From an uncultured Poribacteria bacterium (GTDB taxonomy: Bacteria; Poribacteria; WGA-4E; WGA-3G): a stretch of DNA of 64,000 nucleotides. A model generated the notes under the pieces. The model had not been told where the DNA came from. It ran no database searches and saw only the letters and a program-made list of their open reading frames with translations. Below, one piece after another: positions 1 to 64,000 of the stretch. The DNA is taken from NCBI GenBank assembly GCA_951813565.1, contig OX638351.1:4064001-4128000 (forward strand). The letters are read 5' to 3'. The position numbers and the translations under genes were made by a program. Within the stretch, counting starts at the first letter, position 1. The number at the start of each line of letters is the position of its first letter.

Positions 1-467
1 GAATTACGGAGTTCTGAGTGATGTATATCATTTGGGTTCGTTGCTATCTCTTTGAGAGTATTTTTTATAATTTGTTGAAGTAAAAGTTTTTGGTCTATGC
101 CTTGTAGAATACTGAAGTTGGCAGGTGCATACGCTTGAAAGGGGAATTCTCTCAAGATACGTGAGCAGAATGCGTGAACAGTTGAAATAGGTGCTGTGTT
201 CATCTGCTCAATATACTTTTCCCGTATATCTGAATTTTGAGGTTCATTCAGTTTTTGGATAATACGTCCTTTCATCTCGGCAGCAGCTTTATCTGTAAAT
301 GTGATGGCGACGATCTTTTCTGGACTAACGTCTGCCGTCCGCAAAATTTCGAGATAGCGGTCAACCAACACAGTGGTTTTTCCCGATCCTGCCCCTGCTG
401 TGACGCAAATATGTTGTTTAATACTGAGAGCTTCTCGCTGGTTAGGTGTAAGGTTCATTTTTTTCAT
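1..467 (-). CDS. UvrD/AddA-family ATP-dependent helicase(-nuclease), N-terminal part; runs off the window start
   Basis: Not in the ORF track; translated manually: MKKMNLTPNQREAL..CVTAGAGSGKTTVLVDRY..IVAITFTDKAAAEMK..ISTVHAFCSRILREFP. These are SF1A motifs Q, I, Ia and Ib, and the wording is AddA-like. Confidence 0.85.
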   Translation of the reverse strand, partial: MKKMNLTPNQREALSIKQHICVTAGAGSGKTTVLVDRYLEILRTADVSPEKIVAITFTDKAAAEMKGRIIQKLNEPQNSDIREKYIEQMNTAPISTVHAFCSRILREFPFQAYAPANFSILQGIDQKLLLQQIIKNTLKEIATNPNDIHHSELRN

Positions 468-494
468 TGTGGTCGCTGATTATTCAGTAAATTG

Positions 495-1568
495 CTAATT
501 GTTTATAGGTAAAGGAACGATTGCTTTTGGGGACATTGAAATGTTTACGGTATCTCCTGATTTTTTTGTTTTAGTGCCCGGGTTATGAATGATGGCTTTG
601 AGTTTCAGCGTGTCTGCTATTTTCAATTCGTATTCCTCAACTCTACCGAGATAGGTCACTGCACCGACTTTCGCGGCTAATCGGTTTAGAGTAGCGTTTC
701 CATTTAGGTGAATCGTCTCTGGACGAATGGAACAGCTTACCTCTTGTCCAGGGATGAAATTATGATGTACACTTTCGGAGTGGAGCAAACCGACTGATGT
801 TTCAATCGTGGCTTTACCGTTGTCTATTTCTTTAATATTACCTGTTATGAAGTTTGTTTCTCCCACAAAACTTGCTACAAAAGGATCAGCGGGATATTGA
901 TAAATTTCGCGCGGGGTGCCGACTTGGACAAAAACACCATCTTTCATGATTGCCATTCGGTCTGCCATAGAAATTGCTTCAACTTGATCATGTGTTACAT
1001 AGAGAGTCGTGATTTGTGTGCGGTTGTGGATGTCTTTGATTTCGTCTCGTAGGTTTTGGCGGAGTGCAGCGTCCAAATTGCTCAGTGGTTCGTCAAGTAG
1101 TAGGACGCTCGGTTCAATTACTAATGCCCGTGCAAGTGCTATGCGTTGCTGTTGCCCACCGGAAAGCGTGTTAACAGGGCGATCGCGGTATTCGGACATC
1201 TGGACCATCTCAAGCGCGTCTGTAATTTTTTTATGTCGGGTAGGTTTATCAAGTTTGCGGAGTCTGAGACCATATTCAATGTTTTCAGCGACGGTCATGT
1301 GTGGCCAAAGCGCATAGTTTTGAAACACCATGCCGGTGTTGCGTTGGTGTGGTGGAATGTTATTCATCACATCACCGTCGAATCTAAGCTCTCCAGCATC
1401 TGGACGATAGAATCCTGCCAGAACGCGGAGCAACGTTGATTTACCACAACCTGAGGGTCCAAGCAGAAAAAACAATTCACCAGGGGCAATAGTCAAGGAT
1501 ATATTATTGACAGCCACGGTGGTATCAAATGCTTTTGTTATTTGGTTTAATTCGACACTAATTGACAT
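495..1568 (-). CDS. ABC transporter ATP-binding protein (PotA/FbpC type)
   Basis: GPSGCGKS Walker A, LSGGQQQR signature, LLLDEPLSNLD, C-terminal TOBE-like region. Confidence 0.92.
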   Translation of the reverse strand: MSISVELNQITKAFDTTVAVNNISLTIAPGELFFLLGPSGCGKSTLLRVLAGFYRPDAGELRFDGDVMNNIPPHQRNTGMVFQNYALWPHMTVAENIEYGLRLRKLDKPTRHKKITDALEMVQMSEYRDRPVNTLSGGQQQRIALARALVIEPSVLLLDEPLSNLDAALRQNLRDEIKDIHNRTQITTLYVTHDQVEAISMADRMAIMKDGVFVQVGTPREIYQYPADPFVASFVGETNFITGNIKEIDNGKATIETSVGLLHSESVHHNFIPGQEVSCSIRPETIHLNGNATLNRLAAKVGAVTYLGRVEEYELKIADTLKLKAIIHNPGTKTKKSGDTVNISMSPKAIVPLPINN

Positions 1569-1687
1569 ATAACAGATACCTCAACCTAACTTAGACGAGA
1601 CTCACTACTACAGCGTAGGATTGTATAAATAGAATGATGTACTGCTTGTTCATCTATGTTCCTGACGCATCAGAAGTTTATATTGTC

Positions 1688-1897
1688 CGTTGGGTAGAGT
1701 TTGCGAAACCCATAGACGTCAATATAAGAAGACAAGCGTTCGTAGTCGCGCAATTCATAGCGCCTCTTTCTGTTGAATCTCGGATTTTTCCCTTTTTCTT
1801 GTAGGAGCGAACTCCTGGTCGCGACATATTACGAACGATCGCGAGCTGGAGCTCGCTCCTACAGAAGAAATCGGGTTGAAAACCCCTCCTACAAGAA
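1688..1897. repeat. Cluster of GTAG-type REP-like hairpins plus a truncated CATAG-TIR MITE end
   Basis: gtaggagcgaactcc...ggagctcgctcctac inverted pair (1801-1862); gtagtcgcgcaattcat; aacccctcctac; catagacgtcaat at 1711. Confidence 0.75.
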
Positions 1898-1958
1898 GAT
1901 ATATCCTTAACGTATGTGATAAAATGTGTCAGAATGTAGAAAACTAAATAATCCTGGC

Positions 1959-2771
1959 TTATTCATTTATATCCTTGACGCATCGGAAACCGATAGTGCT
2001 TCCTGTCGTGAGGTGATACCATCGGTCGGCAACACGCAGATCGTCAGGACTTCCACCCCAACCACCACCACGTAAAATACGAAAATTTTCATTATCAGGA
2101 GCGAATTTTCTGCCGTAACGCGGATTGTTTTTGGGAGACGTTTCATAGAATTCACCGTTATACTCATCAAAACACCATTCCCAGACGTTTCCTGCCGTAT
2201 CGTATAAATCGAAACCGTTTGGCAGAAAACTCCCGACAGGTGCTGTCCATTTCCACTTATCTACACCACCTACACCACCAAAATTCGCATCATCATGGGT
2301 AATTATATCACCGGATGGGTACTTTTTTCCAATGAGATTACCGCGTGCTGCATACTCCCATTCAGCCTCAGTCGGTAGCCTTTTACTTGCCCAGTTTGCA
2401 TAAGCAACAGCATCATGCCATGTCACATTAACGACTGGACCGTCAGGCTTGTTGAACTTTGGGTCGTGCCACAAAGGTGGTGTCGGATATCCGGTCGCTA
2501 ATACGAACTGTTGGTAGCGTGCATTTGTAACTTCGTGTATGTCCATATAGAAGGCATCAACAAAAACCTCATGGACTGGATATTCATCTGAGTCCCCCGT
2601 GCCTTCCTTCGGATTACCCATCTGAAAAGTTCCGGATGGGATCAGACGCATTTGCGCACCATCAATCGGAGAGACGATTATTTCAGTTATCTCCTTTGAC
2701 GGGACAGCATTTTGAGAAGTCTCCATACATGCACAAAAGAAACAGATTGAAAGCAGAAAAATGCCTTTCAT
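1959..2771 (-). CDS. Formylglycine-generating-enzyme (SUMF1/FGE-sulfatase) domain protein, probably exported
   Basis: RLPTEAEWEYAARG, GNVWEWC and GFRC motifs. The likely start MKGIFLL at 2771 gives a hydrophobic N-terminus. Confidence 0.85.
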   Translation of the reverse strand: MKGIFLLSICFFCACMETSQNAVPSKEITEIIVSPIDGAQMRLIPSGTFQMGNPKEGTGDSDEYPVHEVFVDAFYMDIHEVTNARYQQFVLATGYPTPPLWHDPKFNKPDGPVVNVTWHDAVAYANWASKRLPTEAEWEYAARGNLIGKKYPSGDIITHDDANFGGVGGVDKWKWTAPVGSFLPNGFDLYDTAGNVWEWCFDEYNGEFYETSPKNNPRYGRKFAPDNENFRILRGGGWGGSPDDLRVADRWYHLTTGSTIGFRCVKDINE

Positions 2772-2772
2772 A

Positions 2773-4236
2773 CTAATTTTCAGGAACCTTTCCAAATTTG
2801 GAAGCAACCTCTGCTGCAGTTTCAATCAATCGTTTCTGTTCTTTTTCGTAAACTGTTCGCACATCAAACCATAGCTGCTCATCTTGAACCCGCCCTATGA
2901 TAGGTGTGCTGCCGTGCCTGAAATATTCCGCAAGTTTCCCAACAGAAATCTTCAACGGATTTAACACTATGGCGACACTCGGTAGTGTTTCAACCGGCAG
3001 TGAGCCACTTCCGATTTGCGAATGTGTCTCTGCAATATCAACCGCAACGGTTTCTGCAAAAATTTTTTTGAGTCTGCCTACAATTTCGTTTGCAGTAATG
3101 TGCAGATCGTCAATGGGTCGAGTATAACGCTGAAGCATTGGGAACTGTGTTAAAAGGGTATCTGGATTAAAGTAAGCCTGCAAGGTTGCCGATAATGCTG
3201 CGATAGTCAGTTTATCTACGCGTAGTGCACGCATCAGCGGATTCTTACGGATTTGCTGAATCCATTCGGCTTTTCCGGCTATAATGCCTGCTTGTGGCCC
3301 GCCCAGTAACTTGTCACCGCTAAAAGTTACAATGTCTACCCCCCAAGTTATTCTATCAGCAACAACGGGTTCATGGGGAAGTCCATAGGTAGAAAGATCT
3401 ATTAGCGCACCGCTGCCTAAATCCTCCATCGTTGGGATACCGTGTTCGGTGCCAAGTTGTGTCAATTCGTTCATTTCAGGTGTTGTTGTAAAACCGACAA
3501 TCTTATAATTGCTTGGATGAACCTTTAATATGAGTGCTGTATTTTCGTTAATTGCATCCGCATAATCGCGAAGATGCGTCCGATTTGTCGTTCCTACCTC
3601 CCTGAGAATAGCCCCACTGGCTATCATTACGTCAGGGATTCGGAAGGCACCGCCTATTTCAATTAATTCGCCGCGTGATACGATTACTTCTCTGCCTTGT
3701 GCTACGGTCTGCAGAGCAATTAACACAGCTGCTGCATTGTTATTAACGACTGTTGATGCTTCACATCCTGTTAATTGTTGAAGGAGGGGTTCCGTAATCC
3801 TATCTCTGTGCCCACGCTTGCCTGTTTCAATGTCATACTCCAAGTTGACGTAATTCTGTGCTGCTTCTTGAAGACTTTCACACGCAGTAGGCGATAGCAA
3901 GGCGCGACCAAGGTTTGTGTGCGTAACAGTTCCAGTTGCGTTAACGACGGTACAGAGTGAAGAACAGGTCTTCTCCTCAATTCGTCGGCGCGCCAACGCG
4001 GCGTATTCTTCTAATTTGGGCAGTTCCGGTTTCGTATTTCCCTGAAGTATTTGGTCTCGAATGTCAGAAACGATTGACCGTAGTGCTGCTGTTACAAGTG
4101 ATCGAGCGTAAGAATTTTGCAGTGCCTGTATCTCCGGCAGCGATAGAAGTTTTTCAATCGCCGGGAGTTGGCGCAGCAAGATTTTACCATTATCACTGTT
4201 TTGTTCATCTGTTTTGATAGTCAATTTCTTTTCCAA
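2773..4236 (-). CDS. selA: L-seryl-tRNA(Sec) selenium transferase
   Basis: NATGTVTHTNLGRA, VNNNAAAV, SRGELIEIGG, EVGTTNRTH and FSGDKLLGGPQAG (PLP lysine). Confidence 0.96.
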   Translation of the reverse strand: MEKKLTIKTDEQNSDNGKILLRQLPAIEKLLSLPEIQALQNSYARSLVTAALRSIVSDIRDQILQGNTKPELPKLEEYAALARRRIEEKTCSSLCTVVNATGTVTHTNLGRALLSPTACESLQEAAQNYVNLEYDIETGKRGHRDRITEPLLQQLTGCEASTVVNNNAAAVLIALQTVAQGREVIVSRGELIEIGGAFRIPDVMIASGAILREVGTTNRTHLRDYADAINENTALILKVHPSNYKIVGFTTTPEMNELTQLGTEHGIPTMEDLGSGALIDLSTYGLPHEPVVADRITWGVDIVTFSGDKLLGGPQAGIIAGKAEWIQQIRKNPLMRALRVDKLTIAALSATLQAYFNPDTLLTQFPMLQRYTRPIDDLHITANEIVGRLKKIFAETVAVDIAETHSQIGSGSLPVETLPSVAIVLNPLKISVGKLAEYFRHGSTPIIGRVQDEQLWFDVRTVYEKEQKRLIETAAEVASKFGKVPEN

Positions 4237-4282
4237 AATAAATGGGATAGTTGTATCGAAAAAGTGCTTACTTATCTATTTT

Positions 4283-4779
4283 AACGTGAGTTTAATAATT
4301 AAATTGAATATAGTAGGTTGGGTAGAGCGAAGCGAAACCCATAAATCAACGCTATGAATGCCTTTTGGCGGAATACGCTTTTGGTATTCCGCATGATTCA
4401 GCCAAATCAACGCAGCATGCGCCAAATCAACGCCAAATGCGCTTTTTGGCATTTGGCGGGTGTCAATTTAAGGATTTATTTTAGGTTTCACACACTTTAA
4501 CCCAAACAACACCGTAACCCGATTGTAGGGGCGGGTCTCTGTGCCCGCCCGTTGTTTGAATACATCAGCAATGGCGGGGCACCAAATCAAGAAATCAACG
4601 GTATGAATCATGGCGAATGCCAAAAGCGCATTCGTCTTTAGTCATTCACCGGGTATGAATGCCTTATGTCATTCCCCGGGACCCCGCCCTACAAGGTTTG
4701 ACGGGATTTATCCCCTAAATTGACGCCTATGGGTAGAGCGAAGCGAAACCCAACCTACGGGATTTATCAAACCCACGTT
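4283..4779. mobile_element. AAC-TIR MITE (AACGTGAGTT...AACCCACGTT), 5-bp TSD ATTTT, carrying nested elements
   Basis: ATTTT at 4278-4282 and 4780-4784; terminal inverted repeats; same family at 11016 and 50778. Confidence 0.75.
4340..4731. mobile_element. CATAG-TIR MITE (IS4/IS231-like ends) inserted in a REP hairpin, 19-bp TSD
   Basis: GGTAGAGCGAAGCGAAACC at 4321-4339 and 4732-4750; right TIR TAAATTGACGCCTATG; left TIR interrupted by micro-hairpins. Confidence 0.8.
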
Positions 4780-4945
4780 ATTTTATGAAGATAAATTTTA
4801 TCAAATTAACCTTCAATTGTCAAACTAATATATAAACCGAACAGTCTTGTAAATTAAAAACACCAATTATCTCTATAGTTGTGATAAAATATGAATTAGG
4901 AGTATAAACAGAACGATACAAACAGAAATTTAGGGAGTTGCGAAC

Positions 4946-5785
4946 ATGCCCGAACAACTTTTCATCAGTCAAGAATTTACACCTATTAACGGATTTACGT
5001 CTGGAATCGAGGGGCCTGCCTGCGATGCCGATGGCAATCTATATGCCGTTAACTTTGAACGGCAACACACTATCGGTAAGGTAACACCTGATGCCGAAGC
5101 AAGCGTTTTTGTAGAACTACCTACCGGTAGTATTGGAAATGGAATCCGTTTCAATAGTGAAGGCTTCATGCTCATTGCAGACTATACGAACCACAATGTC
5201 CTAAAGGTGGATATGCAAACGCGCGAAATTAGCGTTCACGCACACGAACCGACAATGAATCAACCGAATGACCTTGCAATCGGTGCTAATGATATTCTCT
5301 ACGCCAGCGATCCCAATTGGGGCGAGTCAACTGGGCAGATTTGGCGTGTGGATACAGACGGACAGGTTACACTGTTGGAAGCGGGTATGGGTACGACAAA
5401 CGGCATTGAGGTTAGTCCCGATGAAAAGGTACTTTATGTAAACGAATCGGCACAGCGTAACATCTGGGCTTATGACCTATCGTCTGCTGGAGAGATCAGC
5501 AATAAGCGGTTATTAATTCAGTTTCCAGATTTTAATATGGACGGAATGCGGTGTGATATTGAAGGCAATCTTTATGTCACTCGGCACGGCAAGGGTACAG
5601 TGGCAAAACTTTCGCCAGAAGGGGAAGTACTATTAGAGATTGAATTGACAGGCAAACTCTGTACCAATATCGCTTTCGGCGGTCCAGATGGATGCACATG
5701 CTACGTCACAATGGCTGACCGCGGGAATGTAGAGGTATTTCGCGCCGACATTCCCGGTAGGAGTTGGCGGCTATTCCAACGATAA
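4946..5785 (+). CDS. SMP-30/gluconolactonase/LRE family beta-propeller
   Basis: EGP, PND, NGI and DGM metal-ligand motifs; TNIAFGG; GGGAG RBS. Confidence 0.92.
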   Translation: MPEQLFISQEFTPINGFTSGIEGPACDADGNLYAVNFERQHTIGKVTPDAEASVFVELPTGSIGNGIRFNSEGFMLIADYTNHNVLKVDMQTREISVHAHEPTMNQPNDLAIGANDILYASDPNWGESTGQIWRVDTDGQVTLLEAGMGTTNGIEVSPDEKVLYVNESAQRNIWAYDLSSAGEISNKRLLIQFPDFNMDGMRCDIEGNLYVTRHGKGTVAKLSPEGEVLLEIELTGKLCTNIAFGGPDGCTCYVTMADRGNVEVFRADIPGRSWRLFQR

Positions 5786-5993
5786 AGAGACATCCAATTG
5801 TTGAGTTTTCTTATTGAAAAATAAAGGATATAGTTTCCAAAAGTTGTATGAGGCACAATGAATTGCGCTTAAACGCTTTTGTTTTTCTATCCAGATCAAC
5901 CCGAATAGGCTTGGCAGAATACACGTGTGGTATTCTACATGATTCGTCGGATAGAACCCTCTAACAATATCAGGTGCGGTTAGGAAACTGCAC

Positions 5994-6404
5994 CATAGGC
6001 GTCAATTTAGGGGATAAATCCCGTCAAACCTTGTAGGGCGGGGTCCCTGTGCCCCATAGGCGTCAATTTAAGCACATAATTACCAGATTGTCTCTTGTGG
6101 GAGTGAATCAACGCCAAATGCGCTTTTTGGCATTTGGCGGGTTTGTAACCCCGATTTTGTGAACCTAAACTAATTAAATCGGGGTTACAAACCCGCAGCA
6201 TGTCACACGCGCATGCTGCGTTGATTCACTCCTACAAGAAAATCTATCCTTAAATTGACGCCTATGGGCGGGTCTCTGTGCCCCGCCATTGCTGATGTAT
6301 TCAAACAACGGGCGGGCACAGAGACCCGCCCTACAATCGGGTTACGGTGTTGTTTGGGTTAAAATGTGTGAAACCTGAAATAAATCCTTAAATTGACACC
6401 TATG
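5994..6404. mobile_element. CATAG-TIR MITE with 19-bp TSD, containing a second copy (6055-6266)
   Basis: TGCGGTTAGGAAACTGCAC at 5975-5993 and 6405-6423; CATAGGCGTCAATTTA...TAAATTGACACCTATG. The inner copy has an imperfect 17-18-bp duplication. Confidence 0.85.
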
Positions 6405-6517
6405 TGCGGTTAGGAAACTGCACCTACCAGGTTAGGGTAATCGTGGTTGGAAACACCTCTAACTATGGTGACTTGTGCAATTGAATGTCTCTGGTTCATA
6501 TATAAAAAGTTTGACAT

Positions 6518-7429
6518 TATAGTTAAAATCATAAATATATTTACATTTTTCCGTTTTTGTGATAATAGTTATATTATGAGATATTCACAAGACTTACGAA
6601 AACGCGTTCTTGATTTCATAGCAGATGGTAATAGTAAAGCAGAAACTTCTCGCAGATTTCAAGTTTCACGCCGTTGTATCTATAACTGGTTAGACGCAGC
6701 CGACCCTTTTACTTACGAAAAACCGGGGCCTCGTAAACCTTATCGGCTTGACCCAGAAGCACTCGCTGAACATGTCAAAGAGTTCCCAGACAGCACGCAG
6801 AAAGAACGCGCTGCACATTTTGGCGTGTCGCAGCGTTGTATCTGTTATCGTCTGAAAAAGATCGGATACACACGTAAAAAAAGACATTCACCTACAAGGA
6901 ACAATGCGCTGTAAAACAGGATACCTATCGCGCTCAGCTTCAGATGGCACTTCAAAACGGAAAAATACCTGTTTTTGTTGATGAAAGCGGTTTTACTACA
7001 GAAAGTGTTCGGCAGTATGCTTATGCGCCGAAAGGAGTTTGCGTTACGGATAAAATCTCAAGTAATCGGTATAGAAGCACAACGCTCATTGCTGCGCAAA
7101 TCCAGGGGCGTTTTACAGCACCTGTGCTTTTTGAAGGTGCTTGTGATACGCTTGCCTTCAATGCGTGCGTGGCTTGAGAATGTGCTGTGTCCACTACTTG
7201 ACGCATCGCATGTTGTCATATTGGATAATGCGTCTTTCCATAAAAGCCAGCAAACAGAGGCATTGATTACTGCTTCCGGTGCGAGTTTACTTTTTTTACC
7301 TCCGTATTCGCCTCAACTTAATCCTATTGAAAGAGATTTTGCGAACATAAAGCGCAAATGGGAATACAATGCCGAAGCGTCAATTGACGAAATCATAAAA
7401 ATGTCCAAGTAATTATGGTTTCCACTATA
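6518..7429 (+). mobile_element. IS630-family insertion sequence
   Basis: TA-flanked imperfect TIRs (TATAGTTAAAATCATAA / TTATGGTTTCCACTATA); HTH orfA MRYSQDLRKRV; DDE motifs VDESGF, ILDNASFH and LPPYSPQLNPIE. Confidence 0.92.
6576..7412 (+). pseudogene. IS630 transposase, frameshifted
   Basis: A normal -1 slippery A7G site near 6876-6883 joins orfA and orfB. An extra GCGT duplication at 7163-7170 breaks the DDE domain. Confidence 0.8.
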
Positions 7430-7548
7430 ATTCAGATTTCGTGTAGATTATATCTATCATCAGACGTGCTTTCTTAGACACAGAAAAAGTTTGTTGACTC
7501 GCCAGCGGAGAAGGAGTTAGAACAGTGGACAGAAATGGAAGGTAAAAA

Positions 7549-8958
7549 ATGAGCCCCCCCAATATAATTTTAATGATGTGCGACGACTTGGGATATGGTG
7601 ATGTCGGATTTAACGGAAATGGGATAATCAAAACCCCGAATTTGGACCTTCTGACGAGCAATGGGATCCGATTCACGCGATTTTATGCGGGAGGGCCAGT
7701 GTGCTCGCCAACGCGTGGCACGTGTTTAACTGGGCGACATTATTTTCGATATGGCGTAACACATGCCAATCGTGGGCACTTACCTGCACAGGAAATAACA
7801 CTGGCGCGAATGTTAAAATCCTTTGGATATGCAACCGGACATTTTGGCAAATGGCATCTGGGCACACTGGACCCAAATTATTCGGGTAAGCGCAATCGTA
7901 ATCCAGCACGGAATTACGCTCCGCCGTGGGAGCGTGATTACGATACTTCTTTTGCCACGGAGTATGCAGTTCCCACTTGGGATCCCGCAGTAGGTTTCCA
8001 GAGGGACGGAAAGCGTGTGGACCGCCCCTGGGCCTCGCCTTATTACGAAAATGGAACACTGGCAACGGAAAATCTGGAAGGATGCGATTCCCGGGTATTA
8101 ATGGATCGCGCGATTCCATTTATTGAACAAGCTATTGAAAATGTCAAACCGTTCTTTACGACAATCTGGTTTCACGCACCCCATAGCCCAGTCGTTGCCG
8201 GACCGGAATATCGCGCAATGTATTCCGAATATAGCGAAGATGAGCAGCACTATTACGGTTGTATTACTGCCATAGACGATCAGGTGGGACGATTGTATCA
8301 CACATTGGCGGCATGGGGCGTATCCCAGAACACCATGATCTGGTTCTGTTCGGACAACGGGCCCGAGGGGCGCACTGGTCGAGATGGCCGTAACCGTGGA
8401 TCAACAGGCGGCTTGCGCGGGCGAAAACGATCTTTGTTTGACGGTGGCGTGGGCGTACCCGCGTTATTGCACTGGCCAGGTCATGCAGACCCCGGTCGCG
8501 TGGTAGAAATGCCGTGCAGCACGTTGGATTACTTCCCGACAATCGCCGAGGTCATGGAATATGAAATGCCAGATAATCGTCCGATTGACGGCATCAGTCT
8601 GCTACCGACCATTGAAGGAAACATGTCAGAACGCCCCACTCCGATTCCGTATCGGTTCAACAGTGGAAAAGGCGCAATGTTTGGCGCACCGACCATCGCA
8701 ATGATGGACAACCGTTATAAATGCTTGACCAACCTATCGAGTGATGGCAGCGAAGATTTGTGTTTTGACATGATTAAAGACCGTGCAGAAACGACCAACT
8801 TGGCAAATGAACAACGCGAGCATATCGGGCAAACCCGCAAGACCCTGCGCGAATGGCTCCGCTCATGTGAGGTTAGCCACAATGGTGGGGATTACGACGA
8901 GGCTTATGAACCGGTCGCGCCATTTGAAGAAGTCACTGGAGACTGGCACTCAAGATGA
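7549..8958 (+). CDS. Sulfatase (arylsulfatase A-like, Cys-type)
   Basis: PNIILMMCDDLG, CSPTR, GKWHLG, SDNG and LRGRK motifs. Confidence 0.95.
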   Translation: MSPPNIILMMCDDLGYGDVGFNGNGIIKTPNLDLLTSNGIRFTRFYAGGPVCSPTRGTCLTGRHYFRYGVTHANRGHLPAQEITLARMLKSFGYATGHFGKWHLGTLDPNYSGKRNRNPARNYAPPWERDYDTSFATEYAVPTWDPAVGFQRDGKRVDRPWASPYYENGTLATENLEGCDSRVLMDRAIPFIEQAIENVKPFFTTIWFHAPHSPVVAGPEYRAMYSEYSEDEQHYYGCITAIDDQVGRLYHTLAAWGVSQNTMIWFCSDNGPEGRTGRDGRNRGSTGGLRGRKRSLFDGGVGVPALLHWPGHADPGRVVEMPCSTLDYFPTIAEVMEYEMPDNRPIDGISLLPTIEGNMSERPTPIPYRFNSGKGAMFGAPTIAMMDNRYKCLTNLSSDGSEDLCFDMIKDRAETTNLANEQREHIGQTRKTLREWLRSCEVSHNGGDYDEAYEPVAPFEEVTGDWHSR

Positions 8959-8991
8959 AACAGAAATTAGTAAAGAAAGAGTGCCATTCGG

Positions 8992-9074
8992 GTTCGGAAG
9001 GTATTTCCAGTTTGAAGGAAATTGAAACTGAATGAAAGAGTGGAAGGTGTATCTGGTCTGAATGGTATTGAGAC
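8992..9074 (+). repeat. Two degenerate 37-nt CRISPR-like repeats separated by 9 nt
   Basis: GTTCGGAAGGTATTTCCAGTTTGAAGGAAATTGAAAC and GAGTGGAAGGTGTATCTGGTCTGAATGGTATTGAGAC; 25/37 identical; ATTGA(A/G)AC 3-prime ends. Confidence 0.5.
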
Positions 9075-9216
9075 GCAACAACTATGAGTCAAGCAAGGAA
9101 AAGGCACGTTTCCAAAACGTGCCTATATTTATGTTAATTTGTTCTTGTATGATTCAGAGAATGTGCTTCACAGTCAAGATGTGTACACAACAATTGAATG
9201 GCTCTGCTAACGATAA

Positions 9217-9429
9217 GGGTGTGTAAATATTTGGTTACATAGGTTCAATTTGCAATGATTACGCGGCGTTTTCCACTGTAGGGAGGGGTCCCTGTGCCCC
9301 GCCACTGCACAGGACGTGCCATGCAACGGGCAGGCACCAAATCAACGGTCCGAATGCCTTTTAGCATTCCCCGGAGACCCGCCCCTACAATAGGAGTTGT
9401 GCGGATTTCTACAAAAACTTTACACACCC
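9217..9429. mobile_element. MITE with GGGTGTGTAAA TIRs and 9-bp TSD (IS256-like geometry)
   Basis: TAACGATAA at 9208-9216 and 9430-9438; contains a REP pair and a micro-hairpin; partial inverted copy at about 19584-19675. Confidence 0.85.
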
Positions 9430-9445
9430 TAACGATAAAACTCCC

Positions 9446-9474
9446 TTGACAGGCGGTCCAGTCTGTGATATTAT
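9446..9474 (+). promoter_or_regulatory. Sigma70-type promoter
   Basis: TTGACA-17 bp-TATTAT with an extended TG, 21 bp upstream of the O-methyltransferase start. Confidence 0.6.
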
Positions 9475-9495
9475 GCCTACTTTATCAACACATGG

Positions 9496-10059
9496 ATGGT
9501 ATCTAATCTGGTAATGGAAAATTACGAACCTATTTTAAAACGGCTTGAAAAAACCGCAAAACAGTATACCAATATCGCACCCGAAAACGGGCAATTTCTT
9601 TCTATCCTCATCCGATCTATTCACGCGCAAAACGTCCTTGAAGTCGGTACAAGTAATGGTTACTCCACAATTTGGCTTGCGGCTGCGCTAAAGGAAACTG
9701 GAGGCAAACTCATCACCTTGGAGTTTGATCCAAAACGTGCAGCAGAGGCACAAGCACACCTCAAAGAAGTTAATTTACACGATATTGTTGAAATACGGGT
9801 TGGCAATGCACTTGATGAAATTCCTCAATGTAGTGCGACTGTCGACCTTGTGTTCCTTGATGCTGAGAAAAGCGAATACCGACGTTATCTTGAATTGGCA
9901 TTGCCTAACGTTCGGGCGGGCGGTTTAATTGTGGCTGATGATACCGTGACGATGCGCAATGAAATGTTGGATTATGTGGAATTCGTCTTTAACACATCTC
10001 TATTAAATTCTGTTGACATTCCTCTGGACGATGGTATAATTCTAAGCTATAAAACCTAA
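9496..10059 (+). CDS. SAM-dependent O-methyltransferase (Methyltransf_3, YrrM/COMT-like)
   Basis: VLEVGTSNGYSTIWLA, VFLDAEKSEY and GGLIVADD motifs. Confidence 0.9.
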   Translation: MVSNLVMENYEPILKRLEKTAKQYTNIAPENGQFLSILIRSIHAQNVLEVGTSNGYSTIWLAAALKETGGKLITLEFDPKRAAEAQAHLKEVNLHDIVEIRVGNALDEIPQCSATVDLVFLDAEKSEYRRYLELALPNVRAGGLIVADDTVTMRNEMLDYVEFVFNTSLLNSVDIPLDDGIILSYKT

Positions 10060-10167
10060 GTGTAGATTGTTGATGGCGCATTCTTCCAGCGATCTGCAAT
10101 ACAGTCCAATTCGTGGATTTCCCAAGTTTTTAGGAGTTTATAACCTACGACTAAAGGAGGAACCAAA

Positions 10168-10956
10168 ATGATACGTTTTACAATTAGTTTTATCACCATA
10201 GGCTTGATGCTTGCACAACTCAGCAACGCTGAAATCGATCCGAATACTATTGTCGGTGCGTGGTTGTTTAATGAATCAAATGGAAAGGTCGCTGCAGATT
10301 CATCCGACAATGGTAATGATGGCGACCTTGTTGGCGGTGCGAAATGGGTAAAGGGTAAATTTGGCAACGCTATTGAACTTAATGGTCAAGATGCTTGGGT
10401 CACTGTTCCAGCGATCGGGCCGCTTAAAGACTTTACACTGTTAAAGTGGTTTAATTCGACAGGTAGAGTTGGGGCGTGGAGATGCTTTTTTAACCGTGAT
10501 GGTTGGGCTGCTGGGTATGTCCATTATCAATTTCGTCCGGACAATAAGATGGAGATGGCTATTCACTCCAACAATCCAGTGCGACACCCGGGGTGGCCTG
10601 ATTCAGGTTTCACAGCAGACCAAAGCACTTTGGATAAATGGTTCCATCTTACAGTTGCATACAGCAGTACCGAAGAATCAGTTCGCGTCTACTTTGATGG
10701 GGAACTTGATGCCGAGGGTAAATGGGGTCCTTTACCCGGTGAATTTGGACCTGGCCGCATTGGCTCATGGTCTGGAGGCGGCAGAGAGTGGCAAGGGATG
10801 TTCGATGAAATGTTACTCTTCAATGTCTCATTAGAGGAAGACGACATTCAGATGTTAATGCAACATGGCTTAGAAGGGGCACTCGCTGTTGAAGCAGCAG
10901 ATAAAGCTGCGACAATTTGGGGTAAAATTAAGTTAGGATTTATGGAAAATAGATAG
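10168..10956 (+). CDS. Secreted LamG/concanavalin-like jellyroll protein with C-terminal WG-K tail
   Basis: Signal peptide; W-F-E..DSS.N..DG; GKFGNAIELNG; C-terminal AVEAADKAATIWGKIK; AAGGAGG RBS. Confidence 0.85.
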   Translation: MIRFTISFITIGLMLAQLSNAEIDPNTIVGAWLFNESNGKVAADSSDNGNDGDLVGGAKWVKGKFGNAIELNGQDAWVTVPAIGPLKDFTLLKWFNSTGRVGAWRCFFNRDGWAAGYVHYQFRPDNKMEMAIHSNNPVRHPGWPDSGFTADQSTLDKWFHLTVAYSSTEESVRVYFDGELDAEGKWGPLPGEFGPGRIGSWSGGGREWQGMFDEMLLFNVSLEEDDIQMLMQHGLEGALAVEAADKAATIWGKIKLGFMENR

Positions 10957-11004
10957 ACACTTTTCGGCAAGCATTTTGCGAGGTTGTTTATAGACTCCTC
11001 ATAT

Positions 11005-11297
11005 TATAGTAAATTAACCTAAGTTGCTACGGACAAGATTTCAAGTTAGCAAACACTGCTTTTACTGAAAAAACAAGGCTTTTTCGCTGATTCTTATGTT
11101 TTTTGTTCTAAATCGGGGTTAGAAACCCCTCCTACAAGAGCATTGCGAAATAGGTGGCAACTTGGGTTAAATTATGTAAATAAGTTCACATATATTCTGT
11201 AGGAGCGCTCTCCGAATCGCGACGAAACCACTGTTAGTCGGGAATCGGAGTTTCCTCGGACAGCTCAGATGTCCAGTTAATTGTAGAATCCGCTATA
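11005..11297. mobile_element. TA-flanked (IS630-type) MITE carrying a REP pair and a nested AAC-TIR MITE (11016-11168, TSD AAATT)
   Basis: A near-identical uninterrupted copy at 24801-24935 defines the empty allele. Confidence 0.85.
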
Positions 11298-11299
11298 AT

Positions 11300-12493
11300 A
11301 TGTCCCTTCAATTCAAACTCTCAGACAAATCCACCCGTTTCACAGAATCTGTTATCCGAGGCATGACGCAGTTATGTCTACGTCACAATGCGATAAACCT
11401 GTCGCAAGGCACACCCGCATATCAACCGCCGGATGTAGTCAAAGCAGCAGCAATTGAGGCAATTCAAGAAGGATATAACCAATATAGTATCACATGGGGA
11501 GCACCAGAATTTCGCGAAGCAATCGCACATAAAATGACGACTTTCAACTGCATTCCAACTGATGCTGCAAAAAATGTTACCGTCACCTGCGGCTCAACTG
11601 AAGGCATGCTATCCGCTCTACTTGCCATTATTAACCCTGGTGACGAGGTTATCATTTTTGAACCCTTTTATGAAAACTATGGGCCTGATACCATTATCTC
11701 TGGTGCAAAACCCGTCTATGTAGCACTTCAAGAAACACAAACTGCAGATGGTGTAATGCGGTTTGCTTATGATACTTCCGAACTCCAAAATGCTTTTTCT
11801 GCCAACACAAAAGCGATTATTGTAAATACTCCCAACAATCCGCTTGGCAAGGTTTTTACGCAAGACGAACTCCAACAGATTGCTGACCTCTGCTGTGAAC
11901 ATGACTGTATCGCTGTAACTGATGAGATATACGAGCATATGATCTATGATGACAAAGCGCATATCAGCATCGGATCTTTGTCGCAGATGCGGGATCGGAC
12001 GGTTACTGTGTCAGGATTGAGCAAAACCTATTCTATGACAGGATGGCGTTTAGGGTATGTCGTGGCACCTGAAGTTTTAACAGATGCAATACGCAAAATG
12101 CACGATTTCTTAACCGTCGGTGCGCCGCACCCCTTACAACGAGCAGGTGTTGTCGCGCTCAACCTGCCACCAAGTTACTATCAAGAATTAGTCGATAAAT
12201 ATAACAAAAATCGCAAAAGACTCGTTAATACACTTAGAGAGGCAGGATTCCGTTGTCATCCACCAGAGGCTGCCTATTACATTATGACAGACATCTCCGA
12301 TTTTGGATTTCCCGATGACACAGCATTTGCGCACTGGTTGGTCAAAGAAATTGGTGTGGGAGGCGTGCCGGGTTCCAGTTTTTACAGCCGCCCACACCTT
12401 GGCAAGACCAAATTTAGATTTATGTTCAGCATGGCGGATGATGTACTTGTTGAAGCGGGTGAAAGGTTAATGAAGATAAAATCAAAAATCTGA
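11300..12493 (+). CDS. PLP-dependent aminotransferase class I/II (YbdL/MtnE-like)
   Basis: INLSQG, NTPNNPLGK, DEIYEH and SKTYSMTGWRLG motifs. Confidence 0.93.
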   Translation: MSLQFKLSDKSTRFTESVIRGMTQLCLRHNAINLSQGTPAYQPPDVVKAAAIEAIQEGYNQYSITWGAPEFREAIAHKMTTFNCIPTDAAKNVTVTCGSTEGMLSALLAIINPGDEVIIFEPFYENYGPDTIISGAKPVYVALQETQTADGVMRFAYDTSELQNAFSANTKAIIVNTPNNPLGKVFTQDELQQIADLCCEHDCIAVTDEIYEHMIYDDKAHISIGSLSQMRDRTVTVSGLSKTYSMTGWRLGYVVAPEVLTDAIRKMHDFLTVGAPHPLQRAGVVALNLPPSYYQELVDKYNKNRKRLVNTLREAGFRCHPPEAAYYIMTDISDFGFPDDTAFAHWLVKEIGVGGVPGSSFYSRPHLGKTKFRFMFSMADDVLVEAGERLMKIKSKI

Positions 12494-12669
12494 CCTGCAG
12501 TGACTGATTCGTTCAATTTTTCAGTAGTTTCCACATTCGGGCAAAGATCTCTTCTTGTAGGAACGAGCTCCAGCTCGCGACCTGTCTAATATTTTGGCGA
12601 AAACTCTAAAACAGAATCGATATAACAGTAACGGGTTATGACACGAAATTTTCATAGAGGAACAATATT

Positions 12670-12876
12670 ATGGATACAGTTCTTGATAACGAAACACGGG
12701 AAATCTTTCGATCAGAAATAGAAATAATTATTCAGCACGACGCAAAGTATATAACCCTCGGTCCTGATGAGTTTGAAGCAATTGTTAATGCATTTGAGTT
12801 TACTTTAACAAACGGACGCGAAAAGGTCAGAGCGCAAATGATATATGACCTTGTTCAAGAAAAAAGAGATAACTAA
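12670..12876 (+). CDS. Small hypothetical protein
   Basis: 68 aa with an AGAGGA RBS; stop lies 1 nt before the SMC-like start. Confidence 0.6.
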   Translation: MDTVLDNETREIFRSEIEIIIQHDAKYITLGPDEFEAIVNAFEFTLTNGREKVRAQMIYDLVQEKRDN

Positions 12877-12877
12877 T

Positions 12878-14761
12878 ATGCGGTTAGAGCGGATTCGTCT
12901 CAAGACATTCGGTTGTTTCCAACAGCAAGATTTTGAACTATCTGACGGTATCAATCTCATTTTTGGGCCTAATTTTAGCGGAAAAAGCACGCTTGTTAAC
13001 GCTATCTTTTTCACTTTAACCGGTAAACCGATAGTGCCAAGGGTTGATGCTGCAGCGATAAAGAGTGCAAAATCGTATAGCGGAACAGCTGGGCTGCAAT
13101 TCGTAGAAGATGGGGAACGTTATATGCTCTTCCGTGGCACCGGTAAACGTTTCCAACTCAGGCATGAAAAAGAAGGTAACTGGCACATTGTTTTTGATGA
13201 TAAACGTATCACGGTCGTTGAATCTATGCTAAAAGACAAGTTTGGGATTATGCATGACCGGCTTGCCTTGACAACATTCCTTCGCGAAGGTGAAATTTTT
13301 GAATTTCTTGCTCGACAACCCGCAACTCGACGCGATATTCTATTCGCGCTCCTCGGTATTGACAGATTGATAGAGGTTAGAGAACGGTTCATTGACGCAC
13401 GTCGCCTGGCGAAACGCGAACGGAGTAGGATTCAGGCACATCAGAATAGTCTACGGTTCAGTGCACAAAATGCACACAAAACAGAAATTGAAAGAATAGA
13501 AGCAAAATTGAAAGAACTTGAAGCGGCGGACAGTACGGAAACCGGAGATGCAGCATTAATCGCTGAATGGAAGCAGAACCACAAACAAGCACAAATACAA
13601 TTAGATACCCTCACACGAGAACAGACCGAAACCTTAAGTGGTTTCAACAGTATTTCCCACTTACGCGAGATGATAGCTACTATTGAAACAGCAGTTAAGG
13701 AAGCCGCAGGATTAGAGACGGAACGCGAGGAGCTCATCCAAAAAATTGGGAGTCTTGACTCTCAAATTGGAGGTTTGACGAATGTTTGTAACACCCTTCA
13801 CACGCTGATTGAGAGTGACGATGGACATTGTCCCACCTGCCATCAGAAGATAGAACGAGAAATCGTTCAGAAGATTATTGAGGAAAAGGAAACCGAAATA
13901 TCGCAACTATCTGCTGAATTAGAAACTCACAAGAAAACTTTAGCCGAAAAAACCGAAAGTTTAGAAAGTCGGCAGGAACTTGAACAGAGACTGCAGACCT
14001 TGCAGACGAAAGTAACTCGGTTAGAACAGCTTGAGCCAGATATTGATAAAATACAGACTGAAGTTAACACACTTACAACTCGGCTAAGTGAAAAAGGTGT
14101 GTTAGAACAAGAAACAACGGATGAATCAACCAACAACGATGGGCAATCTGTAGAGTCCATCCCCGAAAATATAGATAAACGTCAATTGAAAGCGCGAATT
14201 GACAGCGAACGGAAAAAACTTGAAAAACTTAAGCAGGAAGAGGCGGTGCAATTAGATAGACTTGAGCGACTCCAGAAGGTAAACGCTGAAGCAGAACAGG
14301 TTGAAAGGACAACGCTCAGTTTAGAACTCGCTTGTGCGGGTGTTGACAAAACCATTGAAACACTTCAACGCCAAATCCTTAAACCTGCGGAGGAGGAACT
14401 ACATCGCAGACTTGAACAGATGGAACTTTTTGGACGAACGCGTATTGACTTACAGAAACAACATTTGCTCCCTTCAGTAAAGATAGATGGTGTTGATCGG
14501 AGTTTGATGTTGCTCAGCGGTAGCGAAAAAATGTTCCTCTATCTCTGTTTTAAGGTAGCACTTGCCAAAGTTTTAGGCAATCCCGGTTTCTTTGTGTTCG
14601 ACGATCCAACGCTCCATTTAGATGGTGAGCGAAAAACGTTGATGGTGGATTTTATCCGAAAACTCTCCGAAGAACATCAGGTAGTTGTGACGAGTTATGA
14701 TGACAAAGTGCGTCAGGGATTGGAAGGTGCACATCTAATAGAAATGAAGCGGGAACTGTAG
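12878..14761 (+). CDS. SbcC/Rad50-like SMC-family ATPase
   Basis: GPNFSGKS Walker A, coiled coils with CPTC zinc hook, LSGSE signature, FVFDDPT Walker B. Start taken at MRLERI. Confidence 0.85.
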   Translation: MRLERIRLKTFGCFQQQDFELSDGINLIFGPNFSGKSTLVNAIFFTLTGKPIVPRVDAAAIKSAKSYSGTAGLQFVEDGERYMLFRGTGKRFQLRHEKEGNWHIVFDDKRITVVESMLKDKFGIMHDRLALTTFLREGEIFEFLARQPATRRDILFALLGIDRLIEVRERFIDARRLAKRERSRIQAHQNSLRFSAQNAHKTEIERIEAKLKELEAADSTETGDAALIAEWKQNHKQAQIQLDTLTREQTETLSGFNSISHLREMIATIETAVKEAAGLETEREELIQKIGSLDSQIGGLTNVCNTLHTLIESDDGHCPTCHQKIEREIVQKIIEEKETEISQLSAELETHKKTLAEKTESLESRQELEQRLQTLQTKVTRLEQLEPDIDKIQTEVNTLTTRLSEKGVLEQETTDESTNNDGQSVESIPENIDKRQLKARIDSERKKLEKLKQEEAVQLDRLERLQKVNAEAEQVERTTLSLELACAGVDKTIETLQRQILKPAEEELHRRLEQMELFGRTRIDLQKQHLLPSVKIDGVDRSLMLLSGSEKMFLYLCFKVALAKVLGNPGFFVFDDPTLHLDGERKTLMVDFIRKLSEEHQVVVTSYDDKVRQGLEGAHLIEMKREL

Positions 14762-14786
14762 GAATAGACTTCCTATATCAAAATAA

Positions 14787-16160
14787 CTAAAATCGTTTAA
14801 GAAAAATATCCCCATTATCCCGCTGGTTGTTACTCCAGACGACTGCACACTGCCCATTCCCAACGGATACGACAAAGGGTGGGAAATGCTCGCCTTCGCT
14901 TGTAGAGATAGGCACACCCTCTTTCTCCCATAATAGATTACCATCTAAATCAATTTGTTGACAGTAGATTGCGTCAACGCTTTTTTCGCCGAAGTCACCT
15001 CGGTAATCTATCCATGCAACAAAGAATTGATCTTCGGCAGATTGCACGATGAAAGGTCTATCTTGATGACCACCTGCGGTGCAAAGCGGGATACCATCAC
15101 TTTCCCAAGCCAACGTTCCGTCAGCACCAATGCGTTGCGTGTATAGGTCACCGTAGATATCGCGTTCGTCTCGCCACACAGCAATGATTCCACCCTTGCC
15201 GTCGTTGACAATTGCAGCGTTTTTTTGAATTTCGTCCGCAGTACAGACTGGAACGCCTATCTTCTGCCACAATTTCTTTCTGTCAGGAGAAATGCGTTGT
15301 GCATAGAGTTGGTCATTAATGAAATTTTCATATATCTGCCAGACAACTATAAGACCACTTTTGCCATCTGCCACTACACGTGGTTCACCTTGCATGCCGT
15401 TTTCTGGGGTAATGAGGAGCGGTGTATCCCATAAAGGTCTCGCGTCAAAACTGAGACGATATGCCATAATATGCCAAGCATCGTATCCAATAACGTCCCA
15501 CCACACAATGTAAAATCCACCTAATCCATCTGCAATAAGGATGGGATTGCTCTGTAGCGATTCCGATGGAAAAACAGGTATACCGTCCTGCTGCCACATC
15601 ATTGTCCCATCAGGATTGATACGTTGGATATAGAGGTCTTGGAATTCGGAACTTCGGCGTTCATCTTCCCATACGACGATTGCACCTCCCGCGCCATCAC
15701 TCAAAATTGCTTGCGTAGATTGGTCTGCAGCATTTGTGCAGATAGGAATTCCATCCGTTTGCCAAAGCACTTTGCCCTCAAGGTTTACGGCTTGGGCATA
15801 AATATCCCAACTGCCTCCACCACGTCTGTCGTTCCAAACTACGATTGCGTGCGTATCGTGCCGAATCATGCGTAAGCGACGTTGATTTCTATCTGCGGTG
15901 GATATCGGCAGACCGTCCGTTTGCCACATCGGTGTGTTATTGTTATCTACACGTTGCGCGTATACATCCCAATCCTTACCGGTGCGATAATCCTCCCATA
16001 CGACGATAACGCCACCTTTACCATCGTTTACAACTGACGGGAAAAGTTGACCATCTTTGGCAGTAGAAACGGATATTTTCTCAGACGCGGTTGTGGATTG
16101 TAGGAGACAGAAGACTCCCACAAGGAAAAGAGGAATGAACTTTACCAATGGGAAACTCAT
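14787..16160 (-). CDS. Secreted repeat protein (W.D.R..DIYAQRI repeats, probable beta-propeller)
   Basis: About 7 repeats of DGxGGxIVVWxDxR..DxYAQRI..G..W..DG.P; signal peptide. Confidence 0.75.
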   Translation of the reverse strand: MSFPLVKFIPLFLVGVFCLLQSTTASEKISVSTAKDGQLFPSVVNDGKGGVIVVWEDYRTGKDWDVYAQRVDNNNTPMWQTDGLPISTADRNQRRLRMIRHDTHAIVVWNDRRGGGSWDIYAQAVNLEGKVLWQTDGIPICTNAADQSTQAILSDGAGGAIVVWEDERRSSEFQDLYIQRINPDGTMMWQQDGIPVFPSESLQSNPILIADGLGGFYIVWWDVIGYDAWHIMAYRLSFDARPLWDTPLLITPENGMQGEPRVVADGKSGLIVVWQIYENFINDQLYAQRISPDRKKLWQKIGVPVCTADEIQKNAAIVNDGKGGIIAVWRDERDIYGDLYTQRIGADGTLAWESDGIPLCTAGGHQDRPFIVQSAEDQFFVAWIDYRGDFGEKSVDAIYCQQIDLDGNLLWEKEGVPISTSEGEHFPPFVVSVGNGQCAVVWSNNQRDNGDIFLKRF

Positions 16161-16654
16161 TCGGTGAAAAGCGTTTTTGGTGTCCATAAGTTGACCAATG
16201 TTCCTCTGGTATATAAATCAAGTGCTTCCCAATTCTGGATAGGTAGTTCAATATGTGCAAGTGCAGCTGTGGGCATCCGCTCAATTTGCCCTGTCAAGTG
16301 CCGCACGAGTTGTTCCATCGTTGGGTTATGCCCGACAACCATGACTCGCTGAAATTTATCAGGTAGTACTTGTAATTTTTCGATGTAAACGCCCGGTGGG
16401 GCAAGGTAAAAACGATCTAACCGCTTTACTTTGGCGGTATAACCACATGCTTTTGCGACCTTAGTAGCGGTTTTTCTTGCACGTTTGGCTGATGAGGTAA
16501 AAACACGATCTGGAATTAACTCTTGTTCACGCAGATGTTTTCCCATACGCGGTGCATCTTGTTTACCGCGTTTGTTAAGGGGACGGTCGTAATCGGATAG
16601 TTCTGGATTGTCCCAACTGGATTTGGCATGCCGCAAAATGAGAAGCGTTTTCAT
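16157..16654 (-). CDS. sixA: Histidine phosphatase, SixA family
   Basis: LILRHAKSSW, DRPLNKRG and VVGHNP motifs; start at MKTLL. Confidence 0.85.
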   Translation of the reverse strand: MKTLLILRHAKSSWDNPELSDYDRPLNKRGKQDAPRMGKHLREQELIPDRVFTSSAKRARKTATKVAKACGYTAKVKRLDRFYLAPPGVYIEKLQVLPDKFQRVMVVGHNPTMEQLVRHLTGQIERMPTAALAHIELPIQNWEALDLYTRGTLVNLWTPKTLFTE

Positions 16655-16697
16655 GGTAATTCTGCTATGATTTAGAACGTGAGTGTTCCTGATACTT

Positions 16698-17708
16698 TTA
16701 AATCTGTGTCCAATCCATGATGACACCTAAGTATTCACCCTTCCGATCAGTCAAACCATCATAAGCGGATTGTGCATCTTCGGGATTTATTACATGTGTT
16801 AGCAATTCCTCAACCTTGAATTTGCCTTCCTTGATAAGGGAATAAACTATTTGTGAATTCCGTTCAAGCGAATGTTTCGATTCACCTGAGTGCATTGTTG
16901 GATACACCCACTCATGTGCACTTCGCAGCGTGACCGCACCTAAGCCGATGAGATGCGAATAATTGAGTATCGCTGTAGCATTTGTGATATATTCTCCGCG
17001 TGGCGAACCGAGCAGGATGACCTCTCCTTTAGTGCGAGTCAACTGATATGCCAATTCGACAAGCCGTGGGTTGCCAATCGCTTCAACTGTAACCTCCGCC
17101 TTTTGCCCATCTGTTAAGGCTTTGACGCGTTCAATTACATCCTCTTCGTCAGGATTGATCAAATGTTGAATACCGCACTTTCGGGCAATTTCTATCCGTT
17201 CGGGGACCCTTTCAACGCTAATTACCTTCATACCAGCCAAATTGAAAAGTTGTGAGGCAGAATTGCCAACTAACCCTAAGCCGATAATGACAGCGGTATC
17301 ACCAAATTCAGCCGAAGAAACACGCAACGAAGTCATCGCGACTGTTGCCATTCGCACAAACGGAATCAGTTTAGCATCCATCTCTAACGGAGGTTTGAAC
17401 GTCAACATTACAGAAGCAGTTTTAACGATAGATGCGTGTGAGCTGTAGCAGAATACGTAATCTCCAACTGCACACTTTGTTACGTGCTCACCCACTTTTA
17501 GCACTTCACCAATAGCCGTGTAACCTGACCCGTGCGGAAACCGAGTCCCGCTTTCTAAACCGGTATATCCTGCGCCTTCGGTGCCGGGACTAATTAGACT
17601 GTAATGTGTTTTAAGCAAAATCTGGTTCGGTGCCAGTGTTTCGTCAAGTTCAAAATCTTCTAACGTTGCTGAACGTTTCGCTGGCATGATAATCTGTTTG
17701 CCTTTCAT
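16698..17708 (-). CDS. MDR-family (zinc-binding alcohol dehydrogenase-like) oxidoreductase
   Basis: SLISPGTE, GYTAIG and GLGLVG Rossmann motif; GAGGAG RBS before MKGKQ. Confidence 0.85.
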   Translation of the reverse strand: MKGKQIIMPAKRSATLEDFELDETLAPNQILLKTHYSLISPGTEGAGYTGLESGTRFPHGSGYTAIGEVLKVGEHVTKCAVGDYVFCYSSHASIVKTASVMLTFKPPLEMDAKLIPFVRMATVAMTSLRVSSAEFGDTAVIIGLGLVGNSASQLFNLAGMKVISVERVPERIEIARKCGIQHLINPDEEDVIERVKALTDGQKAEVTVEAIGNPRLVELAYQLTRTKGEVILLGSPRGEYITNATAILNYSHLIGLGAVTLRSAHEWVYPTMHSGESKHSLERNSQIVYSLIKEGKFKVEELLTHVINPEDAQSAYDGLTDRKGEYLGVIMDWTQI

Positions 17709-17899
17709 GGCGTTGCTCCTCATCAAGATTTATGAGTTCGTTTCAGTTGCTTTATGATAGCAGTGATAGGTTGGGAAGTCAAGATAATATTCAAGTTCTT
17801 GATAAAAACGTGAGCTAGGCATAAAGGCTTAGGTTGGGTAGAACGGAACAGAGAAAGAAGGCGTCAAAAGACAAACGTTAGGTTTCGCTCCGCTCTACC

Positions 17900-18101
17900 C
17901 ATAGCTGTCAATTTAAGGATATACCCTCTTGTGGGAGCGAATCAACGCAGCATGCGCGTTTGGCATGCTGCCAAATCAACGCCAAATGCGCTTTTTGGCA
18001 TTTGTCGGGTTTTCAACCCCGATAAACATATATAAATCGGGCTTATAAAGCCCTCCCACAAGAGGCAATCTGGTAATTATGTGCTTAAATTGACGCCTAT
18101 G
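17900..18101. mobile_element. CATAG-TIR MITE with 19-bp TSD in a REP
   Basis: GGTTTCGCTCCGCTCTACC at 17881-17899 and 18102-18120. Confidence 0.88.
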
Positions 18102-18124
18102 GGTTTCGCTCCGCTCTACCCAAC

Positions 18125-19258
18125 CTACACACTATAGCTGCGATTAATACGAAAAGGACTTATATCAAATGTAGTTTCACCGGTAAGTGCTAATTCGCTC
18201 ATGATGCGTCCGACAAGTGAACAAAACTTAAAGCCGTGCCCAGAAAAACCTGCTGCTATCAACAGATTAGGACAGAGCGGATGCGCGTCAATAATAAAAT
18301 CTTCGTCCGGTGTTTCGGTGTAGAGGCAAACTTCAGTATCAACCGTATTACCAAGTTCGGGGACACGTTCGCGCAAATAGGTATCCATCCGTTGAATGTA
18401 ATCTGAATCGGGTGCGCGATTACACGTATTAGGCGAAACAGTTTGACCCATGCCGTGTCGTGCAACCTTTACACCGTTTTTCCCAAAAAAAGGCATACCA
18501 TACATAAATTCGTTTTCAGATGTAATCTCTGTAAAGATTGGGAACCGTTCTGGTTCAAACATTGCAATGTCGGAGGGTTTGTAATAGCAGACTTGCTGCT
18601 TTGTTACTGTGAGTGGTAGGTTCAGTTCTTTGAGTAAAGAGGATGTCCATGCGCCTGCAGTTACGATGATTTTTCTACCACGGAATTGGACGTCTTCCGT
18701 ATGGGCAATTGGAATATCAGATTGCCAATCTATTCGAGGGACAGGCATCTCTTCGCGAACATCAACTCCGTGTTTTTCTGCCACTTGCAGGTAAGTCAAA
18801 ACGCATTCGGAAGCATACAGAAAACCGGTATCTTTCTGCCAAAGGATATCCATATCATTAGAAACTCGAAATTGCGAGAACTGTTTCGCTAATTGTTTCG
18901 CATCCCACCACTCCGATTCAACGCCTGCTGCATCTAAACTTTGCCGAACAGAAGTCACATACTGATTTCCGCTTTCCCCTATATTAATACTTCCAGTAAT
19001 GAACAGTAATTGTTTCCCAGATGCTGATTCAAGATCGCGCCATTCTAAGTATGCGGTTTTCATCAATTCGGTGTAAAAGGGTTTATCGTAAAAGAAGCGG
19101 ATGATGCGCGTTTCCCCGTGTGAACTACCAAATGTGTGTCCGCGCTGGAATTGCTCTAATACAAGCACATCCGCACCTGATTTGGCAAGATGGTATGCGG
19201 TTGCACTCCCCATGCCACCTGCACCAATAACGATTGCGTCGTATATACGGGCCTGCAT
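18125..19258 (-). CDS. solA: N-methyl-L-tryptophan oxidase / monomeric sarcosine oxidase family
   Basis: GAGGMG, GSSHGETRIIR, CLYTETPD (FAD-linked Cys) and GFSGHGFKF motifs. Confidence 0.88.
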   Translation of the reverse strand: MQARIYDAIVIGAGGMGSATAYHLAKSGADVLVLEQFQRGHTFGSSHGETRIIRFFYDKPFYTELMKTAYLEWRDLESASGKQLLFITGSINIGESGNQYVTSVRQSLDAAGVESEWWDAKQLAKQFSQFRVSNDMDILWQKDTGFLYASECVLTYLQVAEKHGVDVREEMPVPRIDWQSDIPIAHTEDVQFRGRKIIVTAGAWTSSLLKELNLPLTVTKQQVCYYKPSDIAMFEPERFPIFTEITSENEFMYGMPFFGKNGVKVARHGMGQTVSPNTCNRAPDSDYIQRMDTYLRERVPELGNTVDTEVCLYTETPDEDFIIDAHPLCPNLLIAAGFSGHGFKFCSLVGRIMSELALTGETTFDISPFRINRSYSV

Positions 19259-19690
19259 TTCTATCCTTCACTATTTTGAGGTGAAACCATGACAGGGAAC
19301 ATTCTTGTCACTTGTTTGATATGTTAGCAGAAGTTACGGGTACCATGCAATAAAAAAGCGAAATAGCCTGACTTTGCGGGGAAACAGGGCTATTTAGTTT
19401 TCGGTTTTTCCGGCGTATTTCATGACATACTTTAATGTTTTATAGCAGCATTGTAGTCGAGTTTCGCTATCACTCTATCTATAGCCTCAACTTACAAAAA
19501 AGATGTGCTATGCAAAGTAGTAGGCACACGCCGGGGAATGCCTAAACGGCATTCGGACCCGGTGAATGACTAAAGACGAATGCGCAGTGGCGGGGCACAG
19601 GGACCCCGCTCTACAGTGGAAAACGCCGCGTAATCATTGCAAATTGAACCTATGTAACCAAATATTTACACACCCACATTCATATTTATC

Positions 19691-19719
19691 TTGACGATAT
19701 GTGTTTTTTCGTGTAAAAT
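19691..19719 (+). promoter_or_regulatory. Sigma70-type promoter for ruvX-mltG
   Basis: TTGACG-17 bp-TAAAAT. Confidence 0.5.
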
Positions 19720-19774
19720 TGTAAAATATGTGATAATTAGAAAGGCAAATAGGTTTTCCGCAGGAGGAGTTAAC

Positions 19775-20194
19775 ATGGCTGTTTTGCTTGGATTAGATGT
19801 CGGTGACGTAAGGATCGGCGTAGCCGTTAGTGATGCTCTTGGTAGCGGTGCACATCCATTATGCACCCTAACCCGCACAAATCGGCAGCGCGATATAACA
19901 GCGATAGGTGACCTTGCCTCTATCCATAAGGTAGAACGAATCGTCATCGGATTACCTATCTCACTTGACGGAACCCTTGGCACACAAGCAGAAAAGGTGC
20001 AAAAATTTGGAGCCCGATTGTCCGAAGGGCTTGATATACCTGTTGAGTTCTGTGACGAAAGGTTTACTACATCAGAAGCAGAAGAAATTTTGAATAAAGT
20101 TGACGTAAATCCTAAAGACCGCAAAAAAGTTATTGATCAAGTTTCCGCTGTGCTTATTTTAGATGAATACCTACGTGGGAACACAGGAAAATAG
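19775..20194 (+). CDS. ruvX: RuvX/YqgF pre-16S rRNA nuclease
   Basis: LGLDVGDVRIGVAVSD, IVIGLP, DERFTT and IDQVSAVLIL motifs; AGGAGG RBS. Confidence 0.95.
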   Translation: MAVLLGLDVGDVRIGVAVSDALGSGAHPLCTLTRTNRQRDITAIGDLASIHKVERIVIGLPISLDGTLGTQAEKVQKFGARLSEGLDIPVEFCDERFTTSEAEEILNKVDVNPKDRKKVIDQVSAVLILDEYLRGNTGK

Positions 20195-20274
20195 GAAGGG
20201 TAAGATTCTCATCATTTTCGCTGAGCTATTGTTGCAGATTATCTTATTAGGCAGCGTTGATTTGGAGGCATCCC

Positions 20275-21324
20275 ATGTTCCTACGAAATATAGGATCAGT
20301 ATTGACTCAAAAACGAGTTCCGAGATTCGCATCGTACACACTCGGTTGCCTTGGAGTCATCTGCTTCAGCCTGGTTTTGATTGGTGGATACTACTTTTCC
20401 CCAACCGCTCCGTCAGAGGAAATTGTAACAATTACAATTGCGCCTGGCAACAGCACAACAAAGATTGCAAAACATCTGGCGACTAATAATTTGATTCGAA
20501 GCCCTCTTGCTTTCAAAATTGCGGTTCGGTATCGTGGGATAGGCACTCAACTCCGTGCTGGCACTTATCAACTTAGTCGTGACATGTCGCTCACGCGAAT
20601 TCTTGATGAACTCAAGAAAGGGCAAATAGAGTATCAGACTTTTACTGTGCCAGAAGGAATTACTGCAAAAGCAATTGCAGAACTATGGGCATCTTCTGGG
20701 TATGGCACTGCTGAAACGTTTGTGGCGGCAATGCAGTCCACTGAATTACGCCAAAAATACGTGCCTGAAGGCGTTACAGCGGAAGGCTACCTTTTTCCCG
20801 ATACTTACAAATTCGCTAAAGGAAGTACAGCAGAAACAATTGTCCAAATAATGTTGGCTGAAGCAGAAAAGAGATGGGACGAAACATTAGCTAAGGAAGC
20901 AAAAGCATTAGGTTTTACGAGACATCAAATCATCACGCTCGCATCTATTATTCAAAGAGAGGCCGGCTCCGAGTCAGAAATACCGAGAATTGCCAGTGTT
21001 TTTCATAATCGTCTTAAGCATAATTGGCGACTGCAAGCGGATCCAACTGTGCTTTATGCTTTAGGTGATCCGAAAAGGTTATTGACAAGAGCAGACCTAA
21101 AAGTTGTATCACCTTACAATACATACTTACATAAAGGGCTGCCACCCGGCCCTATTGGTAATCCGGGAATGGCTTCTATTTTAGGAGCGTTGAGACCTGA
21201 AGAAACATCATTTTATTATTTCGTTGCTATCGATGAAGGACAACATCATTTCTCAAAGACACTTGCTGAACATAATAGAATAATTCGCCAAGTTAAACGA
21301 AGAAAAGCCTCCTCAAATCGATAG
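20275..21324 (+). CDS. mltG: Endolytic transglycosylase MltG
   Basis: EGYLFPDTY, LASIIQRE, LQADPT and SPYNTY..GLPPGPI motifs. Confidence 0.95.
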   Translation: MFLRNIGSVLTQKRVPRFASYTLGCLGVICFSLVLIGGYYFSPTAPSEEIVTITIAPGNSTTKIAKHLATNNLIRSPLAFKIAVRYRGIGTQLRAGTYQLSRDMSLTRILDELKKGQIEYQTFTVPEGITAKAIAELWASSGYGTAETFVAAMQSTELRQKYVPEGVTAEGYLFPDTYKFAKGSTAETIVQIMLAEAEKRWDETLAKEAKALGFTRHQIITLASIIQREAGSESEIPRIASVFHNRLKHNWRLQADPTVLYALGDPKRLLTRADLKVVSPYNTYLHKGLPPGPIGNPGMASILGALRPEETSFYYFVAIDEGQHHFSKTLAEHNRIIRQVKRRKASSNR

Positions 21325-21405
21325 ACTAATGAAATATATGATTATGATACGATACATAAGGACATAAATAAACATATACGTGTGAACGGAGTCAAACATA
21401 ACTAT

Positions 21406-22716
21406 ATGGGAAATGTAGAATCTCAACAAACACTTCAGTCTGAAATCATAATTTCTGGAAAAGGGTTGATGCTGGGGGAACCAGTTGAACTGAAGATAAA
21501 GCCAGCTCCACCAGATTCCGGTATTGTCTTTCAACGGATTGACCAGCCAGAATCATCGGAGGTGAAAGTCTGCCCAGAAAATTGGGTAGAGGTATTACCG
21601 CGTTGCACAAGTTTACAGCATGGCGGGACAACAGTTAGTAGCGTTGAACATCTTCTTTCTGCGCTTGCGGGTCTTAGGATTGATAATGCAAAAGTAGAAC
21701 TTAATGCACAGGAACCCCCTGGTCTTGATGGTAGTGCTTTACCTTACGTTACTAAAATCCAAGAAGTTGGACTGACCCAGTTAGATGCCCCGCGCCGTTT
21801 CATTGAAGTTTCAGAACCGTTTGCTGTTTGTGATGGGAACAAGCAACTTATTTTTTTTCCATCCGATACTTTTGAAGTGACGTTCGCGTACGATCACCCG
21901 AATACTGCACCACAATTCGCTACATGGAACATGACAGCGGATACCTATATCAATGAAATTGCATCGGCTCGTAGTTTCTGTTTTGAGGCAGAAATTGAGG
22001 CATTGCAATCACTCGGAATCGGAAAAGGTGCAAGTTATGAAAATGTTGTGGTTGTCAAAACCGACGGACAAACGAGTTCGGAATTGAGATTTAAAGATGA
22101 ATTTGTCCGTCATAAAACGCTTGACCTTATTGGGGATCTCTACCTTGCAGGATACCTGCCGAAAGCACAGGTCATAGCAATGCGCACGGGACATACGTTT
22201 CATGCCCAATTTGTACAGGCGCTGTCAGAAAAAGGTATCCTTGATCTTGCAGACACAAAAGATGGCAAGGCAGATCAAACTGTTGAGGCAAAGGATATCT
22301 ATCGAATTCTGCCACATCGGCACCCGATGTGTTTGATTGATAGGGTCATTGAATTTGAAAATGGAAAACGCGCTGTGGGCATTAAAAATCTAACATATAA
22401 CGAACCTATATTTGAGGGACATTTTCCAGCACAACCAGTGATGCCGGGCGTTTTACAAGTGGAAGCACTTGCCCAACTCGGTGCATGGTTGCTGCTTCAA
22501 GAAATCGGAAAAGAGGATCAACTCGGTTATTTTAGGTCTATTAGCAAAGCAACTTTTCGGAAAATGGTTATACCGGGCGACCAACTCCGATTAGAAATTG
22601 AGATTGTTCAGCGGCGTAGCACCCTGGCACGAATTGTTGGGGAAATATATGTAGACGGTGCCCTTGCAACAGAAGCGGAATTGTCTATTGCACTTGCCGC
22701 TACAGAAAACGATTAG
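21406..22716 (+). CDS. lpxC-fabZ: Bifunctional LpxC / FabZ fusion
   Basis: VEHLLSAL and RHKTLDLIGDL (LpxC); LPHRHP and FEGHFPAQPVMPGVLQVEA (FabZ). Confidence 0.95.
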   Translation: MGNVESQQTLQSEIIISGKGLMLGEPVELKIKPAPPDSGIVFQRIDQPESSEVKVCPENWVEVLPRCTSLQHGGTTVSSVEHLLSALAGLRIDNAKVELNAQEPPGLDGSALPYVTKIQEVGLTQLDAPRRFIEVSEPFAVCDGNKQLIFFPSDTFEVTFAYDHPNTAPQFATWNMTADTYINEIASARSFCFEAEIEALQSLGIGKGASYENVVVVKTDGQTSSELRFKDEFVRHKTLDLIGDLYLAGYLPKAQVIAMRTGHTFHAQFVQALSEKGILDLADTKDGKADQTVEAKDIYRILPHRHPMCLIDRVIEFENGKRAVGIKNLTYNEPIFEGHFPAQPVMPGVLQVEALAQLGAWLLLQEIGKEDQLGYFRSISKATFRKMVIPGDQLRLEIEIVQRRSTLARIVGEIYVDGALATEAELSIALAATEND

Positions 22717-22785
22717 ACTCAACATGTCAATATTCTTGTAAATTTATTTTGAAAGTGCAAAACAATCAGAAAGTAGAGGCAACTT

Positions 22786-23616
22786 GTGACAGCGACAAAC
22801 ATTCATCCAACAGCAATTATTTCACCTAAGTCCGAATTAGGAGAAGGTGTCCGCATTGAGCCCTATACCATTGTTGAAGACCATGTTCAGATTGGTGCAA
22901 ATACTGTTATAGGACCGCATGTTCAGATCGGCAAATGGACTACCATTGGTGAAGATTGCCAAATATTTTTCGGTGCTACGGTCGGAAATCCCTCAAAAGA
23001 TCTCAAATATAATGGCGAACGGAGTTACGTTCGCATCGGCAACCGAAATGTGCTGCGTGAGTATGTCTCTATCTCTCGTTCAACTTTTGAAGATGGCGAA
23101 ACTGTTATTGGCGATGATAATCTTTTAATGAATTGGGTGAATATTGCGCATGACTGTATTATCGGCAGTAAAACGATTATGGCGAATTTTGCTACACTTG
23201 CTGGTCACGTAACAATTGAAGATGATGTCCGCCTCGGTGCTTACGCTGCGTTACACCAATTTGTTCGCGTCGGTAAAATGGCGATGGCGGGTGGCTGTTC
23301 AAAAATTGTCCAAGACATTCCCCCGTTTGCACTATCGGCTGGTCAACCCGCCCGTGTTCGTGATCTAAATCGCATCGGTATTCGAACATCTCGCATTAAT
23401 CCATTAGCGAAATTGTCCCCTGAAACATTTGCCCTCCTTAAAAAAGCTTTCCGTATTTTGTTCCGTTCTGGCTTACCCTTAAGACATGCTGTTACTAAAG
23501 TCAGAGAAGAATTACCAACAGACCCAGAACTTGAATATCTACTGCAGTTTATAGAATCGTCCAAACGCGGTATCGGTTTCAGCCAACCGAATCGTCCTGT
23601 GAAGCGGGAAGGATAA
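22786..23616 (+). CDS. lpxA: UDP-N-acetylglucosamine O-acyltransferase
   Basis: IHPTAII hexapeptide repeats, IAHDC, LAGHV, HQF and SKRGI motifs. Confidence 0.95.
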   Translation: MTATNIHPTAIISPKSELGEGVRIEPYTIVEDHVQIGANTVIGPHVQIGKWTTIGEDCQIFFGATVGNPSKDLKYNGERSYVRIGNRNVLREYVSISRSTFEDGETVIGDDNLLMNWVNIAHDCIIGSKTIMANFATLAGHVTIEDDVRLGAYAALHQFVRVGKMAMAGGCSKIVQDIPPFALSAGQPARVRDLNRIGIRTSRINPLAKLSPETFALLKKAFRILFRSGLPLRHAVTKVREELPTDPELEYLLQFIESSKRGIGFSQPNRPVKREG

Positions 23617-23909
23617 TTTACTGTCGACACACAGGAGAAAGTCATGGATACCATAAAAGACTTTGAAATTAAACAGAGAAAGTATATGCCAATCTTTACA
23701 AAGGCGAGTGGTAAACCGACTATCTATTTAATGAGATTGATCCATTTGATGTTGCTAAAGTTTTACCGAATACGGAGCGGACGCTTGAACTGAAAAAATA
23801 TGAAATCAAGTAGGGACAGGGCAAGGCAGCCTCTCCCTGATATAAAATGAAAACCAACACAAATTTAAAATGGCGCGATATTTTTTGAGTTTCAAACGGA
23901 GTGCTAATT

Positions 23910-24821
23910 ATGAACGGAGAATGCCTTTCCCATTTATTAACAGAAGCAGAGCGAAATCATTTTGAAGAACAGGGATACCTTTACGTGCCGAACGCGCTAT
24001 CATCAGAGATGGTGGAGTACCTAACAAACGCTGTTGATAAACTTCACAGCGATGCGCTTGAAACGGGTAAAGCAAAACCTGGACACCACTGGGGTTGGTC
24101 AAATTTCTTAGGGACAGATGATGCATTCTTGGAACTTGTTGACCTGCCGACAACGCTGCCTAAAGTTTGGGGTATTCTGGGATGGAATATCTATCTTTAC
24201 CATGCACACATGCACGTCAAACCGCCTGCCCCGCCAGATGCCCAAGAAGGTGACGGATGGTTGGAATGGCATCAAGACAGCGGTCGCGTCAATATTGAGA
24301 TGGAGACACACCCACGTCCGCGTTTATCGTTGAAAGTGGCGTATTTCCTTACAGATGTCTCTGAACCTGGTCGTGGTAATTTCTATATCCGTCCCGGTAG
24401 CCACTTCTCAGATGTGCCACTCCCAGAGTTAGAAATCAGCCGTGACCCTCGTGAAAAAACAGTGTCAGGTATTCCCGAAGATGCAATGCCTGTGTGCGTA
24501 GAACCTGGGACTGCCGTTCTATTTGACAGGCGACTTTGGCACTCGCGCAGTCCTAACACCTCACAGATGACGCGGAAGGCGCTGTTTTACGGCTATGGGT
24601 ATAGGTGGATTCGTCAGAAAGACGATATGACGGTGGAACATCTCTATGACCGTTGCGATCCGATTCGCCGTCAATTGCTCGGTGCTGCTGTTAGAAACAA
24701 TGGTCGCTATGTTCCGACTGATGAGGATGTGCCATTGCGTGGTTGGCTAATTGAGCAATTTGGTGAAAACGCTGTGTATGCACAGGGGCCGCTTAGTTCT
24801 TATAGTAAATTATGTAAATAA
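23910..24821 (+). CDS. Phytanoyl-CoA dioxygenase (PhyH) family 2OG-Fe(II) oxygenase
   Basis: WHQD, RPGSH, LWH and R motifs; the last six codons come from a MITE. Confidence 0.88.
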   Translation: MNGECLSHLLTEAERNHFEEQGYLYVPNALSSEMVEYLTNAVDKLHSDALETGKAKPGHHWGWSNFLGTDDAFLELVDLPTTLPKVWGILGWNIYLYHAHMHVKPPAPPDAQEGDGWLEWHQDSGRVNIEMETHPRPRLSLKVAYFLTDVSEPGRGNFYIRPGSHFSDVPLPELEISRDPREKTVSGIPEDAMPVCVEPGTAVLFDRRLWHSRSPNTSQMTRKALFYGYGYRWIRQKDDMTVEHLYDRCDPIRRQLLGAAVRNNGRYVPTDEDVPLRGWLIEQFGENAVYAQGPLSSYSKLCK

Positions 24822-24935
24822 GTTCACATATATTCTGTAGGAGCGATCTCCGAATCGTGACGAAACCACTAATAGTCGGGAATCGGAGTTCCCTCGGACA
24901 GCTCAGATGTCCAGTTAATCGTAGAATCCGCTATA
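24801..24935. mobile_element. TA-flanked MITE carrying a REP pair
   Basis: TATAGTAAATTATGTAAATAA...TTAATCGTAGAATCCGCTATA; second copy at 11005-11297. Confidence 0.8.
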
Positions 24936-24944
24936 ATTCACACC

Positions 24945-25997
24945 TCACGGCAGCAGACATACCTTTCCAAAGTTCTTACGCGATTCCAGCAGTTGGTGTG
25001 CTTCACCCGCTTTATCTAAAGGCAGTGTCCGATCAATGATAGGGACTAAAAATCCCAGTTCTGCAAGACGAACAAGTTTTCTAAGTTCTTTAGTCGTACC
25101 TAACGCTGATCCCATGATTGTAAGTTGTTTTTGATACATCTTTCTAATATTAATTTGCCCAATATTGCCCGTTGTTACACCACACGAAACGAGCCTGCCG
25201 TTTTTAGCGAGACTACTGATACTCTGTTCCCATGTTGCAGCACCAACATGTTCTAAGACAACATCAACACCCCGACCATTTGTTTCTTCCAATATGACCT
25301 CTGAGAAATCAACATCGGTGTAGTTAATGGTAACATTTGCGCCGAATTGTTTGGCGCGTGCTAATTTTTCATCAGTGCTTGCAGTAGCAAAAATACGTGC
25401 GCCGATAAATTTGGCAATTTGTAACCCCGCACTGCCGACACTTCCTCCCGCGCCAAGTATCAGCACATCTTCACCTGCGCGGAGTTGTGCACGTGTGATG
25501 AGCATGTGCCATGCTGTCAGGTAAGCAATCGGCAATGCTGACGCCTCAACGAAAGACAACGGACTCGCTATCCAAATCGCATTCTTGGCTGGTGCCTTGA
25601 CGTACTCCGCATAACCACCGTCAGTTTGGAATCCGAGCAGTTGTTGTGTATCACACAGATTTTCATAACCGTTAATGCAGTCGCTACAGACACCGCACGG
25701 AATACATGGCGCGAGGAGCACACGGTCACCGATAGCGAGGTCGGGATGTTCCCCAGAGATTTCGACTATTTCACCTGCAATGTCAGAACCTAAAATGTGG
25801 GGTGCGCCAGTTTCTTCAAGTTTCTGCTTTATCTCAGGTCGGTCGCGGCGTGCATGGATGTCAAGGTAGTTGACAGCGCATGACTTGACTTTGACGAGGA
25901 TTTCATCAGGTTCAAGGGTAGGTTGTTCCACCTCCTGGTACTGTAATACGTTAACCTCACCTTGCTCTGTGAACGCAATTGCTTTCATTACCATCAT
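24945..25997 (-). CDS. Zinc-binding dehydrogenase / quinone oxidoreductase (MDR)
   Basis: PHILGSD, CGVCSDC..C structural Zn site, GAGGSVG and FGKVCL motifs. Confidence 0.9.
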   Translation of the reverse strand: MMVMKAIAFTEQGEVNVLQYQEVEQPTLEPDEILVKVKSCAVNYLDIHARRDRPEIKQKLEETGAPHILGSDIAGEIVEISGEHPDLAIGDRVLLAPCIPCGVCSDCINGYENLCDTQQLLGFQTDGGYAEYVKAPAKNAIWIASPLSFVEASALPIAYLTAWHMLITRAQLRAGEDVLILGAGGSVGSAGLQIAKFIGARIFATASTDEKLARAKQFGANVTINYTDVDFSEVILEETNGRGVDVVLEHVGAATWEQSISSLAKNGRLVSCGVTTGNIGQINIRKMYQKQLTIMGSALGTTKELRKLVRLAELGFLVPIIDRTLPLDKAGEAHQLLESRKNFGKVCLLP

Positions 25998-26671
25998 TTT
26001 TCCGATGAATCAGAATAGGTGCGCCAGATTGAATCTGCAAGTCGACTTCCGGCACCAACTAACCGTGCTAAAACGCCAATCTGTTCTTTACAAAATACAC
26101 TGTCAGTTGGTTCAGGATAGTTGACCAAGTGATCTATTTCGCCCCAAACCTCCTCAAAAAGGGTTCTGATCTGAATTTCGCAAGAAACAGGTGAATCCTC
26201 TCTGGGCTTAATGACGTAGTGAATGCTGGTGTACAAACTCTCTTTCACGTCAACCTTTAAATCATGAGAGGCAAAAAAATCTTGTGATTCCGGGTCCCAA
26301 GTATAGGCTTTCGGTTGTTCATAAAGTATCCAATCCTGGCTATCCAATTTTTGTCTTATTGCAGAATGAATCTGTGTGAATTGCGATTGACACAAATGCA
26401 GCACTCGAACACCAGCAATGTCAGTTATCCGATCAAAGATATTTTCTGGTGTGATTGGGTCTTCAGTTGACGATTTACGTTGTATTTTTTCACGAAGGTG
26501 TTCCAAATTCTTTATTCGACTTTTAACTGAATGAACGATTTGTGGTGGTTGGGTTAGTTTTGGATGCGTTTCAAAAAAGCGAACTATGTTCGCGCGAAAA
26601 AGGTCTATATTGTGGTGTTCGCTTTTAACTCGCTCTATAATAGCTTCCATACTTGCTTCATCAACCATCAA
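25994..26671 (-). CDS. Small alarmone synthetase-like RelA/SpoT nucleotidyltransferase-domain protein
   Basis: SRIK..HLREK (Syn1), TDIAGVRV (Syn2), YTSIHY (Syn3), EIQIRT (Syn4) and WGEIDH; no HD hydrolase domain. Confidence 0.9.
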   Translation of the reverse strand: MMVDEASMEAIIERVKSEHHNIDLFRANIVRFFETHPKLTQPPQIVHSVKSRIKNLEHLREKIQRKSSTEDPITPENIFDRITDIAGVRVLHLCQSQFTQIHSAIRQKLDSQDWILYEQPKAYTWDPESQDFFASHDLKVDVKESLYTSIHYVIKPREDSPVSCEIQIRTLFEEVWGEIDHLVNYPEPTDSVFCKEQIGVLARLVGAGSRLADSIWRTYSDSSEK

Positions 26672-27774
26672 TTGCCCTCCAGTTGCTCCAGCCGCGTCAA
26701 GAGGTCTTTGGCAAAAATATGGAAGCCTGTTTGGGTGCTTTTAAATCGTTGACTATTGCCTAAAATAGTACTCTTATCTTCTGTCTCCAAGTTTTCACAA
26801 CTCGGGACTTCCCACATAGGTGTTCTGTATTTTTGAGCCATATTCGGAAGCGTTGAAAAGGTGTGCATAACGGCCATTTCACCGATAGGCCTTTCTAACT
26901 GCACTTCGGTTAGATGCTTCCTATGGTCTTTATCTATATACTTTCGAATTGTCGCGGGAATTTGCTTAGCGTAGTTATAATGTGCTTTAGATAAATCCCA
27001 TTCGCTTGCTCCGGTATATTTCTTGGCATTGAAAATTGTGAACCCCAAAAAACTGACGAAATTCTTAGGGAAATGACTTAACTTTGCATCGGAGAGTAGT
27101 GTGAAGATCGTATTAAAATCACGCTTCCAACCCTTAAGGGATTTACCAATATTCTGTATGCCGTAAAGAGAAAACATATCTGGCATGCAAGGAATGAGAA
27201 ATCCATCTACAGTGGATATGATGACTTTATTAAGTATGCCAAGACTTGGTGATGTATCAATTACAACATAGTCATAGGCATAATTTTCTGCATACACTTC
27301 GCAAAAATTTCGGATTTGTGTTACAGTCCGAATTGCAAGTGGGTCCCCCCCATAAACATCGTTCCATCGACTCGCAATTTTGTCTTCATAAGTATGTATT
27401 GAAAGTCTACCTGGAATCATTCCCAAGTTATCGTGTAGATCAAGGGGTTTGGCAAGGGTTTTTGGTATATCTGTCCCATCCTCAGTAGGTTTTAAGAGAA
27501 AATGGATGGAACGCACATCCCGTGCGATATTCTCAAACTCACTAAGGGGTTTTTCATCACGCGCTTGAACAAAGTCATCTATAAATGCTTCCTCAACCTG
27601 CCAGATATTGTGTAATTGCTCTGGATCCAAGCCAAATAATGTCAGATTTGATTGCGGGTCTAAATCAACAAGAAGCGTTTTATAGCCCAACTCAGCGAGT
27701 GCATACCCAAGATGATAGGTCAAAGTTGTTTTACCGACACCTCCTTTATTGTTGAATACGGCAATTGACTTCAT
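26668..27774 (-). CDS. ParA/Soj-family ATPase, long variant (368 aa)
   Basis: FNNKGGVGKTT deviant Walker A, VDLDPQSNLT and IDTSPSLG; GAAGGAG RBS before MKSIAVF. Confidence 0.9.
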   Translation of the reverse strand: MKSIAVFNNKGGVGKTTLTYHLGYALAELGYKTLLVDLDPQSNLTLFGLDPEQLHNIWQVEEAFIDDFVQARDEKPLSEFENIARDVRSIHFLLKPTEDGTDIPKTLAKPLDLHDNLGMIPGRLSIHTYEDKIASRWNDVYGGDPLAIRTVTQIRNFCEVYAENYAYDYVVIDTSPSLGILNKVIISTVDGFLIPCMPDMFSLYGIQNIGKSLKGWKRDFNTIFTLLSDAKLSHFPKNFVSFLGFTIFNAKKYTGASEWDLSKAHYNYAKQIPATIRKYIDKDHRKHLTEVQLERPIGEMAVMHTFSTLPNMAQKYRTPMWEVPSCENLETEDKSTILGNSQRFKSTQTGFHIFAKDLLTRLEQLEGN

Positions 27775-27810
27775 GGCTGTTTCTCCTTCCAATGTGCTAA
27801 ATATTATTAG

Positions 27811-28043
27811 TTGGTCAAACAAGAACAAACGATACCCAACCAAGTTGGTAAGTCAACGCAGAACCCAACACGCCGACGCATCTTTCAAATGTTTGAGGGT
27901 ATTGATGTCCTATTGATAGAACAAAACGGTCATATACAACGCACTATCGTGAACATAACAGTGATAAAGTCTCAAATTATCAACATATTAGGTATAGAAG
28001 TCAAAAAAGTTTATTTTCCAGATCCGTAACTGCGGAATGTAGG
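27811..28043 (+). pseudogene. IS1634-family transposase 3-prime remnant with right end
   Basis: IPNQVGKSTQNPTRRRIFQMFEGI resembles the IS1634 C-terminus as recalled; followed by a TGCGGAATGTAGG terminus. Confidence 0.72.
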
Positions 28044-28100
28044 ATATATCTCTAAGTTGACACCTATGGGTAGAGCGAAGCAAAACCCACAATTAAACTC

Positions 28101-29717
28101 TTAATTTCCCCAAGCATAAGCAAACAAAAAAACAAAACGGTGTTGCTGCTCGGTTTCACCTATTGCATGTTCCGCGTTTTGGATATGTCGCCACGCATAG
28201 TTGACAGAACAATTCAATGCGGTAATCGGTCTATATTTCCAACCAATCCGAATTTCAGAAAGCCGTTCAACTATACCTGAAGGAAACGAAATGTTTTCAT
28301 AATCCTCACCGTAAAAACGGTCAGTAATATCTGCTTCCCCGTTTCGCTGATGACTAAAACGACTTTCGATTACTGCTGAAGGTGTTGCCTGATACGACAC
28401 GCGGAACGTGAATATATCCGCATCCGTGCCAATCGGATGTCCAATCATTGTGCCGAAATGTGTGAACTGATTGTCGGGGGCAAGATGTGTATACGCCCAC
28501 CGATTGACTTGGACGTATTCTGTGTGTATACCGAGTTGACGCTTCATAAGTTGTGGATACCATTTTATACCGGTAAGCCATGTAACCGCATGCGGGTCAT
28601 CGGTTTCTGGATTATACTGAAAATCATCTGCAACCCACTCTACATATAGACGAACACCATCAATCGGACGCACTGCCCCATCAAAACTAAACATGATGTT
28701 GTCATCTTTTTTAGCATTGTATTGAACCGCATAATATGGGATAACGGGATTAAGATAGTTCCACTCCACCGTTTGCACATCACCACCGTAAAGTACCCAT
28801 TCAGCCGCACCGATTTCAAGCCAATCGCTAAATTGATAGTCAAGTCGATGTGCGCTCAGATAACGTTTCGCGAGATAGCGCGTTGTGCCATCGTCAAACC
28901 ACGTTGAATTGAGTTGCGCAGAAAATGCTGTTGCTTTCAGCGTTCCTATTTTGCAAGGAAAAGTGCCTGTAAGTCGAATAAGTTCAAACGGTGGCGAGTT
29001 GTCCGAAATCCCAACAGATTTGCCAGGACTCGCTCCCCAAAACACAAAATCTCTGCCCACTAATAAGTCTAACGATGCATCTCCAAAAGGCATCAAATGG
29101 TATTGCAGATAACTCCTTTTGAAGTCCATAACATAATCGCCACGCCACTTTTCAAATCGTTGGTCGGCAGATTTTAGAAGTGGTGGCGGATCAGGCAGAA
29201 AAAAACTCTCTATAAAATCTGTACCTTGCTCAAAATTGGAGAATTCTAACTCAGAATGTACAGTTAGCCGATGCTTGTTGTTTCCGACAGCATAATGCAA
29301 TCCACTTTGAAGCGCAGGGGCAATTTTTTTATCTGCAAAACGTAGTTCTGGCTGAATCCGTATGTCAGTTTTTTGTTTTGTATGTGCTAATTCGAAGCGA
29401 AATTCACGTTTGAGTTTCTCTAATAGCTTCCTATCCATTGGAGAAACAGCGACTTCCCCCGCTTGGATTCGCGTTTCAGCACGTTGGATTATTTTTGCCA
29501 CATCGTCACGAGATAGCGGTAAAGAGTGCCGATGAAACCCACCCGTAATACCTGCCACCTCAAGTTTTGCGAGCGTTTCAATTACCCACCCGTCAAAGTT
29601 GAGCGGTATATTCGGCGCAGCATGAACTGAAGAAGAATTGAGTAGAAACAACAGGCAAATAGAGCATAGAAACAACGCGACTTTCTTACATGCTATGCTT
29701 AAAAACTGCGATTTCAT
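28101..29717 (-). CDS. Capsule assembly Wzi-family outer-membrane beta-barrel
   Basis: Signal peptide; [33 protein letters not shown]; aromatic C-terminus. Confidence 0.75.
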
Positions 29718-31819
29718 TCAGTTTCCATCTCCTCTACCATCCCATCAATTTTACGAAACTGCCAACGCCAGCGTGTATTGTATAGGAACTGCCGTAGGTC
29801 AAATCGGTTGTCATCAGGTGAATATGGTTCAGCATGGTATGCGGGTGTCAGTGTCGTCATCTTGTGTCGATTAATCGCATAGTAGCGGAAAAACCTTTTG
29901 ACCTTTTCTGCTACTTCAGTTGGCGGCAGATGATTCCATTCCTGAACCAGTTTTTCAAACATACTGACGGGACCACACCGATGCACTTTACGCAGCTGAC
30001 CAAAACGGCTTAGTTCGGCGTAAGTCATCCCCATGTCTTCCTCATCGGTTTGGGTATAGGTCTCTGTGATGGGTTCCAATTCTGCAGTCGGTGGTGCGTC
30101 CAAGATTGTGCCGAGACTCGGATAGCCGAGATGTTCTTTTGCCCAGTGAAGAAAACTGCGTAAATCCGTTTTACTAATACTACCAATCGGATTGATGTCG
30201 GCACTACTACAATCATATTTTGTGAGATAACCGCGCAGTGCTTCGTCAACGTTGCCAGTGCCTAATACGAGAAGCGTTCCACGTCTATTTCGAACCCACG
30301 GTAACGTCTGTGCAAAAAGATAACTGATGACCATCCGTAGCCGTGCCTGTATGTTTTGCAGTGCCTGATTTTCTATTGTGCTACCGCCTTCAGTTTTGAA
30401 CTGTGGCGTTTTGCCGGTGATACCGATAAACAGTTTTCGCAAAGTACCTACGAGAGACTCCATGTTGATGTCAAGATGATAACTTCCGATTTCACTTGCT
30501 AACTCTTTGGCGCGGTGCCGCGTTTCACGAGAACTGTTTGCTGTTCCCATATAGCACGTATAGAGCAGTTGATTGGCAAGATACTGCGCAGCGTGCCAAG
30601 GATCACTAAAATCTGTTTTGATTTTTTCAATACAATCTGCACCGAGTAGTCGTTCAGCATCTCTGATAACGTGCGGCATATCTCCGAGAATCCCTTTCGC
30701 AACGAGTTGACACATAGACCCGACCATCGTAGCAACAGCACCGCTATCCGAACCTCCCGAAAGCGGAACGAAAAACCCTGCTGCTTCGGAACGTCTCAGA
30801 TAATCCCACAGCCAACACGCAGGACCCAGAGCTATCTCTTCCTCTGGCGTGTGAATGTTGAGATCACCCTTTGGAACGGTGACAAGACGTTTTTCAGTAT
30901 CTGTGACTTTGAAATCGGCATAAATTTGCGGAATAGCAGTGCCACGACTCGCCTGTACTGCACCACTCATTCTTGAACCGCGATAGGAGCGGACATCCCG
31001 TAAATCCACAGTTGCTGTGACCACTTCGACATCACTGATAGAAAATTGTGACCCTTGCGCGAGAATGTGTCCGTTTTGTGCAATCGTTGCACAACCATCA
31101 AAATAAAGCCTACCACCATCACATCCCTGTTGATTAGCGTATAAGTAAACGCCTCCACACTTTTCAGTTGCATTTCGAATTAGCGACAGACGCGTATCAA
31201 GTTTGCGAAGTTCGTGATGCGAACCTGACCCGTTGGCGATTATCTCAACCCCGTTATATGCAAGGTCAATATGTGGCGAAAGCGGGGCAAACAACTCTTC
31301 ACAGGTTTCTGATGCCAAAACCGTGTCGTGTGTAACAATCACCGCACACCCAATTGGTACAGTTGAATTGGGCGTGATTTCAAGTGCCTCAGGAGGTAAT
31401 TGAAACGGTTCAGTCGTCCACCCTTTCTGCCACGCGGCGAACCAACGCGGTTCACGGTAGTTTCCCTCAGCAGCGAGAACCAATTTCGGACGAATTAGAA
31501 GTATCTTACCATCACACACAAACACACGGCAGTTATAACGCACGCTTTTGTGCATCACAGGCATGCCAATATCGCATAAGATGCCATCCGTATGTCCACC
31601 CATTATGATGCGTGAAAGAGACTCCCAACTGTGCCGTAACGTATCTTCTTCAAGGAAATGGTCTTCGCAAGAATACCCTGTTATCTCAAGTTCGGGACCA
31701 AGTCTATAGCGCGCACCTGCTGCTTTGGCAAGTTCTATTGACTCAATAATACGATCACAATTCCCCTCAAAGTCGAGCGCCCACTGATTCAAGTTGCATG
31801 TTGCAAGTGTTGCTTTCAT
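29714..31819 (-). CDS. nadE: Glutamine-dependent NAD+ synthetase, eukaryote (NADSYN1/QNS1)-like
   Basis: Nitrilase domain with E-K-C triad (GPELE, RPK, ETCEE); [38 protein letters not shown]. Confidence 0.95.
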
Positions 31820-31864
31820 ATTTAGTGTGTGATATGAGTAAAAAGGTGTTATTTGTAAAGACAG

Positions 31865-32040
31865 AAGCACCAGCGGTGCGAAATGTGTATAGGAAACGGT
31901 GTCATACCTTCTTGAGCACCAGCGGTGCGACAGGTGAGCCTTCTGTAAAACAAACTGTTAAGTGATATACCTTTCGCCCCTCTGGGGCTCAGTCCTTTAG
32001 AGGTCTGTTTTTCTATATACCTTCCGCCCCTCTGGGGCTA
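31865..32040. repeat. Doublet short-hairpin repeats (2x AGCACCAGCGGTGCGA, then 2x inverted CGCCCCTCTGGGGCT)
   Basis: About 50-nt periodicity; related arrays at 33527-33635, 43731-43792 and 58539-58765. Confidence 0.7.
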
Positions 32041-32128
32041 TACGCATCTACAAAACAGATTCATCTTCTTATGTTAACACTATAGAATAATGAAAAACAA
32101 CTTTATAATTTATAGGTGTTTCAGTTCT

Positions 32129-33442
32129 TCAGGTTTTCTGCGGTTTTTTGCGCGCGGCAGGAAACAAAATATTATTTAGTATCAACCGATAACCGGGTGA
32201 ATGTTTATGGAGGTCTAAATTCGTAGGTATCTTCCCTTCTCCAACGAGGTGGCGGTAATCCTCTGGATCATGTCCACCGAGAAAAGTAAAAGTTCCTTTT
32301 CCTAAAGTGCCGTGGACGTATTTAGCATAATTTGTGCCTTCAATTTTACCTAAAATTGTAACCGATTTGTGGATCCTGTCTAAATTAAAAGATGTTGTCT
32401 GCCCAAGAAAACCGCGCACTTCTGAAACGTGGTTTTGCGTGAGCATTGTCGGAATAGGATCATGTTTTGCAGAAAATTCAAACAGTTGGAAATCCTCTAC
32501 GCCGGTATGCGGACTCCGATCAGGATTTGGATTATCAACATCGGAAAATTCATAACGATTCGGATTGGGGTAGAGCGTGAATTTTTCAAATGCGAACGTT
32601 CGCTCAAAGTCCAATTGTTTTTGGAAATCAGGCGCGAGCGGTGTCGTGTCTAAAACAGGATCAACAATATCAAGAATCCCACCCTTTGTTGCTAACGCAA
32701 TGTCCAGAGTTTCAGGTGCAGAACACATGGCAAAGATAAATCCACCTTTTGCTACATAATCAGCAATATCCAGTGCCGTTTGCCCCTTGTGCCGAGAAAC
32801 ACGCTTAAATCCTGCTTCTTTTGCTGCTGTCTCAAAGAGTGCTGTCCGTTGTTGATACCACACTTGGTGTGAAAAGGAACCATGGAATTTTCCGTGCTGT
32901 CCGGTAAAATCTTCGTGATGTAGGTGCAACCAATCGTAACCTTCTGTGTGCAATGCACCGCGCTGCACCTCTTTGTCCCAAATTTGGTCGTAAGGGATTT
33001 CGGCATAATCCAATGCGATTTTCACCGCATCGTCCCACGGGTCGCGATATGGGGATGCTTCTGGTGGTGCGTACACAGCGATTTTAGGGGCTTTCTCTAA
33101 CAGAATCTCATCCATATTACTGGTTTCAATGATGGTCTCTTTGATTGTCCGATATTCAACGTCGCTCATCTGTTCAAAAGTGACACCCATCTGTGCAGCA
33201 CGCACTCGGACATCGGGAACATCGGGAATTACAAACGATCCGCCACGATAATTCAGCCACCAGAAACATTGGTATTCACGCGGCACCTCTAATGCCCAAT
33301 ATGTTAGTCCGTAAGCTTTAAGATGGTTTGTCTGTTTCTGCTCCATCGGCACGAGTAAATACTGTGCTGAGGCGGTAGATAGAAGCATTGTAAGGCAGAC
33401 TATAATTAGTAAAGAAAGGGTGAACTTGTTTGGTTTATACAT
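32129..33442 (-). CDS. Conserved secreted protein of the FCB family often auto-annotated as asparagine synthetase B
   Basis: LVPM..Q.NHLKAYG, PWDDAV, DWLHLHHEDFTGQ, GGHDPEDY and SPGYRLILNNILFPAA motifs; signal peptide. Confidence 0.75.
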   Translation of the reverse strand: MYKPNKFTLSLLIIVCLTMLLSTASAQYLLVPMEQKQTNHLKAYGLTYWALEVPREYQCFWWLNYRGGSFVIPDVPDVRVRAAQMGVTFEQMSDVEYRTIKETIIETSNMDEILLEKAPKIAVYAPPEASPYRDPWDDAVKIALDYAEIPYDQIWDKEVQRGALHTEGYDWLHLHHEDFTGQHGKFHGSFSHQVWYQQRTALFETAAKEAGFKRVSRHKGQTALDIADYVAKGGFIFAMCSAPETLDIALATKGGILDIVDPVLDTTPLAPDFQKQLDFERTFAFEKFTLYPNPNRYEFSDVDNPNPDRSPHTGVEDFQLFEFSAKHDPIPTMLTQNHVSEVRGFLGQTTSFNLDRIHKSVTILGKIEGTNYAKYVHGTLGKGTFTFLGGHDPEDYRHLVGEGKIPTNLDLHKHSPGYRLILNNILFPAARKKPQKT

Positions 33443-33789
33443 AGTGCGTTCCTATTTTTAACATGAGTTCGTCTTTAAGAATTTCGGAGGTGCCCGACGC
33501 GATTCATTTTGATAACAGATCATTTTCCGCACTCCAGCGGAGTGCTATGTCTATAGAAAACGTGATACCCAAATTATAGCATTCCAGCGGAGTGCTATGT
33601 GTGATGGATTCGCATACCGCTCCGCTGGAGCGGAGGAAAGAACTGACTCTTTTCTATTTTCTAAGTTAACATTGCGAGGCACCAAATCAAGAAATCAACG
33701 GTATGAACGACATTTAGTCATTCACCGGGTCCGAATGCCTCTTTGGCATTCCCCGGAGACCTCGCGCTACAAATCGGGTTAATTTGATA

Positions 33790-36675
33790 TTACTCAACCG
33801 AAACCGCAATGGGTTGATACCCAAATACCGCTTTTCCATTACTCATCAGTGGCGATTCACTGCCAGGGTTAGTAATATCAACAGTCCAGAGTTGTCCGTT
33901 GTTTTCGTAAATTATCCAATTTCCGCTGGGTGGCACCCAAACAGGACGGCTACCTCCCATTGCAGTTATCTGTTGTTCTATTGGTCTGCCGTTAGCGTTG
34001 AAGGTGACGACCCAAATTTGACGGGGATTGCCATTGAACCCGCGTGAAAAAGCGAGCGTTCTTTGGTCATCAGGATGCCATGCTGGTTCCGCGTCATCCG
34101 CAGGCGAAATCACAATCGGTTCAACGCTATTTTTTATATTGTCGAAAGCGTAAATATTACGGTTTAGACCAGCCTTAGGGTTTTCAATTGTTCCCGCAGC
34201 GGCATAAGCAAGCAATTGCCCATCTTTGCGCCATGCCGGATTAGACATTTCAAGTGCTGTTGAAGGAATTCGGAAGATTTTCTCGGTTCGGAGATGCTGA
34301 ATTACAACCCGTTTTCGTCCAATTGTTTCGGTATGTGCATACGCAATATATTCACCATCTGGAGAAATGGTAACATCTTCTGCCATTTGTCGATTATCAA
34401 GTAGAACCATGCTTTTGCCAGTAACAATATCTCTTATGATGACATTGTCGTCAAAATCATGGTAAACAAGCGTTCCAATATCTGATGCGGAGGGACGAAA
34501 CCCAGCACCGAGCGGGGCAACACGTGTGTCTACTGTAACGGCGGCCGCATCTTTCGTTGGGGTGCCAATTACCCGGTCAGCTGCAGGGGCAATACGCCAT
34601 AAAACACCTTCATGACTATAATAGATAAACGCCGACTCTGCAGCAAGTGAAAAACCGTCTATATTGACATCTACAGCTGTCCTCGCGTTAGGTTTCTTTT
34701 CACTATCTTGAGGGGTTTCTGTTTCTTTAGAAATATTTTGTGTGTTCGGTTGGAATTCCTTCTTGTCCTTGAGTTTCCATCCAGCACCATCTGCTTCAAA
34801 GTTAAACGCTAAACCTTTTGTCCAATACATCCATTCTTCAATCATTTTTCCATTCTCGGTATATTTGAAAATGTCTTCTGGTTCCCCATACATGCGTGCG
34901 ATGTTCCATTGTCCGCCATCTGAAAGTTCAGCCATTGTGCCTTTCTCATCAACATAGGACGCTAAAATGTCAATGTCTACATGAGGTGTTGTTTTACTGG
35001 GGAAGACGGTGAGCGCAGCTGGCATGCCGCGCACTGGTTGATGGGTGCCGTAAATCCCGATTCCGTCCGATGTGCCTGAACGTCCGTCTCTGTTTTGGTC
35101 AACAACTGCCATAATATAATATGTTCCGGGTTTGACATCAACGAGAAATCTACCATTATCGTCAAGAAATAGCGGCATCCACATCGGTGCACTGAAGTCT
35201 GGTGTAGTAGAAAGGCTTAAAAGACCGTCCGGGGCACGGTCTTGATTCTCCGAAGTTGGGTTTTCAGTGACTTTTTCTACGGTGTGAGAAGAGAAAAATG
35301 AGGTAATTTTTCCGGTGATACTACCCATCGGTTCTTCTGGAGATGCACTTGTGGGAGTACCGAGTGCTAAATTCCCAGTGAGTAGGTTGTTCTCTATAGC
35401 AACAAGTTGTCCTTCTGCATCATAACGTGCACTCATCTGAATATTAACAGCACGCGTTTCACCCACATCAAAAACTACCGCAGCTGGCGGGGTCGTAGCT
35501 ATGGAGTCAGTGCCTAAACCTCCCAATCTATCACCTTCACTATACCTACCGTCTCCATCCATGTCATGATTTGCAATGATGTAATACTCCCCAGGTGGTA
35601 GTTGAAAGCGAAACTTCCCTTCTGAATCTGTTGTGGCGCTTGCGATGGGATTCACTAAAGCGGATGTCGGATAAACTTCAACACGGACTTCTGTTTCCGT
35701 TTGGGGCGTTGGGGTTATACGACCAGAAATAATTGCGGTGTTTTTTTGATTTTCCGTTTGATGAGTCGCCGTGTAAGTGGCAGTAATCTGTATCTCCAAA
35801 TTTTCAGTAAATGTATTAGGCTTAATCAGTATTGGCTGTGGAAAGGCACCGCGTTTATATATATTTGTGACACCGTAAAATCCGAAGGTGTCTCCAGCAT
35901 CAAGTTTATTGCTGTTATTTTTGTCAACTATTGCCATCAGATAGTATTTACCGGGTTTCAATCTCAGTTCCCACTGTCCAGTCTTGGCATCAACAATAGC
36001 GATCCCTGCACGGTATTTCCAAGACGTATCTGTATATGCAAGAATAAGTCTTTTGTCTTTTGCAATACCGGTCTCTTTTGTATCTTTTAGAATCCCTCTA
36101 CATCCTGATGCTGCTCGGGTCAACTCAGCTTTAAATTGTTGGTATTCACTTGGTTGGTATACGTTTGCAGGCACAAGTTTCAGCTCGTCACCAACATTCT
36201 GAAGCCTGGCAGTTATTGGAATCTGTATACCTTTCAATGCAGCGTTTGCGCCTATATCAACCACTTGATGTTTTTGCGTTTCATTTTGCCAATCCTTAAT
36301 TCCTAAGACACCGTAACCATCACCCTCGTCAAATTTTCCAGAACTATCAACATCGACGTAAGCAACTAAATAATACCTACCCGGTTCCACACGTAGTTCG
36401 AATGCCCCTGTCCCTGAACGAGATAATCCACTGGTATAAAGGTCTTTGAGTTTTTCATCGCGGTACACTGATACGTTTGTTTGTGACAGGTCTTGTCCTG
36501 TCCAAATAACCATTCCAGACAGTTTGGCAGTAAAGTGGTTAGATGAAGATTGGGTGTTAGCTACATTCGGTGGCAATGTTTGGTTTGGCGATTGTTGTGC
36601 ATAGAGCATCAGATTACCGATGAATCCTATACTCATAACAAGTGCTAAATATATCAATCGTTTCATGAGTGCCAT
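33790..36675 (-). CDS. Secreted multidomain protein: four Ig-like repeats with DxDxxG Ca-binding loops plus a TolB-like beta-propeller
   Basis: Repeated PGxYYxxAxxDxxxxGxxxxGD; C-terminal SPDG, NPAW, EPAW and RPVW blades. Confidence 0.7.
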   Translation of the reverse strand: MALMKRLIYLALVMSIGFIGNLMLYAQQSPNQTLPPNVANTQSSSNHFTAKLSGMVIWTGQDLSQTNVSVYRDEKLKDLYTSGLSRSGTGAFELRVEPGRYYLVAYVDVDSSGKFDEGDGYGVLGIKDWQNETQKHQVVDIGANAALKGIQIPITARLQNVGDELKLVPANVYQPSEYQQFKAELTRAASGCRGILKDTKETGIAKDKRLILAYTDTSWKYRAGIAIVDAKTGQWELRLKPGKYYLMAIVDKNNSNKLDAGDTFGFYGVTNIYKRGAFPQPILIKPNTFTENLEIQITATYTATHQTENQKNTAIISGRITPTPQTETEVRVEVYPTSALVNPIASATTDSEGKFRFQLPPGEYYIIANHDMDGDGRYSEGDRLGGLGTDSIATTPPAAVVFDVGETRAVNIQMSARYDAEGQLVAIENNLLTGNLALGTPTSASPEEPMGSITGKITSFFSSHTVEKVTENPTSENQDRAPDGLLSLSTTPDFSAPMWMPLFLDDNGRFLVDVKPGTYYIMAVVDQNRDGRSGTSDGIGIYGTHQPVRGMPAALTVFPSKTTPHVDIDILASYVDEKGTMAELSDGGQWNIARMYGEPEDIFKYTENGKMIEEWMYWTKGLAFNFEADGAGWKLKDKKEFQPNTQNISKETETPQDSEKKPNARTAVDVNIDGFSLAAESAFIYYSHEGVLWRIAPAADRVIGTPTKDAAAVTVDTRVAPLGAGFRPSASDIGTLVYHDFDDNVIIRDIVTGKSMVLLDNRQMAEDVTISPDGEYIAYAHTETIGRKRVVIQHLRTEKIFRIPSTALEMSNPAWRKDGQLLAYAAAGTIENPKAGLNRNIYAFDNIKNSVEPIVISPADDAEPAWHPDDQRTLAFSRGFNGNPRQIWVVTFNANGRPIEQQITAMGGSRPVWVPPSGNWIIYENNGQLWTVDITNPGSESPLMSNGKAVFGYQPIAVSVE

Positions 36676-36910
36676 GTCTCCATTTTGAGCAGGTTTACTT
36701 GTAGTGTTATTCTTTAATCTATTGCTTGCATGTTATCACATCTTTGAACAATTTTCAAGGAGATCATGAAGATGGGTGTGCAAAGTTTTTGCCATTAACC
36801 ACGTCCTTCTCTTGTGGAAGGGCTTTGTCCGCCCGATTTATTACCCAAAGGTAGCGCGTTTTGTCCACGCGCCGTTTACAGCATCTGAGGTCAGGACTCG
36901 GCGCGTTTAC

Positions 36911-37188
36911 ATGAAGATTAAGAAAATATTTCGGTAATTTTCTAACGATAGACATCTTGTTTTATGTTTTTCTTGTATGAGGTGCATTATCTGGTTGTCT
37001 GAATCGCGGAAGGCACAGAGAACACAGAGGACGCGGAAAATGCTTTTGTGTCTGCTACATTTCCTTTCGCAAGAGACGGGTCGGTAACAAAGAAACTCTT
37101 AATTCCGCGTCCTCTGCGTTCTCCGCGATAATCCGTGATTCAGACAGAAAAGAGATCAGAAGGACCGAATTAATAAATTAATCTTCAT
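36911..37188. mobile_element. MITE-like element with ATGAAGATTAA inverted ends, inserted in the loop of a GGCGCGTTT/AAACGCGCC hairpin
   Basis: 11-bp perfect IR; contains an inner long IR at 36996-37146. Confidence 0.6.
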
Positions 37189-37439
37189 CAAAACGCGCCT
37201 GCCAGGTGTGGCGAACCGCTAAATTGACAGTTATGGGTTTCCCTTGCGACACCCGCCATTGCTGATGTATTCAAACAACGGGCGGGTGTCGCAAGGGAAA
37301 CCCGACCTACAATGCTGGTTCAGACAGTGAACAATTCAGACAAATATTTACACACGCAAATCCAAGTGATAGAAATCTATGAATATGGTATCATGTTTTA
37401 ATTGATGTTACTATTACCACATTACAAGGACAAACATAA

Positions 37440-38219
37440 ATGATTCGTGTTTCACATCTCACAAAAGAATATGGAGAAAAGAAAGCAGTAGACAAAATCA
37501 GTTTTGAAGCCGCAAAAGGTGAAATTGTTGGATATCTTGGTCCGAACGGCGCAGGAAAAAGCACTACCCTAAAAATGTTAGTGGGATTGCTTCAACCGAC
37601 ATCTGGTGAAATATCTGTTGCGGGTTATAGTGCAGAAACGGAGCTGCTGGAATTAAAACAGCGGGTTGGATATGTACCTGAGGAGGCGCAGCTATATGAA
37701 CACCTCACCTTAGTGGAACACCTGCAGTTGATGGGCAGACTCTATCATTTAGAGGAAGAACTGATAGCGCAAAAAATTGTAGAGCTTGCAAAGTTGTTTG
37801 ACATGGAAGCACAAGCAAACCAACGAATAAGCAGTTTTTCGCAAGGCATGCGTCAGAAATGCCTCATCATGGCAGCACTGTTGCATAATCCAGATGTCCT
37901 GTTTTTAGATGAACCTTTTACTAATCTGGATGTTACAACCGTAACATTTTTGAAATCATTACTGCAACGTTTAGCGGAATTGGGTAAAACCATTCTCTAC
38001 TGTACACATATTCTTGAAGTGGCAGAAACGCTCTGCCCACGAATTATGATTATCAATGAGGGAAAACTTATCGCCGATGCACCGGTAGCAGCGTTACGGC
38101 AGCAGACGAATCAGACAGCACTCAATGAAATTTTTGTACAACTGACTGAAACGACAGGACTTGATGAAAAAACTGATGAAGCTGTCCGAATTGTGACGGG
38201 GGCAGCCCCTAATGCTTGA
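37440..38219 (+). CDS. ABC-2 type exporter ATP-binding protein
   Basis: GPNGAGKS, FSQGMRQK and LFLDEP motifs. Confidence 0.92.
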   Translation: MIRVSHLTKEYGEKKAVDKISFEAAKGEIVGYLGPNGAGKSTTLKMLVGLLQPTSGEISVAGYSAETELLELKQRVGYVPEEAQLYEHLTLVEHLQLMGRLYHLEEELIAQKIVELAKLFDMEAQANQRISSFSQGMRQKCLIMAALLHNPDVLFLDEPFTNLDVTTVTFLKSLLQRLAELGKTILYCTHILEVAETLCPRIMIINEGKLIADAPVAALRQQTNQTALNEIFVQLTETTGLDEKTDEAVRIVTGAAPNA

Positions 38220-39843
38220 AAGAATCGCTGCAAAGTTTGGTGCATGCCCTATTCAATATAAGCTGCTACTGCAAACGGAGAAGACAGTAGAGGAACGAGC
38301 ACTTGAGGGAAAACAGGGAACGGCAAAACTCTCACTCGCTGTGACCTGTGCTTTCTGTTTTTTAGCAAGCATCTTTTCAGCGTTGCCGGTGTTCTTTGGC
38401 ATGGACGTGTTCACCTACGCACTCATTGGTGTCACGATGTCTATGTTCATCGTAGGGATGTGGACTCTCCCTTACTTTGACCTTCTCCTTAGTCCTATAA
38501 ACTATCCTGTTGTCGCACATACGCCCATGTCATCACGCACCTATTTTCTTGTAAAGTTAACACAGATTCTCAAGTATGCTGTCTTGTTGTTAATTTGTCT
38601 GAATATCTTTCCATCAATTTGCGGTCCCTTCATCCGTGGAGATAACACCACTATTCTACGCTACTTTTTCCCTATCTTTTATATACCTATTGCCTTTATG
38701 GCAGGATTTTTCACGATTGGGGTGATGACCGCATTCGCCGGGTATTTGACCAAACTCTATTCTGTAAAGAGACTCCGAAAAATATCTAAATCCGCTCAGT
38801 TTATATTGCCGCTTCTTTTTCCTGCATTCTTTTTTCTCATACCAACCGATTTAGTAGCAGACAATTATAAATCGGTTCTAAAGTGGCTATATGTGCTTCC
38901 AAACGGTTGGTTTGCTGGAGCAGTATCACTTGCCACCAGTACGATTGACCGTCCTGAGTTTACCCGTGATGTGATTTTAGCTGGAATAGCAATTTTTTCA
39001 ACGCTTCTACTGGTCTTAATTCCGCTCCGAAGTATAGCAAAGACTTATGCAAAGTATCTCTCCTTTCTGATGGAATCTGGCAGTAGGCAGAAGGACAAAC
39101 TACGGATAAAACAATCTTTCCTCGCGCGATTTTTCCGATCACGTGATGTCTACGCAGGTTTTTGTCTCAGTGCATCCTACATGCGACGTGATAGACACAT
39201 TCTAAATCAACTCGCTTCTGGAGCGGTTGTAAGTGTCATGATGATTGCAATGTTCTTTGTTCGGAAAATATATCCTATAGAATACATTGCGTATCACTAC
39301 ACTATCGGTCTTAGTCCAGGGTTAACTGGTCTCTCCGTCTTTCTTGGGGTGGTTTTAGTCTTCGGTTTTCTCAGTTCTGTCGGGTATTCGGAGCATTGGA
39401 AAGCCTCGTGGATGCTATCTCTTGTCCCACTTCGGAAGCCGTATGACTTATGGCGTGGCGTTGAAGCAGCTACCTTTATCTATATTGTCTTTCCTTACAC
39501 ACTCCTGTTTTTTATAGTTGCTACAGTTTTCTGGGGTGTTATGGGCATATTTTTTATCTTGCCGGGACTCCTCGTTGTGCTATTTTCAGTCATCACTTAC
39601 CCAAAACCGGAATCCGGGATACCTCTTTCCAAAGAAGCAGTTGAAATAGATAGAATGGCAGGGTGTCTTGCTTATGGTATAAGTATGATTATAGCAGGTG
39701 TTTTAGTCGGTGTTCAATTTTTAGCTGCTTTCATTCATGTGTGGGTGTATATTGCAGTCTATTGCGTGATAGTAATTGGTGGACTTATCGGTTTTATCAA
39801 ATTTTACAAAAAAGAATCAATGAAGGAAACCTCTGATGCTTGA
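38212..39843 (+). CDS. ABC-2 exporter permease-like membrane protein (paralogue 1)
   Basis: Many TM segments; overlaps the ATPase stop; similar along its length to the next ORF. Confidence 0.75.
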   Translation: MLERIAAKFGACPIQYKLLLQTEKTVEERALEGKQGTAKLSLAVTCAFCFLASIFSALPVFFGMDVFTYALIGVTMSMFIVGMWTLPYFDLLLSPINYPVVAHTPMSSRTYFLVKLTQILKYAVLLLICLNIFPSICGPFIRGDNTTILRYFFPIFYIPIAFMAGFFTIGVMTAFAGYLTKLYSVKRLRKISKSAQFILPLLFPAFFFLIPTDLVADNYKSVLKWLYVLPNGWFAGAVSLATSTIDRPEFTRDVILAGIAIFSTLLLVLIPLRSIAKTYAKYLSFLMESGSRQKDKLRIKQSFLARFFRSRDVYAGFCLSASYMRRDRHILNQLASGAVVSVMMIAMFFVRKIYPIEYIAYHYTIGLSPGLTGLSVFLGVVLVFGFLSSVGYSEHWKASWMLSLVPLRKPYDLWRGVEAATFIYIVFPYTLLFFIVATVFWGVMGIFFILPGLLVVLFSVITYPKPESGIPLSKEAVEIDRMAGCLAYGISMIIAGVLVGVQFLAAFIHVWVYIAVYCVIVIGGLIGFIKFYKKESMKETSDA

Positions 39844-41449
39844 GAAAATTGCGGAAATGTTTGGCGTGTCCTCAACCCAGTACAGCTATCTTCTACAGAC
39901 AGAGAAGATGGTCGAAAAACGGGCACTTAAAGGACAACCCCTTTCTTCAAACATATTGAACTACGTGTTTAGTTTTCTGATAAGTGCAACGTTTTTCTTT
40001 ATTCCGTTACTGATAAACATTTCTGTCTATAGTTATGCACTTATAGGAATAACTGTATCAATGGTGATGATAGGGATATGGACGCTCCCCTACTTTGATA
40101 TTCTTATCTATCCCATAAACTACCCCGTTGTGGCGCACACACCGATATCATCGCGCACCTATTTTCTCGTCAAGTTGACACAGATACTCAGTTATACTGT
40201 CAAGTTGTTGATTTGTCTAAATCTCATACCTGCTATCGGCGGCATTTGGATTCGTAGTGGAGAATCTTCTCAACTCCAATACCTTTTTCCGTTGGTCTAT
40301 CTTCCTATCGCTATTATTTCCGGCATATTCACCGTTGGTATTATGACAACATTTGCAGGGTATTTGACAAAACTTTACGCCTATAAAAAACTACGAAATG
40401 TTGCGAAATTTTTTCAAGGATTATTTCCTCTACTGTTTCCATCAGTCTGGATGATCGTTTATTTTTTCCCTAAAGACATCCCCAAAGATACCACTATAGA
40501 AATGTTTTCCTCCGCTGCAAAATGGTTCTACGCACTGCCGAACGGTTGGTTTGCTGCCACAGCATCGGTTTTGCTTGGACAAATAGAAGTCCGTTTCCTG
40601 ATTTTAACTGCACTTGCTGTTATTTCAACCGCTTTCTTAGTCCTTGTACCACTTCAAAGCATCGCTAAAACATATTCAAAATACCTCTCTTACCTAATAG
40701 AAGTCGATGTCAAACAGAAATTTGAGTTAAAAGTGAAAATCCCTCGGTTCGCCAGAATCATTAAAAACCGTGTTATCCGTGCAGGTTTTTGTATGAGTTC
40801 TGTATATTTCTACCGAGATAAAAGGATGTTACAAGGTATATTAGGTATGCTTGGAGGTTCCATAGGCTTTTTTATTTTTTTTACACAAGCTGAAAAATTT
40901 TCTCTGGGATGGTTTATGAAGTCATACATTCCCGGACTAAATCTCGCGTTTTTTATGATGTCCTGTTTTTTCGGTGTAGCTTTTGTAAACATTTTTCTTT
41001 CTATTTTCAGGTATTCAGAACATTGGAAAGCATCTTGGATGTTTAGGGTAATACCTCTTACGGCGCCTCTTGATTTATGGCGCGGCGTACAGATAACCAC
41101 AATACTCTATACTGTTATGCCGTATGCGCTTTTGCTGTACGCTATTGCTATCGTTTTTTGGCGGGCAGCAGGGATTTTATATGTTTTACCGAGTCTGGTC
41201 TTTATCTTGTATAATATCCTGTCTCACCCGAAACCTGAATCAGGTATACCATTCTCCGAGGAAATCAACCCAAAGAAAGGCGGAATGGGGTGTGCGCATT
41301 TTATCTATGTTAATCTGGCAATAGTGGGATTCATCGGTATCCATTTTATCACTTATATGATTCATGTGTGGGTATATATTGGGGTGTATTGTGTCAGCGT
41401 TGTGGGTGGACTTATCGGGTTTGTTTATCTTTTTTCAAAAAGAAAATAA
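39836..41449 (+). CDS. ABC-2 exporter permease-like membrane protein (paralogue 2)
   Basis: Shares WTLPYFD..PINYPVVAHTP.SSRTYFLVKLTQIL, LPNGWFA and YSEHWKASWM with paralogue 1. Confidence 0.75.
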   Translation: MLEKIAEMFGVSSTQYSYLLQTEKMVEKRALKGQPLSSNILNYVFSFLISATFFFIPLLINISVYSYALIGITVSMVMIGIWTLPYFDILIYPINYPVVAHTPISSRTYFLVKLTQILSYTVKLLICLNLIPAIGGIWIRSGESSQLQYLFPLVYLPIAIISGIFTVGIMTTFAGYLTKLYAYKKLRNVAKFFQGLFPLLFPSVWMIVYFFPKDIPKDTTIEMFSSAAKWFYALPNGWFAATASVLLGQIEVRFLILTALAVISTAFLVLVPLQSIAKTYSKYLSYLIEVDVKQKFELKVKIPRFARIIKNRVIRAGFCMSSVYFYRDKRMLQGILGMLGGSIGFFIFFTQAEKFSLGWFMKSYIPGLNLAFFMMSCFFGVAFVNIFLSIFRYSEHWKASWMFRVIPLTAPLDLWRGVQITTILYTVMPYALLLYAIAIVFWRAAGILYVLPSLVFILYNILSHPKPESGIPFSEEINPKKGGMGCAHFIYVNLAIVGFIGIHFITYMIHVWVYIGVYCVSVVGGLIGFVYLFSKRK

Positions 41450-41484
41450 AAAACTGCGTAGGTTGGGTAGAGCGCATCAAAACC

Positions 41485-41702
41485 CATAGGCGTCAATTTA
41501 GGGATTTATTTCAGGTTTCACACATTTTAACCCAAACAACACCGCAACCCGATTGTAGGGGCGGGTCTCTGTGCCCGCCCATTGTCTAAATACATCAGAT
41601 ATGGCGGGGCACAGAGACCCCGCCAAATGCCAAAAAGCGCATTTGGCGTTGATTTGGCCCTACAATGTGTGACGGGATTTGCCCACTAAATTGACGCCTA
41701 TG
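41485..41702. mobile_element. CATAG-TIR MITE with 19-bp TSD in a REP
   Basis: GGTAGAGCGCATCAAAACC at 41466-41484 and 41703-41721; perfect 16-bp TIRs. Confidence 0.9.
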
Positions 41703-41851
41703 GGTAGAGCGCATCAAAACCCAACATAATATAAATAGTCTCGTTTGTAAGAGGCACAATGAATTGCGCGACTACAAACGCCGATTTTCACTCCCGAAAC
41801 GTGAAACGTGGTGGACGGAAACCCACGGCGTGTGCCTACTACTGTGCAGAA

Positions 41852-43228
41852 TCACTTTGCCAAATCTTTCGCTTTTTGGAACTTCTGTTTAGCGAATTGT
41901 CCCCACTCTTTGATCTTCTCGTTGCGATAGATAGGGTCTTTCCAGTCAGCAGCTGCAACTTTCATCGCTTCCTCTTCAGAAATCGGCATCTCCACCAGCG
42001 CTGCAATTGCCGCATCACGTTTCTCAGCATCTGGACATTCTCGGATTGCTTTCCACGCATCAACAAGGTCTATATGCGAATCAATAATAAGTATACCAAA
42101 GAGGTCATTAACAATATCCCACCGTGCGCTGCCTTTATCAGCATCATAAGGAAACGGAGATAATTCTAAAGTAAACGGGTTCGTCACAACACATCGATCC
42201 CCTAATTCGTCATAGAGCGTAGGCAGCACGCTGGCTCGGTTCAATCCACCTTTCCATTTAGGTCCTTCATTATCACTATCGCGCAGCATCCACAGTTTTT
42301 GCGCCTGTTCAGACAAAACGAACTCAACAAACTTTTTCGCTATCTCCATGTTCGGCGCACCTTTCAGAATTGCGATTGAATCTGGATTGACAACAGTACC
42401 ATCCGTTGGCAAAACATATTTGATTTTTTCAGAACCTAATGCAGCGATTTGGCTATAAGCATAAAAATCAATCGCTAACCCGTAAATCACTTGCCCTGCA
42501 CCAACGTCTCTTGGAATAACGTTGGACCCAGCAGAAAACTTCTTCACATTTCCACCCAATTTCGTCAGGAGTGCAAATCCTTTCTCCCATCCGTGTGTTT
42601 GGAGGATTATTTCATACATCATGTGTGCACTACCACTTTCTCTTGGGTCGGCAGCACCAATTTGATTGATTAAAGCGATGTCTCCCAAATCCTCCCATTT
42701 TGTGGCTTTCGGTAAATTTTTCATCTCACGCAGCTGATCATTGTACATAATACCGAAACTTGATAACGCCGCACCATACCACCGATGTTTAGAATCGTAG
42801 ACAGGAATCCCATGATACGATTGTGGAATCTGTTTCAGTTGCGCATCAGGAAGTTTGTATGAAGTTAACAACCCCATCTCAGAAAGGCGGAGATAACTGT
42901 CCGTTCCACCGCCAAAGAAAATATCAATGCCGATACCCTCTGGTACCCGCTTAAACTCAGATTCAATAAACCGATAGTTGGACGAAGTACCACCAACATC
43001 TCGCCAATCAGTTTTGACGGGTCTACCTGTCTGTGCCTCATACCATTTTTCAAAATTGCTGCCGAATTCTGTCTCAATACTTTCTGGATGTGGTGATATA
43101 ATGATAAGTTGATCTTGTGTCTGGTCCGGTGACTTGCATTGCCAAAATACCATTACGCAGAGCAGTATCCCTAACGTTGCGATATGGGTAACCTTCAAAG
43201 TTTGCCGTAACGGATTTAAATAGGACAT
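41852..43228 (-). CDS. ABC transporter substrate-binding protein (Fe3+/AfuA-like), probable lipoprotein
   Basis: IISPH, DIFFGGG, DPRESGS and NPDSIAILKGAPN motifs. Confidence 0.85.
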   Translation of the reverse strand: MSYLNPLRQTLKVTHIATLGILLCVMVFWQCKSPDQTQDQLIIISPHPESIETEFGSNFEKWYEAQTGRPVKTDWRDVGGTSSNYRFIESEFKRVPEGIGIDIFFGGGTDSYLRLSEMGLLTSYKLPDAQLKQIPQSYHGIPVYDSKHRWYGAALSSFGIMYNDQLREMKNLPKATKWEDLGDIALINQIGAADPRESGSAHMMYEIILQTHGWEKGFALLTKLGGNVKKFSAGSNVIPRDVGAGQVIYGLAIDFYAYSQIAALGSEKIKYVLPTDGTVVNPDSIAILKGAPNMEIAKKFVEFVLSEQAQKLWMLRDSDNEGPKWKGGLNRASVLPTLYDELGDRCVVTNPFTLELSPFPYDADKGSARWDIVNDLFGILIIDSHIDLVDAWKAIRECPDAEKRDAAIAALVEMPISEEEAMKVAAADWKDPIYRNEKIKEWGQFAKQKFQKAKDLAK

Positions 43229-43310
43229 AGTTGTGATTTCTCCTCTGAAAATTTAAGTTTTGTTACAAATCATTCGTGGTCGCGACTGAAAACCGAAACC
43301 GATAAATTTA

Positions 43311-43451
43311 TCAGACTCTGAACAGCGAAATAATATCCTGCATTTTCCACGCTAAAATCAGGATTCCCGCGAGCAGAATTATGTACCACACAATCATCGC
43401 TTTTACTTGTTTTTTCTTGAAGAACGAACGCGGTGGTCTGTTCTGTTTCAT
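43311..43451 (-). CDS. Small (46 aa) single-pass membrane protein
   Basis: AAGGAG RBS 7 nt before ATG; basic N-terminus followed by one TM helix. Confidence 0.55.
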   Translation of the reverse strand: MKQNRPPRSFFKKKQVKAMIVWYIILLAGILILAWKMQDIISLFRV

Positions 43452-44039
43452 TAGTTTGCTCCTTATACCTATCCGTCGAAACGGATTGCAACTCCTACAT
43501 AGATGCGACAATAATAGCATATCTTATCCAGAAGCGTCAAGCCAAATCCCAGAGTCGGGCAGGGTTATTTAGTTTTCTATATTTCCGACGATTTTTATCA
43601 TACACGTTAATGCTTATAATAGTATCGTCCGTTGGGTAGAGCTTGCGAAACCCATAGGCATCAATTTAGTGGGCAAATCCCGTCAAACCTTGTAGGGCCA
43701 AATCAACGCCAAATGCGCGTGTGGCATTTGTCGGGACTAAAGAGCGTGTCCGCAACGTTTTCTATAAACATATCGTCCCTACGGGACTAAGGAAAATACC
43801 GAATTTATTTTTTAATCTTCATTTAGTTTGCGTCTCATAAGGCACAAACTGAAAGTTTGTGCTACAACTTCTATTGTCCATTATCTTTCCAAGACAAGTT
43901 TAGCAAAGTGTCCCAATAATTTCAAAGTTCACTATAAATAGCCCTGCCACTATAAAACTTTTCTGTTGTCATTTTTTTAGAGATATGGTATTGTAAAAGA
44001 TAAGATTTTGACCACACTAAAGAGGACAACTTGTTGAGT

Positions 44040-46424
44040 ATGCTAAAAAAGCTGATTGGTATCCTTTTTATTTTGAGTTTGTTCCCCATTTTTGCTATAG
44101 CCAACCCGCCAAAGGCACGTAGTCACCTTCCCTCAAACTCCGTTGCGATGAGTGATGATGCGTTAGCCACTTTTTTTAATCCCGCAGGGTTAGGCACTAA
44201 TCGCGCCCTGAATTTATACTACTTACGAACATACCACAGCGATTGGCCTGGTGATGATGCACTCTATATCTCGGCACCAAGTGGTGGATTCAGCATGGAA
44301 TTCGTAAACGCTGCAAATGATATTGACTTTGCGCGTTACAGTTTGTCTGCAGGACACCATTTCGGTAACGCGCTGTACTGGGGAACAAGTTATAGTTGGA
44401 TCAACTCAGACAATAGGTTTTATGACCGATTCAAATCGCTTTCTGTGGGTTTAATGTATCGGCGCCGCTATATCTCAATAGGCGCAATCGGACGCGACCT
44501 CAATCGTCCGAAATTGTTTAATCAAAAATTGGGACGAACCTACGATGTTGGTGTTGCGCTCCGTCCAGGAACATGGCGCACCACTTTTTCTGTAGATATG
44601 CGCAAAACACAAGATGTGGATGAAATTGTCCTCAGTTACGCTGTTGAAATCCGCCCAATTCGGGAACTCATGCTACGTGGAACTTATAACAGTGATAGCA
44701 GTTTTGACATCCGTTTTGGTATTAACGTTGGAAATTTCGGTATCGGCACAGCGAATTATTTTGATGAAAATAGAAAAACAAACGCTGGGATTGGTTACTT
44801 CAACTTTTCAACAGCCGCTATAACCAAACCGATTCCCCGTAAACGTATTTTCCTTGACTTAGGAATGCACCAACTTGATAGAACACTCCGCATCGCTAAA
44901 TGGGACGAAGATGTGGCTGGCGTTTTAATTCGAATTAATGGGGGCAGATATGGAATAGGGCAATTCCAAGAGATAAGTGATGCTATCCTGGAATTTAAGG
45001 GATCGGGCAAAGTTGTTATCTGCTATATCACTAATTGCTCAACAGGAGATTACATCGTAGCCTCAGCGTGTGATGTTATCCTGATGCATCCAAGTGCTGA
45101 GGTGCGCCTTATCGGATTACGGTCAGAACGTAGTTTTTACAAAGGTGCTTTGGACAAACTCGGTATTCAAGCACATTTTGAACATATTGGCGAATATAAA
45201 TCTGCATCGGAACCGTTCACTCGAAGCGATATGTCTGAACCACATCGCGAGAACCAAAATGCGCTCCTTGATGACCTATATGATCAACTCACTAAAATTA
45301 TTGCTACAGCAAGAGGATGGTCATCTGAACACGTTAAACAACTAATTGATCACGGACCCTATACTGCTACTGGCGCACTCAGATCCAAAATTGTTGACGA
45401 ACTTGTTTATGAGGATAGACTGAAGGACAGAGCAAGTAAACTTACGGCAAGTGATGTTACCCTTGTTAAGATCAATGATTATCTAAAAAGTGGTTTGTAT
45501 CCTCACGATTGGACTGTTGCAAAACCCAAAATTGCGGTTATTGAAGCAAAAGGGTTGATGTTAACCGGAGAAAGTTTTGCCGATCCTTTTACTGGGACGA
45601 CGGTAATGGGAGCAGGTACGATAGCGCGTGCAATCAAGTATACGCGCGAAGACGCATCAATTAAAGCAGTTGTCCTGCGAATTGATAGTGGAGGCGGGTT
45701 AGTTATCGCTGCGGATATTATCTGGAATGAACTCATGTGGCTCACGCAGGTAAAACCAGTTGTTGTCTCTATGGCAGACATCGCCGCTTCTGGTGGATAT
45801 TATATTGCTGCACCTGCGGATGTTATTGTCGCCGAACCAGGAACAATAACTGGTTCGATCGGTGTCATCGGTGGAAAGTATAGTTTCAAAGGATTGTATG
45901 AAAAACTCGGTATCAAGAAAGAAATTATGACTCGCGGGGCACATGCAGACTTTTATAGTGATTATAGCGATTACTCTCCAGACGAACAGAAGATCGTTCA
46001 GAAGCAAATCAACGAAATTTATGAAGATTTTATCTCTAAAGTCGCACAGGGAAGAGCGCAATTAACGAGAGAAGATGTGGATAAAGTTGCCCGCGGCCGT
46101 GTATGGACAGGAAGGCAAGCGAAAGAGAAAGGATTGGTTGATGAACTCGGTGGATTGAGCAAGGCACTTTCAATTGCGCAGAAACGTGCAGGTTTGGAAA
46201 AAAAGACTGTAGAGATAGTTCGATTTCCTAAACTACCTTGGATAGCACAATTATTCGGAAATATTCGGCTCATATCCACAAAACAGAGGGTCCTATCACA
46301 AGGTATGTCCCAACCTTATGTGCGTCAATTACTTGGGCAAACGACCAGTTTAAAATTGATCAATATCATTAAGAAGCATCGCATCTTTCTATTGATGCCT
46401 TATCAAATTAACGTGGGTTCATAA
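44040..46424 (+). CDS. sppA: Signal peptide peptidase SppA (S49, tandem domains) with an N-terminal beta-barrel-like domain
   Basis: GEYKSASEP (catalytic Lys), AASGGYY (catalytic Ser), TITGSIGV and GRVWTG; ~270-aa beta-rich N-terminal region with FFNPAGL. Confidence 0.88.
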   Translation: MLKKLIGILFILSLFPIFAIANPPKARSHLPSNSVAMSDDALATFFNPAGLGTNRALNLYYLRTYHSDWPGDDALYISAPSGGFSMEFVNAANDIDFARYSLSAGHHFGNALYWGTSYSWINSDNRFYDRFKSLSVGLMYRRRYISIGAIGRDLNRPKLFNQKLGRTYDVGVALRPGTWRTTFSVDMRKTQDVDEIVLSYAVEIRPIRELMLRGTYNSDSSFDIRFGINVGNFGIGTANYFDENRKTNAGIGYFNFSTAAITKPIPRKRIFLDLGMHQLDRTLRIAKWDEDVAGVLIRINGGRYGIGQFQEISDAILEFKGSGKVVICYITNCSTGDYIVASACDVILMHPSAEVRLIGLRSERSFYKGALDKLGIQAHFEHIGEYKSASEPFTRSDMSEPHRENQNALLDDLYDQLTKIIATARGWSSEHVKQLIDHGPYTATGALRSKIVDELVYEDRLKDRASKLTASDVTLVKINDYLKSGLYPHDWTVAKPKIAVIEAKGLMLTGESFADPFTGTTVMGAGTIARAIKYTREDASIKAVVLRIDSGGGLVIAADIIWNELMWLTQVKPVVVSMADIAASGGYYIAAPADVIVAEPGTITGSIGVIGGKYSFKGLYEKLGIKKEIMTRGAHADFYSDYSDYSPDEQKIVQKQINEIYEDFISKVAQGRAQLTREDVDKVARGRVWTGRQAKEKGLVDELGGLSKALSIAQKRAGLEKKTVEIVRFPKLPWIAQLFGNIRLISTKQRVLSQGMSQPYVRQLLGQTTSLKLINIIKKHRIFLLMPYQINVGS

Positions 46425-46485
46425 AATTGAACTCTATTATAATTTTGCAAGATGAGCCAAATGACGGATTCAAGGAAAGTATTCG

Positions 46486-47124
46486 ATGACACAAGTCAAT
46501 GAATTTGCTATTGCCAGACAGAGAATGGTCCGCAACCAAATTGAAAATCGTGATATTCAGAATCCTGATATACTGGCTGCAATGTGTAAAATTCAGAGGC
46601 ATCTTTTTGTAACACCTGAATTTCATAAATGGGCTTATCACGATAGACCCCTTCCAATAGATAAGGGGCAAACGATTTCGCAACCCTATATGGTTGCATT
46701 GATGACAGCATTATTAAAATTAACCCCTCATTCAAAAGTACTAGAAATCGGAACAGGGTGTGGGTATCAAACCGCTGTGTTGGCAGAAGTTGCCGAAGAG
46801 GTTTATTCCGTTGAAATTCTTCCTGAACTCGCTAAAAGTGCAGAAGCACGACTAAAAGCACTTAATTATCAAAATATACATCTAAAACAAGCGAACGGTT
46901 ATTTCGGTTGGATTGAGCATGCGCCGTATGATGGCGTGGTCGTAACTGCTGCCCCTAAAAATATACCGCACCGACTTACACAGCAACTCGTTGAAGGTGG
47001 ACGAATGGTTATCCCTGTTGGTTCAGATACGCAGGAACTTTTCGTAATTCAGAAATGTAACGGAAAAGTTGAAACCACGAGGATCATTGGTGTCAGTTTT
47101 GTTCCAATGACAGGCACACCGTAG
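46486..47124 (+). CDS. pcm: Protein-L-isoaspartate O-methyltransferase
   Basis: GQTISQPYMVA, VLEIGTGCGYQTA, APYD, and FVPM motifs. Confidence 0.95.
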   Translation: MTQVNEFAIARQRMVRNQIENRDIQNPDILAAMCKIQRHLFVTPEFHKWAYHDRPLPIDKGQTISQPYMVALMTALLKLTPHSKVLEIGTGCGYQTAVLAEVAEEVYSVEILPELAKSAEARLKALNYQNIHLKQANGYFGWIEHAPYDGVVVTAAPKNIPHRLTQQLVEGGRMVIPVGSDTQELFVIQKCNGKVETTRIIGVSFVPMTGTP

Positions 47125-47132
47125 GAGAAAAA

Positions 47133-48089
47133 ATGACAAAAATTAGATTGAGATGTTATTACATACTGTTTATATTTTTATTATTCACACCCTCTGTTTA
47201 TGCTGCTTTTGATGACATTGGTGTTGGCGCTCGTCCTCTCGGTCTCGGCGGGGCTTTTGTTGCTCTCGCTGATGATAGCAACGCTGCTAACTACAACGCT
47301 GGTGGTTTAGCCTATATTAAGGAAATTCAGATTGGCGCCACCCATGCACAAAGATTCAGCGGACTCATCACCTATAACACAATTAGTGGTATTCTTCCCC
47401 TCGGCAGAGTCGGAACTTTCGGCGCAAATATCGGTATTTTGGCGGAAGATTCACAGATTTATCAAGAACAAACGTTGCGCTTCTCTTACGGGAATACGCT
47501 TTTCAAGCAATTAGGGTTAGGAATCAACCTAAAACTATTTGGGACAACTTTTGATGAGGCAAACGAATTCGTTGCTGAGAATCCGTATTTTGCCAATACC
47601 TCAAGTTCAGCCTTATCGTTTGATCTGGGTGTAATTGTTAAGCCATTCAATAGCTTGAGTATCGGTGTATCGGTGGAAAATATACTTCCTGCAGATATAA
47701 GCATATCCGAAAATCAGACAGACTCGGTACCACAAAATATACGTGCAGGCTTGGCATACAATCTTGCATCTATCGCTGAGATGAGTGCACAGGGTGAGGC
47801 AATCAGCAACATATTGAAAGCAGCTTTGGGAACTATTGAAGTTGCAGCTCGAAACGGTGAGATTTCTACGCGAGCAGGCGTAGAAATCTGGTTGAACAAA
47901 GCTATCGGTATCCGAGGTGGTTACGGAATGAATAGCGGAGGGAATTCTGCTACGACCCTGAATCTCGGTGGTAGTGCTAAGATACCGATTAGCAGCACGG
48001 CACTTCAACTTGACTATGGATTTCAGTTCCTGACTGGAGACCTTCAAGACAACACAACACAACGATTCTCCGTAAATATATTATTCTAA
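47133..48089 (+). CDS. PorV/PorQ-like outer-membrane beta-barrel
   Basis: Signal peptide; GVGARPLGLGGAFVALADD..A..YNAGGL; amphipathic strands; terminal Phe. Confidence 0.75.
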   Translation: MTKIRLRCYYILFIFLLFTPSVYAAFDDIGVGARPLGLGGAFVALADDSNAANYNAGGLAYIKEIQIGATHAQRFSGLITYNTISGILPLGRVGTFGANIGILAEDSQIYQEQTLRFSYGNTLFKQLGLGINLKLFGTTFDEANEFVAENPYFANTSSSALSFDLGVIVKPFNSLSIGVSVENILPADISISENQTDSVPQNIRAGLAYNLASIAEMSAQGEAISNILKAALGTIEVAARNGEISTRAGVEIWLNKAIGIRGGYGMNSGGNSATTLNLGGSAKIPISSTALQLDYGFQFLTGDLQDNTTQRFSVNILF

Positions 48090-48104
48090 GATGGGAAGTA
48101 CTTC

Positions 48105-49502
48105 ATGAAAAACGCAATCCTCTTTATAACCTTTATCATTAGCCTCCTTTTCAGTCTACATAGTTACAGTGCAGTGACATCACATGGTGAAATTAACGTT
48201 GCGGGTGAAACGAAAGGTATTGTCCCTGCCAGTTCAACAGTACCATTGGTTGTGACACTTATTATTGACAGGTCTCTGGCAGTAGCTGGAGAAGAAGACA
48301 TTAAGACTATTGAAATAATAATGCCTACAGGGTTTGTGCCTCAATTATCTGATTTTGATAGTATCTTACGAGATGGAAAAAAACTAAATGCGAAAGCAGT
48401 AATCTCTGGAAATGCGCTGCGTGTGGAACTGGCGCAAACGATCGTGGATATTCAGAATTCAATATATGAAATTTCATTTGACTGCAGAACGTCAAATAAT
48501 TTTGGTGAAGTAGTATTCAAAGTAAGACTCCGCAATAATCAAGATGCTCCAATTGGCGAATTTATTAAAGAAGGACAAGCAGATGGCAAATTAAATAACG
48601 ACAAGTTCAGATTACAAGTAATCCCAAATGTGCCGCCTGCCCCTGTTACGGGCTTTACTGCCGAGGCTGACAAAACCGGTGAAAATGATGTAACACTCCG
48701 TTGGCAAAAATCGACGGATCCGGATGTCAATGGATACCTTATCTATCGGGATAAGGATTCCCAAATCAATGTACAAAAACGTGAATCAACGACATTCCGC
48801 GATGTTAATGTTTTTCCCGGAACTCATACATACGAAATAACCGCCTATAAAACACTTTTTTTACAATCAGAACGTTCACCGATACAGACTGTAGAGGTAT
48901 CAGAAGACACTGCTGCACCAGAACCACCGAACATGCTCCGCGTTGTTACCTCAAGCGAGGGTATAGAAGTATCGTGGAAGCCGAGTATTAGTCGCGACAC
49001 AACAAGGTATAAAATTTTGTTTGGTTCCTCAGAGGTTGAAACTTTGGAACTTCTTCCTGATGGTGAAATTTTTACCGAAGATGTGGCGCATGAATCTTCC
49101 GATTTTAAATTTGTAGATAGAAGACCCTTATCAGTGGGTAGTTTTATTTATGCCGTAGTCGCGATTGACGAGGTTAACAACGAATCTGCCCCTGCAAAGA
49201 AAAGACTTCGGATATTCGATAAACCCTATCCCAATCCGTTTACACCTCTTTCGGATGATTCAGATTTTAATTCCATTGTTTTTCCAGCACGTGCAGTTGA
49301 AGATGTTGAGGGAGAATTCAGTGTGCTGCTCTTTAACCTAAACGGCGTGCTTGTTAAAACCTTGACTGCACAACTTGGGGAAACAGAACTGAAATGGGAC
49401 GGTAAAGATGAAAGCGGTGAAATTGTTGAAAGCGGTATTTATATCTATCAATTACAGGTTGGCGATAGTTTCAAAACGGGAACAATCATTGTTGCGAAAT
49501 AG
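48105..49502 (+). CDS. Secreted Fn3-domain protein with FlgD-Ig/T9SS-like C-terminal domain
   Basis: Two Fn3-like units; PYPNPFTP..WDGKDESGEIVESGIYIYQL. Confidence 0.75.
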   Translation: MKNAILFITFIISLLFSLHSYSAVTSHGEINVAGETKGIVPASSTVPLVVTLIIDRSLAVAGEEDIKTIEIIMPTGFVPQLSDFDSILRDGKKLNAKAVISGNALRVELAQTIVDIQNSIYEISFDCRTSNNFGEVVFKVRLRNNQDAPIGEFIKEGQADGKLNNDKFRLQVIPNVPPAPVTGFTAEADKTGENDVTLRWQKSTDPDVNGYLIYRDKDSQINVQKRESTTFRDVNVFPGTHTYEITAYKTLFLQSERSPIQTVEVSEDTAAPEPPNMLRVVTSSEGIEVSWKPSISRDTTRYKILFGSSEVETLELLPDGEIFTEDVAHESSDFKFVDRRPLSVGSFIYAVVAIDEVNNESAPAKKRLRIFDKPYPNPFTPLSDDSDFNSIVFPARAVEDVEGEFSVLLFNLNGVLVKTLTAQLGETELKWDGKDESGEIVESGIYIYQLQVGDSFKTGTIIVAK

Positions 49503-49635
49503 AACCGCATCTATGCGGTATTGTTCAAATGAGTTTTGAAATAGATTTTAGAAATATTTGACTTAATATTAGATACACAGTTATACTATAGAATTAGAAT
49601 CTTCTCAGAAGAATTTTAAATATAAAGGAGTTATC

Positions 49636-50679
49636 ATGAACAGATTAAAGTCATTTCTACACTTACCAAGAATAATCAAACTGACGATCATTTGCACTTT
49701 AGCAATTGCCTTACCGGTCATGGCAGATTGGGTTACACTACAAGAAATGGACCCAGATATTCGAGATTACATGTCTATGGTATTTACAAATGAAAAAACT
49801 GGATGGGTAGTAGGTTCAGCTGCTTTTGAAGATTTTGAAAATCCTGGCTTCATTGGATATACGATGAATGGTGGGAAGACGTGGCAAAAATCAGAAATCA
49901 AACTGAGTGCAGACCTACATAAGATCCATTTCTTAGATGCTAACCATGGTTGGGCAGTCGGAGCAAACGGATTAATTGCCGGTACTACTAATGGCAGAGA
50001 CTGGGAACGCCAAATTTGTAAGGTAGACAAGGTTCTTGAGGTGAACACCGCACTTAAAGGTGTCTATTTCATAAATAAAAATGTTGGGTACGCTGTGGGT
50101 CAGAACGATACTATTGTTGCAACAAAAAATGGCGGAAAAATGTGGGAAGCACTAAAAGGCGGAAAAATGGCAGCAAATGTAGGTGACGATGAGGCAAGCA
50201 TGTTTAATGCAGTTCAGTTTCTCGACGAAAATACTGGATGGATAGCTGGAGTCCGCGTTTTTCCTGCCACAAAGTCACAAAAAAGCGTTATTCAGAAGAC
50301 TACTGATGGAGCCGTGACGTGGCAAATGCAAGAAACAGGTACAGAGGATATTCTTGAAGATATATTTTTCCTTGATGCTTCAGTAGGTTGGGCAGTTGGG
50401 GAGAACGGTGTTATCCTCCACACCACCAACGGCGGCAAAAAATGGCAAATACAGAAAAGTGGTACCACAGAGATTCTCCGAAGTGTTCGATTTGTAGATA
50501 AATATACTGGATGGGCAGTAGGAGGAGATTTCGGAGTCGGTGTAATCCTCAGCACCAACAGTGGTGGCAAAAAATGGGAAATTGAAAAGAGAAAAGAAAA
50601 AATGGTCAGTGTATCCGTACTCGATAAAAAGAATGCTTGGTTGGCAGCGGAACGCGGTTTAATCTTAAAGACAGAATAG
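49636..50679 (+). CDS. YCF48-like (BNR/Asp-box) beta-propeller protein
   Basis: Repeated F.D...GWAVG..G.I..T.NGG..W; upstream TTGACT-18 bp-TATACT and AAGGAG. Confidence 0.85.
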   Translation: MNRLKSFLHLPRIIKLTIICTLAIALPVMADWVTLQEMDPDIRDYMSMVFTNEKTGWVVGSAAFEDFENPGFIGYTMNGGKTWQKSEIKLSADLHKIHFLDANHGWAVGANGLIAGTTNGRDWERQICKVDKVLEVNTALKGVYFINKNVGYAVGQNDTIVATKNGGKMWEALKGGKMAANVGDDEASMFNAVQFLDENTGWIAGVRVFPATKSQKSVIQKTTDGAVTWQMQETGTEDILEDIFFLDASVGWAVGENGVILHTTNGGKKWQIQKSGTTEILRSVRFVDKYTGWAVGGDFGVGVILSTNSGGKKWEIEKRKEKMVSVSVLDKKNAWLAAERGLILKTE

Positions 50680-50777
50680 GTTGGAATAATAATTAAGTAG
50701 CCTATATCTGGACAGTAGATGCTTGCAGACTGATATACCATTATATTAGCGCATGGAATGACGTGAAAAAATAAAGG

Positions 50778-50958
50778 AACGTGAGTTCAATAATAAAATT
50801 CCATAAATACTGTAGGTTGGGTAGAACTGAATCCAGAATAAAATCCGATACAAAAGAGTGATTCATTCTCCATTTAAGGCTGAAAGGACAGAAAAGTGGT
50901 GAAACCCAACTCTTTTATCTCTTATACTTACACTCGAAATCAATATCGAACTCACGTT
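50778..50958. mobile_element. AAC-TIR MITE with 5-bp TSD AAAGG, carrying a REP
   Basis: AACGTGAGTTCAATA...TATCGAACTCACGTT; AAAGG at 50773-50777 and 50959-50963. Confidence 0.82.
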
Positions 50959-50972
50959 AAAGGAGGAAAATT

Positions 50973-52145
50973 TTGGGAAGTTCTACATTCGCCAAGCGGA
51001 TGAGCCGCTTGGGAACAGAATCTGCGTTTGAGGTGTTAGCTAAAGCCAAAAGCTTAGAAGCACAAGGTAAAGATATTATTCATTTAGAAATAGGTCAGCC
51101 AGACTTTTCAACGCCGATGAATGTGTGTGAAGCTGCATTCAAGGCAATGAAAGACGGACATACCGGTTACTGCCCATCAGCAGGGATACCCGAATTCCGA
51201 GAGGTTATCGCACAACATATTTCTGAAACACGCGGTATAGATATCCATCCGGATGAAGTGACTGTTACCCCAGGCGCGAAACCGATTATCTTTTTCACAA
51301 TTTTAGCATTAATTGATGAAGGAGATGAGGTAATTTATCCAGAACCTGGCTTCCCTGTTTATGAATCCGTTGTTGATTTTATCGGTGGCAAAGCGGTACC
51401 GCTTCCGCTTCGTGAAGAGGTCGACTTTCGCTTTCTTATTGAGGATTTGGTTGGTTCGATAACTGAACGCACAAAATTGCTAATACTCAATTCGCCGCAG
51501 AATCCCACAGGTGGAACCCTCACAACAGAAGACATTGCTGCAATTGCGGAACTCGCGCGAAAACATAATTTTTATATCCTGACAGACGAAGTCTATTCAC
51601 GCCTCCTTTACGAAGGCACCCATCAAAGTATCCTGAGTCTCCCCGGTATGAAAGAGCAGACTATTCTGATTGATGGACATTCTAAAACGTACGCTATGAC
51701 CGGTTGGCGGCTTGGATATGGTATCGCACCACGCCCAATTGCAGACAAAATCACTCAGTTGACGATCAATTCAAATTCCTGCACTGCAACCTTCACACAA
51801 ATTGCTGGAATAGAAGCACTAACAGGGCCTCAAACATTTGTTACCCAAATGGTTACGGAATTTAGAAAACGACGCGATGCAATTGTAGAGGGTTTAAATG
51901 CTATTGACGGTATGAGTTGTATCAAACCGCTCGGTTCGTTCTACGTTTTCCCGAATGTCACACAACTTCCTCTTTCCTGCGAAGCTCTCGCTGATTATTT
52001 AATGGATGAAGCAGGGGTTGCCCTACTACCGGGCACAGCTTTTGGAAAATACGGGGATGGGTATCTGCGACTTTCGTATGCGAATTCGTTGGAAAATATT
52101 GAAGAGGCACTACACCGAATAAAAACCGGAATTGGAAAGTTATAG
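50973..52145 (+). CDS. Aspartate-type PLP aminotransferase class I
   Basis: IGQPDF, NSPQNPTG, DEVY and SKTYAMTGWRLG motifs; TTG start with AAGGAGG. Confidence 0.93.
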   Translation: MGSSTFAKRMSRLGTESAFEVLAKAKSLEAQGKDIIHLEIGQPDFSTPMNVCEAAFKAMKDGHTGYCPSAGIPEFREVIAQHISETRGIDIHPDEVTVTPGAKPIIFFTILALIDEGDEVIYPEPGFPVYESVVDFIGGKAVPLPLREEVDFRFLIEDLVGSITERTKLLILNSPQNPTGGTLTTEDIAAIAELARKHNFYILTDEVYSRLLYEGTHQSILSLPGMKEQTILIDGHSKTYAMTGWRLGYGIAPRPIADKITQLTINSNSCTATFTQIAGIEALTGPQTFVTQMVTEFRKRRDAIVEGLNAIDGMSCIKPLGSFYVFPNVTQLPLSCEALADYLMDEAGVALLPGTAFGKYGDGYLRLSYANSLENIEEALHRIKTGIGKL

Positions 52146-52167
52146 AATAAAGTTGGGAAATTCTCGT

Positions 52168-53097
52168 ATGTCTCGTAAAGTTAGCGCGCGTATCCCTGCC
52201 AGCACAACTAATCTGGGTCCCGGGTTTGATGTGTTAGGACTCGCCTTAAAACTCTATAGCACAGTGACTTTAGAAACCACTGGAAGCAGTTCTGAAGTTG
52301 TTGTAAGTGGAGTTGACGTTGATAAGATACCAAGCACTCCTGAACATATCGCATTCCAAGCTGTCCAGTCTGTTTTCCAACGGAGCGGCGTGCAGCAGCC
52401 CAAAGGGCTAAAATTGAGCATCGCTAACGGAATTCCGGCGATTCGTGGGTTAGGTGGAAGCGGAACAGCGATCCTTGGCGGTTTACTCACAGCAAATGTT
52501 CTGTGTGGTAATCCGTTCTCATATTCAGAACTACTCAATTTTGCAACAGCCATGGAGGGACACCCCGATAATGTTGCTGCTTCTTTGTATGGTGGCATGG
52601 TCATTTCGGTGCAAGAAGGGGAACACATTCATACAATTCAGTTAGAATGTGATCCGACTCTTCATGTCGTACTCGCAATTCCAGAATTTACATTGTCAAC
52701 ACAGAAAGCACGGAACATTCTACCGAAAACTGTTGATTTTGCTGATGCTATCTACAATATTAGCAGAAGTTCCTTATTAGTCGCTTGCATTGCTACCGGA
52801 AAATTGGAGATGCTGTCGGTTGCAATGAAAGATAAACTACATCAACCTTACCGCAGCACGCTAATTCCAGGCTTTGATGATGTTGTTGACGCCGCGACAG
52901 ACGCTGGAGCAGTAAGTATCGCATTGAGTGGTGCGGGACCAACCATCGCTGCATACTGTTTGAATAACATGGACGCAGTTGGGAATCGGATGCGAGATGT
53001 TTTTAAACGACATAATATTCCATGCAAAATCCAGGTGATCGGTGCGGACCTGGAAGGCGCAAAAGTCTGGAGTAACGGGGACGAAAGTCCAAAATAA
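52168..53097 (+). CDS. thrB: Homoserine kinase
   Basis: PASTTNLGPGFD, EGHPDN, DKLHQPYR and LSGAGPT motifs. Confidence 0.95.
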   Translation: MSRKVSARIPASTTNLGPGFDVLGLALKLYSTVTLETTGSSSEVVVSGVDVDKIPSTPEHIAFQAVQSVFQRSGVQQPKGLKLSIANGIPAIRGLGGSGTAILGGLLTANVLCGNPFSYSELLNFATAMEGHPDNVAASLYGGMVISVQEGEHIHTIQLECDPTLHVVLAIPEFTLSTQKARNILPKTVDFADAIYNISRSSLLVACIATGKLEMLSVAMKDKLHQPYRSTLIPGFDDVVDAATDAGAVSIALSGAGPTIAAYCLNNMDAVGNRMRDVFKRHNIPCKIQVIGADLEGAKVWSNGDESPK

Positions 53098-53139
53098 ACC
53101 ACAGTAACTTTGTAAGAATGTGAAACGTTAGGAAAAACA

Positions 53140-55866
53140 ATGTCTAATTTTTATGCAGAAAGTATCGCATTTCTGTTAAACCAATTTAGTACCGATCTGG
53201 AATACGGCTTAAGCCACGCGGCAGTAGAAAAATTAAAGACACATTATGGTAATAATGTGCCGAATTCCAAGATAGATGCTTCGCAAATCGGATCCTTTTT
53301 TGAGCAGGTCCTTAACTGGAGATTACTGCTTTTAGTACTTGCCATAACAGTTTTTGTATTTTCCACTGATGTGCCGAGAATTGCCCTTATCGGAGGGGTT
53401 TTGATTCTTTCTTTCTGTTGGGCGACTATAGTTTCAATAAGTTTTCGACGTAGACACAAGCAACGTACAGCACAATTCAGCATTACCGTTGCGGTTATGC
53501 GTCAAGGTACGCAAGAAAAATGTTCCCCCTCCGATATTGTACCAGGGGACCTGCTTCTTCTTAAACCCGGCGATTATATCCCTGCCGATGCCCGAATAGT
53601 GCAATCAGACGGGTTAAAAGTTAACGAATCTGTGCTATTCGGGAGTAGTGGTTCAGCTGCAAAAACTTTTAAGGAGATAAAGGAGACTGGACTCCCTCCG
53701 GAAAAACAGACAAACATGGTTTTTGGAGGGACATACGTTGATACTGGAACAGGTCAGGCGATCGTGGTCAGAATAGGTGATGAGTTAGAAATGCACCAGA
53801 ATCGTGGAAATGCACGTTCTTTGCCGCACGAGACGACTGTCGCAGAAAATCAAATAAAATTTTTCATAGATATTCTAAAAGTCATAGGTCTGGTTGTCGG
53901 TGGAATAGCAGTTGCTATTTTCTGGTGGCAAAAATCACAACAGAGTGATCCAACAAATTGGATAGAATTCCTTCAATTCGGTTTAATTTTTGCAATTGCC
54001 GCAACCCCTCATGACTTAGTGTTGCTACTACACTCCATCTTTGATCAGAAAACCTCTGGTGTGCTTAAGAAAGGCATGGCACTCCGAAATAGGCATTTCC
54101 TTGAGAAATTGAATCGTCTCACAGCTTTTTGTACTGATGAAAAAGGCATCGCAAGCACAAAATCTCTCACTATTTCCAGTATTTTTGTTGATCAACAAAT
54201 GGTAAACCGTTCTGTATGGGAAAATTGGTTAAAATCACTCAAATCCCAGTCACCTGAAGAAAAAAGCAAGCGAATAAATGATATTCCACCAAGATTTCAA
54301 ATTCCTCAAGGTGCTCCTGGACTCGTGCTGACTGCAGGGTTGGGAACTTCCGGCGAACGGTATTATGATAGGACGGGAGTTGATCATGCACATCAACTTG
54401 TTATACAAGACACTATGGAACGACTCGGGTATAAGCTGGCAGATCTTAAATCTAATATGCATCTTGTCTCTGAATATCCATGGACACCGAACTTCGGATA
54501 TGAACTTCATGTGTTTGAATCAGAGGAAAACGAGTATCTGAACATTATATTTGGCGATGCCCGTAATGTGCTTGAGGCGTGTAATTCCATTCTTGTAAAT
54601 GGAGAGGTATCTGAATTCTACTATGAACAGTATGAGATGTGTAGTGAAATTCTCAATTACATGCAAAACCCCAGGGATACTGTTTATGGTGTAGCATCAT
54701 TACATTCCGAGGTGCCGCTAACACCACAAGAAGTTCAGGGAATGTCAACTTTTTTAGGATTCATTAGTTTTTCTGTCACTGATAACGACGAGACAAAAGA
54801 AGTTATAAAATCATTTATGGATATAGGCTTAAAGGTCATTCTAATGAGTGAAAGTGACGAACAAAAAACAACCGATTTAGCCAAAGAGTTGGGTCTCGTC
54901 CATACTCGTAATGCAGTCGGAACAAGAGAAGAACTGATGCAGCTATCCACACAAGAGTTCGACAAAGAAGTTCCAAATTGGAATGCCTATTCGCAACCGA
55001 CACAAGAACAACGTAGGAATATTGTGCTCAGTTTGAAACGACACAATCATTCTGTTGGTTATTTGGCACAAAATGCTAACGATCAACGCGCGATGATCAC
55101 GGCTGACCTCGCACTGGCAGATACAAGGTACGCTTCACATTTTGCCCAAGAACATGCCGACTGCCTGATAATTGAAAAAGGCTTCAAGGCAGTTAAGGAC
55201 TGCTTGCTATATGCGCGAGAAGCGTATCACAATCTTTCTGGTTCGCTTCGGTGGTGTTTATCATGCACACTGGCACAATTTTTTACTGTCGTTTTTGGAT
55301 TAATTCTGCATGCCAGGTTCAAGTTTGAGATGCCGCTAACACTTACGCAGGTGGTCTGGGTTCAATTTTTAACAACGCTGCTTCCAGCAATTGGATTAGG
55401 TTATGAACAGATAACCGTTGATGAAAAGCGACATCACCCCGGCAGAGCAACGATGCTCCTTCCGAAAACCGCTGTGATTGATATTGTTTGCCGAAGTCTT
55501 GTTATTAGTTTAATGACAATTATCCATTTTTTGGTGCTAACAGTTACTGGAACAGAATCTAATCTTATAGAGGCACGCACAGCAGCCTGTACTACATTGA
55601 TTTTTGCACAGGTGGCTGTATACTTCCAATGCACGCGATATCCATGGGAATCTCTTTTTAAAAGGATGTTCACTAACGTCCGTCTATTTGTAATTTTTCT
55701 AATCGTTATCGGGCTTCATGCATCAGCGATGTACATTGCCCCCATGCAGAATATTTTGGAAATCGTACCGCTTCAGCAGGAATGGATAGTAACGTCTTTG
55801 TGTAGTCTGATTTTGCTACTGTTACCATTAAATTTAGCGATAAATCCACGCAAAGATAGAACTTAA
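53140..55866 (+). CDS. P2-type ATPase-like protein with degenerate catalytic motifs
   Basis: IVPGD..GDYIPADAR, NMVFGGT and the TM layout are typical of P2A pumps; DKTGT, TGES, TGD and GDGxND are all altered. Confidence 0.8.
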   Translation: MSNFYAESIAFLLNQFSTDLEYGLSHAAVEKLKTHYGNNVPNSKIDASQIGSFFEQVLNWRLLLLVLAITVFVFSTDVPRIALIGGVLILSFCWATIVSISFRRRHKQRTAQFSITVAVMRQGTQEKCSPSDIVPGDLLLLKPGDYIPADARIVQSDGLKVNESVLFGSSGSAAKTFKEIKETGLPPEKQTNMVFGGTYVDTGTGQAIVVRIGDELEMHQNRGNARSLPHETTVAENQIKFFIDILKVIGLVVGGIAVAIFWWQKSQQSDPTNWIEFLQFGLIFAIAATPHDLVLLLHSIFDQKTSGVLKKGMALRNRHFLEKLNRLTAFCTDEKGIASTKSLTISSIFVDQQMVNRSVWENWLKSLKSQSPEEKSKRINDIPPRFQIPQGAPGLVLTAGLGTSGERYYDRTGVDHAHQLVIQDTMERLGYKLADLKSNMHLVSEYPWTPNFGYELHVFESEENEYLNIIFGDARNVLEACNSILVNGEVSEFYYEQYEMCSEILNYMQNPRDTVYGVASLHSEVPLTPQEVQGMSTFLGFISFSVTDNDETKEVIKSFMDIGLKVILMSESDEQKTTDLAKELGLVHTRNAVGTREELMQLSTQEFDKEVPNWNAYSQPTQEQRRNIVLSLKRHNHSVGYLAQNANDQRAMITADLALADTRYASHFAQEHADCLIIEKGFKAVKDCLLYAREAYHNLSGSLRWCLSCTLAQFFTVVFGLILHARFKFEMPLTLTQVVWVQFLTTLLPAIGLGYEQITVDEKRHHPGRATMLLPKTAVIDIVCRSLVISLMTIIHFLVLTVTGTESNLIEARTAACTTLIFAQVAVYFQCTRYPWESLFKRMFTNVRLFVIFLIVIGLHASAMYIAPMQNILEIVPLQQEWIVTSLCSLILLLLPLNLAINPRKDRT

Positions 55867-57815
55867 ACCCAAAATCCGTAGGTCGGTATACCTCCAATAA
55901 TACCTATAATTGTCCAAATACTTCCTACCGTAAACTCACCAAGGATAAGTCCTAAAAAGAACGGCGCTACCTTTCTGTATCTCACAGGTCCACCATATTT
56001 GAGAATGATCAGTTTAATTAACCAGCTCATAAAAAGACAACCCCATGTAACATGCATGCCCCAACTGGTAGAAATAGCAAAGCCGGCAGGATGAAACGGC
56101 CACCACACAAAACGCATTCGAAATAGCATTAGCACTGCTGTCAGTAGAAATCCAATACCTGTAAACAGACTTTCTGGGATAAGCGTGTCAGTAGGAGATT
56201 GAAGCCAGCCTGTTAGACGGCGGTAAGGTTCTATACCAAATGCACTCAAAGATGGCCAATACGCCCGTACTTCCATTCCTAATCGATAACCTCGGTCGAT
56301 TAAAGCCCAAAAACCTGCCAACGACCCTAACACAGCGGCTAACATTAAGGCAAAGATAATCCGTTTCATTGTCATATTTGTCCGCTCTATAATTTTAAAA
56401 CCTTCTAACTGATGTGGCATCGGATGGCTTCGATATGCACGATTGATAAACCAAAACATTGAAAACATGATGAGATTATCTCTACCCAACCTGCGTGTGC
56501 CTACGACCCGCGTTAAAATTTGGTCAGGACCAGAATAGTGCAGATCATGCACGGGAGTTCCCAACTCAGCACGCATGCGCGTGATTGCAATAGAAATCAT
56601 ATAATAGATAGCAAAAAACGCGAGCATAACGCCTATATTGGCACCGCCATAGTAGCAAAAAATAACTAAGAAAACCATTACCGCGATGAGTCCGATAACG
56701 GCAGCTCTGTAAGAAATCGCTTCATTTTCATCTTCTTGTGATTTGTTTCGGCTGAAAAGTGCTCGTCCTACCTGAAGTAGATGTCTGCGACTTGCCCATA
56801 TAGCTAAAACGCACAAGGCAAGGTAACCGCCAGATGCTTGCTCGTTCGTGTAAGGAAAACGTGGAAGGTTTCGAAATCCAAATGCGGCACCCGCAACACG
56901 CATTAACCGCCAATACCAAAAGAAAAACCAACAGGAAAAAGAGAGGTCAAGTGGGATGAAGAACCCAAGTCCAATTGCAAATGGATAGAGTGAAAACGGT
57001 ATTCTACCCATCGCGTTCCAAGGGCTTTCTGTGAAAACTTGGTAACTCCGAATACGGGTGCGTAGTTCGGGTAGAAATGGGTATAAAAAACTTATACCGT
57101 TCCATAATGCCAAGCCCCCAGCAACACAAAAACCGAGCCACATTAACTTATTCTGAAAAAGACGATTTTGAGGGGTTTCCGTAAGGTTGAGAGGAAGATG
57201 TATAATCGGATAACTTAGTTTTTCATACTCAATCCACTGTTTTCGGATAATAATATTGATGCAAAGCATGCCGAAAATCAATACACTAATAAAGACTGTC
57301 CACCACAATACGGGTGTTGCCCAACCAAGCAAGGATTCAAATGTATAAAGTGGTAGATCACCTTCATAATAACCTTGTAGCAATTGGCTATTGCTAACCG
57401 TGAGCCAGTCTGGAAGGAAAGGTAGAAACAGTTGTTGCCATTCATTTTCAGGCGTTGCAAAGCGGAAGGCATGACCAAGCATCGGCACCAAAATTTCAAG
57501 CATATCATGCCCAGTAATTCCTGATGCGATGGAAAGCATCAGGTAAACAACGACCAACTCGCTTTGGACCAAAGCAATTCGTGGAAGAAACCGCTGCAGT
57601 AACTGGTTGAGACCGATAACTACAAATAAACTAAAAATAACATTGAAAAAGAGAGAAATCGTAACAGGGTGTCCCGAATAACGGATGACCTCCATTTCAA
57701 TAACCCAATAGCAATTTATCGGAATTAGAATAACAGCAATTAGGATGGATTTAAGCGTAACCCCGTGAGCAGGAATGTTTGAGGACGACGGGGGTGGGGC
57801 TTTTTGAATTTCCAT
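55863..57815 (-). CDS. Polytopic membrane protein, DUF6785/DUF6784 (OPT-like peptide transporter) family
   Basis: RKQWIEYEKLSYPI, TRMRAELG, WWPFHPAG and PFFLGLILGE motifs. Confidence 0.7.
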   Translation of the reverse strand: MEIQKAPPPSSSNIPAHGVTLKSILIAVILIPINCYWVIEMEVIRYSGHPVTISLFFNVIFSLFVVIGLNQLLQRFLPRIALVQSELVVVYLMLSIASGITGHDMLEILVPMLGHAFRFATPENEWQQLFLPFLPDWLTVSNSQLLQGYYEGDLPLYTFESLLGWATPVLWWTVFISVLIFGMLCINIIIRKQWIEYEKLSYPIIHLPLNLTETPQNRLFQNKLMWLGFCVAGGLALWNGISFLYPFLPELRTRIRSYQVFTESPWNAMGRIPFSLYPFAIGLGFFIPLDLSFSCWFFFWYWRLMRVAGAAFGFRNLPRFPYTNEQASGGYLALCVLAIWASRRHLLQVGRALFSRNKSQEDENEAISYRAAVIGLIAVMVFLVIFCYYGGANIGVMLAFFAIYYMISIAITRMRAELGTPVHDLHYSGPDQILTRVVGTRRLGRDNLIMFSMFWFINRAYRSHPMPHQLEGFKIIERTNMTMKRIIFALMLAAVLGSLAGFWALIDRGYRLGMEVRAYWPSLSAFGIEPYRRLTGWLQSPTDTLIPESLFTGIGFLLTAVLMLFRMRFVWWPFHPAGFAISTSWGMHVTWGCLFMSWLIKLIILKYGGPVRYRKVAPFFLGLILGEFTVGSIWTIIGIIGGIPTYGFWV

Positions 57816-57852
57816 TTAGTCTTGAATCAGCTCACGGGTATTATTTTTATGT

Positions 57853-57881
57853 AGTCTACCGCAATGCGCGTGGGTTGTCAA
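57853..57881 (-). promoter_or_regulatory. Sigma70-type promoter
   Basis: TTGACA-17 bp-TAGACT on the minus strand, about 38 bp upstream of the 57815 start. Confidence 0.55.
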
Positions 57882-58086
57882 CGGCTATTTTATTCCTACC
57901 GTGAGATATTTAGGATATGCATTACGAATATTTCATACATGTTTCCCGAATTCCCTTACATGTTACCATGCATGTTCGTTCTAACTGTAAGTTACTGTGG
58001 CTTATAAGTTACATGTAGCTACACGGGGTGATAGATTTAAGCTTAGTTAGTATAAGATTTTATTTTGGTAGATTTCAGAATTAATT

Positions 58087-58314
58087 GAGGGATGTGCATA
58101 AATAATTCCCATGTTAAAGTATGTGTTTAAAGGTAGTCCGCACACGCCGTGGGTTTCCGTCCACAAGTTCAAAGAGGCGCAGCATGCCACACGCGCATGC
58201 TGCGTTGATTTGGCAATGAATTGCGCGACTACAAACGGCATTTCTATAAATCAAGCGGCACCTGGCGTCTGTCCCTGTCTGTGTTGATCCGCCAAATATT
58301 TATGCACACTCCTC
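58087..58314. mobile_element. MITE with GAGG..TGTGCATAAATA TIRs and 8-bp TSD
   Basis: AATTAATT at 58079-58086 and 58315-58322; contains REPs and a micro-hairpin. Confidence 0.8.
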
Positions 58315-58459
58315 AATTAATTAGACATTATTGATCTGTGCATCAACGCAGCATGCGCTTTTGGCATGCTGCGGGAGTGATCTCCGATTCCCGACTATCA
58401 AAGCGGTTAGTCGCGATTCGGAGATCACTCCTACAGAATTAGTATCTCATTAATTATAC

Positions 58460-58835
58460 TATAGTTTGGACAATTTTAGCTGTTTTCGTGAGGTTGGGTT
58501 AGACAGAAACATCTTAGAAATAGATATAGTTTTCATATTGGACACCTGTCGCCCCGCTGGGGCTGAAGCGGGTTGTTTACAGCGTTTCTATACACCTGTC
58601 GCCCCGCTGGGGCTGCCCAAAAGTATTTTTGGACGAGTTCTTTCAGCCAGCAAAATCGCAGAAAATATAAATACTATAAGATGACACCTTAGCCCCAGGG
58701 GCGACAGGTGTATAGAAGAAGGTAATTGCCGCTGTCTAAAGCCCCCGCGGGGCGACAGGTGTCCAATATTTTGCTTTGGACACCTAACAGTTTCTCAGCA
58801 AGTCCTCGAACAGTATGTAAATTGTCCAAACTATA
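58460..58835. mobile_element. TA-flanked (IS630-type) MITE carrying doublet GCCCC-GGGGC hairpin repeats
   Basis: TATAGTTTGGACAATTT...AAATTGTCCAAACTATA perfect IR. Confidence 0.78.
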
Positions 58836-58879
58836 GTATAATATTAAGAGGGATAATGAATTGCGCGACTACAAACGCG

Positions 58880-59995
58880 TTATTGGATTGTGCTTGCCTT
58901 TAAACCACTACCCGTCAGAACTGAAACCGTCACATCCCCTTCTCGGATAATACCTTCCTGCTTAAACTTCTCATATCCCTCAATTACGACAGCAGAGGTT
59001 GGTTCAACATAGATACCTTTCTCGGCAAGCGTTTTTATTCCCGCCTTAATGTCCGCATCATCAACAGTCGTAAACGCACCATTGGTAAAACGGATCGCCT
59101 CTAAAATCGTTCGCTCTCGGATAGGAATTTCAGCAGTAATACCTTCCGCAAGGGTTGGTCTGGTTTGTAGCATTCTTGAGATGGTGGGTGTTTTATCACA
59201 GTAAGCGTTGTAAATTGGGCAACAGGTTTCAGGTTGAACACCGAGTAAACGGGGAACACGTTCAATCGTCCCCGCTTCGTGCAATTCCCGATAACCGAGA
59301 AAAAGTCCCAGATAGATGCTTCCGAATCCGACAGGACAGATAATATGTGCAGGAACGTCTCCTTCCAACTGCTCAGTTATTTCATAAGCAAGTGTCTTTG
59401 TGCCTTCCAAGAAAAAGGGATGCCAATTGTGAGAAGCATAGCAGGTGTTTTCTGCAGCCAGTTTAACGGCTTCTGTTGTTGCGGTCCGATTTCCCGGCAC
59501 CAGTTTTAACTCTGCACCGTAAGCAGAAATCTGTTTTAATTTACCTTTTGAGGTAGATTCTGGACAGTAGATGGTACAGCGAATACCTGCTCTTGCACTG
59601 TAGGCAGCGATTGCTGCACCTGCATTGCCCGATGAATCCTCAACGACATCTGTAACGCCATGTGCTTTGAGATGTGTCAACAGGACGGATGCACCTCGAT
59701 CTTTATATGAACCGGTTGGACAGAGATAGTCCAGTTTTACATAGTGTTCTGGGTTTTCCGTTGGGTTCAGCGGAATGATAGGGGTCATTCCTTCGCCAAG
59801 GGTGATAATCTCGGAGTCTGTGGGAATAGACAATGCCTCGCGGTAACGCCAAAGTGAGGGTATAGAGGCATCGTATTTTTGAGATCGCGAGGCATTTTTT
59901 TCCAGGGTTAACGGGGAACCACAATCACATTTATATCGTAATGCTGTCACTTTATAGGTAGCATTACATCTATTACACAGATATTGCATGGTCAT
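58880..59995 (-). CDS. thrC: Threonine synthase-like PLP enzyme
   Basis: N-terminal CxxC..CxC, LGEGMTP, PTGSYKDRG, SSGNAG and EPTSA motifs. Confidence 0.8.
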   Translation of the reverse strand: MTMQYLCNRCNATYKVTALRYKCDCGSPLTLEKNASRSQKYDASIPSLWRYREALSIPTDSEIITLGEGMTPIIPLNPTENPEHYVKLDYLCPTGSYKDRGASVLLTHLKAHGVTDVVEDSSGNAGAAIAAYSARAGIRCTIYCPESTSKGKLKQISAYGAELKLVPGNRTATTEAVKLAAENTCYASHNWHPFFLEGTKTLAYEITEQLEGDVPAHIICPVGFGSIYLGLFLGYRELHEAGTIERVPRLLGVQPETCCPIYNAYCDKTPTISRMLQTRPTLAEGITAEIPIRERTILEAIRFTNGAFTTVDDADIKAGIKTLAEKGIYVEPTSAVVIEGYEKFKQEGIIREGDVTVSVLTGSGLKASTIQ

Positions 59996-60672
59996 TCAGT
60001 ATGAGTCTTCAGTTGTCCCCAAGTCATTGCCAACTTGGATACCGGATCGACAGCTTGTGGCATACCAAACAAACCGTCCGGGTCAAAATTCTTTGGTGGT
60101 TCAATAGTGCTGACCCAAACGCGATTGATCCAAATCGGTCCTTTACCGTTCGAAGAAAATCTGAAATCCGAACCATTCGCACGATTCTCAAAACGACCAT
60201 CTTTGATTATCCAAATATGAACGCGCCATTTATCTGTTCCTTCAGGTTTTAAAACAGGAAAAGCACCATCTCCTGCACCACGGAACGCACCGCCAACGGG
60301 ACCAGCACCATTGCTGTCATATTGGCAATTAATCTGTTCCGCCTTGTTGGAGTCAAAATATTCCATGACAATCCAGGCTTTATGGTTTCCGCCGAATAGA
60401 AATGAATCGTCAATTTTGAAATACATGTGGTTGTGTCCTGGTCCATTATAGGGCCAAGGGTTTTCCAAACAGTCCACTTTATCCTGCACAGCAGGTTCTG
60501 TGATTCCATCTCCTTGTTCACTTTGGGTTAGTAATACACCTTCGCTTTCCTCACCAAGGTCTACCCAAATGAAGTTTTCACCTTCAACCGGTTCTTCCGC
60601 AGCAAATGCACCAAGTGAAATCAGAAAGCATTGAATCAAAAGAATTACTGTCAATTGAATACAACGGGACAT
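59992..60672 (-). CDS. Secreted hypothetical protein with C-terminal WG-K tail
   Basis: Signal peptide; C-terminal AVDPVSKLAMTWGQLK; AAGGAGG RBS. Confidence 0.75.
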   Translation of the reverse strand: MSRCIQLTVILLIQCFLISLGAFAAEEPVEGENFIWVDLGEESEGVLLTQSEQGDGITEPAVQDKVDCLENPWPYNGPGHNHMYFKIDDSFLFGGNHKAWIVMEYFDSNKAEQINCQYDSNGAGPVGGAFRGAGDGAFPVLKPEGTDKWRVHIWIIKDGRFENRANGSDFRFSSNGKGPIWINRVWVSTIEPPKNFDPDGLFGMPQAVDPVSKLAMTWGQLKTHTE

Positions 60673-60689
60673 TTTTTTCCTCCTTATAA

Positions 60690-61018
60690 TTGTGAGTTTT
60701 AGTGAAACCTACAATAGTCGTTTGGCGGGAATCCGGAACATCATAAGTGGAAAGCACACCACTGATTAGCGGGAAACCGACGAGTTTTCCATCTGTGTTC
60801 TTAGTATTACCAGCGTAATGCCCATAGTCATTGGTTCCTTTTACTTCCAGAAACTCAATACCAGGCACATTTATCGTCTCATAGATATAATGTGAGGTGT
60901 GTGTTTCGGCAATAGTGATAGGGATGGGTGGTAGATCAACTTGTGCTGCGGCGTGCCACGAAAAACAGATAATTAGACTTATGAACAAGGGAAGTTTCGT
61001 TTTTATGTGGTGACTCAT
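60690..61018 (-). pseudogene. Truncated paralogue of the adjacent repeat protein
   Basis: Signal peptide plus YETINVPGIEFL..YAGNTKNTDGKLVGF.LI.GV.STYD, matching the start of the 61390 repeat unit. Similarity then stops and the frame runs into the next gene. Confidence 0.6.
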
Positions 61019-61077
61019 AGTTATCCTTTTTAGGTTAAAAGAACCATATCGTAGACTGAGTCGAGCGGAGCGAAACT

Positions 61078-61368
61078 CATAACTGTCAATTTAAGCACAT
61101 AATTACCGGATTATCTCTTGTGGGAGGGCTTTGAAAGCCCGACTTTGTGAGATTCAAACAGGTAAATCCAAATCAACGCTGAATACGTGTTTGGTATTCA
61201 GCGGGTGTCACAGCGTTGATTTAAAGGTAGCAGGTATACTCCGTCCGCCGTCCGCTCACATATTTTTGGAAAATATACGGCACACGGCGTGTGCCTACTA
61301 CTTTGCATGTGTATTATCAAGGTTGAAAACTCTCTCACAAGAAAGATTACACGTTAAATTGACACCTG
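61078..61368. mobile_element. Degenerate CATAG-TIR MITE with REPs and a micro-hairpin
   Basis: CATAACTGTCAATTTAAG...TTAAATTGACACCTG; the left part matches the 6055 copy. Confidence 0.6.
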
Positions 61369-61389
61369 TAAGTTCTACACTAATTGACT

Positions 61390-64000
61390 CTACTTTAAAA
61401 TCATGAGTCGACGTGTTTGTTGAAAAGTTGGTGTTGTCAACTGGTAAAAATAGATACCACTTGAGACGCTTTCACCTAAAGTATTCTTGCCATCCCAATA
61501 AGCAGCCTGTCCACGACTATTATAATAGCCTGCGGATTGGATACCGAGCGAAAGTGTGCGAATCACCTTACCCGTTGTATCGTAAATGGATACCGATACA
61601 GGACTATCTTGTGAGAGTTGATACGGAATCCACGTTTCTGGGTTAAATGGATTCGGATAGTTCTGCAACAACTTGTTCTGTAGCGGTTTGCCGATGCTAT
61701 CAAACTTGACAGATAATAGTGCGTTTGCCAGATTATCAGGAGTCACTTTAATAGTGAGTGCTTGTGATTCTACATTGCCGTTCGGACCGATAACGCGTAA
61801 TTCAATCACGTCTCCAACTCTGACAACGCTGCGCCGTGCCAAGTCAGCAGTTGCAGCAGCGAAGTAATCCCCTTGCACCGATGTGGTTATCACGCTGTTT
61901 GTTCTCAGGTTACGCACTATTACCTTATAGCCATCAAACGTTGGTTTACCTTCCAATTGCCCACTGACAACAAACGCCCACGCTTCCTGCGCCTGGGATG
62001 TAGCAAGTGGTGCTGCTGCAGCCTGCGTTCTATTTGTCCACCGTGATCCCACGAAGGCAAAATTGCGCGTCTGTGGCACATTGACGATATAGCCTTGTCC
62101 ACCCTCAATGGGGAATCCATCGTTGGGTGCGCCTGGTGTCCAACCTACAAAACGTTGATTTTCAGCATCAAGTGCTATTATAACTGTCGCGCCAGCTACC
62201 CCTGCAAGTGATTTTGCTGTCATCGGTTTTGGTGATGCCAAAGGCAGAGAAAGCATATTCAAACCTTGCGTCAACGTAACGTTGTAGACATTGCCAAAAA
62301 AATCGCTCACTGGTTTGGTAGCGGGTCTGGCGATAAACCCGTGTCTGCGTCCATCTGCTGAGTCATAGTGTCCGACTATAGAACCGTCCTGATTAATATT
62401 CCAGCCCTCTGTGCTAACGCTGCCCGGAAACTTTAATTTATGTAACCCGTGCTGGAATGAACCGACATAGGTGACCGGGACATCATCCACTGGTTTGGCT
62501 CTGCCCACGAGAGTTCCTGCATCGTTGATACCATGCACAAAAAAGTATTCAAAACTTGCTGCGTTTGGAAGGTCGAGAGATATAAGTCTGCCTTCCAGGG
62601 AACGCATATATGGATGATATATACCATCAGCATCTATGAAACTACCCACCATACGACCACTCGTGTTCACAAAATCAGCATAAGTTGCTGATGCTCCAGC
62701 GGCCTCAACTATTGTGTCACCTGAGAAACCACGGCGAACACCAGAAGCATCTATAAAACTACCTGTCAGTGCACCGGTCGCATCGCTGATACCGTATATC
62801 TCCGTTTGGACGGCACCTGGAAAATCGTATTGCCGCAATTCGCCATTTTCCAAGATGACACCGTGGTAGAGACCCTCGCTATCCTCGTAGTGTCCCGCAG
62901 CTACGCCATTATTACCGAGGGCGTAGAAAAAAGTGTTCTGTGAGCCAGGGAAACTGTATGTCGTAAAAACGCCATCAATTAATGTAAAGCCGACTATTTT
63001 TTCGCCATCCGCACTCATCGTGTTACCTGCGTACCCTTCAAAGTCGGTACTTGCAGTCAACGCTAAAAACGCTACCCCGGGAACGTCAATTGTCTCATAA
63101 GTATAGCTGACATCCTCAAGTGGTACAATGGGTTCATCGGGGACTGCTACACCAGGTCTGGCGATAAAGCCGTGTCTGCGTCCATCTTCTGTGTCATAGT
63201 GTCCGACGATAGAGCCATCCTGATTAATATTAAATCCCTCCGTGCTAACGCTGCCCGGCACCTTAAATGGCTTTAACCCTGCCTGGAATGTACCGACGTA
63301 AGTTTGTGGGACACCACCCTTTGATTTGGCTCGCGCAACGACAATATTTGCATCGTTGATACCGTGCACAAAAAAGTATTCCAACAGTGCTGCTCTTGGA
63401 AGGTCAAGAGATACAAACCTACCTGTCGGAGTGCGTATGTATGGATGATATATACCATCAGCATCTACGTAACTGCCCACCATACCACCGCTTGAGTTGA
63501 CAAAATCGGCAAAAGTTTCCAATGCTCCGTCAACCTCAATTATTTCGTCACCTGAGAAACCACGGCGAACACCAGAAGCATCTATAAAATTACCTGTTAG
63601 TTTCCCGGTCGCATCACTAATACCATATATTTCCGTTTGGACAGCACCCGGAAAATCGTATTGCCGCAATTCGCCATTTTCCAACACGACACCATGGAAC
63701 AGACCATTGCTATCCTCGTAGTGTCCGGCAGCGTTCCCATTATTACCGAGGGCATAGAAATAAGTGTTCTGTGAGCCAGGGAAATCGTAGGTGGTAAAAA
63801 CGCCATCAATTAGCGTAAAGGCGACCTCTTTTTCTCCATCAGTGCTTTTGGTGTAACCCGCGTAATCCTCAAAGTCGCTACTCGCTGTCAACGCTAAAAA
63901 ATCTACACCGGGAACATCAATCGTCTCAAAAGTATAGTTGTCACTGGCGAGTTTGACAACGGGTTCAGTGTTGTCTTGTGCAGCAGTGTCCATAAGAAAA
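61390..64000 (-). CDS. Large secreted tandem-repeat protein with T9SS type A/FlgD-like CTD; 5-prime end probably outside the window
   Basis: Two ~260-aa repeats (ETIDVPGV.FLALTAS...GRRHGFIARP); LLQNYPNPFNPETWIPYQL..WDGKN..SGIYFYQL; the frame is open to the window edge. Confidence 0.8.
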   Translation of the reverse strand, partial: FLMDTAAQDNTEPVVKLASDNYTFETIDVPGVDFLALTASSDFEDYAGYTKSTDGEKEVAFTLIDGVFTTYDFPGSQNTYFYALGNNGNAAGHYEDSNGLFHGVVLENGELRQYDFPGAVQTEIYGISDATGKLTGNFIDASGVRRGFSGDEIIEVDGALETFADFVNSSGGMVGSYVDADGIYHPYIRTPTGRFVSLDLPRAALLEYFFVHGINDANIVVARAKSKGGVPQTYVGTFQAGLKPFKVPGSVSTEGFNINQDGSIVGHYDTEDGRRHGFIARPGVAVPDEPIVPLEDVSYTYETIDVPGVAFLALTASTDFEGYAGNTMSADGEKIVGFTLIDGVFTTYSFPGSQNTFFYALGNNGVAAGHYEDSEGLYHGVILENGELRQYDFPGAVQTEIYGISDATGALTGSFIDASGVRRGFSGDTIVEAAGASATYADFVNTSGRMVGSFIDADGIYHPYMRSLEGRLISLDLPNAASFEYFFVHGINDAGTLVGRAKPVDDVPVTYVGSFQHGLHKLKFPGSVSTEGWNINQDGSIVGHYDSADGRRHGFIARPATKPVSDFFGNVYNVTLTQGLNMLSLPLASPKPMTAKSLAGVAGATVIIALDAENQRFVGWTPGAPNDGFPIEGGQGYIVNVPQTRNFAFVGSRWTNRTQAAAAPLATSQAQEAWAFVVSGQLEGKPTFDGYKVIVRNLRTNSVITTSVQGDYFAAATADLARRSVVRVGDVIELRVIGPNGNVESQALTIKVTPDNLANALLSVKFDSIGKPLQNKLLQNYPNPFNPETWIPYQLSQDSPVSVSIYDTTGKVIRTLSLGIQSAGYYNSRGQAAYWDGKNTLGESVSSGIYFYQLTTPTFQQTRRLMILK

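What the first reader, a model, noticed from the sequence alone, without database searches (positions are those of the whole stretch)
4343..61203. Family of ~35-nt hairpin micro-insertions that land inside REPs and inside each other
Seen: roughly 20 copies of a tiny unit. Read on one strand it is a stem-loop followed by CGTTGATT(Y)(R); on the other it is (A)AATCAA-CG-stem. Copies lie at 4343-4458 (several), 4583-4678, 5914-5943, 6104-6139, 6194-6228, 9338-9373, 17938-18007 (two), 19532-19585, 33683-33755, 41622-41656, 43698-43733, 58179-58212, 58340-58373 and 61168-61203. Filled and empty alleles both occur in the window. Removing the 35 nt at 41622-41656 restores ACCCCGCCCTACAA as at 4681. 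Removing the 34 nt at 58179-58212 restores GAGGCGCAATGAATTGCGCGACTAC (compare 41751). There is no target duplication, and insertion is 3-prime of a C, usually at C|G. Stems co-vary (CCAAATGC/GCATTTGG, CAGCATGC/GCATGCTG, CTGAATAC/GTATTCAG) around a constant ATRC-loop-GYAT core, so structure appears to be under selection. Established: hairpin recognition without a TSD is how HUH (Y1) enzymes such as IS200/IS605 TnpA and RAYT work. Inference: this is a minimal single-hairpin mobile element moved in trans, distinct from GTAG REPs. I do not know of a description of it.
Basis: partly seen in the sequence, partly recalled or inferred. Interest (0 to 1): 0.8.

Follow-up and report, generated by a model that had tools for sequence, protein, structure and literature searches.

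The report
Tiny hairpin insertion element of Poribacteria
A 34-base DNA hairpin with a fixed seven-base tag has been inserted hundreds of times into the repeats of a sponge-symbiont genome, and in relatives more than once into the same codon of one gene, often removing a few target bases; it is among the smallest mobile DNAs, and the enzyme that moves it is still unidentified.

Summary
Real. The unit is NN-AATCAAC plus a 9-bp hairpin, 34-35 nt. There are 11 intact copies and about 10 nested, truncated or sister pieces in the window and 443 standard copies in this Poribacteria genome. It occurs in 79 of 99 same-family genomes and almost nowhere else in the phylum sample. The scan noted it on this genome before.

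Added here: (1) orthologous coding sites. One gene is filled in 9 of 59 orthologs, and the filled alleles do not form one clade (AU p=6e-6), so the same codon was hit at least twice. (2) The joints are asymmetric. Only 5 of 14 host-repeat families show a clean +34; 9 show +32/+33, and the two coding sites +30 and +33. This does not fit strict IS608-type peel-and-paste.

No cognate gene was found. Reverse transcriptase was not found in several copy-rich relatives; RAYT-like Y1 genes are widespread but do not track the element. No lone unit differed between conspecific strains (0 of 66).

Best guess: ssDNA inserted at a Y1-type nick, second joint made by repair (0.4). Closest kind: cyanobacterial SDRs.

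The parts
4342..4402 (+). Bulged unit (TA-AATCAAC-GCTATGAATGCC...ATTCAGC) holding a sister unit in its 3' arm, at the edge of an IS630-type miniature repeat end
4368..4395 (+). Sister unit: same ATRC/GYAT hairpin, ATG(A) tail, no AATCAAC tag
4403..4422 (+). Truncated standard unit (tag plus 5' arm), interrupted at its loop by the next unit
4423..4457 (+). Standard 35-nt unit, CA leader
   Evidence: 47.5 bits
4583..4677 (+). Nested compound in a REP loop: bulged unit split at its tag by a second bulged unit, which holds a sister hairpin (4612-4636, - strand)
5914..5941 (+). Sister unit (hairpin plus ATG tail), no TTGATT tag
6104..6138 (+). Standard 35-nt unit, TG leader, at G|G of a GTGG REP; 3 exact empty alleles in the genome
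6195..6228 (-). Standard 34-nt unit, TG leader, in the partner REP of the same doublet
9338..9372 (+). Bulged 35-nt variant in a REP loop; the commonest empty allele has one more base (A) at the site
17938..18006 (+). Head-to-tail stack of two standard units with different stems (17938-17971, 17972-18006); 15 exact empty alleles
19532..19585 (-). Tag-less remnant of a nested bulged compound; a conspecific contig (L454) carries a tag-bearing extension here
33683..33754 (+). Nested compound of two bulged units in a REP loop
41622..41656 (-). Standard 35-nt unit, CA leader, clean insertion at C|G of a GTAG REP stem
43699..43732 (+). Standard 34-nt unit with left and right flanks from two different repeat families (no empty allele), probably recombination between units
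58179..58212 (-). Standard 34-nt unit, CA leader, clean insertion at C|G; shared with a conspecific contig (L392)
58339..58372 (+). Standard unit with a mutated tag (CATCAAC); the empty allele reads TCTGTAGGAG, net gain 33
61169..61202 (+). Standard 34-nt unit, CA leader; no empty allele found

Best explanation
A non-autonomous micro-element moved in trans as single-stranded DNA. SHOWN: it is inserted as a unit of nearly fixed length into many unrelated targets, its own copies and coding genes. The joint at the hairpin foot is fixed; the joint at the tag end often lacks 1-4 target bases. INFERRED: the active strand reads hairpin-GTTGATT-NN. The target is nicked 3' of a C (consensus ACCC|), the hairpin-foot end is joined or copied onto that 3'-OH, and the tail is then fitted to the target through 1-2 matching bases and host repair, which trims the target. 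Each insertion leaves a new C|G at its foot, so units stack. GUESSED: the nick and first joint are made by a resident Y1/HUH enzyme of the RAYT type, which the unit parasitises. It is one-ended transfer plus repair, not the two exact joints of IS608.
For: Fixed joint: the base beside the hairpin foot is G in 61 of 64 target classes, then G 47, G 46, T 35; one boundary fits 206 of 241 units with an exact empty allele. Loose joint: net gain is 34, 33 and 32 in 5, 5 and 4 of 14 host families, and none of the 9 has an empty allele equal to clean removal; +30 and +33 at two orthologous coding sites. Recurrence at one codon; 68 of 89 neighbours in stacks have different stems. Strand: 47 mismatches read as G.T on the TTGATT strand, 18 on the other. 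Many nicks fall at C|T or C|A on that strand, the sites that RAYTs cut, 5' or 3' of a hairpin, leaving a 3'-OH usable as primer or nucleophile (PMC8266576, passages). The tail is 8-9 nt, close to the 10 nt between hairpin and cut at the IS608 right end (PMC3201880, passage). The genome has three RAYT-like and two subclass-1.2-like Y1 genes, and RAYT-like matches occur in all six most copy-rich genomes.
Against: No Y1 gene is flanked by the unit as a cognate locus. RAYT-like genes also occur in 34 of 36 genomes of two families that lack the unit, and were not found with this query in G041 (77 copies), G030 (47) or G034 (34). The commonest class inserts at C|G, which is not a reported RAYT site in the passages I read. 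The unit lacks a GTAG-type guide 5' of its hairpin. Targets are only modestly enriched in hairpins (median -5.2 against -4.1 kcal/mol, p=0.006) and GTAG-like words (52% against 35%). Paralogous empty alleles may not be the true targets, and coding sites are filtered for in-frame results. The G.T counts are on related haplotypes. No intermediate was seen, and no lone unit differed between conspecific strains.
Confidence: 0.4

Rival explanations
1. No dedicated enzyme. Hairpin oligonucleotides released during replication or repair are captured at nicks or stalled forks in other hairpins by template switching and microhomology; the tag only favours release or priming.
For: Variable target loss and 1-2 nt matches at the tag end; G-run at the fixed joint; chimeric flanks, two-headed forms and slippage products exist; no cognate gene found.
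Against: Seven invariant tag bases and a nearly fixed length across two genera point to a specific reader; the same codon was hit more than once; no Ku match in the genome.
Confidence: 0.2
2. Moved by a specific enzyme of a family not yet linked to transposition, which reads the tag and the ATRC/GYAT core.
For: Every known candidate tested failed or was uninformative: IS110, RT, IS605 ends, Y1 subclasses. The unit is confined to one family of the phylum sample.
Against: Argument from absence; only about ten families were searched, and the IS91 search had no working control.
Confidence: 0.15
3. Short RNA copied into a target nick by a reverse transcriptase (target-primed), as proposed in outline for SDRs (recalled).
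For: One exact and one ragged joint with microhomology is what target-primed reverse transcription leaves (own knowledge). This genome has two RT genes.
Against: RT matches in only 18 of 40 genus genomes; none in G064 (389 copies), G028 (140), G122 (139), G039 (90, one contig), G035 (84), G041 (77). No orientation bias to transcription: 67 sense, 81 antisense, p=0.29.
Confidence: 0.12
4. Strict IS200/IS605 peel-and-paste of a minimal PATE: exact excision as a circle and exact insertion by TnpA.
For: No terminal inverted repeats or duplication; clean +34 in 5 of 14 host families; IS605 TnpA genes present; a 52-bp PATE may be mobile in Haloquadratum (PMC3119063, passages).
Against: Target loss in 9 of 14 families and at an orthologous coding site; ends unlike any of 63 TnpB-element ends listed; variable leader and target.
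Confidence: 0.1
5. Passive cargo of larger repeats from one or a few ancient events.
For: Much of the copy number is cargo: 14 target classes of 4 or more copies hold 179 of 244 free units, and a 213-bp carrier with a unit differs between strains.
Against: 64 target classes, unique coding sites with empty orthologs, several origins at one site.
Confidence: 0.03

Closest known systems
Small dispersed repeats (SDR1-8) of Nostocaceae (Elhai et al. 2008, Genome Res 18:1484). Paper not held; seen only through passages of PMC5861425 and PMC4390886; other details recalled.
   Same: Very small, gene-less, structured repeats that insert into other repeats and (recalled) into themselves, with no known enzyme; SDR5 inserts at a fixed point of a palindrome.
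   Different: 34-35 nt against 21-27 nt (recalled); Poribacteria, whereas SDRs were reported only in Nostocaceae; a fixed AATCAAC tag; frequent loss of target bases; in-frame coding insertions. Sequences could not be compared.
GTAG/CGTC-tagged REPs and REPINs with RAYT (TnpA-REP) (PMC3733652, PMC8266576, PMC3333891, PMC6006769, PMC3116915; passages or single parts read)
   Same: Size, tag plus hairpin, mostly intergenic, hundreds of copies, occasional in-frame copies in genes.
   Different: Tag is 7 nt and not GTAG, GTGG or CGTC; no flanked RAYT gene; stacks head to tail and nests; uses REPs as targets.
PATEs of the IS200/IS605 family and SMR elements of Haloquadratum (PMC3119063, passages; IS608 mechanism PMC3201880, passages)
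   Same: No duplication, too short to code; SMRs also target the palindromes of other elements by an unknown mechanism.
   Different: One hairpin, not two IS605-like ends; no terminal inverted repeats as in SMRs (80-110 bp); joints often lose target bases.
Rickettsia palindromic elements (RPE), as described in PMC3733652 (passages)
   Same: Palindromic repeats fixed in frame inside protein genes.
   Different: Much shorter here; coding copies are rare (7 of 443 wholly inside ORFs).

Membership tests
SDR (Nostoc) | Dispersed, structured repeat with compensatory stem changes (feature recalled) | tested here: met
SDR (Nostoc) | Inserts into other repeats and into itself (self-nesting recalled) | tested here: met
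SDR (Nostoc) | Length 21-27 nt (recalled) | tested here: not met
   436 of 443 units are 34 or 35 nt
SDR (Nostoc) | Found in Nostocaceae | tested here: not met
SDR (Nostoc) | Sequence likeness to SDR1-8 | not testable with these tools
   paper not held
REP/REPIN with RAYT | 20-50 nt extragenic palindrome in high copy | tested here: met
   430 of 443 lie wholly outside ORFs of 150 aa or more, which cover 81% of the genome
REP/REPIN with RAYT | GTAG, GTGG or CGTC tetranucleotide at the hairpin foot | tested here: not met
   tag is AATCAAC; AATCAA and TTGATT have 0 occurrences in the main text of PMC3733652
REP/REPIN with RAYT | Cognate RAYT gene flanked by the repeat | tested here: not met
   Y1 loci are flanked by other palindromes; two carry a single unit inside an upstream REP; no such gene among 22 ORFs flanked on both sides
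REP/REPIN with RAYT | Cleavage by the RAYT protein | not testable with these tools
   needs an in vitro assay
IS200/IS605 PATE | No terminal inverted repeats and no target duplication | tested here: met
IS200/IS605 PATE | Palindromes related to the ends of a resident IS605-type element | tested here: not met
   63 element ends read by eye, none like the unit
IS200/IS605 PATE | Joints without gain or loss of DNA | tested here: not met
   net +32/+33 in 9 of 14 host families, +30 at an orthologous site
IS200/IS605 PATE | Strand bias relative to replication | tested here: inconclusive
   242:201 overall, 31:26 for unique sites, but the GC skew does not define replichores well

The most novel reading that the evidence does not exclude
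The unit is the minimal substrate of an undescribed, gene-independent insertion pathway: a 34-nt tagged hairpin is written into a nick with one exact joint and one repair-made joint, either by hijacking a domesticated HUH nuclease or by a new enzyme. The same pathway would explain SDR-like micro-elements in other phyla and would add 10-11 residue loops to proteins at repeatable sites.
Probability: 0.3. Interest if true: 0.85.

Novelty: new variant of a known kind. Interest (0 to 1): 0.6.

Why it matters
How repeats of 20-40 nt spread through bacterial genomes is an open question: REP movement has not been shown in vivo in the papers read, and the SDR mechanism is unknown. This family gives defined ends, defined targets, empty and filled orthologs and a joint signature that separates mechanisms, so it can be assayed. 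It also shows in-frame peptide insertion recurring at one codon. If a small enzyme writes a 34-nt ssDNA into a nick, that is of interest as DNA-writing chemistry. The score is held down because the kind is known, the enzyme was not found and present-day activity was not shown.

Tried and rejected
Reads: only assembled contigs of 4 runs were available, and no RNA holder was listed. Joints that skip 41622-41656 or about 58174-58214 have short sides inside repeats, so paralogues explain them; inconclusive. Conspecific contigs: 72 of 121 loci matched this genome at 90% or more. Of 99 units, 58 were identical, 8 differed by substitutions or a 2-nt gap, 0 were absent, and 33 were set aside (25 near contig ends, 8 with non-orthologous flanks). 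Length differences at units were confined to stacks, one nested 71-nt block and carrier repeats. Cognate gene: 56 loci from 35 low-copy genomes share no mobile-element neighbour by all-against-all BLAST, read by eye and not Pfam-scanned. No IS110 match, no Ku; the IS91 search had no control hit. Subclass-1.2-like Y1: 93 of 151 genomes, not found in copy-rich G029, G028, G122, G039. No match in Rfam, viral contigs, plasmids or phages. Second coding site: two filled groups, but one origin is not rejected (p=0.108). A 3-nt duplication (GCC, GCA) can be read at 41622 and 58179 but does not hold across families. A link to the ISDra2 TTGAT target (recalled) or to a Cas6-type tag (recalled) was considered and dropped: no matching element end, and the local CRISPR repeat has another tag. 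One search used a pattern one base short and is void. The genome-wide covariance search scored only 150 of 4929 candidates and gives no copy number.
Full report
Setting. The window is C1:4064001-4128000 of a 5.43-Mb one-contig genome, 43% G+C. Relatives carrying the same pattern are titled Candidatus Poribacteria. The window's genes are ordinary housekeeping and catabolic genes. AATCAACG and its complement are the two most over-represented 8-mers of the genome.

Observation. CGTTGATT occurs 21 times against 3.45 expected. AATCAA is followed by a perfect stem of 10 bp or more in 198 of 6935 cases; seven control hexamers give 0-5. A covariance model built from 83 haplotypes finds 11 tag-bearing units in the window. 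The rest of the 'about 20' are nested bulged variants, one truncated unit, one tag-less remnant and three copies of a sister unit.

Anatomy. On one strand the unit reads NN-AATCAAC-R-8-bp stem-loop-stem-C. Of 465 candidates, 443 pass a core filter; 314 are 34 nt and 122 are 35 nt, and only 7 lie wholly inside long ORFs. They form 287 loci. The seven tag bases are invariant in the alignment (the rows were chosen by that tag). Eight of nine stem pairs show changes on both sides (rows were also pre-selected for pairing, and gene conversion between arms could give the same picture). A bulged variant has 106 intact copies and 280 tag-bearing starts. A sister unit with the same core and an ATG(A) tail has 98 copies.

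Range. The pattern occurs in 36 of 37 same-genus and 41 of 57 sister-genus genomes, from 0 to 392 copies, and in 2 of 51 genomes outside the family as poorly paired matches; the reversed control pattern matched once in 151 genomes. There was no match in viral contigs, plasmids, phages or Rfam.

Is it mobile by itself? The 244 free-standing units fall into 64 target classes; 14 classes hold 179 of them, so much of the copy number is cargo of larger repeats. Independent movement is shown at coding sites. In a beta-propeller gene of the sister genus, 9 of 59 anchored orthologs carry the unit and 50 are empty; 5 more loci had no anchor and were left out. Empty alleles read SDGWY, filled ones SD-ESTPNARMAFD-GY. 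A tree built without the site puts the filled alleles in separate clades and rejects one clade (AU p=6e-6). Flank comparison tempers this: group C matches its empty kin best in every window; group B ties within about 30 nt, so a short-tract transfer is possible; the two halves of group A probably share one event. So there were at least two insertions at the same codon, probably three. A second site, the N-terminus of an 8-oxoguanine glycosylase gene, is filled in 14 of 30 orthologs, this genome included; one origin is not rejected there (p=0.108). In stacks, 68 of 89 neighbours have different stems, which fits serial insertion at the C|G that each unit re-creates.

Joints. One boundary fits 206 of 241 units that have an exact empty allele. 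But exact matching finds only clean cases. With free spacing, 14 host families have both states: 5 gain 34 nt cleanly, 5 gain 33 and 4 gain 32. In those 9 no empty allele equals clean removal; for example 198 empty TAG alleles, none with GG, against 22 filled. The coding sites gain 30 and 33. The hairpin-foot joint is constant: G follows in 61 of 64 classes, with consensus GGGT. The tag-side joint varies, with leaders CA (after C in 20 of 22 classes), TG, GG, CG and others. There is no consistent duplication. Caveats: paralogous empties may not be the true targets, coding sites are filtered for frame, and at the glycosylase site the base after the unit is A in 10 and G in 4 filled alleles, so that event may have been a clean 33-nt insertion.

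Present activity. Not shown. Contigs of four runs gave no clear empty ortholog in the window. Of 66 units with orthologous flanks in conspecific contigs, all are present in both strains. Differences are in stack length, one nested block and carrier repeats.

Enzyme. Not found. The genome has five IS605 TnpA matches and five other Y1 matches; none is flanked by the unit, and no ORF flanked on both sides is a mobile-element gene. Low-copy relatives show no shared neighbour. IS605 ends are unrelated. IS110 and Ku were not found. RT is found in 18 of 40 genus genomes and not in six with 77-389 copies. RAYT-like genes are found in 117 of 151 genomes, including families without the unit; subclass-1.2-like genes in 93 of 151. 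There is no orientation bias to transcription.

Mechanism. One fixed and one ragged joint is the main constraint. It fits a nick 3' of C on the hairpin-TTGATT strand, joining or priming at that 3'-OH, and repair of the tail. RAYTs cut C|T and C|A near hairpins and leave such a 3'-OH (PMC8266576; models in PMC3333891), and most targets here are REP-like repeats. Strict peel-and-paste makes joints without gain or loss (PMC3201880) and fits only the clean class. I give 0.4 to a Y1-type nick plus repair, 0.2 to enzyme-free capture, 0.15 to an unknown enzyme, 0.12 to RT, 0.1 to strict peel-and-paste and 0.03 to cargo alone. The insertion pattern is shown; strand, order of steps and enzyme are inferred.

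Comparison. It works like an SDR or a REP-sized non-autonomous element, and fails a defining feature of each family tested (membership table). Papers: I saw the first part of PMC8266576 and passages, part 2 and passages of PMC6006769, and passages only of PMC3116915, PMC3733652, PMC3201880, PMC3333891, PMC3119063, PMC5861425, PMC4390886 and PMC2884548. The SDR paper was not held, and its details here are recalled. Searches that found no description of this family: (listings only). The library lacks most subscription journals, so this does not show that it is not in print.

Earlier notes of this scan. Eight notes on this genome describe the same unit and gave the SDR lead; notes on other genomes describe similar micro-elements, one with 2-3 nt target loss. 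They are leads, not support.

Verdict. A real, lineage-restricted micro-element; a new variant of a known kind; interest 0.6.

Noticed in passing
window 4368-4395, 4612-4636, 5914-5941; 98 copies in the genome: Sister micro-unit: same ATRC/GYAT hairpin, loop in the opposite sense to its tail, ATG(A) tail, found mostly inside the 3' arm of other units.
   Followed up: partly
window 4260-4740 and 5970-6400: Two composite repeats in inverted orientation around an SMP-30/gluconolactonase gene, built from REPs and short GGCGTCAATTTA-type ends.
   Followed up: no
window 6447-7412: IS630-family transposase in two ORFs (HTH_Tnp_IS630 and DDE_3), multi-copy in the genome.
   Followed up: no
window 58450-58845: About 390-bp non-coding repeat with several copies at 92-97% identity elsewhere in the genome.
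   Followed up: no
L172:799-832 (G000 C1:4444600): A unit is fixed in frame in the N-terminus of an 8-oxoguanine glycosylase gene in 14 of 30 orthologs, and erodes into ordinary coding sequence in three of them.
   Followed up: yes
L011/L013 (G000 C1:3.99 Mb): Stand-alone reverse transcriptase between a CRISPR array and a cas1-like gene; a second, unrelated RT lies at C1:812 kb.
   Followed up: no
L006, L007 (G000 C1:3098 kb, 1369 kb): Y1 genes with a subclass-1.2-like motif are flanked by their own palindromes; the table in PMC6006769 lists no REP for that subclass.
   Followed up: no
G000 C1:1292617-1292650: A unit overlaps the predicted N-terminus of a membrane protein ORF in the sense direction; orthologs not checked.
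   Followed up: no
L422 against G000 C1:4.55 Mb: Two 90-110 bp TA-flanked repeats are inserted inside and beside a nested unit in this genome and absent from a conspecific contig.
   Followed up: no
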